Assembly (NCBI GenBank): GCA_023231475.1
Contig: JALJEE010002436.1
Location: 1-64,000 of the forward strand
Direction: 5' to 3'
Length of the DNA stretch: 64,000 bases
Origin: Seison nebaliae
Lineage: Eukaryota
Below the pieces are notes generated by a model. The model had not been told where the DNA came from. It saw only the letters and a program-made list of their open reading frames with translations, and did no database searches. This document shows, piece after piece, positions 1 to 64,000 of the stretch. A program made the position numbers and the translations under genes. The number at the start of each line of letters is the position of its first letter. The first letter of the stretch is position 1.

Positions 1-1337
1 GTAGATAGAATGTACGTACAAATTCAGACGACCAATGTATAGGAATTTCGCGAAACACTTGTTTTTCAAATTCCAGACTTCAAAATTTTTGTACGTAAAA
101 AATACATTTTGTTCGTGTTCGTTTCCCCAGCACTAATTAAAAAAACATATACATTAAAAATTGATTATATTGATAACGAGAGATTAAATGAAATAAATAA
201 AAAATTAAAAAATTCCCCTTCCTTAATTATTTATAAATTTGATTATCTGATTAATTTATTAAGAATGAAGAGATTTTAATTAACCTATACTTCCGATTAT
301 ATATCTAAAACGTTTATTCAAATATTTGAATTTTAACATGAAATAAATAATTTCCTAGAAGTTTAGGTAGTTTAGTGAAAATTTGTCATGACACTTAACG
401 TACATAAACATATTTTCAGAAGAAAATTGAATTAGAAAAAAATTTGTTGATAAGGGAAGGAATTATTTATAAGATGATAAAGAACTAACTATAATATGAT
501 GAGGTGAATGATGAGTTTCCAAATATGTTGCGGTGATTCAATGAGTAAGTTGCAAAGGAATCGAAAAGATGAAGAACAAATAGAATTCTGAGTTCAAACG
601 AAAGGAGTTTGGGGAAAAAATAGAGCTGGACCTAAGGAGGATGAGAAGACTCTCAGAAGTACAATGTACAAATAGAAAATAATCTGCTGATATGTTGATT
701 CAAAGCATCAAAGGGAAAAATGCGAAGATCTTCGAATGATGTCCTCTAACCATGTGAAGGAAATGGTATATAATGTAAATTCATTTTTAACATTAGTGAA
801 TAATATATGAGAGAGTAACTAGAAATAATTTGAGAATAGTAAAACGTTCATGTGAAATGAGATTGGAATATTCTTCGTACAGGGAAACCGAAATTACATC
901 ATTTCTTTATCATTCCAATCTCTGACATTTCACACAACCGATACGTCATTCTTAATATCATGTATATTAATTGATTTGTGATTATTAATTATTAATAATG
1001 TTCATTTTAAAGGCGAAGCTAAATATTTTCATAAAATATTTATTTTTTTCTCAACAATTTCAATTTACTTCCCATCTTTTTCACCATCGCCATTTCTTAC
1101 TATTGACTGTCCACGATTATTTAAAATATATTGATATTTTCTTTCATTCTGCTTACATCTCTTTTAATGAATTTTGTTCGTCGATTATGAAGAATTTAAA
1201 GAAAATTTTTATTAGAATGTCCAACAGTTCTACGAATCAATCGTAGTGAAATTATTCAAGAAACAATTATTTCGAGTATTTGAAATCCAAGAGAAGGAAT
1301 TAGAAGAAAATTTTAATCTCATATTAAAGATAAGCGA

Positions 1338-3278
1338 ATGTCGAAAAACACAATGATTGAAGCGGATATGTTTGGTTTTGCTTTGATTGGATTAATCACC
1401 ACACCAATTATGAGTTTTTTTGCGTTAATTGTTTTATTGTCATGGTTCGGCATCTCTTTTGGCATTCGGAAGAAGTACGTGAAAATTCTATTGAGTATAT
1501 TCGAAGGCGCATCTGGTGTGAGTACGATAGGAAAGAATAATAGAAATTTGATGTCAAATCTGGTGAGAGAAAGCGAATCTCAATACGATTTGGAATATAC
1601 GAAACCAAAATCGTCAAAACTCGCCGATTCGACTGATAGTGGTCGATATTCGATGGGAGAGAAGACGAACAAACGTCATTCCACCAAGTCACCCAATGAG
1701 GGAGATGATAAACGGAAAGAAATTGTAAATGGAGAATCCGGTTCGAAATTTGAGAAATCTTCAAAAATTACACCCGTTTCTCTTTCAGGTTCCACTGATA
1801 ATTTGTGTCATGAAATTCAATTAACTCGTTTAGATGAGGGCAGTGATGGTAGTGAAAATGAAGAATTAGTTAAAAAGATCGATTTAGCTCATGCCATCGA
1901 TTTCTGTTGTGATGGAATTCAATCGATTGTTGACGATAATGTAACGAAACGATTTAATGCAGCAGGTCTCATTTTATTTTTCAAATATATTTTTTAAAAT
2001 TTTTTTTTAAAATTTTTCTTCATAGAATTGAGAACGTGGAATCTATTAACGAGAACGAACCATCAATACGAATATATTGGAATGGGAGTCAGTTTTCTTT
2101 GGTTCGTTGGATTCATTTTCAGATATTTAATTTTGTTACCATTCCGGTTCGTATTTTTTTTATTGTTACTTTTAATTTTCCAATTAAATTCCATAGAATG
2201 GTCATGTTTATCATCAGCGTTTCTTGGTTGATCATTACCACCACATTGATCGGTTATATTCCACACGGAAGGTTCACATTTTTAATTGAATGGAAATCGA
2301 TCGATGAATTTCTTCTTTGTTCAGATTAAAACAAAATTTCTTTTGGATCGTTAGTTTAACCATTCATCGATTGTTAGCTCGAGTCTTCACCGCTATCATC
2401 ACTCATCATAACAAGTTGGAATTGATGGATATTATTATTTAAATAGATCAATGAAATTATCATTCGTAGAGAGAATCGGGCAAAATCTGATGGAATTTGT
2501 GTGGCTAATCACACGTCACCAATCGATGTCATTATTTTGTCAACTGAAAATTGTTACGCTCTTGTCGGACAAGTTATTTGAATTATAAATTGGATATAAA
2601 TAAATGAAATTCTCATAGAAACATGGTGGTAGTTTAGGCATGTTACAACGAGCCATGTCTCGAGCGACGAATAATATTTGGTTCGAGAGATTGGAAGCAG
2701 CTGATCGACAAGCTGTAGCCAACAAATTGAGAGAACATGTGACGGGAGAGAATAATTTACCAATTCTAATCTTTCCTGAAGGAACATGTATCAATAATAC
2801 GACAGTGATGATGTTTAAGAAAGGTAGTTTCGAAATCGGTTGTACCATCTATCCCGCCACTATTAAATACGATCCGAGATTCGGTGATCCATTTTGGAAT
2901 AGTTCGAAACAATCTATGTTACAACATATTTTCGCCATGATGACCAGTTGGGCGATCGTTGTTGATGTTTATTATTTACCGCCAATGCAACGATTGTCTA
3001 CCGAGTCAGCAATCACATTTGCTAATCGAGTGAAAGAAGCGATAGCTAAAGAAGGTGGTTTCTGTTCGATTCCATGGTTTGTTTTTTTCTTTCATTCTAA
3101 TGATGATGATGATGATGATAGGGACGGAATGGTGAAACGTGTTCGTCCGAAAGAAACGTTAAAGAAAAAGATCCAAGACGATTTTTATGCTTCGTTACGT
3201 CGTCGATTAATTCCAAATGGAATTGATGATGATGATGAGGATGATGAATGTGAAAAGAGGAAAGGATCATCCATCTAA
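1338..3278 (+). CDS. Glycerol-3-phosphate acyltransferase, GPAT3/GPAT4 (AGPAT9/AGPAT6) type, 7 exons
   Basis: Spliced translation gives WNLLTRTN, VANHTSPIDVIIL (HxxxxD motif I) and LPILIFPEGTCINNTTVMMFKKGSFE; 6 short introns keep frame. The start could be ATG 1338, 1353 or 1368. GPAT3 vs GPAT4 cannot be distinguished. Confidence 0.93.
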
Positions 3279-4065
3279 ACCGTTTTCGCGACAATTCACA
3301 TCTCTCAATATACATCTGGAGGATGATCGGGCTCTCATATCAAATTCCATCTTATCAACGTCTCTAACTTTCACAAATTCAAATTAATTCCAAAATAAAT
3401 GTTAATTCTATCAACTTTACTGTGTCATATTTCCATAAATCAATGGAGCAATCGTTTTCGTCGTCATCATTCTCTAACCATCATATTTTATCTCAACGAA
3501 CTTTATTTGCTAGTTTTCTTTCGTATTTCTCCTCTTGTTCCACGTCGGGGGGATAACTATTCGTTTAACAACACATTTTCTCTTTATTTAAACACACTCT
3601 TCAAAACCAACAACAAAATCTTTTATTTTTCGGTGAAATGATTTTAATTTTGAATAAGTCTTTTAATAATAATTTAATTAATTAATAAACGATCGAATGA
3701 TTATATCAATTTCATAATTCTATTAAATCATTATCTAAACTTGTTTAGGACACCAAACAACAAGATAATATTTATTTGAGAATATTTTTTTTCAAAACTT
3801 TTTTTATTATCGATTTTTGAGTATTATCATAAACAGTTGGATAATTGTCGATATCATACAATTTTTATTATCATAAATGAAATATGTCTCGAAATTGAAT
3901 ATGTTTGTATATAAAGAAAGATAGTTATAATCAAATGTTTATTGTTACAAAATATAAAATATTATACGGAAGTTCAATTGATTTGAACAATGTCGATGAA
4001 TTTATTGAAAATAATTAATAATAGATTACTTCTTCTGTAATTGAATTTGTCAATTAATTGTAAAT

Positions 4066-5525
4066 ATGATAAGCGAATTGATATTATTGTGGAGTTTGAC
4101 TCTACTCTCATGTATCCGAATAATACGATGTCGAATAGATTGCTATGATGACGTTAATCTGATTTATGATGGACAATCTTTAGATTTCGCTCGTTCATGC
4201 AAGAACAAACATACCATCAATCTCACATTAAATTCATTACCATCAACAAATATTTTAGATAATAGAAATTTGAAAAAACTCGAAACCTTACAACTGCATT
4301 TGGTTGACAGTATAACGGAAATTCCATTTTTTCTCTTTCGATGTCAACAACAAATTCAATTTATCGTGATAAGATCGAATAAGAAAATTGAACCAGTCGG
4401 TTTCTTCCCGAATGAAATGTACAAAATTTTAATTTTAGATTTGAGTGGAATTTTCGTAGACAATGCCGTTATTCGATATTCGATGTTCAAACGACTCATC
4501 AATTTAGAGCGATTGATTATTAGAGACACGTTTGATAGAAATGTGGTTATGCTCCCACCAAAACCAACATTCTGTTTGGATAAAACAAGAAGTGACCCGT
4601 TTACTTTTCGGCAATACATATTGCATATTTTAGTTGGAAATTATGAAAGTGGAGGTGCTGCACTTGGCAATTTTATTACTTGTATGCACTACCATGGAGT
4701 ATTTGAAGTACTCGATTATCCAATTATAAATAAGTATGATTGGAATTGGTGTAAAGGAGTATTGAGACAAGAATGCTTAGATGAGAAAAATGAAAATTAT
4801 ATCACAATCGTTCCACCACCAGAAAGAATTCGATTTAACACTCAACGTATAAAGACAAGTGTACCTCAACGGAAAACTGAAATCAATCCCGTATTATTAT
4901 CTGCGCTAAACTTTAGAATGATTCAAAATATTCCACATGATCTAGGTAAGAATTATAAATTATTCATTTTTCTTTTTTAAATTCGTTTAGCCATTTGTGA
5001 TGGTTCGGGATATGTACCACCAGATTACCAAGTACAAACCACCACCACTCCTACTTCCACTACTACAACAACCATAACTACAACAACTGTAACAACTACT
5101 ACTACAACAACAACTACTACAACTACGGTCAGTATAACAACCACTTCGGCTACTACGACCACCACTGTTTCAGTTTCAACGTTAGTTATAGTTTTATTAT
5201 ATTAAATCTTTCTACATCAACTTTTAGTACAACTTATACTGGTACTACGACAACTGAAATGACAACATCTACTTCGACCACTATAACGCGCCCTTCTACA
5301 CGTCCACCATTCACTCTACCGTTCAATTTCTTCGATAATATCAAGAAATTTACACCAAAACCATTAATTGTGGATATAAACGAATATACTATCGCCCCGT
5401 CTCCAGAACCGACAGCACATCATTTAACTGCTAAACGTCGACGAAGGTTAAGTTTACTGAAAACTTGGATTATGGATGACGACGATATAGAGAAGACTCT
5501 GAATGATTTTTATACGATAAAGTAA
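4066..5525 (+). CDS. Putative secreted protein with leucine-rich-repeat-like N-terminal part and Thr-rich mucin-like stalk, 3 exons
   Basis: Signal-peptide-like MISELILLWSLTLLSCIRIIRC; LxxLxL patterns (LKKLETLQL, LINLERLII); exons about 4066-4945, 4991-5180, 5228-5525 splice in frame into a poly-Thr tract. Confidence 0.65.
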
Positions 5526-5718
5526 AGTTTTTAGTTTTAAAATTTGAAATTTGAGATTTGTTTTAGAAATAAATTAAAATTATCGAAATTTCGAATGAGC
5601 TTTAAAGAAACTATAAATTATTAATGAAAAATTGGAAGACTTTCTTTAATTTTCTTTTCAAATTTTTAGTTTTGTATTTATTAAATAAATTTTATATTCA
5701 AATTCGAATTGAAGTGAG

Positions 5719-7089
5719 ATGAACGAACAAACGTTGAGTTTAATCGACGCTCTCCCATATGTGGACAAGAGTTATGAAGATGCAGGTACGAGAGAAACGG
5801 CCGTTCAGATGATAGAAGACGAAATGAAAAGATTCAAAAAATCGAAGCATTATCTCAAAGGATTAATGGAATCGTTTGATATTCATGAATATGAAACGGA
5901 TAATTTACAAGAACAAATTCGACGAATTGAAGAGAATCGACCAAATGAATTGTTAAATATGAAACGATATGAATTACCAACTCCTTCCAAAATGGATGAT
6001 GAGAAACAATGGAAGAAAGTGGTGGACAATTCATATGCTCAATTAGGACATCAATCTAATCGTATTTTCAATTTGGAAATGTTGATGCATTTCGGTCCAT
6101 ATCAATGGCGTGAATATTGTGATTCACTCGATCAATTGCTCAAGAATGAAACGAGAAGAATGAATGATATTAATGAGAATATACAGAAAGTGAATTATCA
6201 ACGGAAGAAAAATCAAGAAGAAGCTCACGAACAATTAGAGAAACATGAGATGGAATGGGTACAGATGATAACAAATAATTTCCGATTAGAGACACATCTC
6301 AATCAATTGAAAATTGAATTGGCAAATGAATTGAGGAGAAAGAATAAATGTGAAGAATTATTGAAAGAACAGGAATTGGCGAAGAAGAAGAAAGAAATGT
6401 TAGAAGAAATTGAGAGAAATGAAGCGATTGAAAAAAGGAAAAAAGAAGCAAAAAAAGTTGAACTGATTCAGGAAGAATTGAAAGAAGGTGAATCATCTTC
6501 AAAACGTAAGAGAGAAAATGACAATAATAATGAGATGAAAAAACAAAAGATGGACACTGCTGAAATAAATGAAAATCAACAAATTAAAATAGATGATGAA
6601 ATTAAAATTATTGAAAAGAAAATCGAAGAAAATGAAGACGTAGAGATTATAGAAGAAAAAAATGAAAAAGTTGAAATTATCGAAAAAAATAAAAACATCG
6701 AAATTATTCAAAAGAAAACGGGAAAAAATGAAGACATTGAAATTATCGAAAAGAAAATTGAAAATGATGATGAAGTTGAAATTATTGAAGAAAAAAATGA
6801 AGAAATTGAAAAAGTTGAAGAGAAAATAGAAAAGGATAAAAATGTTGAATTTATAAAAGAAAAAAATGAAAAAATGGAAAATAGTGAAAAGAAAATTGAA
6901 AAAGATGAAGATGTTTTGGAAAAAGAAGAAACATTGGAGAAAGCCATAGAAATAAGCGAAAATCGAACGGTTCAATTAACTGAATCAGAACATGACACAA
7001 AATTAATCGAATCAAAACAAAACGCAGATTTATCAAAAATTAATGAAACGAATGATGAAATGGAAAAGGAGTGTAATGAAAGAGTCTAA
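5719..7089 (+). CDS. BCAS2: Pre-mRNA splicing factor SPF27/BCAS2 (Prp19 complex) with long charged C-terminal extension
   Basis: LIDALPYVD, MKRYELPTP and NSYAQLGHQSNRIFNLEML match the BCAS2/Spf27 family; single 456-aa ORF. Confidence 0.92.
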   Translation: MNEQTLSLIDALPYVDKSYEDAGTRETAVQMIEDEMKRFKKSKHYLKGLMESFDIHEYETDNLQEQIRRIEENRPNELLNMKRYELPTPSKMDDEKQWKKVVDNSYAQLGHQSNRIFNLEMLMHFGPYQWREYCDSLDQLLKNETRRMNDINENIQKVNYQRKKNQEEAHEQLEKHEMEWVQMITNNFRLETHLNQLKIELANELRRKNKCEELLKEQELAKKKKEMLEEIERNEAIEKRKKEAKKVELIQEELKEGESSSKRKRENDNNNEMKKQKMDTAEINENQQIKIDDEIKIIEKKIEENEDVEIIEEKNEKVEIIEKNKNIEIIQKKTGKNEDIEIIEKKIENDDEVEIIEEKNEEIEKVEEKIEKDKNVEFIKEKNEKMENSEKKIEKDEDVLEKEETLEKAIEISENRTVQLTESEHDTKLIESKQNADLSKINETNDEMEKECNERV

Positions 7090-10000
7090 AGATGAAAGAA
7101 TGGTAGAAACCAATAAGCGAATTGTCGAAGGACTATCAACGGTCGAACAGAAAACTGAAGATGTTATCCCTTTAAATCGTATATCACTGATTAAGTGAAT
7201 TATTAATTAAATGATGTTTTATCAAAACTATAAATTGTTTCTTATTAAATTTGCTGTCAGAGATTTGTTAAGATACGAAAGAATAATATCTTTAAGTTAA
7301 TATTATAAACGATTTAAATGTTGGTTTGAGAAATCAATATATTTTACTGATCCTTGAGAGATCGAATAAAGTAAACTAACATTCATCTGTCTACTATCTG
7401 TTAGTGATGGTATTTGAAATGGAAAGATGGATTTGATTTTGTGAGATATGTTGACCTTTCTCAAATTCATCCATTTCAACTTAATTTATTAACAATGATA
7501 ACTGTTTTGATTAAAAATGAAATCGAATCAATTTGTTTTTGACGATTAAGAAATTTTTCGTTTTGATAATCATTTGAATAGGATCATTTTCTTTTTTTAA
7601 TGTTAAAATAACAAATTTTTCCCATTATCGACGTATTGGAAATTACAAGATTTTTAACGATCGCTTAATCGGCCAGTGTAGTAGGAAGAATAGAAATCGT
7701 ACGAAACGGTTTAGTCAAATGAAGAAATATAATTCGTTTTTTTTCACCCAAGAAAATTTAATTTAAATTTAAATTATTCGATTAGGGAAGCGGAATTTAT
7801 TCGTTTAATGAAAATTACCAATTAATTCTCATTTCCCGATAAAGTTTTCTTTTTGATGAATTTCGAACAAATCTTTCTTTTCCGTTGTAATTTTTTCCTG
7901 TTTGACAAACAAACATATTCATCAAACTTTTCGTAATGCATCGTACGTTGATGAGAACAGTATATTCGAAAATTGTCATTTCAACATCGACATCGTTCCG
8001 CATTTCAACGAAGAAAGAGAGACATAAAGAGAGAGAGAGAGAGATAAATAGAAGAGAAAGAGAAGAGAGTTTGTGCGAAGAAGGGCATAGGATTTATGGC
8101 ATAGATTTCGAATGAATGAAGGAAACTATGAATGGGAACAAAAGAAATCTCCCAATAAATAAGCGGACATGGTGTAATGTAAGATAGTCGGGACGATGCG
8201 TTTACAATCCGATCTGTACGATGGTTTTTGGGGTTGGGTGTAAATGGTACGAATGTGTGGGATGAATGGATGGATGGATTGATGTATGGATAATCGTAAT
8301 AAATGGATATTATGTGACAGTTATGTATATGTGGGACTAGATTTGTTGTTTATGTAAAAATTTCAATGAAATGTTGTTGAAGAGAAAAATAAATTGGTAG
8401 AAAATGGTGGGGCGTTAATCGTAAAATATTAGAGGTAATTTGTTAGGAAACAAAACTTTCTTGCCTTACCGTTAGACAATAAACACTTAATGAACAATGA
8501 TGCGTCTGAAATAAATATGAATTTCCTCTGATTTTCGTCCGCGTTAATAGACAATAAAAATATTGTGCAACAAACACAATTTGTTGGTTAATCTTCTTTA
8601 GTTGAACGGTCGTCCCAATTGAAAGTTGGAAAAAAGAATGTTTGAGTGGTGGGCAAATTCAGTTACATAACGTCGAATTTTTTTTGGAATTTAATCATTC
8701 CTTTCTTAAATATTCTGCCAATTACGAATCTATTTTCATTAGTTGGAATTGTTGGATAGAATTCTTCGTCTGTCAAGTCTTCTTGAAATGTTAAGTAGCT
8801 GCCACTAATTTCCATCTCTGTTGCCCCTCACAATTCCACTACTTCTTTCTTTTTATAGTTTCTTCATTCAAATACTTTCCTTACCTGTTATTAAACGTGT
8901 ATTTTCTTTTTTAATTGCTATTCTCATTTCTTTTCTTCATTTCACTTCTTAACTCTACATTCGAATTTCGAAATCCTTTTTTATCATTCCATTCAATTGG
9001 AGATTTCCAATGAGAATTTTAAATTAATCTCGTTACAGGAAACGATAATTACTGGTGTGAGAATAGTTGTCCCCGTAGCAGGATAAAACTCGGCTCATGT
9101 ATTGGTTAGTAGGAAATTGACTTCGACTAATTTTTCTTGCTTTCTCCAACTCTGATACTTCCTCATGCGATCCGTTAGAAGACAAACGAAATAGTTGGCA
9201 GGTAAAGGTAAGTTGGGAAAGAAAGAAGGGATTAATAGTCGTTTCTCCTAATCGAATAGGAAGCAAGTTTCGTGTAAAACTATCGTCGATTGAAATGTCA
9301 TTTGATAATGGAAATAATATGTTGCATATTAACCGAATTGATATTGATATGAGGAGGGAGAAGTATTTTTCGAAATCTTAATTGGTATATCAATCGGATT
9401 AATATGTTTCGTAATGAATTATTCGGTATTTGATGGAGAGCGAGAGATAATAATTCTAAATTGTCACCGACATCACCTTCGTTCATCTGCTCTTCTTTCA
9501 CATTTAATTAGTGGAAGAGAGAGAGTTAGTAGAAATTGTACTGTAGAATGCTTAATTCAAGAATAATATTATTCCCCAAAGATTTATTGAAGAACGATAA
9601 CAATATTCGCATGTCGACGAATGATATGAAGCAGCAGTAATCTCGTTGGAAATGAGCAAACTTTCATTCCGTCACCATTCTTCTAACAATCCACTTTTTC
9701 CCAGTTTTCTTTTTCGTATAATGTCACCATTGTTATGTTGTCACATGATTATTATTCTTTTTGGAATAATGTTCACAGATTAATCTCGTAATCTTCAAAT
9801 TGTTAACAATTGAATGAAGCAACGACATTCGAATCATCCCATCAATTTTCAAATAGTTCATTTTCTGATTTGATGATGTGATAAGAAATTTCAACATTAT
9901 CACCCATATAGTTTTTTTTAATGAAAGAAAAAAGTACAAACGTTCCCTATTAGAAGTGCGAAGTAACTTGGATTAATGAATAATTCGAATGACTAACTGA

Positions 10001-10411
10001 TTATTTTAGTGATGATACTTATCGGGGGAGATATTTAATGTTAACTGAGAATTGCATATGTAGTCATTTTGATGATGTAACCTTCACGAATTATTTTATG
10101 ATAATATTCATTTAATGATTCTATAATTGAAGCCAGAAAGTTTTTTTTCGTAAGAATTTCTTCTTTTCTACTATTATTCTCATTCTCTCACTTAACAGGT
10201 AGTCGTGTGTAAATATATTTTCGTTAAACAGTTCATCATAATCATCACCGTTACTTCTCATTCGATGATCATGAACATCATCGTTATATTTATGGGGGGC
10301 GAACACAACAATCGATAATTAAGTGAAAGACAATGAATAGAGAATTTATTGTGAGAATCGTATGAATCATAATGAAATCGATCTTAAATCATTCATTCAT
10401 TCTCGACTGAA

Positions 10412-10448
10412 TCATCCATCCATCCATCCATCCATCCATCCATCCATC
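10412..10448. repeat. (ATCC)n microsatellite
   Basis: About 9 tandem ATCC units read directly. Confidence 0.9.
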
Positions 10449-13400
10449 TATTCTTCGTCTCACCTTTGACATTTCTTCCTACTGTCTTAGGATTCTAACT
10501 GATTTATTATCATTCTCATGAAAGGAAAGCAATCGAACCAATATGACTGTTCGCTAAGCAACAATCGTTGGTGTCTTCTTCATAAATATATCTCCTCGTC
10601 TCTCACTCGAGAGAGGGACCTGTGAATTTACTGGTAGATACGTATAAAGAATCATCTGCGATGATTTCTTATATCACACTCAATTATGTTGATATTCACA
10701 TAATTCTTTTAATTGATATCTTTTCGTTTTTGATGAAATCGTATCTTGACTAAATTCATCAGCTTATTCACCAGTGAAGGTGATCGCTCACGATCACATG
10801 AGATAATAGTTTGAATTGAATATTCAGATTAGAAGATAGTTCGTTTCGATTCTCTCATTTCGAGCAGTCTCAAGCACCATAGACGGAAAAGGAACAAATA
10901 ATAAAGGCAAACATTTGTGGGAATTCTTTTTGTGTTTATTTGACAGGTGTAAATCGGACAAATGTTAAAACGTTTTTAATGCGATTTCCAATTCTCCAGT
11001 CTACTAATTCTCCACGGTTGAAATAGAGAAGAAAAGTCGAATTGACTTCAACAACTTCTGATTATAGAGAGATCAATTTGAGGGAGAATCAATCCCAATT
11101 TAAATTATTGTCAACAGATGAACGAGTGAGGGAATTACTCGTAAATCGTATTAAATGTAGCGCTAGACTCGCGAACGATGTCCTGGAAGGTATAGGAAGT
11201 AAGTATTAGGTGATGTTAGGTGACGATAATAACGGTATCAACCTTTATTGTTGTTCCTTGTGTAATAGGTAGAATTGAAACAATTATTTTGTTTGATGAA
11301 GAATTAGATGGAGAAGTTGCGAGTGAATTGAATGAATTTATTGATATTCCTCTAGACACATATCATTGACTTATTGCATTTTGTGAAAAGTTAATTGGAT
11401 TAATGTTGAACTGAACAGAGGAAATCAATCGAATAAATAGGAAGAATACAACAATTCACATCGAATTCATGCCAATTCGTACTTTTTTCTTATATACAAT
11501 TCAACTAATATTCGGTGTAGTCGATTTCATTATTCGTATATTGAATAATACTTCATTCTCTTGTTGTTATTGTTATTGTTGTTGTTGTTGTCGTCGTAGT
11601 ATTAGGAGAGATGTCGACGGGGTAAGGAAGATTGATTCGAACGAGGACATTGTCGTAAGAAAATTGTTTTATTTACTATTCAATTCATTAAAACGGAAGA
11701 GAATGATGAATATGAAGGAAAAATTGAAATGACAAATTGGAGGCAAATAAAGAATTATCAAACAAATTAATAATGTACAATGCTTCCTTTCTTCTGTCTA
11801 ATCGAATTATATTGATTCAATTGATGGAATAAGAGGTAGTCATTTGGTCAATGTCATTGCCAAAGAAAATTCTCTACAAATTATCTTACGTAACGTTATC
11901 GCTTGATGATATTGTGGATTGGCGGAATGCGTCGGATAATTCCATAACAAATAAATGGCACAATGTTTTCGGCGAAGCTACTCTCCCGCTAATCACATGC
12001 AATTATCTCCTTTATTAAGAGAAGATTTATGAATAGAAGAATAATTATTCCCATCCTTCTCCTCATTTTAACTGTTGGATGTTTCTCCAATTCTTATTTG
12101 TCCTATTTTGTTTACTCAATTTCATTCTCATTATTTTCCAGTTAAAAAAACCTTAAGGTGTATCTAATTTAGTCTTTGGCTATTTTTTTTCCTATCCTTC
12201 TCCATTTACCTTTTTGCCACCCACATTTTTTGTTTCTGTAACAAATACGTAAATAAGTGCGAATACTTTTCTCCGATTCCATTTAATCTAATAGACTAAT
12301 AATAATCTCTTCTTTTCTACTGAAATTCCATTGGAATGAATAAGAAATTCTTTAATTTCTTTATTACTCTTAATCTACCACTAGTTGCATGTATTCGACC
12401 ATTCAATAACATCCGAATTCAATTCAACTAACTCTCCAGCGAATTGAGCTGAATATTGAGAATATTTTCTTTCTTTTCATAAAAATAAACTTCATCATTT
12501 CTCCACCATCACAATAAGGAGAGAAAGAAAAGGTAATGAGGAGGAGGAGGAGGAGGAGAAGTGATTTCAGACGAAACCTGTCAGTTTAATGTATTAGGAA
12601 GCACTTAAATAGATTAGGAAGAATGCCACCTCATACACTAGTCGATCTTCATTACTTACATGTCTTCCACTCTCAAAGGTTCATCCAGCTCAACTTCTTC
12701 TTTCCAATTTTCCTTCTTACAAAATAATGTTGCGGTGACAGAAGAGTATAGTACGTATAAATGATATCATATGGTGGAAGATCCGATCGTTTTTTCGAAT
12801 TCATTTCCTCTAATTACAATAACAGTTCTACGTCGAATCAATAATTTCTAGTGGAAATTGTATCGTATCAATTCATCATCAGAAAAAGAAAAACAATTTC
12901 CCATATTTCTCTGGAGATGGTGACGATGACGTATTTTTCGTTTATTTAAAAATATCGGTTGAAAGACGATTGAAGATGTGACACAAGGCCAACCAAATTC
13001 TTTTCCACATAATGCCAAATTGGCATTTCCAATCATTCCATTGTCTGATGAGGATATGAGATGAAATAATGAGAATTCAAATTCTTCGATTTCCTATTAA
13101 TTCGAGAGTAATATTGGTAGAATACATATATTCCATAATATGTTCTTTCCATATCATATTATGGAATTGATGAAGACTGATGAATGTCTGAAATTAGCCA
13201 TATGTTACGAGCGCAATATATGGAGGGTGCAAGAGAGAAAGACAAATGATGGAAGAATATTATCAAAATATGAATTACTCACCTCCTTTTCAAAATGTAA
13301 GTTTGCCAAGAACAGTTGGAGGAAGTGAATGAGTACATAATAATATGTTTTACTACCATTCCTTCCGGTAAAATATGAAACACAATATTTATATGATTAT

Positions 13401-13980
13401 AATATCTTCTACAATTTCGCTGTATTTATTTAACCTATCTAATTTCTTCTTCGAGCTTGTTCGAGTTCAAATTTTAGTAGATCAGCTCACTTTAGTCGAC
13501 TTATGCATATTATGCAACAATACTACTAATTAATATGTGCAAACGAAGTTTCTCCTATTTCTTTTTCGAGTTGTTTTCTTCACTTCACCAATTGCAACTT
13601 TCATACTCCAACTTTTTACAACTTACGAAACTTTTACAATTATCATAATTAGCGAAATGTTTCCTATTATGTGATTTTTTAGACTGCTGTTTATATTTCA
13701 CTCACCAATGTGAAGTTCAGAAAGTGAAGTACATTCGAATCATTTTCATGGTCTGAATGAACACGGCGGAATTCCATTATTATAATTCATATGTTTTTTT
13801 GGTTGATGATTTAATTTTCAATATTCTTCTATTCCTTCTCCCCCTCAACAAGACAGACAACAAGAATGAGAATTTCTTTATAAATGATTCTTTATTTATT
13901 CACTAGTGGCAAATAACGAATTATTCGAATTCACCCAATTCTTTTCACCATATCCACCAATTAAGGTGGACACATAACTT

Positions 13981-16900
13981 ATGATGTATTCAATCTATGA
14001 ATGTAATCCATTTAACCGTCGAACCATAAATAATGTAAAACAACGATATTCGAAATATAATTATATTCGATCGACAAACCCGATGGATAATCAGAAATCT
14101 CAACATCTTCATCATCATCATCATTGTCCGTCATATGATGCGAATGATGATAAAGAGAAGATGAAATTACCTATACGAACGAGTAATCAATCTCATAACT
14201 CATTATCATCCTCCTCCACATCATCAAATTATCATTCGAATTCCAGTGGGAAACACTATGAAATAGTTCCCGATAACAAATATTATGCAATGATGAATAA
14301 ACAAAAAATGATTAGTGATGGAGATTACAGTAAAATTAAGTATGAAACGAACTCCTCTCCTAATGAAGTGGAGAAGGCACATCATGAACATGGAACAGTC
14401 GGAAGTAATTTCAATTTTCTAGGGAAATTAGTAAATTGCTCTAACCATCAAAGTGATTATGAGAAATTTTCAAGAAAATCACATTATCTCAATTCGTCTA
14501 TTGGTAGGAATGATGCCACTAAAAATAATGATGCTCATCATTACCAGGAGGGAAAGAAACAACAAATGTTTCCACATCATCCCCCGTCTCATATAAACAA
14601 GAGAAATGAAGAGATAAGAAAGAAAAATTCAAATAAGAGAAATGATTATGAATTAGAGAAATCCATAGAGATGAGAAGGAGTTTCGATGAGAAGAATTCC
14701 TCGAACAATTTTACGAACAATCAACTGAAGAAACGTTCCCGATTAATTGGGAGAGAGAAGAGAATCTCTCCGAACGAATATCTGAAAAGCAGTTTGGCAA
14801 TTGCTCATTCCTCAAACATGTTCTCTGATAAGAGAAAACTGAATAATAACGATCAACGGTTTAGTGACGTTAGTTGCCAGGAAATGGTTGTGACAGATGA
14901 CGATCCCACTCACTTGAACATGACGAATGGGCAATATTTGTATAATGAGAATAATGAGCTGAGAACTGGTAAATATAATCAGATGATGATGATGAAGAAG
15001 AAGAAGAAGAAGAAGAAAAAGAATTTAATGTTATTGGAGGAGAGGAAGAAGATTGGGGAGAATGTCGATGACGATTATGACGAAGAAAGGAGAAAGAAAG
15101 ATTTATCGGTTGAATATAAACAATTGAATTTTCATTCAAACAAAACACTTTCGACCTCATTATATGCATCGTTCATGATGAATGATAAACACCAGCAACC
15201 GATTGATAATATTGAGGAAGAAAAGAGGAAGGAGAATCTCAAATTAACAGAGAAGAATGAAGGCAATTCAAAAGAAATGAAACATTCGAAAATAACCGCA
15301 AATCATTCGAATGAAACTACTTCCCATCATCATAACAGTTACACCGATTTCTCCAAAATGAACGGATCATTCTCTACTCATTCAAATGAACTGTTCATGC
15401 CGACTCACTTAAATAAATCGATAAGTGAGAGAAAATTGAAAGAGAGGCAGAAAGAATCGGTGGCATTTCCATCATACAATCAAACAGGAAAAGAAATCGA
15501 ACAAAATCAATTCCGTCACCATTGTAACAACAAGAGTCATGGTAATGCTAAAAAGTATTTGACTGTGCGACACTCAGCACAAAAGACACAAAACGACTTG
15601 TTGCATTCGATGAAGAAACCGTTGAGCGAATATAACATGATGGAATTGAGGAGGAAGAGAACGCCCATTCGAACACTGATGGGAGCACTAGAAGATGATT
15701 ATCAATTGAATAATACGTCGAATTGTTGGGAGAATGTGAACGATCATAATATGAACTACGAACATATGAACGATATTAATAGCGATGATGATGATGATGA
15801 TGTGTCGAATGAGGAGAATGGATCTATTATTAGATCTAATGGGAAATTGATAAAGAAAGCGAAAAGAAAACCGATTGGAAAAAACAAATTATTTGTATCA
15901 ACATATTATCATAATAATAAGAATGAGAAAACGAATTTGAGCAACAACAGTCAACAGTATATTGATAAGAATAAATTTTCAAATGGGATGTCGAGTGACC
16001 TTACACCTGAAGGCTGTTTCTCTCGACGAACGTCTTTAGCTCAAGAGAACTTTTTGATTGATGATATGCAGCAGAAGAGTAGAAGTAGGAATTGTTCAAT
16101 TGCTTCATTATCATCATTATCGTCCGTTAATACAACTTCATTAAATTCCCCATTTATTCATCCCAAGTCAGATGAATCTCACAACAACATCGAACCGATA
16201 ATTGTTCGAAAGAATTTCGACGAGAATCATCCCACTAATTTCAAATGTCAACAACAAATTAATCGATTTTATTGTCCTCCCGCCCACCATCCATCCAATC
16301 CTCCATATCTCCAATATTCCGATCAATCATTCAACAACGACAATAAATATCAATTGTTCGTTAATGATGTTAAGGAGCAATCGTTGAAGATGAGTGATTC
16401 ATATAAATTCAATCATTCATCTCACACAACTCAATTGCCTCAAGCCCAAAATATTTCGTCGTGTTATGAGAAGAAGATGAAGAAGAAGAAGAAGAAGAAT
16501 CCATCGGCATTGAAACAGAAACATTGTAACGATTCAATGAAGAATTCAACAACGAAAGATCAAGAACAAAATGATCAATGGGATCAATATCCGAACGATT
16601 ATCAATTAATTCGTAATAAGAAAAAGGAGAAGTTGAAGGAAAAAACTCAAAATAAAAACTATCAAAATTTGTATAACACTCAATCGATTAAAATGGATCA
16701 TGAAAATATCGATCATAAAGAAACAATTCCTCCGAAAATGAAGAAAGAAAATAATTTGACGGAGAATAAAAAGAAGATTCATAATTTCTTTAATCGAATA
16801 TATTCACATGTTCCTCAACGACCATCCAGATATGGTCGTTCCACATCTAGAAATCATTCGCTCGTTTCCATCAAGAGCATTCTCTACAGGAAAAACAAAT

Positions 16901-18927
16901 CGCGAGATACTATGAATGTTCAGTCGATGACAGATCAGATGAATGAGAATGAACCACTTGGAAGTAAAAGTTCCACTCAAGTCTTCAATTCTATCACCAC
17001 CACCACAACCACAACCTCCACCACCTCTTCATCATCATCGAAAGATTCAGGTTTTGGGAATTTGAACGAAGGAATTTCCAATCCGAACAAATTGACGAAA
17101 TTGTCTCGAAATCGAAAACTAAATCAATATAATAATCCGCCACGATTCATTTCATGTTATAAACGTTATTCTTCCAATAAACAATCGGAGAAGAAATCGG
17201 ATCAAGAACGAATTTATGATGAAGCTTATGCGTATGATTTATCATCACCAAAAACTAATCATCACAATCATTACGCACCACCTCGTCAAGAACGATCCAT
17301 TAAGGAAATTCCATCAACGATGGACGAAATTAATGAGGAGAATCCATCTCACAATACCAAACCGATTTATACGTCATTCAATCAACTTTATGATAATATT
17401 TTTTTCAAAATTGCAAAACTCGCCTCACAATCACCTAGAGGCAATCTAACAAAAGATAAGTCGATGAATTGTCTTCTACATAACAAGTTCAAAAAGAAGT
17501 TGTCAAATCGAGAGAAGAATTCTCGTTATTCATATCATGAAGAATCGGCAACAAAAACCGATTTGAAAATGAAACCGGCGCAATCATTCGAAATTAATTC
17601 GAGAGAAGGACAAGACAATTGTTCAATGAAATTCTACTCGACACAATTATCTACAGTTCCCTTAAGAGATGGTAAGGATTATATAAAAAATAATAATTCG
17701 TCAAAAGACAATTGTCATTTTATACAAACGAATATTAATAAAATGAACGACACTTATATCAATCGGAAGAAAAAGATTTGTCAACAACCATCAGCCGATG
17801 TTGACGAACCATTCACTTCTCACCGTTCGTCGTCGAGTACTGATTCTGGGAAATTTAGTTTAGCTCAATTGGATTCATCTCTCACAATGTCGTCTTCGTT
17901 AGAATTATCATCAAATCCAACCTCTCCACAAAAGAAAGAAATTGCAATTTTGAATAATGACGTACAATATTTGGGCGGTGATGAAATGTCGAACAGTTTC
18001 CAATATATTCCCGCACTCTATTACAGACAGAATGAGAAGAAGATTTCAAATGATTTAAATTCGAAAAAAATTTCAGAAAAAAAACGGGGAAATTATAAAA
18101 TTCCATCGAATTACTTCCAAGCTGCCAGAACATCATCCACTCTCTCTTCAACATATTCTCAACATTCAAACGAATTTCAACAAAATGACGGAAATAATAT
18201 CATAAAATCGTCAGAATCTTTCCTCAATTCCGTCACATCGTCATCATCATTATCATCGCAATTATCGATTGCATCGAGTGAGGAATGTTGTGCGTCAGAT
18301 TCGAGTGAAATGAAAGATGAGAATCAACAACAATTCTTCGAGGAATATCTCGATAATCTTTATGCGTCTTCCGTTGTATTGAAATCGAACGAGAATAAGA
18401 ACAAAAAGACATTTCTTAATAATACACCGAGAATTGGAGAGAATGACAATAATAAATTTTGTTCAGTTTCTTCATTCAACAAATGTGAACAAAAAAATAA
18501 ATTCTTAACAAACCGTTATAATATTCATCCGTCTCCCATTGCACTTTATAAGAATAAGAAAGAGATTGACAATAAGACAACGAAAAAGAATTGTCAACAA
18601 TTATCGGGTGATCTGGTGGAATATGAAGCGATCATTCGAGAAATTCCCAAAATCAAAAATAAATCCTTATCCAGTTCCGTATATGCACAATATGATGGAT
18701 TGAATTCAGTTTCAAAGCCAAATTTCGAGTGCAACAAAAAAGACACTCCATTGAACAATCGGAAAAAGACGAAAGCAAATTCGTCACATATGTTCGATGA
18801 TACGTCTAATTTGTCTAATAGAAAGAATCGACAGAAAATTCGATCATTGTCAACAAATTTAGTTGTTGAGAAAAACCATTCGAGTATTCATCCAACTATT
18901 CTCACCTATTTTCAACCGGTGATTTAA
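13981..18927 (+). CDS. Large intronless low-complexity (N/K/S/H-rich) protein of unknown function, 1648 aa
   Basis: A 4.9-kb stop-free ORF in roughly 70% AT DNA is very unlikely by chance; poly-K, poly-H, poly-D and poly-T/S tracts; no domain recognised. Confidence 0.75.
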   Translation: MMYSIYECNPFNRRTINNVKQRYSKYNYIRSTNPMDNQKSQHLHHHHHCPSYDANDDKEKMKLPIRTSNQSHNSLSSSSTSSNYHSNSSGKHYEIVPDNKYYAMMNKQKMISDGDYSKIKYETNSSPNEVEKAHHEHGTVGSNFNFLGKLVNCSNHQSDYEKFSRKSHYLNSSIGRNDATKNNDAHHYQEGKKQQMFPHHPPSHINKRNEEIRKKNSNKRNDYELEKSIEMRRSFDEKNSSNNFTNNQLKKRSRLIGREKRISPNEYLKSSLAIAHSSNMFSDKRKLNNNDQRFSDVSCQEMVVTDDDPTHLNMTNGQYLYNENNELRTGKYNQMMMMKKKKKKKKKNLMLLEERKKIGENVDDDYDEERRKKDLSVEYKQLNFHSNKTLSTSLYASFMMNDKHQQPIDNIEEEKRKENLKLTEKNEGNSKEMKHSKITANHSNETTSHHHNSYTDFSKMNGSFSTHSNELFMPTHLNKSISERKLKERQKESVAFPSYNQTGKEIEQNQFRHHCNNKSHGNAKKYLTVRHSAQKTQNDLLHSMKKPLSEYNMMELRRKRTPIRTLMGALEDDYQLNNTSNCWENVNDHNMNYEHMNDINSDDDDDDVSNEENGSIIRSNGKLIKKAKRKPIGKNKLFVSTYYHNNKNEKTNLSNNSQQYIDKNKFSNGMSSDLTPEGCFSRRTSLAQENFLIDDMQQKSRSRNCSIASLSSLSSVNTTSLNSPFIHPKSDESHNNIEPIIVRKNFDENHPTNFKCQQQINRFYCPPAHHPSNPPYLQYSDQSFNNDNKYQLFVNDVKEQSLKMSDSYKFNHSSHTTQLPQAQNISSCYEKKMKKKKKKNPSALKQKHCNDSMKNSTTKDQEQNDQWDQYPNDYQLIRNKKKEKLKEKTQNKNYQNLYNTQSIKMDHENIDHKETIPPKMKKENNLTENKKKIHNFFNRIYSHVPQRPSRYGRSTSRNHSLVSIKSILYRKNKSRDTMNVQSMTDQMNENEPLGSKSSTQVFNSITTTTTTTSTTSSSSSKDSGFGNLNEGISNPNKLTKLSRNRKLNQYNNPPRFISCYKRYSSNKQSEKKSDQERIYDEAYAYDLSSPKTNHHNHYAPPRQERSIKEIPSTMDEINEENPSHNTKPIYTSFNQLYDNIFFKIAKLASQSPRGNLTKDKSMNCLLHNKFKKKLSNREKNSRYSYHEESATKTDLKMKPAQSFEINSREGQDNCSMKFYSTQLSTVPLRDGKDYIKNNNSSKDNCHFIQTNINKMNDTYINRKKKICQQPSADVDEPFTSHRSSSSTDSGKFSLAQLDSSLTMSSSLELSSNPTSPQKKEIAILNNDVQYLGGDEMSNSFQYIPALYYRQNEKKISNDLNSKKISEKKRGNYKIPSNYFQAARTSSTLSSTYSQHSNEFQQNDGNNIIKSSESFLNSVTSSSSLSSQLSIASSEECCASDSSEMKDENQQQFFEEYLDNLYASSVVLKSNENKNKKTFLNNTPRIGENDNNKFCSVSSFNKCEQKNKFLTNRYNIHPSPIALYKNKKEIDNKTTKKNCQQLSGDLVEYEAIIREIPKIKNKSLSSSVYAQYDGLNSVSKPNFECNKKDTPLNNRKKTKANSSHMFDDTSNLSNRKNRQKIRSLSTNLVVEKNHSSIHPTILTYFQPVI

Positions 18928-19204
18928 ACAAATCACTCTCTATTCCATCTTCACCCATATTTTTCATAATCTCATTTTGTAATTTATTCAGTTTAATAAA
19001 CACACATCCTCCACAACTTTAAACAGATCATCTTCACCTTTTTTTTTAAATTTTATCTTAGCCTCATATCTTAATCTACAAATATTTATCGTTTTTTTCT
19101 TTTCAATTAAAGAACTATCATCAATTCATTATTTCTTTTCTAAAATCAATTTTAGAAATTTTATTTTTAAACTAAAATTTTTTACATTTCTCAACTTTCC
19201 AATG

Positions 19205-21946
19205 TCAAATAAGAGATTTACGGAATTTCGGATCATTACAAATGAGAATGACAACTAGAACAATTCCTAAATTGAAGACGAACCAAATCGACATCAACTT
19301 ATCAGTATTGATGACATATTTTCTCGATTGACTGATCATAACCGACGAATGTTTATCAATCATTTCTTCTGATTAATGAGAAAGAAAAAAATTAAAAGAA
19401 TATTTAAAAAATTATAAGAATACTTAAAAAATTTAACTTGGAGCATTGTAATGTCGAGCGGTGATAGATTCGAACGATTTGTAATGTTGTTCATTGTCCA
19501 ATTGACGGAACATGGAATTAAAACGGTTACTATTCTCACGAAAATAATCACTGAGTAGATCGTTATTCCCAAACGCTTCTTTCGCCTGTTGATAACTGAG
19601 AATGTAAATTTTAAATGACGACATCAAATGTTCACAATTATCATACTCGCATTTCCTGTAACATTTATACGAACCGCTATGATAAGAGAGAACGGATTTT
19701 ATGTAGAGAAATTCTCCGTTCAATTTCTTTATCCGATTCTTCATTCGTCGTTTAATATGACCCGTCTCATCAGCATTCCATAAATAGATGGGATGATTTG
19801 GTAAAGTATTTTTCACACCATTCGATGTGATGATGAAATCAGATTTCATATAATGAATATTTGAATTATTTGCTATTTGCCAAATGCCGATCGATTGAGC
19901 CGAAGTTCGACTACTCCTACAAGGCAAGAGAATACTATCACCAACCATATAATAATAACTATCACCATCAATCTTTCCTTTCACTTTATGCGTATTGATT
20001 CGAGTGGACAGATCGTGAATTCGAGAGACGTTCGTAAATAATTCTTTCCTTTCACGATCACTACAACAATAAAAATTCGTGTATTCGATACGATCACTCA
20101 CTGCACGAATAGCTGCATATAATACACTTTTCAATCGTTGACTATAATGTGTAAATGGATATTGAGTTTTTAATCGATGAGTATATTCCTTCTTAGCCAT
20201 CAATGATGTCAGAACACTACATGGTACTCCATATAATGAATAAGCGTTAAATAAAACGGAATCATATTGGAAATTTTTCGTTCGATAATTATCACTTGAT
20301 TGAAGGAATTTATTGAGAACTAATGACGATTGAGTCAAATCACGATGTGTTACCGGGAAAACGTAACGCAAATAACAATCACCAAAACGATAGGCACTTA
20401 TTTTATAACAGAGACGAGTGTCACTAGCATGTTCGGAACAATTGTAAGTTGGATCGATATAATTAATTTTCGTCCAATTCGTCCATCGTAAATAAGTATA
20501 AATATGATTCTGTCGATCATAAAACGATTGCCATGCTGAATATGTTGATGCGAGTCGATGCATATTCTCTCGTCTCTTATCTCCGTTATTGTCATTCTTT
20601 TTATTATCGCCACTTTTCAAATAATGTCGCTCAGCTAAATATAAATCATGGGCAGATAACAATCCTTTCGATTGTTGATATTGTAATGACTTACGAGTGA
20701 AAGACGACGATAAACTCGACCACAAATTACTTAGCGTGACTAAATATTTACCATGTTTCTTCTGATGTCTCACCATCGACACATCATTCAATAATTTTGT
20801 TACATTCTCCTCAGGTCCTGCACCATCAACAAACACTTTCGTTCTACCACGACGAGTCTTCCTCACTAGAACTTCATATTTGAATGAAACCATCAACGAA
20901 CTTATTAATTCGATTAACGCCGTTCGATATTGAGGAGAATCGACCTGTGACGGAAATTGACTTCTAACCGTTTCACGACTATGCTCCTGATTCAAGTGTT
21001 GGAAAAATAATTGAAAAAAACTACTTTTATATAATTCTGATTCGACCATATCGTCGACTAATAATCGAGGTAGATCGGTAATTTTCAATCCTTTCAAAAC
21101 CGGTTTTAATGTTCCATTTTTTTGTTTAATTTCATCTTTCGTTACATAACATTTCTGCTGTTTAGCATCTTTAATGAAAGAAGACAATTGGGACATACAA
21201 CTGAAAGTACGCGATTGACCAGTGATAGCGATGGATTGGAGTGTTTCTTTCGACATCCACAATACTCGATGTCTCTGACTATCGAACGGAAGTGAAGTGG
21301 TTCGTCTTCGACGAGCAAATATTCTTTGTTCGTTTGCACATAATTTTTCGAATTGTGGAAAAACTTTTCGTTCAGACACTCGTTTAATATGTAAAGTTCT
21401 TCTCGTTCTCGTATGATAATTATTTTTCGATTTTTTCGGTTCAAATTCTCCATAGGACATTTGTCGATGAAGTTTATCTAATAAAAAATTTGAATATTTC
21501 ATAATTTCCCTATCGAAATTCTCCGTTTCTGTCCAAACATAACTCCCAATTTGATCGGCTGCCCAAGGACAAATTAATCCAACTCGATCATTCTCGTTAA
21601 CAACGATTGGTAGACGGATTTCGATTAATGGTAAATCAGTAGAATATTCATATAATTTCTATTTAAAATATAAATATATAAATATAAATAAATCGTCGAA
21701 AGATTTAACTTTAAGTTCGTACGGTTTTAATGCGAAAATATATTGGAGAATATAATGATGACAAGAAATGGTATCGATACAAACGTTGAAAATTTTATAT
21801 TGTAAATTCAAATAATCTTGAACTTCAGATTTCCTCAAATTCTTCAAATGCTCATTACAAAAATGATCGATATCCGAATCATTATGACATGATGAGAAGA
21901 AGAAATTATTCATAAAAACTGAAATTAATAATAAAGATTTATCCAT
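19205..21946 (-). CDS. Putative type I membrane protein with immunoglobulin-like domain(s), 3 exons
   Basis: N-terminal hydrophobic leader; Ig-like pattern GDSILLPC...GIWQ...LYIKSVLSYHSGSYKC; last exon encodes TM segment LMSIWFVFNLGIVLVVILIC followed by basic residues; two GTTAAA...AG introns preserve frame. Confidence 0.7.
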
Positions 21947-22140
21947 TTTATTTTAAACGATTCGTAAAATAGAATCTGTTGAACTACTCGTCGTAACGGA
22001 AGAGAATAAACGTATGATGAGAATAAACCGTTATTAGTCAAGTGATGAAACTGATACGTTTTTGAATTTTTATTTAAATTTAAATATAATAAAATATTAA
22101 TGAAATTCTTGCAAAGATGTTTTTTTTTGAGTGATACATA

Positions 22141-22983
22141 TTAAAGGTGAACATCCATAAAATGACATTTGGTATTCTGTAAATTTTTACAATGCATCTC
22201 AATTCCATTGGGGGGAGACTGATGGAATTATCAAATCGTTGTAATTAGTCGAGGAATGCAACGGAAACTGAGAATTGTTCCATATTGTTATTTTTCGATG
22301 TGTTGAATGTTGAAGGAGACAAAGAAGAATAATCGACCGGTTCCGAAATTTGAGACAAACAAGGCGAGATCGGTCTCAATGGAATCGAAACATTTCCCAC
22401 GTCAAAATCTAGATTAGTTTCTTGTGTATCAGTCACCGTCGTAATTTTTTGTGAGATGGTTTCGTTGTCTTCCACTCGTTCGTTGCAGGCGGACGATATG
22501 CCCATCTGATAAATATTTAAAAGTTTTTCTATTTGAGGATTAATTTTGGTATTGAGAGAATTCATTTCTGTATATTCATCGGTCTATTAATTAATGAAAT
22601 AAAATAAAATAATTAAAATAATAAAATTTTAAAAATGGAACTTCAGTATGATGTTTATTATCGGTTGGATTTGTGGTTTTCGGGTCGATTGGTTCGTCTT
22701 CATTTGAACATAACGTTTCTAATGGTCTTCTGAGGAGGAGAGCGATCAAATTATAAAGATTCTCATTTCGATTTCGATTTTCATCATTTTCTGATGATTC
22801 TTCCATATGAATATGATTTCCCGTTGGAAGTTGATGAACTTCTTCTGAATATTTCCTTTTTTTCGTTTTGAGATCTGATGGATCGGCCAGGGAGGAAGAT
22901 AATTGTAATTGTACATTGAATTTATGATAACAATTTGGGCAATTGATATTCATCGAGTTCTCCTCACTAAATCGGTTGGACAT
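22141..22983 (-). CDS. Orphan protein, 3 coding exons (N-terminal CPNC, basic KTKKRKY segment)
   Basis: ORFs 22591-23007 and 22245-22565 join via GTTCCA...TAG; a GTT...CAG intron leads to last exon SPPNGIEMHCKNLQNTKCHFMDVHL*. Start uncertain. Confidence 0.55.
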
Positions 22984-24309
22984 TGTGAATTGGTTAATAA
23001 ATGACACGAATCGATACGTATCTGAAACGACGTTATTCTTTGACGAAAAAAAAAACGTATGAGAGTTGTTGAATGAGAGGAACGGATAAAAAGCGCAAAT
23101 TTATTTATAGTACAAAATATGGAGCTCGAGTTGTTGTTGGGAGGAGAATGATCAAATTACATTTTCATTCTCAGAATAAAAGATGAAGAAGAAGAAAAGA
23201 AGAAGAAGGAAAGAATTGTCGTCATAATATTCTGAGAGAATTGAGAAGGTATAGATTTCTTTCTTTTCTTTTAAATCGAACTAAAAAAAATTAGACTATT
23301 AATAAAGTTCTTAACAACATGTCGATGAAGAAGAGAGTGTAACTATGATGTTGTCTTTCCCTTGACTACCATTCAAACGTGAAGGAGATGATTATGTTAG
23401 ATAAGAAGATATTGAAATTCTTTTCAAAAATTTTATTCCATCGAAAAAATGAAAAGGAAATATTCGTTAAAACAACAGTGGACGATTCATTTATCTGATG
23501 ACACGTTCTGAGAAAGAAATCGTCAAGTTCATGGAATGAAAGAAGAAAGGACGAAACAATTTTGGGAGAAGAGAAGTTTCGAGAGATTTGTTAATGGTAT
23601 TGGAAGAACTTCATCTATCTTCTCCCATGTTTTACATATCGAATATGTCGCTATCAATTCTAACTTTTTTTTATGTCACACATAAAATATTCGTCTGTTC
23701 AATTTGAAATCATAAGAATTCTTTTCCTTCCAGTTACCATGACGTCTTCTAATGACATCGATGATGACTAATGTAATACTGTGAATGATCTGCTGACAAT
23801 TGAGGTATGAAATACATATCTTCTCCATTATACCGTTGCTGGCAACAACGTTGAATGATGACATTGCTCCCTGAATAACATCATTGTCTGTGGAATATAT
23901 TTGTGATGACTTAGGACAGATATAGAACAAGAAGAAAACTCAACAATCGTTGACAGATCTCGAATGAGGAATGATGAGTGATGATTAAGGGGAAACATGA
24001 ATAAACAACAATTAGAGGACGTCTACAACTTTGGGAGGAATGAGATGTTTATCTTAAAGAAATAAATGCATGAATTAAAGTCGGTTGTTGGCAACATGAA
24101 ATTATAAAGTTTGAATTCTAAAATATTATTTTAGTTAACTATTGTGCAATTGGGGACGAGAATATTCGTTCTAATACAATCATTTTGCAGTTTGGTGATA
24201 AACAGTTGCTAATGACAATCTGTTAGTAGTTTTCCTCAACAATTCCTTTCGTATTGTGTCTTCATAAAAAATAAGAAGTCAAATGACAATGAAGATACAC
24301 TTAACAACC

Positions 24310-24323
24310 GTCGTCATGGCAAC
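24310..24323. promoter_or_regulatory. RFX X-box-like element (best of a cluster at 23835-24384)
   Basis: GTCGTCATGGCAAC fits the 14-bp X-box pattern GTNRCC-AT-RGYAAC with one deviation. Confidence 0.45.
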
Positions 24324-26325
24324 AGTAGTGAAACGGTTGAATATCAAAGTAAACATAAACCTATCTGCCGGTTACCATAAGCACATATACCCATTACATA
24401 AAGCACTTCAATATTTGCATCTCAATTCCTTTAATTCATCCAGACCGATCAATGAATTAGAAACATGTGAAAAGAAGACAATCCATAATTAGTAACTGTA
24501 GGGAACAATCCAAATTTGAATGTTCTTGCTCATGTTTTTTGAGTGAAGTTTATAAGGAATAAACTCACAACGAAAAACAATCAATTGACTCCCCCTTATT
24601 ACTGTAAGTCTTGTTGTCATCGTTTCAATTTCAGTTGGAGATACTGGGAAAAAGAAATTGTTTATTCATTTAAACATCATACTACTTACACATGTTACTG
24701 TCCATCGCCAGAGTAACAACAATAATATGTAGGGGAGATTGACTCCCAATGGAAGATGAAACATAATTTTCCGATATCTTTTAATTTATTTTCACCTCTT
24801 TTAAGAATGCATTCAATTTCATCTTTCTTAATTATTTTCTCTTGTCACTGTCATGTTTTGTAAGGGTATCCGGTAAAAAAAGTAGATCAACTATTGAATA
24901 TGATAGTAAGGAATTGTTTACTCGTCATTATTCTTTTAAATGATGTTGGAGCATTCTATCAATTTATCTATTTTGTCGTCGATGAATTCTCTATTTTCCT
25001 TCTCATGTCTAATCTCCATCATTGCCTCTAAAGATCCTCTTGCTTTCATCTTATTTGTCATTAGAGGAAATTCATTTGTCTAATCTATTCGAGAATAATC
25101 TAATAAGATCGAGAAAATTTCATTATAAAATTTTCATTTCCGTCCGAAGGAAAAGTGAAGATGTTACTTCATATTAAATTTTTTCATTGTCAATCAAAAC
25201 AGTAATTATACCTTCCCAAATCCTTCATAAATGATCGTTATCGAATTTAGTTGTACTAGCACAAACTACTACCTGATAGTTCGCATTACATGTTTAGTAA
25301 TATTCGACAATTCGACGAAATTGGATGAAGAAGAGTTTCTCGGTTTAGCGCGGATATTATTGGAAACCTCAGCACTAATGCTAAATGAGTCGATCTTATT
25401 ATTTCGGTAGCTGGTAAAGTCAAGATATTCCGCAATCTATTTTCCTTATGAGGAAATCATTCCACAGAAACACTGTGTTACAAAATCCACTGCTCGAATA
25501 AACTATGCAGAAACGATAAAGAGAAACCGTAAGGAGTTAATTAATTGCCGATATTTTATAATAAATAAACATAATAAACTGTTATAAATCGAGAATTGAC
25601 AATTGATTAATAACAGACTTTCTAATAATTGTCTGATAATGTTTAATTCTAAAAATTTCAGGAAAGAATGTCACAAAGTGTTTGACTTTTAATTTCTTCT
25701 AGAACTTATATCTTTAATTTTTTAGAGCTAAATTGTGTTTACTCAAATCATGGACATATTGCTTAATTTGCATATTTTAAATGCTTAATTTGAATGACTG
25801 ATACACTTGTGAGTCAAACTTATAAACTGGTGATGTTTTCAACAATGTAAGTTTAAAATGAGTTTGCTAAAGACTAATAGAATTATAATTTCATTTATTC
25901 AGTTTAACATCAGATGTTACATCTGTTGTTATATTAACTCACATATAGTTATTCATATATAGTTCTCTACTGATGAATTACAATTATTTTAAGATAAAAA
26001 TTATAAGATTTATAAAAATTAATTGTTAGTTTCATAAGAACATTAATATAATATAATGTTGTCAATAATCAATGAAAATTTAGTGATTAAAAATTTTAAC
26101 TGTTCTAACTTAAAATAAATATAAACATAAATTGGAATAAGGATTAGACTATATTAATCGAACAAAACCGTTCTTTGAAGGTATCTTAAGTTCAGATAAG
26201 GGGTGATAAAAATTTATTTTAATTTTATATTTATATTTTAAATATACCAATTTTCCAAATTCTAAGCTCATTAATTATTACTCATTTATAATAGTTGTTC
26301 TAATTAACAAAAGAGCAATTCCTCC

Positions 26326-26984
26326 ATGTTGTCGAATGGACTAAATTTCGTGAGAAATTCTTATAAGATTCTTTCTCCTACTTCTCTCTCGTTGAATTTG
26401 ATTCGAGGAAAGAAGAAGAAAGCTGGTGGATCGACGAGGAATCAGAACACGAACAAAACAAGAGGAAAAAATCGAAGACTTTACGTAGAAGACGGAGAAT
26501 GGGTAGAACGAGATTATATGTTGGTGAAACAACTCGGTCTCAATTATTATCCAGGAGAGAATGTTAATTTGAAAGTCATTGCAAGTTCCCAACTCTCTCA
26601 TTTCTCCTTTAGGTGATATATAATCGATGGACACATTCAATTTATGCAGCCATTCCTGGTCATGTTATTATTAGTACGGAAACGTTAGATCCCAATTCCA
26701 CATCACCGGTACGGAATTATGTGGATAATATGAATCGATTATTAAACGAACAGAAAGAAATGGAACGATCGTTAATGTCTGATTTAAATGAAGAAGAAAT
26801 GACAGATAAGAACGAAATGGAAGAAAAGAAAATTAAGAGAAATTTTATCCACGTAATTCCTCCCTCCATCACCACACAACAATTGATTGCGTGGAAGAAT
26901 AGTGAACGTTGTCATGGAGAGAAATTAAAAATTGAATCAGTCAATTCGGATGATCGAAGAACATTCTTTACTTTAATAAATTGA
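26326..26984 (+). CDS. MRPL27: Mitochondrial ribosomal protein bL27m, 2 exons
   Basis: Mitochondrial-presequence-like N-terminus then KKKAGGSTRN, LVKQLGLNYYPGEN|VIYNRWTHSIYAAIPGHV, typical of bL27. Confidence 0.88.
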
Positions 26985-27031
26985 AAATTGATATTTTCAT
27001 AAATTATTTTTTTATCAGATTTCCTTTCGTT

Positions 27032-27536
27032 ATGAGAAATAGAAAGAATAAGAATAATACTCATTATCCATTTAACAATTTGATACCAGGAGCGTCACTA
27101 AATACGACAATGTATAAAATTTATAAAGGACCACGAATCAGAGAAGGTTCGAAAATTTCTCTTCATAAAGTTTCAAATAATAATTTTATTTTTTTTAGAT
27201 TATGAAACAGAAGAAGAAAGGAAGGATGATTGTAATAAATTACCATCGGAAGAGAACGACGTGATAATATTAAAATCAGATAATTCGAAGATGAAAATGG
27301 GATGTGAAGAAGAACCGATCGTATTGTCAAGTGAGGAAGAAATGATAGATGTGGAAGAAGAATGGAGGAAAGAAATGAAGAAGAAACGTCAACGAGAGAA
27401 AAGAGAAATTGAACGGAAGAAATTGGAGAAAATAAAACAAAAACAAGTAAATAAAGAAATAAATAGTGGAATAGATATTGTCGTTCAAACAACATCAAGA
27501 TTATTTAACTCAAAAGTAAAAAGTGGGAAATGTTGA
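27032..27536 (+). CDS. Small charged orphan protein with SIM-like motifs and coiled coil, 2 exons
   Basis: MRNRKNK...PRIRE joined by GTTCGA...TAG intron to DYETEEERK...VIILKSD...PIVLSSEEEMIDVEEEW...; phase-consistent with ORF 27261-27536. Confidence 0.5.
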
Positions 27537-27623
27537 GAATTTTCTAGGGCTTAACTTTCTTGAATTGGAATGACCTTCACGTAATTTTATTCGTCAATCA
27601 ATTTGGAATGAAAGAGAAATATG

Positions 27624-28592
27624 TTATTCGTTTAATGATTTCGCCACACCGCAACCCATTGCAATTCCCGATATCTATGAAACAAATATGAAAATTTTAA
27701 GGAATTTTAAAAATTTAAAACTTCTATTACCACCGCGATCGCACATATAACAATTAAACCGACGAATGTCTTATAATAGGTAAAGAAACCGACATAACAA
27801 TTTTTCACACAAAGTTTTTTCTACAAAAATTTCCATAAAGTTTCAACCAATCATTCGCTACTAACACTACAAGAACGACAGGAATCTGGTATGGCTTCTC
27901 CATTTTTCGTATAATCTTCTTTACCTCGAACGCCGCAACATTTCTAGAAAAGAAATTAATTTTTAAGAAAAAAATTCAAATAACAAATTTGATTTGCATT
28001 TGATCAATATCATTCCGTTTCTCCGCTTTCAACTTACTGTATCGTTTCATATTATCGCGCCATTCAGTCAAGAATTTTCCTTTCTGAAATATTGAAAATA
28101 ATAATTGATAATTAATTGTTAATAATAATGGGAACTTTCGACAGATAATATCCACAAACGCCAATAACGCCGATTGTTGCGAGAAGGAAAATGATACATA
28201 AAGCGACATACTATATGAATAAAAGAGATGAATAAAATGAAGGGATAAAATCGTTAACGGTATACATTAGACATGGTGATTTTAATGCTGTGGCACATAG
28301 AACTAATATGGCTGGTATGATCAATCCGATACCTATAGCGATGCAGAAACTGCCGAGAACAGCAAGTGCACCTTCCTCACTCTTCACTGTATCAGCGAGA
28401 GTTAAAGAGAAGTTACCAATTTTAATATCTTCCAATTCTGATTTGTGATGGACAACAATATATATACCATATCCCAGAACAACACAACCAGTAATCTGAA
28501 AAGAGAAATATTTCTAATTTTAAATGAGAACTAACGAGAAATATGGAATTAAAAATAATCATGCAAGCCTTCGAACATGTTCCTCCGCACAT
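27624..28592 (-). CDS. Tetraspanin (paralogue 1), 7 exons
   Basis: Four TM segments, N in TM1 (IIFNSIF), CCG at start of exon 5, IPDSC and further LEL cysteines, E in TM4; six phase-0 introns. Confidence 0.88.
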
Positions 28593-28716
28593 TTTTTCCT
28601 ATTATTTAAAAAAGATTTTTATTGAACCCAATTTTTATTTTGGATGGATATTATTCAATTTTATTATCTACATTTAGATGTCTTTCTTTTAAGCGTGACG
28701 GTGAAGCAAATAGAAT

Positions 28717-29079
28717 ATGGCGCATAATTTGAAATTTCTTTCGCGCACACTTCTCACTAAGAACAATGACGTCGAAATAACAATGCGCGTTCTAAATAAG
28801 TTTTCCTCTAATTTCTCTTTATTCAAATTTGAAAATATTTTGACGAAGAACTTTGAATAAAGAGAAAGTATTGGAAAATTATCGTCGATGGCAATATTAT
28901 GAGAAGCCGTGTAGACGTCGAATTAGATTGAATTTCGAAAAGTTAATTTCTCTCTTTATTTTATCTTAAGAATTATGTGGTATAGATGTAAGAAAATTTA
29001 TGATAGTGATATGCAAAAGAAGATTAAATTCGTCATGAAGAAACATCGACCATCACCATGGCCATGGAATGAATTCTGA
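28717..29079 (+). CDS. MRPS21: Mitochondrial ribosomal protein bS21m, 3 exons (missing from the ORF track)
   Basis: Spliced product MAHNLKFLSRTLLTKNNDVENTMRVLNKTLNKEKVLENYRRWQYYEKPCRRRIRLNFEKCKKIYDSDMQKKIKFVMKKHRPSPWPWNEF has the YYEKPCRRR and C-terminal PW signatures; divergent from tetraspanin 1 with about 125 bp between the ATGs. Confidence 0.93.
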
Positions 29080-29261
29080 AAGGAATTTTATTTAGACTCT
29101 CAAAATGTTTCTATTTCATAAAATGTTCTTGTCATTTGAACGTTAAATTAATTATTTCCTTAAAAGAATTTCGTAATAAATTAGATAAGACAAAGAAATT
29201 TCGGGATGATTTTCAAAAGTAATTGAAAAGTAAATGAGAAAATAATTAAAGTGAGAAACGA

Positions 29262-30732
29262 TTATAATCGATCAACTAATAATTCTTTATTATTAATCGA
29301 TTCACTATTTAATATCGATTCGTCATTAACGACCATTTGTAATGTTGATAAGAATGTTGATGCTTCCACTTCATTCACGATATTTCTGTTATATGATAAA
29401 GTTATTCGTAGACGAGGGAAAAATTTTAATTGTTCTGTTGATTGATCAATGTCGACGTCTTGACGAATTCCTCCTAGAGCGAGAATTGCACGTTGTGGTG
29501 GATTGATGACTGCTGTAAAATGAGATATACCAAACATTCCCAAATTTGAAATGGAGAATGTTCCACCTTGGAACTCATCTAATTTCAAATTATTCGATCT
29601 AGCTCGATAAGCTAAATCTTTTAAAGTTGATGAGATTGTTGAAACAGAAGAACAAAATTTATCTTTGACAATTGGAGTGATCAATCCGTTATCAGTAGCA
29701 ACTGCAATTGATATATCGGTGGAGTGGGAAATCTGATCTGAATTACCATTAAGTTGTGGAACTCTCTTTAATGATTCTGATACACATCGAATAATATAAT
29801 CGTTAATTGAAATTCTCTCACTTTTGGATTGAAGTGATGAATTATAAATTTTACGACATTTCATTATAGTCGTCATTGGTAGATCGATTGTCTGATATTC
29901 GTGAGGAATCGTTTCTTTTGATAAGGTGAGACGTTGTGCTATTACTTTTCTCATCGAACTTAAAGAAATTTCTTCAATTGATCGGTTATCTAATGATTTC
30001 GTTTCCATCGAACTTATTTTTTGTTGTGATTTTTCTATTTTAATTTGTTTCGTTTCTTTCGTCAAATAATTAACAACATCATTTTTCGTCAATGTTTTGA
30101 AGGGACCAGATGCTTGTAAATGTTCTATATTCAATTCATTTTCTTCTATCAATCTTCTGGCGGCTGGTGAAATTAAATGAATTTCTTTTGAATTTGTTTC
30201 TTTTATTTTTTCTGTCATTGTCGCTGAAGTAGAAACATGTGAAGATTTTTCTGAAGAAGAAGTTGATATTTCAATATCATCAATTTTGACTGATTCCCAA
30301 TCGTCACCACTCTCTACCATCACACCAATTAATTCACCAACTTTTATTTCACCTGAATCTTCATTTTTCTTCAAAAATCATCAATAGAATTTACTTAATG
30401 AAATTTTGAGTTATAACCAGAATTTTCGCTAATATTCCATCTTCTTCAATTTCCATTCCGACGATAGTTTTATCCGTTTGAATTTCACATAATATATCAC
30501 CGGCAAATACTTCGTCACCCTCTTTCTTCTCCCATTTGGTGATGGAGCCGATCTCCATCGTGGGAGATAATGATGGCATTTTCAGCGGAATCTGATCTAT
30601 AATTAAAATTGTTGGGAGCATCTTCAATGAAAAAAATTAACCATACATGATCCATGATGTTGAAAAAGGACTCGAAAGAGTTTTATGCAAATTAGACCAT
30701 TGTTTGTATTTGATATTCTTCAAATAATTCAT
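29262..30732 (-). CDS. PDHX: Pyruvate dehydrogenase complex E3-binding protein (component X), 3 exons
   Basis: Single lipoyl domain ([11 protein letters not shown]...EIQTDK), peripheral-subunit-binding domain (ISPAARRL), acyltransferase-like core ([14 protein letters not shown]); the catalytic DHR motif of DLAT is replaced by SYNRNIV, as expected for E3BP. Confidence 0.82.
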
Positions 30733-31130
30733 TTTCGTCGAAGAATTTTTTCACGGGAGAAAGCTTCCAATTTAAAATATCTAATATCAAATGAAAACAA
30801 TTCTAATTCATATTAAGCCACTAGGTCTAAGAAAACTACATTTATTTCGATATTTCTTATAATAATTTAACATATCATCAATCGATTATTTGATGATTTA
30901 TTTCCTAATAATTAGGAAAAATTATGAAACTTTATTGATGGAAATTGAAGAAATGTTAAGTTTATTTCTATAAAGAATTTCTACATTTCTATCTGTTTTT
31001 GAATCATTTTAATGTTTTCCCATTATTTTTTTTCATGGAAAATTTAGAGAAGCAAGTAACTGTTTCCCGAAAAATGGTAATCTATTATTTTGGCACAAGT
31101 AGATTAGGATTCATTGAAGCAACTTCAGTT

Positions 31131-32109
31131 TTACTGAACTTCTTTATACAATAAATACCCAAACCGACTCCAATTATCTATAAATAAATATAATTAATAT
31201 GCAGAAAAAATAATTTAAAATGAACTTCCACAACAACAGCTAAGACGATGATCGCAATGGATATGACGAACAATTTTTGATTTTCGTAAAAAGCACCATA
31301 ACATGTCTTCTTACAGATTTTCCCCTACAAACAATTTTTAAATTTGAAATGAACGAATTTGAGAGATAACATCACAAGTTTTACAACTTTCTGGTATATC
31401 CTGTGAATAATCAGTATAATCTTGGGGACCACTAGCACCACAACATTTCTTCATATATTTATTAATAAGATAAATTCGAGAAATTGTCTAACGAATTTTT
31501 CCTGCAATACATCGATATCCTGTCTGATAGTTTCATTCAAACTATTATATTGATGCATATGGTCGGTGGCCGATCGTAAATAAGACGCTTTCTTTTTTTA
31601 AATTTATTTTCTCAATTTAAAAAAAAATATTAACTCGATGTAATTTATGTGACAAGACACCTATCATTACCACCGATCCGATAAGATAAACGAGACAAAG
31701 CGTTACATACTAAATTTTCAAATGCCATTAATATTTATGTTTGAGAGATTGAAAAAGGAAACTAGAATCATAAGAGTTTTCGATTCGTTCGATGCTGCAC
31801 ATATGACCAAGAGTGCGGGAATGCACATTCCAAGTCCGAAAATCGCCATAAATATTCCTACAACTGCCATAGCCATCTTTTCATTTTGAGCAGCATTCTC
31901 AACTATTTTCGTAAAATCGCCGTCTGTAAAGTCGGTGAGAGCTTTCCGATTTTTTATGACGACATAAATTCCCACAACGAGACATGTTAGACCGATTATC
32001 TAAAAAATTAATTTAATTTGAATGTCTCCCTCGGAAAGTTTTAAAAGGTAACGAGAAAGATTGAATTAAACACTATCAAGCAAGTTCTAGTAATTTTTGC
32101 TCTCGCCAT
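31131..32109 (-). CDS. Tetraspanin (paralogue 2), 7 exons
   Basis: IVFNSIF in TM1, KCCGASG, IPESCKTC, E in TM4; same six phase-0 intron positions as paralogue 1. Confidence 0.88.
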
Positions 32110-32543
32110 ATTCTTCACTTAAACAATCTGTTCTTTCGATTCTAACTTATACAACATCTTTTATATCATTGCGCGTATTATATAACAAATGCGCTCTCAA
32201 TATTCTATTGTTCTTTTTTGATTGTTCAAAAAAAAATGATTAAATAATTAGAAAATTAAAAAGAAGAAATTGAAAAAAGTTTTAAGACGTTCACCTAAAA
32301 ACAAATATTATTCATAATTTATGATTTTTTCCTTTAAATTTAATTTTGTTAAAAGAAATGATTATCCTAAAAATTTGATTAACATATGAACGATTAATAT
32401 TCGATTATAAAAATATATTTTTAAATAATTAAATTTCTGAAATGAAACAACTGAAAAGAAAAGAATTAAAATAACAAAATTTTGATTAAAACTATAATTG
32501 TAACAATTGTTTGGTTGCTATGTTAACATTATAATGTAATATT

Positions 32544-35500
32544 TCATAAGAAACTTTTTTGTAAATTTTCGATAGATTTCCCAATTCGTAGTTTTCTTCT
32601 TCGGTTGCTAATCCGTCTAATCGTTGCATCATCAATATATTGAGAACTTTCGCTTTCTGATGGGTCGATGAGATATTTTGGAGGTGGATGATGAACACTT
32701 CGTTCTCCACACAATGTTTTGGTTGATGAGGATAAAAGTGAATATTCGTCATTACTTCTTTGCAATTCTCCACAAATCGACTACCGGAAATTTATAATTA
32801 AATAATTAAATATAAAATATTGCAAGAACTTGAAGATTAGACATATAATTCAGATCTTCTTTTAACAAATATGAATCGACAGATCCACGACGACCTAAAT
32901 GGAAATTTACGACTAAACTATGAGAGAAATGAATAACATTCACTTAAATTCTCAAATGATTTGTGTAAGAAATTGTTGGAATCGATGGAGGTGACCGTCT
33001 CGAAACTGCCCGTGTTAATCTCAGAACTTTCTTCATAAACATCCTTCGGATAATTGTTGGAAGATATTTCGAAATCGATTTCAGATAAAGATCCTTCCGT
33101 CATCGTCTAATAGAAAGTGAATGGAATTGTGTTTGAAAAAGAGAAATTCCGGTAAATGATTTAAGAGAAATTTCGAATAACATTCGTACTTGAAAGTTCT
33201 TCGATTTTTCCTTTCGTCGATGTTTCCTGATAGTCATAAATGTCGATCTAACGAATGTTTTTATTGTTTCCCAAATGAATTTTAAGATGAGAGGAGATTA
33301 GAGATATTTGTTGTTTTTATTGTAAACAGAAGTTCGTAAGTTAACATGAATGAGAAAAGCTACAGGAAATGTTATAAAATGATATGATGGAAGTGCAAAG
33401 AAATAATCTAATGGCAATGAAATTATTTGGAAATTCAACCGGATATATAATTTTATTGAAATATCGATAAATAATTTAGAGTTCGTTCTAGCGGGAGAAA
33501 TGTTGTTCGAACGACTGAAATGAAGAATTAAAAGAAATGATTCATTTAAATTATTGAGGGCGAAGGATGAAAAAAAAAAGAATAATCGATCCGATTCTTT
33601 TTATTTTCGAGTGAAGAAATGGATTGCTATTGTTACGGGTGCTACCTCTCAGTGCCAATGAATTGCGTATCTAATTCTTCTAATAAATGTAGAAGAATCG
33701 TATTATCAATCGTCAAATGACACGTAAGTGAATTGGTGTTTATGTTTGCGGTACATGTCCAGATGTTTATTTACAGTGATTCGCATGAAATAGAAGGAAG
33801 AGAATTGAGAGAAATTATTCAGTTAAAGTAAATTTAGATTATTGGCAGAATGCTGTCGATTGATTGGAATTGTCTAATAATGTGTCGTTGAAATGGGTAC
33901 GAGGCAATGATGGCACACAGATGGAACAAAGAAGAAATGATATTTTTCGAGTAGTAGTCAATGGAGATCCATGGAAATAAAACAGCCAAGAAAGTTAATT
34001 TTTTGTCATTGATGGAAATGATAATTGGAAAGTCGAACAAAAGTAGGATTGAAATTAACAAACAGAAGAAACAAAATTAGTCAAAAAAGTTGAAGGGAAA
34101 TCTCTTCCAAATAAATCGGTTAACCTTATCCTTCATCAAGTCCTTTCCACACGAACGAGTTCGGATCAGATGCTTCTTATCCAACAACGAATGAACAGTT
34201 GAATTTCTTTTAAATCGTTGAACAGAATTATTAGCGGAAGCTCCTGGGCCGGCAGATGTACTATCGATGGAAGACAATTCCCAATCGAATTCATCGCCAA
34301 CATTTATCATACTCTCCTCTTCGTCGTCGATGGAATTATTCCTGAATTTCTTCTCATTATGATTAATGATTGCTGAGAATTCACTTCCATATTTATCTTC
34401 GTATGTCTGTCGAACTGCACTGTCGATCGCTTTATCTAGTTCAGTCCGATCGAGATTGAGTTCGTCGACGATATTTTTCATATTATTTTTCAAACGTAAC
34501 TTTTCTAATGCCAATTTATTGGGATTTGTTTTATTTAAATTTGTCGATTTGTTCGGAGAATTGGGAGATATTTTCTTTCGATTTAGATCAGTTTTCAGTT
34601 GATCTGATTCGGAGAGAGGCATCGAAGGAGACGAACTGAGATGTTGAATATCTTGACATAAATTATCCATATCTGTCTTTAATCGACCGATTTGCTCCAG
34701 TGCTTGATCGACAACTTGACCATCCTCTAATTGAAGAGTATCCGTCGAATTACTCTTCTTCATACTGTTCTGCATACTCGACGGTTTAGTTTCGATACCG
34801 GAATCCACTTCCGTAAAAATAGCAGATCGATGCCAAATTCCTGATTTTAATTGATCTAAATCATTCTGCAACTGTATCAGACGATCAATATCATTCAAAT
34901 TATGTTGATGAGAGAAGTTAAGATTAATATGTCGTCGATCATGGTTACGTTGAGAGAATCGTTTATATCTTCTTCTCAATTGCTTCTGACGATTTTCGTC
35001 ATTAAAAACATTTCGAATAATTTGTTCGTTGTTGAGGAAAAACGTCTCATCATCATTACTTTGATGATGATGATTATGTTGTTGTTCTTCTTCTTTGAAT
35101 TCTTCATTAACAATTACATCTTTTCGCTGTTGTTGTTGCTGTTGAATTGTGTTGTATTGTTTGAATTGTGGAGTGATGAATTGAGTTCTCGTCTCGTCAT
35201 GTTCTCGAACTTCTTTCAATTCTTCTGTTCTCACTGCAGCAGCGATCGCATCGGTTAGTGGAGTACGTGAGAATAACAATTTCTTGCACAGTTTACACAG
35301 GAGACAGAAACCCACACCAATACCAAAACCAATGAGACAGTAGAGGATTTCTTTGCCGCGAACTATAAAATAAAAATTTGAAATAAGAATTTTTCGTTAT
35401 TTAAATTTGGACAATTGTCGATATTTAATCAGTTACAATTTTATTCTTGTAATTATAAAATTTTAAAAACAAACGACTCTCAACATTGTTCTTGAGGCAT
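32544..35500 (-). CDS. Orphan protein with N-terminal membrane anchor and coiled coils, about 6 exons, possible alternative last exon
   Basis: 16-nt first exon (ATG 35500) splices to give MPQEQFRGKEILYCLIGFGIGVGFCLLCKL; main exon ends at 34125; downstream exons from 33247 to stop 32544 all join in frame through GTT...AG introns. Confidence 0.55.
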
Positions 35501-38500
35501 TTTCTTTTCATTTTTCCCCTTTTTATTTCGTCCCAAACGAACACATCTTCTCATGTTCCGAGTTTATGTGATAATCATTTCCATAATTAAAGTGAGAAAA
35601 TCGTAAAAGTGAGAAAATATTCATATATATATTTATAAATAATCAAGGAAGTTTTTTCCTTCAGAAAATTTTCCATTTCAATTAAAAATGAATCGAGTCA
35701 ATTCGATTAATATGTTTTGAGAAAGACACAAAACTATCACTACGATTAGTTGAGGCAGTTGTTGGGGGGGAAGAGTTTGGAATGAGAACGAAATAAATCT
35801 CTGAAGTAAATTAATGATTGTATAAAGAAGAAAAGAAGTTTTATTTGGAAAGAATGAAATTATTTATTTTCATATCATCAATAATTCAAACGTTCAAATC
35901 ACATAATTTATTTCTATTCATTCAATCATTTCATTCATTCGTCTACATAACTTAAACGCATCCTCTTTCATCATCACAACATCATCATCATCATATCGTC
36001 TATTAGATTTCGTAAATATATCTATCTATTATCATCATCTATCTGCCATGAGATTATGCTCAATTCAATTTATCATTTATTTATCTAAATATCATCCGAT
36101 TACCAATCGTCTTATTGCTTAAGGATAGTAATCTTGAATCTTGTTCTCTATTATCATCATCATTCCTTCTGATGTGGAGAATGTACTCAAAATAATTCAA
36201 ATTCTGCTGATCAATATCTGATGTTGCTAATACTATTCCGCTATGATGGAACAATTTCCCCATTTTTCATAATTATCTTCCTTCCTTTCGAATCATCATT
36301 GTCAGAATCGTTTCTTCCCCTCATGTTTACCATCTGACAAACAGTACCCGAATGACAATAAACAGAAACTCTAAATGTTCCTCAAAGGATTGTTGACGTT
36401 GGAATTGGTAAATTAAAAGACGAAGAAATTGTAAACAAAACTATTTCTCCTCTTTTCCTCAACATCACTATCCCAATCACATCAACATCACTTACCTGAT
36501 CGACACCTCTAACTTCCCGTGAATTACATAAAAGATATAAATTCTCCCACCATATTAACATCGATAATATTTGACCTGAATCGTTGGAGTCGAATTCACG
36601 TCCTCCTCGAAGTTTGAGGAAGAAAAACCAGAACTATATGGAATTGTTTCGAGAGTAATAAAAAAAATTGTAAAAAACGAAAGTTTTCTTATTGAACAAT
36701 TATAGGTAATGTTCCTTTCAATAAAGTTCATTGCAACAATTTTAACAAGAGTTCCATTCCACAACTTTCAAGAACTGAAATAATTCCTTCTTCAGGTAAC
36801 TCGTTGAACATTAAACGATTATTAGTTCTCATAATAACCAGAGACGTTTTTAACTAATTTGCATAAGGCGACAAAATAGAACTTGAAAAACTAACATTTG
36901 ACGACGAGAACCGGCTCCTTGTCGATCGCGGGTATTGATACGGCAAACGTATAAACTTTCATAATATTATTTCCTTTATTTGTTTGCCCAAAAAATGAGT
37001 AAATCGAATAAATTGAGTGAATTTAATTGAATTGAGTTGAGTAGAAGTTGGTGGGAGAATTTGAAGAAAATATAAGAGAATTCTTTCTTCAATTACGACT
37101 TTATTGTTGACATATGAACGTTGATAGATAAGTATCGGATGTGGATATTCAGGTCATATTTGTATTTACCATTTCACCGCAAAATTTGATCTTTTTTCTT
37201 ATTGAAACATTTCAACAACGTAACAACTTCTTAATCTTTCTATTATCCTCCAAACGATTGAATCGGTCGACTTTCCTTCCGAACACGACTTGTTTACTCT
37301 TACTCAAAAACTTCTAAAACTTAAAATAAGATGAAATTAATGGAAAGTTTGGACAATAAAACTAGAAAGAAGACATTGTCGTTTTTATAAGGAGTCTTGT
37401 TCAAACAACGACTTAAGAAAGAATGTACATCAATCACTATTAGTGAAGAGAATTTTCATATATAGTGTAAGTTTGATATAAAACATTCGACATCAAATTT
37501 GCACAGATATTTTCGATGGTAATATCCATTGGTGTGAAATTTCTTTGATGATGGCAGTAAATGGCATTACGTTCCAAACAAAATAAAACTGACATCAATT
37601 ATTGAACATTTCGGAGAAATTTGAAACGATCAATTAAATTCGCATTTCTGACTAAAACTAACACGATATATCTAAATGGTTTCAACTATTCGATACGCTG
37701 TAAACTTTTTCATATTTACTCCAACATCAACGCTCATTCAATTTACCATCAGTTTATTGGGGCAAATCTCAATTGGTGGAATTTGAGGAAATTTAATGGT
37801 AAAATTAATATTGTGTCGAAATATTCTTCCTGTCTGCAAACGACTGAAAGGAAGAGGACCCCGTTAGAGAAACATGTTTTCCCTCAAGCCACTTGGCCAA
37901 CGTTGTTTAAGGAGTTAATATGAAAATGATTAGGAAATTAGACACTCAGCTGCCACCATCGAAACAACAACAGATGAATATGAAAGTAAACAATTCAACC
38001 GCACACAGCGTTAATTGATTTTCAATACGTTAATGTGAATTGGTGTTTTTTTTTGGAAGAGTTCTTCTTCTTCCATACCATAATATCGATATACCTCTCC
38101 ACTACGAAGTTTTTCGGAAAAATGAATATTTTAATATAATTATTAAAATTTACGTTTTAATAGAGAAATAAAGTCATTTCTCACAATTATATATTTACTT
38201 TCAATTGATGTTCTTACTTGACGATATTTATGTTCTTTCAAAATTAATTGACGGTGATCGAAACGACGGGTCGGATATTGAGGAAAAGTCTCTCGCAGAG
38301 AATTTCGAAAGAGTTTATGAAGAACTCTTCCACTTGACTAGCTCGAGAATGAGGAAATCGAATATGAGAGTAAAAGGACACCATACTTAGGTAAAGTAAA
38401 TAAATTTTAATTCTTTCTTCTAACTCTCGTCTACTTGAAAGTTTGTGAACGGGACATTTGAGGAGACAATAAAATGATAAAGAAAGTTGTCTAGAGAAAA

Positions 38501-39302
38501 ACGTCTTCCCTCCCCATAATTACTTGGTTCATTCAATTTTTTTTGGGAATATGATCAATATTATTCTCCATTCTTTCCCTCGTCATGTTCATGATGACAT
38601 GATCGATAGTGTAATGGACTATGACACAAAGGCATACAGAAAAATTCACTATAAAATTTTCGCATGATGTCAATGGAGGATTATATGGAAATTTCTAGTA
38701 ATATTATTCCCATTCACCCGTATCGTGGTGGAAACCTCAGAATAATTGATCTCCGATATGAACTTAATATATTAAGTCGAATGATAAAAAGAGGTAAAAG
38801 TGAAAATATTCGAATGAAAAATTATTCCGTCAGATCTTGTTTCTGTTTACTTAAACATCTTTACTCTCTCTCTCTCTCTCTCTCTCTTTTTCCACAACAA
38901 AAGACGGATCTCAAACTAATTATGAAGGAGAGTGGACCGAAGGAGAAAGTACGCTTCTTAAAACGTTTCTTATGGAACTACTTTCGTTTCTCGTTTCTAT
39001 TTGAGGGGGAGAAAAAATTAACAAATTTCTTTATTTTTCCTCGATTGTTGTTCTTTGGAGTTTAGTTATTATGTAAATCGGAAATAGGTAATATTATGCT
39101 AAATAGAATGGTGATGGGAAGAACAAGAAGAAGTGGAATGTCATGGTCAGATGAACGGCTCAATTGACTTGATATTTGGACTGATTATTTTTTTTCTTCC
39201 TCTAAAAAGATAAGAAATGGTCGAAGGACATCAATCATTGATTGTAATAATATCCGATTGCATATTGAATAATAAACATCATCTTTGTTCTTTATTTCCC
39301 TT

Positions 39303-39404
39303 CACATACACACACACATACACACACACATGTACACAATAATGTGTATTATTGTGTGTATTAATATATAATACATTATATATTGTGTGCACATTAAGTG
39401 CACA
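39303..39404. repeat. (CA)n microsatellite followed by three short perfect inverted repeats
   Basis: Read directly: stems 39334-43/39348-57, 39363-71/39376-84 and 39386-92/39398-404. Confidence 0.8.
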
Positions 39405-41517
39405 TATAGAAAATCTTCCTGGAATACAATTCTTTCATTTTTCTACACTTCCAAATTACTTTTTTGTTTTTGTACAATAATTATGCACTTTTTTAAGAAA
39501 GTGAATACTCTCTTATTTGTAACATAAAATCGAATTTCGCTCCTGATTTCATTCCAGCGAATTCGAGCTCAATTCCAACATTTTCTTGTTCTTCTATTTC
39601 TATTATTCTAGGTTTTTAAACAGAATTATCGGATAGACAGAATTAGATCATTCAAAAGAAATAATTATCTCAAGTTTCGACATTGGATTGAAATTCTGAT
39701 CAATTACATTTCTTATCATTCTGACAGAAGCAATTAAGCATAATTATGATTTAAATTAATCTGACAATTTCCATTATGACAATTTCTTTTTTCAATTGTT
39801 TTTTTAATTCTAAAAAAATTTCTTCCTTTAATAACTTTTTTATTCTAGGATAATTTCTTTTTTAATTTAAAAATTATTATTTCCTTTAATATTTTTATCA
39901 GGAAAAGTTTATCAGAAAATTTTTGGAACTCGAAATAGAATAACATGTTAAGTTCGGATTAGAATCCCCTAGTGGACAAGTTAGTCCCAATAGTAGAATC
40001 TGTAGAATAACAAAAGATAAGGAAAACAATTCTTATTCTACCAGTTAATATGGAAAACATTGAATGAAGCGCTCCTGTAGGATATACGTTATAATGAGTA
40101 ATTTTCAGTATTCGATCGAAATGTTACGTGAGCAATCATAAAATATAAACATTGAATCTATGTAACAGTCTTTGAAAGTAGACGATGAATAAATAAGAAT
40201 AAAATATAAATAAGTAAAAGCAACAACGAAAAACAATAACAAACTTCGAAGGTACTTCAACGATTATCTCATAAATTCACTCCAATGAATGAAAGGAGAA
40301 CTAAATAAAACGAATGGATATAATTTGAAAGTTCTTATTATTTTTATTAAGAAAAAAATTATTTTCTATTCCATCATTCGATACTTGAGATTTGAGGAAA
40401 GTAAATGTTTAAATGATTATTGTTTGACATTATCGCATGATGATTGATTGAGTATCAATGATTACATAATATATATTCAACGGATATCTGTCCATCAATT
40501 ACGGCTATTCTTACATGAATTATTCGAACAATTTACTTCAATAATAAATGGAGTTCATTGTATGGCAACCGTCAAAATGATTTCTTCTCAGAGATCATAT
40601 AAATTAACTACTTTAAAGTCCGCCCACATTTAACGTTTCACCTGGATATGAACATTGATAAGGAATTGTTGAGAAAGATAAGGAAAATAAAAATTTCGAC
40701 AAATGATTTTCGGGAGAGAATCATTCGATTTTAAAACGAGATCTTATCATCCATTCGTCGCCTATCTAACATTGCCAGTTATGAATAAACCGTTGTATTC
40801 GATATTCATTTCCATATTTTTCTTCCTTTTTTTACAAGGTAAAAAAGATAATGATAAAATTCTCCCTTCATTCCTCTCAATCCTTGAACGATTAATGATC
40901 ATACAATTTAGAGTTCATACATTTACATTTTTCAATTAAAATTACTTCATCATCCTCTTATTCTTTTTTTTTGACGATGATGATGATGATGGTGGTGGTG
41001 GTGGCGTCGGATAAGTTATTTTGGATCTCACGTCAAATAAACAAAATATATTAATAAATTTTTTTTACATCTCAATCATCGTTCTCGGACTCATAAATAA
41101 TTTGAAGACAATTAAAATTTATTCGTCGAATAATCATATGAACTTCCGCTACCAAATAATATTAGTTGAATTATATTTATTTGGGAATAAAGAAGAGGAA
41201 ATATATTGGAAAATAATTTAACCTGCTCCTAAAGGAGAATGCATCTGTTGTTCTATATCAATAACACATATCCTAATAAGTAGCAGAATATAAATTAAAA
41301 ATTACATAAGAATGTGAATAATGAAAAATAATAAAATATTCTCCTTCACTTTTAGTCGTTTCGATATGTAGCTATGTCATAACTCGACGATGAGAGTCGC
41401 CTAAGCACAGTCGATGGAGAAACATAAAGATGAACACGTTTCCAACATAATATGCTCGAAATGAAATTGAACAATTTCAAATTTCTCATATCAATTCGAA
41501 TAAATAGCTGACGTGAT

Positions 41518-43248
41518 ATGAAAATCATAAAATTATCGAAAATCATCAGTCGTCGTCATTTTTTTTCGATGTCAGTCAACGAATTGAAAAGAAAGTTTAT
41601 TGAAAAGCCAAATGGAAATGATGGGGAAGTTGTTGATGAAATAAAAAAACTGAAAATTCCCAAGAGAAAAATTGCTCTGTTTATGGGATATTGTGGCGAG
41701 AATTATTTCGGATTACAACGGTTTCCTATCAATTCTTTACAAATATTCTAAAATTCCTTATCAGAAATGTGACAGATAAAGAACATCGAACCATAGAAGA
41801 TGAATTAGTTGAAGCGTTAAATGATATTGAAGCGATTACGGAAGACCAGAAAAATAATATGTTCAAAGTTCCATTTGAATTTATTTTAATTCGATAAATT
41901 ATTAATTAAATAATTCCTTCGATTTTAGATGCAATTTCAACGAGCAGCAAGAACAGATAAGAATGTCTCAGCTGGAATAAATGTCTTCTCAATTAAATTG
42001 CATTTGATAGAGAATATTGTTAATAAATTGAATGAAAGATTACCGGATCATTGTCATGTTTATGGTTCCAATTCCATCATCTAAATTATATAAAATGAAA
42101 ATAATTCCTTCTAGATATCATTCGAGCTACGAATAGTTTTGATTCGAAGAATTTTTGTAGTGGAAGAACTTATCATTATCTATTACCCACATTCGCTTTC
42201 TGTCCAATCGAACAACTAACAACCGAGTCATACCGTCTTGATGGTTTTCTAATAATGTCTGATAATAATTTCTAATTATTCAATCTTCTTCTTCTTCTTC
42301 TTCTTCTTCTTCTTCTAGAGAAACAATGGCAAATTGCTCATGATTCTTTTCAGCGATTTTTGGGAACAAATAATTATCATAATTTTACCAGCGGTAAAAA
42401 ATTCACCGATCCCTCAGCGAAGAGATATATGAAAAATTTGACAGTTCACTTCTTCAACTATTCTCTCTGACATTTTTCCATATTTTTCAGATAAGTAAAC
42501 CATTTATTGATGATAATGATTCGCTTGAGTATTGTCTCATTTCCATCACCGGACAATCATTTATGATGCATCAAATTAGAAAAATGATTGGTTTTCTTTT
42601 GAAATATTGTCATTAAATTAGAATTAGAAAATTTTTTTGATTTAGGAACAGTCATTGCCATAGTTCGAGGAATGGCATCTTCGAATTTAATTGATGAATG
42701 TTGGACGGCTGACAAGATCGATATTCCGAAAGCTCCAGGATTAGGATTGATGTTGGACAGTGTTAGATTGAACTCAAAAATTTCCTTCAATTTTATTAGT
42801 TAGATTATCGTCTCTACAATATCCGTTTCGAAAATGATGGAATTCATGAATTGATCGAATTGGAGAAATATCGTGTTAGAAACTCAAATTTCTTTTCCCC
42901 TTTCATATTTCAATTTGATATTGGTAGGAAGAAATTGATAAATTCAAAAAGAAATTCATTTATCCAAAAATTTATGAGAAGGAGAGAACGACGAAATCGT
43001 TAAATTTCTCGATTTTAGAATTAATTTAAATATTTTCAAATTTTTATAGAATGTTCAAATGGCTCCAAATTCTTCCGTGTCATTCATTTGGTACAATGTC
43101 ACCTGGTTATCCGCCTGGTGCATATATCGGTCCTGGGCGAGCACTTTACATGATAGAGAAATATGGAGAGAAAAAAGAAGAAAAAATTGTAAATATAACG
43201 AGAAAAGAGAATGATGATAAAACTGAAATAGAATCGAATAAAAAATAA
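41518..43248 (+). CDS. PUS1: tRNA pseudouridine synthase 1 (TruA family), 10 exons
   Basis: KRKIALFMGYCGENYFGLQRN, FQRAARTDKNVSA (catalytic Asp), GRTYHYLLPTFAF, HNFTSGK, GQSFMMHQIRKMIG, IPKAPGLGLML reconstructed across 9 introns. Confidence 0.95.
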
Positions 43249-43332
43249 TTTGTCTCTTCTTTTTTCCTCTCGACAGAGAATTGCTTATTAACAAAAATAT
43301 TATCTCATCGATATTTGAGGAGAAATCGTTCG

Positions 43333-45360
43333 ATGAATGAGGATGTGTTTCGAGAGCAAGCGACTAAATATCTCTCATCCATCTCCACCAACTACCAGGA
43401 ATTAGTGAAAGGGAAATCTGAGAATTCTATTAACGAGAAAGAATCGTCTTTATCGACTACTGATGAGAAGAGATATCACGACGACTTAGAAGAAGAAGAA
43501 GAAGATGACGAAGAGAATTCAACGAGAGAATTTAATCGTCTTTATCCGACAGATTCGTGGAAAATTAATAATTCAAATGAGAAAGAATTGATCACTGGTT
43601 TGCTCATTTCTCTTTTCATTCTCCACTAATTATTTTTAGGAGAGAAGTCGAATATCTGTAACGAATTTAATTTATTGAAAAATGACTTCTCAACAAAATG
43701 GTTTAATTTTCATGTCTTCTCAAAAGTGGATCGAAGAAAATTAATCTAATTTTATAGTCTTCGTTTCGTCCATTCGAAAAATGATTATTTCCCAATTGCC
43801 ACTCTCTCCATCATTCCTTTATTGACGAAACAACATTTCGATTTGAATTCTCGCACAGTATCAGAAGTGAATCGACAAGACGATTGGCTTCTCTCTTATG
43901 ACGATGACCGTTTTGCGATAGTGAAGAAACAACAATGTCAATTATATCAAGACTTACTGTGGAGTGTTATTAGTCATTATGAAGTGTTGGACATTAAAGT
44001 CTCAATCGCTTCATCTGATGACGCTTTCAATGTCCAACATAAATCATCAAAGACTCATACGAAAGTTAAAAATTAAAATTCCTCTAAGAAAACTAATTTT
44101 AAATTTTGAAAATTATTTAAAATTAAAAATTTTAATTAAATTAATTTAGTTTATTGATATGTTGTCGTTCAATTCATTTTTTGATGAAGTTAATTCTATT
44201 CAATTGGCCTTATTAGAGACGAGTATGGAGGAGATTTTAGAGAATTCTCATTTGAAAGAAATTTTAGAACGGAGATATTATAAACGATCGAAATCTTCAC
44301 GATCAACAGGTTCCCTTCATCAGTTCCTATTACATATAAGAAACATTTTCTTTGAGTAGAAAGTCGAACAAAGACTGATGAATTATTTTCAAAAAAACCG
44401 TTATTTCGTGGCGATCGTCAACGAATGATCAGTGTGAATGAAGTGCAAACGGATGAACAAAGAAAGAATTTCATTAGGAAACGAGTTCGGAGTGAACGTC
44501 AAACTAATTTGTCATCTGGTGAGAATAATGTGATTGAGCCATTTTTTAATTCAAATTTCCATCAAAATGATTTTATTCCGTTGAATACGTTGGAGCAAAT
44601 TAATAGCAGTAATGTCTCTAATAAATCAAATGAAAAAGAGGAGAAAGTGGGAGAATATGAGGAGGATGAAGTGGAAGAATATGACGAAGAAGAAGAACGA
44701 TTATTGAACGTGGATGTTGATCGATTGACAAATTTATTCATTAGTCGTCGAATGCAATTGGAGATGAGATATTATGAAACGAGGAAACAATCATTGGAAT
44801 TTTATGATGCCACATTATTGGATAGTAAACAATTTATTAGTGGAAAACATAAGACGAAATTAATTTTCCCATCAACAATTATCAGTCTTATCGATTATGC
44901 CACATTCGCTGAGAGGAAGAATGAAATTAATACAACTTTCAGTGAATTACATCCACAAATACATTTGAGCTTGACTAAATTGCGTTCGATTAAACGACAA
45001 TTATTCTTCATTTCTGATCGTCTATCCATCGATCTGGGAATCGTTGCATTATCATATGTTTATTTTGAACGAGTCGTCTTAAAAGGATTAGTGACGAAAT
45101 CGAATCGAAAAGCTGTCGCTGCCGCATGTCTCTTATTAGCTGGTAAATTGCACGACATTCACAAAGAAATGAAATTGAAGAAATTATTTAATGAATTTGA
45201 AGCGACTTTTCGATTGGAAAAGAAACGAATACTTTCTCTCGAATTTCCTGTTTTAGTTGCACTCGGATTCTCTTTATTTCCCAATTTATATCATCGTGAT
45301 TTCATGATACATTATCAACGATTATTATCGATGTTGCAACCGATAAAACTTTCCGAATAA
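43333..45360 (+). CDS. CABLES: CDK5 and ABL1 enzyme substrate (Cables) cyclin-like protein, 5 exons
   Basis: SGKHKTKLIFPS, HPQIHLSLTKLRSIKRQL, YVYFERVVLKG, NRKAVAAACLLLAGK, EFPVLVALGFSL match the Cables C-terminal cyclin box; N-terminal EQATKYLSSIS resembles the Cables N-terminal helix. Confidence 0.88.
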
Positions 45361-45489
45361 TTTTTTTTTTTCAATTTTATAATTTTCATGAAATTTTTTA
45401 TATTAATGAAATTGAAAAAAATTGTACAATCAATATTTTTTATAGATAGATGAGAATTAACATGATAAATAGGAATGATGTAAAAAAAT

Positions 45490-48400
45490 TTAAATATTCT
45501 TCTCGTATTTAGCACCGATGGAATTGAAACATTTAACGATATCAGTCGCAGAAAATTCAAATTGTACTTCAGTCGACGCTTTTTGAATTGGATAAGCCTC
45601 TTTTAAAATTCCGTCGTATCTCTTATATTTATCCAAAACTTCCTTATTTATTTTATACCATAGAACCGTTCGATCGGCTGGTTCTGAGAAATGTTTCCTC
45701 AAAAGATGATACCAATCATCGATCGTTTTCGTCATCTAAAATTTACACATCATACGAATTTTAAAAAAATGATGAAAAAATTAAGTAACATGTTTCATGG
45801 TGAATGATGCGATATTATGTTTGATATTGGTGACACTGTAAGCTGGACGGAAACTGAGATCTGACACTTTCGTCCCACTCGCCAAAACACTTTCAATCGT
45901 CGCAAAATAATCCTAAGAAAATTGAGGTTGGGAAAAATTTGAGAAATTTCAAAAGAAAAAACTAACACTCAATTCATGAAATGGACGTCCATAATGAGCT
46001 TTAATATAAGTTATCTGAGATTTCCCATATTCCATTTTCGCTCTTTGTTTCTCTTCTGCCAACGCTCCAATTTTCGTTTTACTCAAAATATCTACAAATA
46101 GTAAATGATTAAGAAAATGAGAAATACTAATATGGGAAACCGGAAAGAATTCGATAATTTGCTAAAGAAAAAATTTAAATTTAAATTTAAATAATTTTAA
46201 TAAATTAAAAGAAAATAATTAACTGAATCGAACGACATCTGGTGGTGTCTTTATACATTGTTGTGCGATATATTCAATTCGATTCATGACATTCATCACT
46301 AATTCCTTATATAATTTATCGAGATCTGATCGACGTGTATGTTTAATATCTTCGGCTAACAAGAAAAATTGCTGGAAAATTTTTAAAAATAGTTTTTATA
46401 TTTTCATTTTCATATAAGACACTAACGGACAAATCAGTCACCCAAGACAGTGCACCAATCTTCTCATCTTTCTTATATTTCGTGTTCATGATGGTGTTGA
46501 TTCCTTCGTGGAAAATTAGATCCATCTCTCGCTTATTCACAACCATCAAATTGCCTAATGTCTGTGACATGATGGTTTTTGTGATGTGAGCTTCTTCTCT
46601 TTGCACTACTTGATTCAAGACGGCATATATATGGATTGGACCACTAGGTATTGAAATTATGTGAAAATGATAATAAGACGAAATAAATTAACATTCGATC
46701 GATTGATTCGACTTGTGATGGGACGAGATGAAGTCTCGATGGGAAACCTTTGAATATTATTTGAAGATTATTTCTAGAAAGAATTATAATAATTAGAAAT
46801 TAATAAATATAATTAAAAATTCAAATAATTAATAATAACTTCATTAATTTATTTTCGTCGTCATGTAAATAATCGTAATGACATTGTGAGATGTTGTCGA
46901 TATTTCCTGGATTATTAGCAATGGCATCTTTTGCTCGATTCTTCAATGTTTCCGTGGAAACGCCAAAGAAATAATTTAAGAAGAAATTCACTTCAGCTTT
47001 GAACGACAACAAAAGTGCTGACATGATATCAGCAAAAAACTTTAAAAAAAATTATTTTTGAAATTAATTCTAAAATTGAACATCAGTGAAGAGTATACGA
47101 TTCTCTTTCGATATTATTCCCGATTCATATCGACCATTGAACATGTTGAGACGAGTTAAATAAAAATTCAAATCTTTTTGTCTATCGGATGACACACTGG
47201 CACGTGACGGGCCTTTTATGAAAAATAAAAATAAGAAACGAATTGGAATGTGAATTAAACGATTGGAATCGGGACCATCAGATCCCAAATCTTCGAGAAG
47301 AGTCTTGAAAACTTTCATGTATGAACTCAACAAACGATCATAAACATCTTGCATCTTATTCGAATATGCCTAACCATCAATGGAATTTTCTTTGATATAT
47401 ATATGGAAATTTAAAAAAAATTAAAACTTTAATAAATTTTTCAAAAATATTTTTGAAATTCTTCCTCAACCATTTGATTAATATACTGGATAATTTGATA
47501 TCATCATTCTCGTTGAATTGATGGATCCATTCTAATTTCTTCAACGATTGTTTCTCAAATTCCGAATTAGCGAGAACAAGCGAACGACTCTTATCCAATT
47601 GATAGAAAATGGCGTTGGTAGTTGAATTGAGAAAGTTGTTAAGACATTGTTCAATTTTCAACGACAACAATTTTTCAAGTCGAATATAATTCTCATAACC
47701 CTCATTGATCGATCTCATATTTTTCAATTCTGATGGATAAATTCAAAAAAAAAATGGAAAATTTGAAGGAGAATTTACCGGATGAGAAAGAATGATATTG
47801 AATGAATCGTTCGTTGAGAATATTTGAAATATTCACGAGATCTTTCATATTCTTTAATGTCATCTCTTCCGAACTTCCCAAAAGTTGACTCATTTCTTCA
47901 GGAAATGTAAAGAAATTATTCTAAAAAAAAAATTATTTAAATGAAAATTTATAAAAAATTTTCCAAACTGTTATCGTCGTCAATTCGTTATCTAATTTCT
48001 TCCGATTTTCTAACGAAACGAGTTTCGTCGAATTCTTCTCACCAATCATCTTTATCGAATCACTGATCGACTAAAGAAAAATGAAAATTTTCAAAAAAAA
48101 ATTTTTAAAGTTTCAAAAAAAATTTTTAAATTTTCAAATTTTTAACTGATAATTTATCTTCATATAATTCTAATTTATTATCAATTTCATTCGTCTCACC
48201 AATCGCTGCATCGATACTCTTCAATAATCGATTTACCGTTTGTTCACTATTCAAAATATCTTCGATATTCTCCTGTAATGGAAAAGGAATAATGAAGGAA
48301 GATAAAATGAAAATTAACAGTTTCTAATTCGTTCACTTTATTGTTAAGATTGTGAAGGAAAGTTCCCATCTTGCCGGAGAAGATGTTAGCATCGAAAATA

Positions 48401-49144
48401 TATTTCTCTAGATCCATCAAATCCATCTCACTAAATTCCTCCAATTCACTTTTCTTATTCGATTCATAATTGTCATCATTTGTCGTTCCTTTCGACTTAT
48501 CAATCGACAACACTGAAAGAAATTAATAGAAATATAATGAAAATTTTAAATTTCTCAAAATAAATTTTAGAACTTTTCGAATTTTCTTCGACATCCCAAT
48601 TAGAAAATTTGACACTCTCCTTCACATAATTCCTACAAATTACCTATGGAAAAATGTCAAAATTGAATTTGTGAATTATTCGAATAAATAAGAAGCAACT
48701 GTATGTAATCGGTAGACATATTCATTCTTATCAGTTCTCAAACAATAAAATCGATGGTCATTCCTCGTCAATTGTTGTGGTTTCAATTCGATATCAAGAA
48801 AATTCGCATCATTCGAATGCACATCTACTCCAACAACATCTGATACGTTATAAATAGTTTTTATTTCAGCCACTTTATCTTTCTCCTCTCGAAACAAAAT
48901 AATTTTCGCTTTATGTTCATCGACAGTGGAAACTTTTGATGGAAAAAATTAAAAATTTTTAAAAAATAAAATTTAAATAAATAGATGAAATTTATGGAAA
49001 ATAACTGGACAATCCTAGATATCGAGAGACTTTAGTCGCTTTAAAATTATTGTCTTTCCAATAAGGAACTAAACAGATCAATCTGTCCGTCGTTGTACTC
49101 AAGAGAGTTCTGTTAAAGTTATCTCTTCTTTGTTCTTTATTCAT
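45490..49144 (-). CDS. EXOC1: Exocyst complex component 1 (Sec3), about 17 exons
   Basis: Coiled coil (LNNKVNELETENI), RRSDLDKLY, KTPPDVVRF, GRPFHELSDYF and C-terminus LWYKINKEVLDKYKRYDGILKEAYP...FEFSATDIVKCFNSI align with Sec3 architecture; divergent sequence. Confidence 0.8.
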
Positions 49145-50495
49145 CACAAATCAATCATATATTGGAGAGAAGCTTTCCTTTCTAAACTGATGGAGAGAAA
49201 TGATAATTTCTCTCAAGTGATCAAATGCAATTGATGTGCACCTTCCCCATTCTTAATATCAATAAGAGGAAACTTGAATGATGGATGAGATTCCTATCAA
49301 GTGTTCGTTGGATTCCTTTCAAATTTCTTCAGAAATTCTAAATGGATTCCGATGAAATTAAAGATCAAATTTCGTTAATAACTCGCCACATCATTTCAGT
49401 GACAACTATTGGAAAATGGACTTTTATTTGAGTCAAGTGTCATTGAAATAAATTCATCATTTTATTTTGTTGAGCGGAGAATTTTATTCATTTAAAAAAA
49501 AAAGGTAGATTTTTAGATAGTTTCTTCGAAGAATGTCAATTATGTTGAATTGAAGGAGGAGGAGGAGGAGAATATAAGAAAGAATCGGTTTATAATTAGG
49601 ACATTAAATTATAATTGAAATGAAAGAATATTTGGGAGAATGTTTCATGGTTAAAATGAATCAGGGAAATTTTTTCTAGTTAATGAATAGTTGTAAAGAT
49701 CCGTTCTGGTTGAATTATGGTTGTTGAGGATATCGTTCGTCTTTCCGTTTCTAACTAATATGTTTATTAACTAATGATGAGACAAGATTTTCAGACGAAC
49801 TAAAGCGACATCGCTCTGGTAATTGAGACAAGAGATGTACATCTTCATCGTTCAAGCAAATTAGAATTCGAATTCCCATATAATGGTTGGTAGTTAAGAG
49901 TTATGAGGAGAGATTGGACAACTGATGAACAAGTAAATATCTTCATGGAAAATGAAGATTTTATTCGTTCCTCTCATCATAGTTTATCTTTAAATTTTCG
50001 AGTAATGTTAATCTAACTCCAATATAAATATTTGTGCTTACACTCCAAAAAGGAAATGATGTCGTCGAATATGTTAAGTATTATTTTTCCCAATAATTAA
50101 TCCATCAATTTTATGAATATCATTCGTTGAGTAATGTCAATCCTAAACTTTTACCACATTTTCCACTTTTATTGATTTTTCATCATAAAATAAATTTCAA
50201 TAATAAATTTAGTTACATAAAAATACATAATATTAGTAGGAGAAAGTTGTCGGAAGGAAATTTTGTGTTTGGCATTTAAAAATTATGTTATTCTAATTGT
50301 TTATTAAATAAACAATTTCGTTTTAAGATAATCGGATAGATAAGATATCGTCATCATCGGATTGAATGAGAAGAAAATGTTTCGTAGCATTTTTTTTTTG
50401 ATATGTCGAATAAGATGAGATGTCCGTCGTCCATCAACAACCTTTTCTAATTTATAAAATTCTTGTGTGTCTCGATATACGTTTGGTGGATAAGT

Positions 50496-50602
50496 ATCTA
50501 TATATATATATATAAATATAAAATATATACATATAATATACGTAGATACATTAGTGTGTGTATTTGTGTATTTGTGTGTTTGTGTGTGTGTATGTGTGTG
50601 TA
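50496..50602. repeat. (TA)n and imperfect (TG)n microsatellite block
   Basis: Read directly; lies between the divergent EXOC1 and PARG starts. Confidence 0.85.
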
Positions 50603-50929
50603 GATACACAGTGTTGGTATAAATATAATATATGTCAGTGAATTACCATATACACGAATGAGAATAAATTTTCTTTTCAAAAATTTTTATTACACAAATT
50701 GTTTCTCTTTTCTCTCCCCGCGATTTTATTACCTTCGAAATGTCATATTGAGGTGATGATATAAATTGAAGAGGTAATTGAAGGAATTCCGTTTTATTCT
50801 TTTTTCTTTTTTCTTACTTCTCACAAGTCAGAGTACTCGTTTCGACTGGGAATCGAAAGGACGAAAATAACTTCGTGAAGAAGAAAAGAGTTGTTCCATT
50901 CACATTTCTCCCAATCAAAAAAGGTTGTT

Positions 50930-53112
50930 ATGGTCAGCCAAAAAAGACGATTATTGCGCAACAGTTGTTCGAATAATAAAAAAAAAAGTCGAATTGATTT
51001 GGAGTCGATTGCGGAAGTGATTGTGCGGGAGTGTATAAATAAAGCAATTAACTCTTTTATGATTGTCGATTCCGTAGACGATACAGATATGTCCAATTCT
51101 AATCAAACAACAACAACAACTACTACTACTACTACTACGAGTAATAAAATCGATAATATATCAGATAATGATATCATACCAATATCGACAGATGGTTCCC
51201 CAATATTTTTCATTTTCAAATTAAATAATTGTGATAGATAAAATGTTAATCGACAATGATATTAACGATAAAGAATTTAAGGATGATGATAATGATGAAG
51301 TTTTATGTGAGACGACCGACATATTTCGAGATAGATCTGATCACATCTTCCTCAGTCGATATGAGAGAGAAGTATACTTTTTTCAGTCTTCATCCTTCCT
51401 TTCTTTTAAATAGAACAATTCAAGTCGTCTCATCGCTCAACCGATAATCGGTCCGATTGGAGAGGATATTGAATATGTTACTTTACCTCATTACAACGAA
51501 GAGAATTGGAGAGAACTTCTTCAGCTTTTATCTAAACCCATTACATCCACCAAAGATTTCCAAGTTTTACTTTATAAATAAAGATAAATATATTTAATTT
51601 AAAAAAAAATTTTTTTAGCATATCATTTTGAGAGATCGAAAAATTCCACGTCATTTTGATGGGCTTCATTCCGTACTCAACGAAGAGTTTCCCAAACCGT
51701 TGAAGAAGATCTTTTTCAATCAAGTATTTCCAGGAATTGTTAACTTGGTCATTGACACACCGAAATTATTTCCAAAAGTTCCCCTTAATAATTAATCGAT
51801 TCCCATAATAAATTTATTCGTTTCAGCGTATTCCTTGTCTGAATGGCGGAAGAACTATGGCACTCACTCTCAGTCAGCGACAATGTGCTTGTTTATTGGC
51901 GAATGCATTTGTCGGAACTTTCGAAGGTGCAAAACATCGAATGTTGTCATTCAATTTCGTCAAGTTCATTTCTCATCAATTTCCAAATTTTAAAATATTT
52001 CTTCTCAAAGTTTCTTCTCCCGACGTAACGAAGAGAAGTTGAAATGTATTCTCAATTATTTCAAACGAATTATGGACGACATGCCTGAAGGTCTCGTCAC
52101 TTTTCGTCGACGTTCTTTACGTCGTTTCTTACATTGGAATGAATTGAACAATCGTTTGGATTTGAAGAGATGTAAAGTTCAAATATTCGACAAAGGAACA
52201 ATTGAGGATGATGACGATTGTCTACAAGTGGATTTCGCTAACAAATATATCGGAGGTGGCGTTCTAAATCATGGATGTGTCCAAGAAGAAATTAGATTTG
52301 TCTTGTGTCCCGAAATGATCGTTGCCAAATTATTCACACAGAAATTGGAAGACAACGATTGTCTAGTGATGATTGGTTAATTAAATTAAATTAAATTAAT
52401 TTTTAAATAATTTTCATTTAATTTTTTTTTCATTTTATTTTTCATTTTTGAAGGTTGTGAACGATTTTCCAATTATGTGGGATATGCGAGAACTTTCGAA
52501 TTTAGTGGTAATCATGAAGATAAAACTCAACGGTCAGTTTCCTTAAATATCCTCATTAAATTATTTGAAATTAATTGCATTTTCTTTCAGAGATTCATTT
52601 GGAAGAATAAAATGTCGTGTGGTGGCAATTGATGCGACGCGATTCATTCGATCACCAACACAATATTCAGAACGATTCATTTTAAGAGATTTAAATAAAT
52701 GTTTCATCGGTTTTATGAGAGATCGAACTGATGAATTATCTCTACAAAATGTACAAGCAGTTGCAACCGGCAATTGGGGTTGTGGCGCTTTCAATGGAGA
52801 TGTTTATTTAAAAGTTATTTTTTAATTTATTTAAGAAATTTTTTTTTTCAAAAAATTTCCTTTCAGATCTTATTACAATGGCTCGCATTGCTCATGATAC
52901 GACGAGATATGAATTATTACACTTTTGGGCATAAAGATGTCAAGAGGAAATTCGAAGAATTCCTCACACAACTACAAACGTTGACGGAAAAATACACAAT
53001 AAAAATGGGTCAACTATTTCGAATCGTTTGCGATTATCATCAGACGAACAGCAAAGTAGAATTATATGATTTTATTCTCCAATCTCTCGAAGATTTATAC
53101 AAAGAAAAATAA
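50930..53112 (+). CDS. PARG: Poly(ADP-ribose) glycohydrolase, 9 exons
   Basis: LQVDFANKYIGGGVLNHGCVQEEIRF (GGG-x6-8-QEE signature), ERFSNYVGY, VATGNWGCGAFNGD, CACLLANAF; start codon uncertain. Confidence 0.95.
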
Positions 53113-53150
53113 TCATTCTTTATTTCCATCAGAATCTTCATATGTCGTCA

Positions 53151-56100
53151 TTATTTCTTCTTTACTAAACCAGTTTTAGGACGATTAGCCTCATCGACAT
53201 ATTTTGTGTTTGTCGGTGTTTTCGATCGAGGAATATTCCTTTTTTTTTTTTCAAATAAAATTTCTATTAAATTTTTTGAGAAACTAAATGAAAACTTTAT
53301 AATCGCCGTTTGTTCATGTCGATCAATTCGAATTTTATTTGAAAATCGAATAATATGGAACGGTGTCATTTGTTCGACACCTTTCAATTTGTCTACGATA
53401 CTCATTTTCTTGTGTTTGATATCTGGTTGCCAAAGTACACCGGTATAAACAACCAAATCATCTACAAATAACTATAATAATTAAAATTGAATAAAATAAA
53501 ATCATCTAAAAAATTAAACTGCAAATTCTTTCACTGATCGTTTCACGTCCTTTGTATAATTCCAAATTTTCATCATTCCTACTCGTATCGGATCATCAAA
53601 TCTAATCTGAACTCGATTAATCAGATCCTCTTTGATCGGTGCCAAGAAAACATTTGAATTTATCTTCTCCTCTTTCATTCCTTGTAATTCATTCAAATCT
53701 TTAAATTCAATTCAATTCAATCAAATTATCAATTGGATAAGAAATTCAAAACTTGAAATCAAATTTTCAGGTTTCCTCATATCAGAAGCTGATACGTCAG
53801 CCATTGTTGGTTGAGCCCAAATATCTTTTATGAGAATAAAATTTCAAAAATAATTAAATAAAAGGGAATTAACTCGATTCTTTTAAATTAAGTTTAAATC
53901 CATTCTCGTCAAAGAATTCAATTCCATTCAATCCAATATAATATGGATCTCCCCATGTGGAATAGAGACGTAATTCATAAATGAATCCATTCGGAATTTT
54001 CAATGGAATACATTCAACCTGAATTTTAGAAGAATTCAAATTAAAAGGATAAATATAAGAAATTTAAAATGAGAACTTCTGATGAATTTCCTTTAATTTT
54101 CTTTGTATATTTTGTATTTTTGGTGGAGAAAAGTTGTTCAGTCAAATTCTTACGATATGCCGAATTGAGATGTAACGTTTGAAAATGATCGACTGAAACT
54201 TCTTCAAGAAAAAATTATTAAAATTTTAATTTTTAAAAGAAAAAACTAACCGACATTCGATGGTGCTCGTCGGACAATGAAACCGTTTGGAGGAGATAAT
54301 TCCTCTTGTTCCATCGTCCAAACATAAAGTGAACGTGCACCAATCCATTTAGCGTCGTCGTTACAACCATCTTCGGAGAATGTTCCGAAATAATTGAGGA
54401 TTTTGATCGCTTTGATATTTTTCATTTCATTAAACTTTATCGTAATTCGTATAGGACATGATGGTGCGACCCATTCCATAATATTATTCGACAATAAACT
54501 AATGGAAATAAAGAAAGGATTTGGAGAAATGGAATTTAAACCTTGAGAAATTTTCGGCGGCTGATATTGGTTCTATAGTAGCAACTGACATATGATTTGT
54601 TTCCGTCTCTCCGGTAATTGGAATGATTTCACCTAATTCATCGATGATTAATAAGGAAGTTAAACCAATATTGGAGATATCGATATTCTCCTTCTCATTC
54701 ACTTCAGTTCGAGTTGATAAACGGTCAGATGTATTCGGCATTTTCCAAGTATCCGTAAAGATGAGAATTAAACCGTCACAAGTGATAATTGTTTCTTTGA
54801 TGGATGATGAGATATTATCTAAATCTTTCGTGGCAACTGATGTATATGGACGAGACTCTTTTTGCTGTTGTTTTGGTATCAAAAGATCATCTTGCATACT
54901 CATCGATTGTTTTAATGATGTCAAAAGATTGATTTGTTGTTCCTCAGATGATGGTTCTTTATACTTGACAAAAATTGAATCATATTTACTCATCAATTCT
55001 AATTTATCTTCATCGATTGTATAAAGAATTGTCTAAAAAAATTTAAGAGAATTTATTTGAATTAAATTGAAACTTCAGCAAAATCATCAATCATTCCTTT
55101 ATTTTTACCTGACGCTCTTAAAATTGTTCCTTTGAAAATGAATTGATCATTCAATTTCATCGTAATGAATTTTGCTCCTCGTTCCGAATGTACTCGAGAT
55201 TTATTGTAATTCTAAAAATTGGAATTTCAAAAAAATATTTAATTGTTTATTCAATTAAATAACGAACCCATATTCGAACCATTGCCAAATGAGTTGGTTG
55301 ATGGAAATTAATTCGAATAAAATGATCGCCGTTTTTCGTGAATGGTGTCAACCACATATGCATATCATCTCTCGTCATATTAATACCATCGAGAAGGTTT
55401 GTTATGATTCGTGGATCTTCTGAATATTCTTCCAAGATGTTGATATCAGCCGGATTGGCGTCAATACTCCGAATTTTCACCGGTTTTCCATCATCAACTG
55501 AAAATATTTCAATTCCATTCAATCCAACATAATATTCGTCTCCCCAAGTTGATTTGATGTTGATTTCCAAAAAATCCCCATATGGTTCATTCGGTAAATC
55601 GAAATCCGTTACTTCTTCATCGTCATTAACTGATGGTGTATCATCGATAATTTTTGTTGATTTTACAGTATCTTCATCTTCTAAAATTCTCGACATTGAT
55701 CTTCGATGATTTCTACATTCTTTCATAATATCTTCTTCTATGGGCACATTTTTTAAACTCTGCCAAAATATAATTTAGATTCATGAAACAAATCAATAAA
55801 GAAATCAATTCGACTAACCATCGATCGACTATTGAGTTGATGTTTCTTGTTGAATGTCTCTAACGATAAGAGTGATCGATTCAACCAATCGACTAATTCT
55901 CCTTTCTTCTTATTATCATTCTTAGTTGATGATTTCATTTCTTTCTCATCTGATTTTCCTGACGAATAATAATTATTGGAATTGATAATGTTATTGGAAG
56001 GAAAGAATTTTAGAAGAGAATTGAAAGAGAATATAATGTGGGAAGAAGAAAAAGAAGAAGAAAACTTTTGTTGTTCATAATCGAATATAAATTTGTTTCT

Positions 56101-57973
56101 GTCTCCTTCAAACTGTCATTAACCGCTGACGATGGTCGATATCGAGAGAATAAATTATCGTTTATCATGTCTTCAATTTCTTTTTGAACTTCCTCCTCTG
56201 CTATTTGAATATGTTCCTCCCTGTTTCGAAGAGTTCAATTGTCGACAATGGAAACTTTAAACGAATAACTTTGGTTCGTCTGACCATGAATCGAATATTA
56301 ATGTATCTGTAACTTGGAACTTCTTTTCCTCATTCGTTTCATCTACAAGAGAAAAAAGGAGATGAATATGAATGAATAAGTAAATATTCGATATCACCAT
56401 AAAAATCGTCATAAAAAAATATTCAAAATATTTAACTGGAAATAGATTTCGTATGATAACGATTATTCCACAAATAAGAACTCATTTCGATTTTTTGGGT
56501 GGAGATAAAATTGATGAGAAACTTCACAACAGAACAGAAGTAATTTAGAAATTATTTTTTGGTCAATCAAATACAAATTGGGACTAGAAGAGAAATATAG
56601 AAAATTCGTTGTCATAACAACGGAAAGACATTAAGAGAAAGAAATTTGATAAAATAATAAGAATAAAGTCCAATATCAACAGAATAGAAATTACGACTAA
56701 ATTAAGTTCCCGGAAACAGGTAGGAGGTTGTCAATAAAATTGATTAATTGATTGATGAAAATTTACTAAACTTTTAGTGCTTAATTTTCTCACCGGAATA
56801 TTTGAGAGAGTTGGTTGGGATAAATCGACAGTTCGATTAGAAATAAAATCGAACGAATTAAATTCTTTCGACGTTTCCATCGAAGTGTTAGAGGAGGAGA
56901 TTGTCGGATTTTTTCGTGACGGTACAGGACTGATCTCAAGTTTCTTTTTATTCTCCTTTTTATTCCGCTTTCTCTCATGTGGCGAATTTTTCATGTTTCT
57001 CTTCTCGTTCAATTCGACGAATGTAAAATTATCTAAATTTGCATTTTTTTCGATTTTCACTTGACGGATGTGAAAGAAGTGTTTGTCTGATTCTTTGAGA
57101 TGTTGATAAAATTCTATGTGAAACTATAAAAGGAAAAGGTTAGAAGGAGAAACAAATAAAAGAATCAACATCTTCTTGAACAAAATTGGTGGATAGTTTA
57201 ACTGCAGAAATTTGATTCAAAACATTTAATGTTCTCTCACCAACACTGTAAATGAGGAAAAAATGAGAAACGATATTTTCACCGAATTTCAATCGTTCCC
57301 ATTTTTTCTTTCTCTTTTTAATATCTGATGTCGTGTCAGATTGATGAAGCATGAAAGAATGTTGCACAGACTGATGGTCATCATCCATCACCATCGTAGT
57401 TCCATTGAAAATCTCTTCCAAATTCAAATTTAAACTTTTCTCAGGTTCTCCTAATATTGTAGATGTCATATCATTTCCAATGTACATAATGGTTAGACGA
57501 CGTCCTTCAACATCGAACAAATTTATTCCGGAAATTTCAATTTCATTCAAGTTATCCGAATGAAATTGTAAAATTATTCCATTTAAATTCTCCCGAACAT
57601 TCACTCTTAACACAAATTTTTTAATAAAAAAAATTATAAAAGAAAAAAACTTTCCTAATTCCTCAATTTTTTCATGAAGAAGACAACAAGAAACTTGTCG
57701 CCCACTATGGATAGTTATCGTTTTATTCAATAGATCATCTTCCCCAATATCATTATCTTCGTCGCCATTCAAATGTTCGTTGAATGATTGACTGATACTC
57801 AACGAATCGTCTAAAATCCCATCGTTTGTACTTTTCAGATATAATTCATCGAACATTTTCTCCAGTTCCTTTTTATGATTCTGAAATAGGTTTCTGATTT
57901 AGTTGGAGGGGAAAATCGAAAATGAAACTTCATCATTCTCAGGATTACTCCATGTCCGCCGTTCTTTCTTCAT
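53151..57973 (-). CDS. KATNIP: Katanin-interacting ciliary protein KATNIP/KIAA0556 (repeated DUF4457-type domains), multi-exon
   Basis: Repeated motifs STWGDEYYVGLNGIEIF, DDMHMWLTPFT, MVRIWNYNKSR, STWGDPYYIGLNGIEF, MKIWNYTK and C-terminal RPKT; the N-terminal exons (56.7-58.0 kb) join in frame but are less certain. Confidence 0.88.
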
Positions 57974-58018
57974 ATGAGAAGTAGTAAAAAAATTTTATTA
58001 TTATATGAAAATTTGGAT

Positions 58019-58032
58019 GTTGCTATGGCAAC
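58019..58032. promoter_or_regulatory. RFX X-box in KATNIP promoter
   Basis: GTTGCTATGGCAAC, one mismatch from the perfect palindrome GTTGCCATGGCAAC, about 45 bp upstream of the KATNIP ATG. Confidence 0.8.
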
Positions 58033-58192
58033 TTGAGGTATTTTATTAAATTCAATGAATAAAACTATTCTACATTTCCGTTAAAATGATTCATTATAAA
58101 AATGAAAGTGAAAATTTAATTTTCACCTAAATAAATGAGGAAAATTCAAGTTAGTTTAATTCAAATTTTGAGCTTCGAACACATAAGCTTGT

Positions 58193-59068
58193 CTAGTCGT
58201 GATAGACCAAATAGACGACGATGGATGTTTGTAAACCAATTGACTTGAAATAATGATTCTTACTAACAAATCTATCTGTGTCTCGATCCCATAAACATTT
58301 TGATGCGAAGAGTATTGTCCGTTTCTGTTCTCCACTCGTCGTCGTCACAAGAACGACAATTTTATAGTTTGTTAAATTCAAAAATAATTTCGCATGTTGT
58401 CGAACGATGTTAGTGATGATGGCGGAGAAGGTAGCGGGTGATTTGTATGATGTGGAAATATATTTAGTGAGATGGTGAAGATAGTTGGATTTATGGAGAT
58501 TCTCAGTTGACATTCTCTTATCTGAAATAAATGATTGTTGAACTGAAGTGAGACTGGCGAACGATTTCGATATTTTACTATAGAATTTCACTTTCTCTTC
58601 ATTGTTGTTCTTCGATCCCGAATCTTTCATACGTTCCAAAGTAGTTAACTGAACTAGAACATCATCCAAATTATCCACAACGAACTGAAGGATAATTTCA
58701 AGTAATTTCATTTTCGGTAAATTCTCAGGAGGCAAATGAGTTTGAGGAAATCTTGCTAATTTACCATAATTAAGTTTCCGATTTTCTCGATGGAGAAATT
58801 GTGGATATTTTTCATAAAAATAAGTCGATTGCAATGAAATGTCTAGAAGGAAATTCGGTTTGTAATGGAATGCCATCACACCGAGAGCATAAGGTCGAAA
58901 ATGACGAGGTTGCTGATTCATCAAAGACAAATTCTCACTACTCAATGAACAATTAGATTGATTCATCATCCCTGATGATTTACATGCATTTGGCAATTTT
59001 ATTCTAACGGAAAATGTTTTCTTTTCTTTCTTCTTACGTTGCCGTTGAATGGAATCGTTTGATGCCAT
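58193..59068 (-). CDS. Tctex1-domain (dynein light chain family) protein with long N-terminal extension, single exon
   Basis: C-terminal NYKIVVLVT...ILFASKCLWDRDTDRFVS...IVVYLVYHD matches the Tctex-1 domain; first ATG at 59068. Confidence 0.8.
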   Translation of the reverse strand: MASNDSIQRQRKKKEKKTFSVRIKLPNACKSSGMMNQSNCSLSSENLSLMNQQPRHFRPYALGVMAFHYKPNFLLDISLQSTYFYEKYPQFLHRENRKLNYGKLARFPQTHLPPENLPKMKLLEIILQFVVDNLDDVLVQLTTLERMKDSGSKNNNEEKVKFYSKISKSFASLTSVQQSFISDKRMSTENLHKSNYLHHLTKYISTSYKSPATFSAIITNIVRQHAKLFLNLTNYKIVVLVTTTSGEQKRTILFASKCLWDRDTDRFVSKNHYFKSIGLQTSIVVYLVYHD

Positions 59069-59296
59069 ATTGAAAAAATAAGAATGATTTAATGTTCTCT
59101 CTAACTTTTCCTGACGAATAAGAATTGAGTTCGGTTGTTTATTCGAATGAAATAAGCATTTAATCGAACATTTCACGTAAATTTATTTTATGAGAAAAAT
59201 TGCAGGAAAATGTTATGAACTTTCTACTTCATCTATAACGACCTGGAAATGATATTTACGTTCTCCCCTGACAACCTAATATTCTACAAGTGATCA

Positions 59297-59884
59297 TCAT
59301 TCCGACTTCTCAGTCTAATTAATGGAAATGATTGAGAAAAAAAAAACTTAAAATTTCTAACTAATGAAATGTTGTCCAATTCACTCAATGATTTCTTTAA
59401 AAAAAATAATTAACATCATAAACTTCAAAAATACGGAAGAAAAAATCTTTTCTAACATTTCCAAAAATCTTTTCGTAACTTGACAATTTGTCGCTATCCA
59501 CATTAGTGATGGGACAATTATTATCCATTATCCTATCGAATAAACTGAGAAATCGTTTCACTATTTTCTTGTTCGAATCTTCAGTTTGTTTACCTACCAA
59601 ATAGTTTATAATGTGCCAATAATTAGAAACAATTCATTTGAACAATATTAAATGGAGAGAGACTAACAAATGAACTCGAAGAACGGTCTCATAACAGTAA
59701 TCGAATGAAATAAATCATCTCGTTCGCTTTTCACTTTAATTGTTTCGACATAATTCCAAAACATTTCGTAATCTTCTCCTTTCTCCAATTTTCGCTTACG
59801 AATGCGAGAGCTCTTCGTCCTAAGAATGTTACGTATGGAACTAAATCGATGTAACAAAGGTCGTTTTGGTACTGCCTCACTCAT
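59297..59884 (-). CDS. Small orphan protein, 4 exons
   Basis: ORFs 59663-59911 and 59397-59600 and two short exons join in frame through three GTTAG...AG introns; no homology recognised. Confidence 0.5.
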
Positions 59885-61305
59885 TTTCTTAACGAGACGA
59901 TAAGAGAACAAACAAAAATGAAATTGAAGAAAATGATTGAAAAAAAGTCTTCTTGAATTGGATTCAATTTAATACAACTGGTTTTTCCTCACCATAACAT
60001 GAAAATTAAAAGAAAATCGATTTTATTTAATAAAATAAGAAAAAATTTAATGTTTATTCCAAATTCAAATTTTTTCAACAATATTTCCCAAACACAATTA
60101 ATGTTGGTTTCGTATCCAAACATTCAGATTCAAATTCAGTGTATTTCTCTCCAGTCGATTTGAGAATTTAATGTATTTCAACTGCTTAATCTCCAAATTT
60201 ATCATAATAAATCGTCTCTCAATTTAATTGTCATTATTTTTTAGTCTTCTAATTTCAAATACTCTTCACCTTCCAAATTTAATCAGAGGAGAGATATCGG
60301 GAAAAACTTATTCCTCCATTTAATATTACTTCATAATGAAAGAAAAAAGAATGTGAAAAACACATCACATCTCGTCTCAGTATTCTCTACTATTTTTATA
60401 AGAATGAATTAATTAAATTATTGTGCCGACTAACACTCGACGAGTGGCATATATAATGGATAAGGAATAATGTTCAGTAAACACAAAACGTTAAAGATCA
60501 TTGTGGAAAGATCTGGATGTACAAGAAAATGTCAGAGAAAAGACTAATAAATGTGAAAATCGTATAAAAAGAAAGGAAGCGTCATCAAAATGAAATGAAA
60601 TTAAAAAAAAAACGATTCCTGAAAATGAGAAATCTCAAATGTGATTTAAATATAAAATGTCTGGAAATTAATGGTATAAAAGGAATAGTGGTGGTAGACA
60701 GCTACAAATGATTCAACTGATAAGTTTCGCTTCTCAAACTGAAAGAAAATTAATTAAAATTTAACTAAAATATTCTCGATCTCCTCTCTTTGACACATAC
60801 ATGACTGTAGATTGGTGTTGAATCATATATACACCTGACGCTGATTTATAGGAACTGAATGATATGAAGATGTCTTGCCTTTACTCGTCTGTCTTGCCTT
60901 GGTCACATCTTTATAAGATCTTGATGAGAACATAATCGACTGGTAAGTCAATCAGAACTTTACTGCTAATTGGGAGTTGATGACATACTTAGTCTTGGAA
61001 TACATGGATGAGAAAGAATGACATTATATTCTCTTATCGGGATTTTGTATCTTTACAAACAATAGATCCTTCTCATATCAATCTCCTCCATATCATCATC
61101 ATCATCATCAAGAAATTATTGAGATTCACTTTCCATTCGATCATTCAGTCATTCATTCATTATCAGAGAGATCAATCTTCTTTCTTAATATTCCTGACGT
61201 TCTTTTTCTTTCTCGACTTTACAACAAACTTGCTCAACTGCTGCTGCTGCTACAAAGTACACTTTTCCATTTATACTTAGCTTCCTTCACAAACTGACAG
61301 ACCTG

Positions 61306-62993
61306 TTATTGTCTGATCGGGTAATTGGTGGAGCTCATATTACTACTTCCTCCATTTTCACCACCTCCGTATTGACTATCTGTAAAATGGAATAAAAATA
61401 AAATTAATAAATTTTCTTATTAAATTTCATGATCAATCAATTAATCGTTGTTATCAGGGTTAAAAAGCTCTATAATTCTAAATTCATCATTATTTCTTTC
61501 TGTGATTTGAATTATTTCTCATCATAATCAAAATTTTCAATTTCATTAATAAATCAAATTAAATCTACTAACTATATGGTGTCATTCTGCTTGTGTATGA
61601 ATTGTTTCGGAAAGCGCCACCTCCACCACTTCCACCAGTTGATGCTCCTGAAGCCCCGTTACTTCCATTTCCACTTCCACCTGAATATGTGTAATCATAA
61701 GCATTATTATAACTATCATCTAAAATGAGGAGAAATGATAAAAGAAATCAAATGGAAAATATTACAAACATCGATAATTATTTCTGTGATAACCCGAATA
61801 ATTTGAATTGCGTCCTCCACCGACACCACCTGATCCACTTCCACCACCACCGCCTCCCATCGCGTTATTATTATTCTGATAATCACAATGGAAATTACCA
61901 CCACGATAACCGCCAGTACTTTCATTGAATGAATTAGCACTTCGTGCTTGTCCTTGATTGTAACTGTCGTAACCATAAGGTGGTGGTCCGCCACTTGGCA
62001 TTTGATTGTCGTATGATGCATAATGTCCTTCATTCATCGGATAATTCCTTCCCATATTATTATTACGTCCTTGCATTCCCCCTCCATATGGTGGCATATT
62101 TCCACCAAAACTTCTTTCATTATGTCGACCATTCTGACCGGGAGCGGCCATTTTACGGAAACGATTATATGGCATATCTTTCGGAATGGCTTTCTTCACA
62201 TCCAAATCGATACTTTTAATTCGATGATGTTTTTCTAAAATAATCTTATCTACTGGATCATAATCGCTATATGTGACAAATCCAAATCCTCGAGGTTTTC
62301 TCGTCTCTTTATCCGTCATCAAAACACAATCCAAAATTTCTCCATATTGATTGAAATATTGTCGAAGATCCTCCTCACTGATACCTTCCTTTATTCCTCC
62401 AATGAACAATTTCTTCACTGTCATTTGTACTTCAGGTCGACCACTCTCTTCACGTGGCATAGCTCGTTTCGGTTCCACTTCTCTCCCATCGATGATATGT
62501 GGACGACTCTTCATCAAAGCATCAACCATCGTTGATCGAGAATATGTGACAAATCCGAATCCTCTAGATCGTTTCGTATGACTATCCTTCATTACAACAC
62601 AATCTACCAAACTTCCATATTTCTCGAAATGACTTCTCAATGTATTGTCGTCAGTGCGGAAGTTCAATCCTCCAATGAACACTTTACGAAATTGTTCTGG
62701 TTCATCCTGAGAAGAAATCGATTAAAATTAATTTTAAATTTAATACAAACCATCTCTTCCGATTTCCTCAAATCATTACTATTATTATTGTTGTGGTTGG
62801 GATTGGCAACGACGACTGGATGGACAACGGGATTGTCGTTCGGCATATTGCTGCCGGAAACATCTAACGAGTTGTTCATATTCGCTTCGTTCTTAACTTC
62901 CATATTCGACATATTATTTCGTTCTACTGTTGGTAAGTTTGAATATTCTCCCTCGCCCTGAATATTATTATTAATATTATCTCCTGAAATCAT
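61306..62993 (-). CDS. hnRNP A/B family protein (A1/A2B1/A3-like; two RRMs plus Gly/Tyr/Asn-rich tail), 4 coding exons
   Basis: DEPEQFRKVFIGGL, KRSRGFGFVTY, RPHIIDGREVEPKRA, VKKLFIGGI, RGFGFVTYSDYDPVDKI; three GTT introns. Confidence 0.95.
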
Positions 62994-63848
62994 CTCTTTT
63001 CAACTTATTTGCTGCGTATCTATAAATTCTTCTCCTTCTACGATCTATATATAATATATCTAATATACGATTACTCGATCTCTTCATTATTCAGAAAATA
63101 CACCTATCATCTCTCTCCCCTCTCCCACAATGTATTATTTATGTGCATTCTTCATTACATGTAGGTACACGATGATGCACCCTTCACCAAACAAACATAT
63201 CAACTTCGGTACAGTTGTACGTGGACAAAAAAAAACATTCCATCAATCCAACTTGTACATGCGAAATTTGATTGGGACAGCGGGAAAAAAGAGAAAGAAA
63301 CAATATATTTCATATGTACCTTCAATACTAATGTATGTACATTCACTTTCTACAACGAGATATTCATGCGAGATATTCAAACAAGCCCTCTCATATCTTA
63401 TCTTATTCGACGTACATGTGTTCTACATTCGCTAATTCGATCACATCGACATCTCTCTCAAACACAAATGAAAATAGGCAGACACAATCAGAAATGAGTA
63501 CAAGATATAACTAAAGTAATAGAGGACAAGAAAATGTTATTTAATGTATCGTGATGGATCGTCCAATAAACAACACGAGTATTCATGGATGAATTTCCAT
63601 TTAAAAATATTTGCAGAATGAGAAAATATAATTTTTGCTAAATAATCAAATTCAAATGTCAAGCTTCACATTGTAATTTGCATGTTATTCGAATCAATTC
63701 ATTTTATTCTCTAATAAACGTTTTTTACCTTTCTTTAAGTATAAAAAATAAAAATGAACATTTAAATTTTTGGCTTTTAATCGAAAATTCAAAAATTTTA
63801 AATTTCTCCATACACAACTTTACATAATATTCTAAAATTTTTTACGGT

Positions 63849-64000
63849 ATGGCATCGAAGAAGATTCGCAGTGAATATAATTTGAATGAATTGAATAAAA
63901 TGGCGAATGAAGTTTGAATTGATCGGATCCGTTCTCCTATAGTGGAATTTGCAGGAAGTTCAATGTTCATTTGAAGGATATGATATTACAGCTGACGATC
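63849..64000 (+). CDS. BCCIP: 5' part of probable BCCIP (BRCA2/CDKN1A-interacting protein, Bcp1 family), truncated by window end
   Basis: MASKKIRSEYNLNELNKMANE joined by a 43-nt GTTTGA...CAG intron (63912-63954) to EVQCSFEGYDITADD, resembling the BCCIP EEVNxEFEAYxxxDxD motif; only 36 codons visible. Confidence 0.55.

Follow-up and report, generated by a model that had tools for sequence, protein, structure and literature searches.

The window, the whole 64-kb stretch of DNA analysed here, belongs to Seison nebaliae, a tiny marine animal of the rotifer line (window protein matches to this species are at 99-100%), and contains 12 genes in which we placed 81 introns (Table 1). These introns come from genes selected for having introns; several single-exon open reading frames are also present in the window. 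All 12 genes are open through every intron, with GT...AG ends that restore the frame in 81 of 81 cases. The gene next to PUS1 is one that we take to be CABLES-like, following the initial annotation. The SNORD36-like snoRNA gives side support to its host, 61572-61380, as a real intron.

Table 1. Intron-containing genes and an intronic snoRNA of the window
Feature	Position	Strand	Introns (donor positions)	Intron starts	Basis and remarks
GPAT3/4	1353..3278	+	7 (1789, 1966, 2147, 2272, 2415, 2573, 3077)	6 GTT, 1 GTC (1966, exon end CAG)	Exact mapping of public model P0002; six introns of the conserved part recovered identically by aligning foreign homologues
MRPL27	26326..26984	+	1 (26563-26612)	GTT	Pfam Ribosomal_L27, frame; hand-placed
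Tetraspanin a	27624..28592	-	6 (28535, 28258, 28135, 27984, 27865, 27721)	All GTT, all phase 0	Weak Pfam Tetraspanin match; six intron positions common to paralogue tetraspanin b; hand-placed
MRPS21	28717..29079	+	2 (28800, 28942)	Both GTT	Pfam Ribosomal_S21 below cut-off, frame; hand-placed
PDHX-like	29262..30732	-	2 (30641, 30417)	Both GTT	Pfam Biotin_lipoyl, E3_binding, 2-oxoacid_dh, frame; first intron in unconserved leader
Tetraspanin b	31085..32109	-	6 (32052, 31762, 31634, 31492, 31370, 31225)	All GTT	As tetraspanin a
PUS1	41518..43248	+	9 (41721, 41868, 42065, 42244, 42444, 42591, 42762, 42875, 42999)	All GTT	One exon matches human PUS1 structures; frame
CABLES-like	43333..45360	+	4 (43598, 43701, 44065, 44310)	All GTT	Pfam Cyclin_N, frame; 5' introns in weakly conserved sequence
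EXOC1 (Sec3)	45490..49144	-	17	16 GTT, 1 GTA (47778, exon end CCG)	Public model P0194 maps; Pfam Sec3
PARG	51059..53112	+	8	6 GTT, 1 GTA (51372), 1 GTC (52533, G/GTCAGT)	Pfam PARG_cat_N/C, frame; hand-placed; putative start codon
KATNIP (KIAA0556)	53151..57973	-	16	All GTT	Public model P0121 maps exactly; foreign profile 9/9 GTT
hnRNP A/B-type	61306..62993	-	3 (62750, 61769, 61572)	All GTT	Pfam RRM_1 twice, frame
SNORD36-like C/D snoRNA	61447..61531	-			Within 193-nt GTT intron 61572-61380 of the hnRNP A/B-type gene; Rfam 35.1 bits, gathering score 30

Intron starts and donor context

Animal donors are generally taken to follow an almost invariant GURAGU consensus. As predicted from DNA, 77 of the 81 introns in the window start with GTT, two with GTC, two with GTA and none with GTG; 41 of the 81 were placed by hand with the hypothesis known, and in 12 of these 41 a non-GTT parser call was moved to a GTT site. 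The initial annotation had counted 59 GTT, 2 GTC, 2 GTA and 0 GTG among 63 introns of 11 genes; re-placement in the same genes gives 61, 2, 2 and 0 of 65, returns all nine PUS1 hexamers unchanged (9/9 GTT) as well as the 12/12 GTT starts of the tetraspanins, and finds +5 G in 16/65 introns where about 16/63 had been claimed. KATNIP, which was not in that list, supplies the remaining 16/16 GTT starts.

T follows GT at 2241 of 5490 sites in the window (41%) and makes up 49% of intron interiors; the binomial probability of 77/81 is 2e-25 against the former background and 1e-19 against the latter. The excess is confined to one position, T amounting to 95% at +3 and 33% at +4, and C occupies +3 in only 2/81 introns compared with 12% C within introns (p 0.002). 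Within the 12 genes, 77 of 373 GTT sites are used as donors, as against 2 of 148 GTA sites and 0 of 204 GTG sites. For 59 of the 77 GTT introns there is no in-frame GTA or GTG alternative within 30 bases, and even if all 18 introns with such an alternative were wrong, 59/81 would be left (p 8e-6). The GTT-start bias in the window is confirmed at the DNA level.

Placements made independently of our curation agree. The three public gene models yield 40 introns, 38 of them GTT (p 3e-10 at 49%), from a prediction pipeline that may have learned the motif. Exact mapping of these models leaves a single GT/GC-AG solution at each of the 40 junctions; the other placement tools demanded GT or GC plus AG. 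An aligner blind to +3 and fed foreign homologues only found GTT in 14 of 16 introns. The uncorrected blind gene parser, by hand count, gave 62/86 GTT in the 12 genes (p 8e-6) and, over all regions tried, 72/113 (p 9e-4), the latter figure including four further unnamed genes and spurious-looking output at 8400-13450 and 23600-25450, all outside the 81. In PUS1 the parser called eight of nine introns identically and the ninth, the 38-nt intron at 42762, at a rival GTG at 42760. Two DNA contigs (X2 and X5) match 26000-39300 with no differences in long pieces, so that an assembly error there is unlikely. DNA-like contigs over this region show no intron-like joints, an observation that says nothing on splicing.

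Beyond +3, a faint residue of the normal signal persists in the normal register: +5 G (19/81, 23%, compared with a 5% background; p 1e-8), -1 G (24/81, p 0.009) and -2 A (38/81, p 0.016). In addition, A is in mild excess at -1 (p 0.028), +5 G is associated with +6 T (p 0.017) and +4 A is only borderline above background, while +4 T (27/81) and +6 T (35/81, 43%) are at or below it. The commonest donor hexamer is GTTAAT (9/81), followed by GTTAGT (7), which departs from the canonical hexamer at +3 alone; GTTTGT occurs in 3/81 introns. The purine of GTRAGT is found at +3 in 2/81. The exceptions to GTT carry -1 G in 3 of 4 cases as opposed to 21 of 77 GTT donors (p 0.08). The U12-type donor GTATCC is not among the hexamers of the 81 introns, none of six branch-point patterns scanned exceeded shuffles, and no link was found between donor strength and length of the Seison introns.

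Bdelloid donors and the age of the introns

Among 80 metagenomic loci screened, five (L041, L057, L059, L067 and L080) group with a bdelloid rotifer, and no locus could be assigned to monogononts or acanthocephalans. The five loci contain no GTT among 36 calls, with +3 A in 32/32 distinct donors and +5 G in 21/36 calls; the same blind aligner thus calls GTA at the bdelloid loci and GTT in Seison. Both sets of introns have a weak exonic side, but the donors carry 10.4 bits of information in the bdelloid loci, which are few and related, versus 7.6 in Seison. Bdelloid-like introns are likewise AT-rich and short (45-59 nt), and the earlier contention that AT-richness is no sufficient cause of the bias is borne out by their use of GTA; T is nevertheless more abundant in intron interiors of Seison (49%) than of the bdelloid (40%).

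Two bdelloid-like introns sit at the positions of Seison GTT introns, and 4 of 9 KATNIP intron positions are common to bdelloid-like or protist loci. Because the bdelloid-like loci lack GTT in all 36 calls and two of their introns occupy Seison GTT positions, it is almost certain that old introns switched to GTT in the Seison lineage and that the switch is lineage-specific.

Pairing with U1 and a putative change of the splicing code

In a fixed-register model, canonical U1 pairs with Seison donors at -1.44 kcal/mol, hardly differing from the -1.20 kcal/mol on 869 decoys (AUC 0.50), and with bdelloid donors at -3.13 kcal/mol. A U1 swapped at +3 reaches -2.62 kcal/mol on Seison donors (AUC 0.71), a gain that follows by construction from the +3 bias; a U1 swapped at both +3 and +4 scores equally well (AUC 0.75), so that the model singles out no one U1, and the +3-swapped form pairs with Seison donors at no more than about 5 of 9 positions. 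The 64-kb window yielded no spliceosomal snRNA. The initial annotation had proposed that this lineage reads donors differently; that much is supported, the bias being real, specific to +3 and no effect of AT content or short introns, and canonical U1 failing to tell these donors from decoys in the fixed-register model. Definition by intron length alone fails since bdelloid introns are equally long.

It is likely that the spliceosomal machinery of Seison has changed in how it reads the intron start. As the likely cause we favour a U1 snRNA with A opposite donor +3, as in Entamoeba, a reading to which we give about an even chance. The preference is specific to U rather than general for pyrimidines (+3 C in 2/81), which points to an A partner. 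The putative U1 5' arm would read ACUAAC in place of ACUUAC, with A instead of pseudouridine opposite +3. The introns, about 49 nt long, would belong to the ordinary major-spliceosome class and be recognised by intron definition; GT and the +3 U:A pair would form a three-base core, the remainder being left to proteins and intron length, and the rare GTA and GTC donors may survive via better pairing elsewhere.

Donors with U at +3 matched by a compensatory U1 are of a known type. In Entamoeba (10.1101/2022.06.08.495308), GUUUGU(U) donors accompany a co-evolved U1 ACAAAC and a canonical U6. As described there, Entamoeba resembles Seison in its near-universal +3 U, GT-AG introns and AT-rich genome, and differs in being intron-poor, with +4 U, +5 G and +6 U also fixed (88-90% GUUUGU). 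Seison, in contrast, is an animal with 81 introns in 12 genes of the window, in which only +3 is fixed, the comparison covering the donor side alone. Micromonas and Thecamonas have no compensating U1. Among animals, Fritillaria borealis also has a rewired splice-site code, 95% of its introns escaping GT/AG, with U2AF and m6A changes implicated (PMC13326754), whereas Seison keeps GT-AG. The literature searched contained no splice-site or snRNA analysis of Seison and no GTT-type case in another animal: snRNA is absent from the text of PMC8351084, and splice, snRNA and intron from its two supplements, and Seison is not named in the main text of PMC11347168 and PMC10639083.

In the 'coevolution' model described by Roy and Bowser (10.1101/2022.06.08.495308), intron loss comes first and signals and machinery then drift together. 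Seison keeps many old introns, yet one donor position appears to have flipped almost completely, which did not happen in a close relative. That an intron-rich animal rewrote its donor code genome-wide, U replacing A at +3 of ancestral introns while U1 changed alongside, and thereby leaving a minimal GUU donor poorly read by a human spliceosome, seems to us somewhat less than evenly probable. If true, it would be the first such animal case in the literature searched, and donor-U1 co-evolution would need no prior massive intron loss. With public data, Seison makes testable whether U1, U6 or a protein lies behind the +3 preference and by what route an intron-rich genome can exchange its splice code for a new one. 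There is a practical side as well, since the Seison lineage would be misread by gene finders and minigene tests that rely on training with other animals.

Alternative causes of the +3 preference

The strongest competitor, which we consider rather unlikely, is that the snRNAs are canonical and an altered or lost protein (U1C, LUC7, SNRNP27, METTL16, SNU23 or PRP8) prefers +3 U at U1 binding or at the hand-over to U6. Pairing beyond GTT is indeed very weak, snrp-27 mutants of C. elegans shift +3 choice (PMC11732430), and about 35% of BUSCO metazoan genes are missing from Seison (PMC8351084). In Saccharomycotina, +4 A/U switches track METTL16 and SNRNP27K with U1 and U6 invariant (PMC10581693), a lineage-wide change at one donor position as in Seison, although at +4 rather than +3. 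Against a protein cause, donors under canonical U1 would be no better than decoys, and Entamoeba, the +3 lineage with U1 examined in the literature consulted, changed its U1.

A change on the U6 side, or U6 dominance with U1 weakened or lost, is improbable. Here +3 U would wobble with U6 G44, or ACAGAGA would have become ACAAAGA. According to published work, splicing independent of U1 exists, GUUUGU might pair better with canonical ACAGA (Roy and Bowser), G44 contacts +3 only weakly (PMC11732430) and ACAGA is unvarying across 240 fungal genomes (PMC10581693). The strongest residual signal, +5 G, would suit this explanation; the lack of any excess of T at +4 and +6 would not, and the G:U wobble fits poorly because a G partner should accept or even prefer C at +3, a position where C is depleted.

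Canonical U1 pairing one base out of step (a shifted or bulged register), with +3 U in place of +2 U, would require no snRNA change and is consistent with GTTAAT as the commonest hexamer and with the mild excess of -1 A, but is highly improbable. Such shifted-register donors, as reportedly described by Roca and Krainer in 2009, begin with GUU and require everything after it to lie one base further into the intron, with A at +4/+5 and G at +6; in Seison G is enriched at +5, and the diagnostic +6 G is found in 3/81 introns (background 5%, p 0.78), with +5 A at background (26/81). Matches at free positions number 2.86 against 2.56 expected in the shifted register, and the standard register shows the larger excess (3.01 against 2.41). 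The shifted register thus fails its test.

Less probable still is that recognition is unchanged, a free +3 being filled by T-rich composition or mutation bias, or that the pattern is a gene-prediction artefact. The introns are predictions from DNA, the public pipeline may be circular as noted above, and Seison interiors are the T-richer; yet composition fails its test at +3 (T at 95% against 41-49%), most GTT introns offer no in-frame GTR option, GTA and GTG sites go almost unused, and the blind aligner separates Seison from bdelloid loci. Scarcely credible, finally, is an origin of the introns as copies of a GTT-starting mobile element (introner), which fails its test: compared all against all, the introns resemble one another slightly more than shuffles do (mean 17.75 versus 16.1-16.4; 99th percentile 35 versus 29-31), but the top score lies within them (46 versus 41-46), there are no terminal inverted repeats or target duplications, and positions are shared, 4 of 9 in KATNIP with other loci and six between the tetraspanin paralogues.

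Donor sites of the predicted Seison introns

The initial annotation held that introns in this DNA almost all begin with GTT and never with GTG, and this was borne out: among 81 introns placed in 12 genes (GPAT, MRPL27, two tetraspanins, MRPS21, PDHX, PUS1, CABLES, EXOC1, PARG, KATNIP and hnRNP A/B), 77 start with GTT, two each with GTC and GTA, and none with GTG. The evidence for all introns comes from DNA sequence, from homologs and from public models of Seison proteins, and at the DNA level the GTT bias of the predicted introns appears real and well controlled. The introns are short (median 49 nt; 72 of 81 no longer than 62 nt), and the window is 31% G+C. The bias is highly significant against both the window background of 41% GTT (p 2e-25) and the intron-interior background of 49% (p 1e-19), and even a worst-case count of 59/81 yields p 8e-6. 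Within the 12 genes, 77 of the 373 GTT sites serve as donors, compared to 2/148 for GTA, 2/225 for GTC and 0/204 for GTG; 17 GTRAG sites in these genes are left unspliced in the predicted models. No frame-compatible GTA or GTG donor lies within 30 nt for 59 of the 77 GTT introns, and for 44 of the 77, GTT is the sole workable donor.

Introns were called by three routes. A blind gene parser (dynamic programming, with GT and AG obligatory and donor positions +3 to +6 scored neutrally) called 113 introns in 18 window regions (72 GTT, 16 GTC, 13 GTG and 12 GTA); in the 12 named genes, counted by hand, GTT accounts for 62 of 86. Three Seison nebaliae proteins, P0002, P0121 and P0194 (public models for GPAT3/4, KATNIP and EXOC1; 100%, 100% and 99% identity to the window exons, respectively; all three from one 331-kb contig), were mapped onto the window DNA with intron ends unconstrained, giving 40 junctions with a single GT-AG solution each (38 GTT, 1 GTC, 1 GTA); a gene predictor trained on the motif, if behind these models, could be reinforcing GTT. 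The public models move three non-GTT parser calls (2564, 47275 and 46422) to GTT sites, uphold two (GTC at 1966 and GTA at 47778) and have no intron at 54457 and 58207; thus, most non-GTT calls of the parser look like errors. The third route, a spliced aligner lacking a +3 term and using profiles of foreign homologs with Seison left out, made 16 calls in GPAT and KATNIP. The GPAT calls are 5 GTT and 2 GTC, one of the latter (1642) in an unconserved region and absent from the public model; in KATNIP, all nine are GTT, eight donors coincide with the public model, and one donor and two acceptors deviate. Another 41 introns in nine genes were added via frame, paralog comparison and known family motifs (39 GTT, 1 GTA, 1 GTC); this placement was not blind, and 12 of the 41 supplant non-GTT parser calls.

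Donor position +3 carries 1.6 bits of information, and none of the other free positions exceeds 0.5 bits. A residual signal in the ordinary register is seen as +5 G (19/81 vs 5% background); +4 A is borderline and +6 T is at background level. On the exonic side, -1 G occurs in 24, -2 A in 38 and -3 C in 21 of the 81 donors. A +6 C is found in 20 donors (p 0.001 before correction), 19 of the 62 without +5 G vs 1 of the 19 with it, possibly forming a second sub-class; the excess may, however, be noise because C also climbs to a similar count, 18, at position +18. The acceptors are TAG (48), CAG (19) and, commonly, AAG (14 of 81). No prominent branch-point motif was found in the 81 introns.

Comparison with bdelloid-like loci

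Seison is an epizoic lineage within Rotifera/Syndermata with a genome of ~46 Mb (PMC8351084). Scanning with a bdelloid KATNIP protein retrieved 80 metagenomic loci; the bdelloid Didymodactylos is the best match for four of these, and the four, together with a fifth, cluster with Didymodactylos in the tree with support of 100/100, where Seison is a long branch without placement. In these five loci (L041, L057, L059, L067 and L080), the same aligner made 36 calls (34 GTA, 1 GTC, 1 GC, 0 GTT). One donor was called repeatedly, and both non-GTA calls are contradicted by calls from a second profile; once two repeats and these two calls are set aside, 32 donors remain, distributed over 11 positions. 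In this comparison with related sequences, which the initial annotation had called for, all 32 are GTA and none is GTT. Seison differs from the 11 positions with a Fisher p of 3e-11, in a control that covers one gene in five related bdelloid-like loci. The bdelloid-like introns are similarly short and AT-rich (45-59 nt; interiors 43% A and 40% T) and yet use GTA, which, along with the excess over Seison intron interiors, agrees with the earlier contention that AT-richness is insufficient to explain GTT. Two intron positions are common to Seison and the bdelloid-like loci, with GTT in the former and GTA in the latter, and two further Seison positions are also found in protist loci; these common positions indicate that the Seison introns are old and that their +3 base has changed.

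Among the bdelloid-like donors, GTATGT is frequent and exonic -1 G is nearly absent (2 of 36 calls). Two other eukaryotic loci, L070 (19.8 kb, 28% GC) and L061, have several GTT donors among uncurated aligner calls, including, with one profile, 4 of 6 in L070.

Candidate causes of the +3 preference

Position 6 of U1, a pseudouridine, lies opposite donor +3. In a fixed-register U1-donor energy model, with pseudouridine given no term of its own, canonical U1 binds 32/32 bdelloid-like donors; with Seison donors and decoys, the AUC is 0.50, the donors scoring no better. A partner A opposite +3 fits the Seison donors better than a G because U is favored and C avoided at this position. U1 position 5 is described as facing donor +4 and U6 ACAGA as strongly conserved (PMC10581693), the later interaction of donor +3 with U6 G44 as weak (PMC11732430), and Entamoeba as having an altered U1 and an unaltered U6 (10.1101/2022.06.08.495308). 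The avoidance of C, the conservation of ACAGA and the change of U1 but not U6 in Entamoeba point to a putative changed U1, with a 5' arm that would read ACUAAC and place A opposite donor +3, as our best guess for the cause of +3 U, at roughly even chances. As in Entamoeba, +3 U is nearly fixed in the Seison donors; unlike in Entamoeba, positions +4 to +6 are not constrained in the same manner and the window genes do not show low intron density, and the changed U1 is a putative feature in Seison, predicted here from donor DNA.

The main rival, a protein change, is distinctly less probable than a changed U1 and owes its rank to the yeast +4 switches, which are described as having arisen with snRNAs unchanged (PMC10581693). 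Shifted-register U1 pairing was rejected because the +6 G test fails, an introner origin on intron similarity and intron positions, and base composition on the GTT counts against the backgrounds. A search of the non-subscription literature, which missed at least one annotation study of this group, returned no account of GTT donors in Seison or another animal; an earlier mention may exist.

Other features of the window

After its Pfam domain, BCAS2/SPF27 has a repetitive Glu/Lys-rich tail of ~250 residues.

Features located in the window in addition to the donor sites
Feature	Positions	Strand	Remarks
Likely GTA donor, GTAAGA after exonic TAG	4946-4990	+	gene with Thr-rich tract; outside the 81 introns
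BCAS2/SPF27, Prp19-complex splicing factor	5719-7086	+	single exon; Pfam domain at residues 8-209
Long open frame, 1649 codons	13978-18924	+	no match in Pfam search
Long open frame, 741 codons	19436-21658	-	no match in Pfam search
Two tetraspanin paralogs	27624-28592, 31085-32109	-	six phase-0 intron positions identical; MRPS21 and PDHX between
Long open frame, 439 codons	34080-35396	-	no match in Pfam search
Tctex-1-domain open frame	58196-59182	-	immediately upstream of KATNIP; outside public KATNIP model
SNORD36-like box C/D snoRNA	61447-61531	-	inside hnRNP GTT intron; guide stretch matches family
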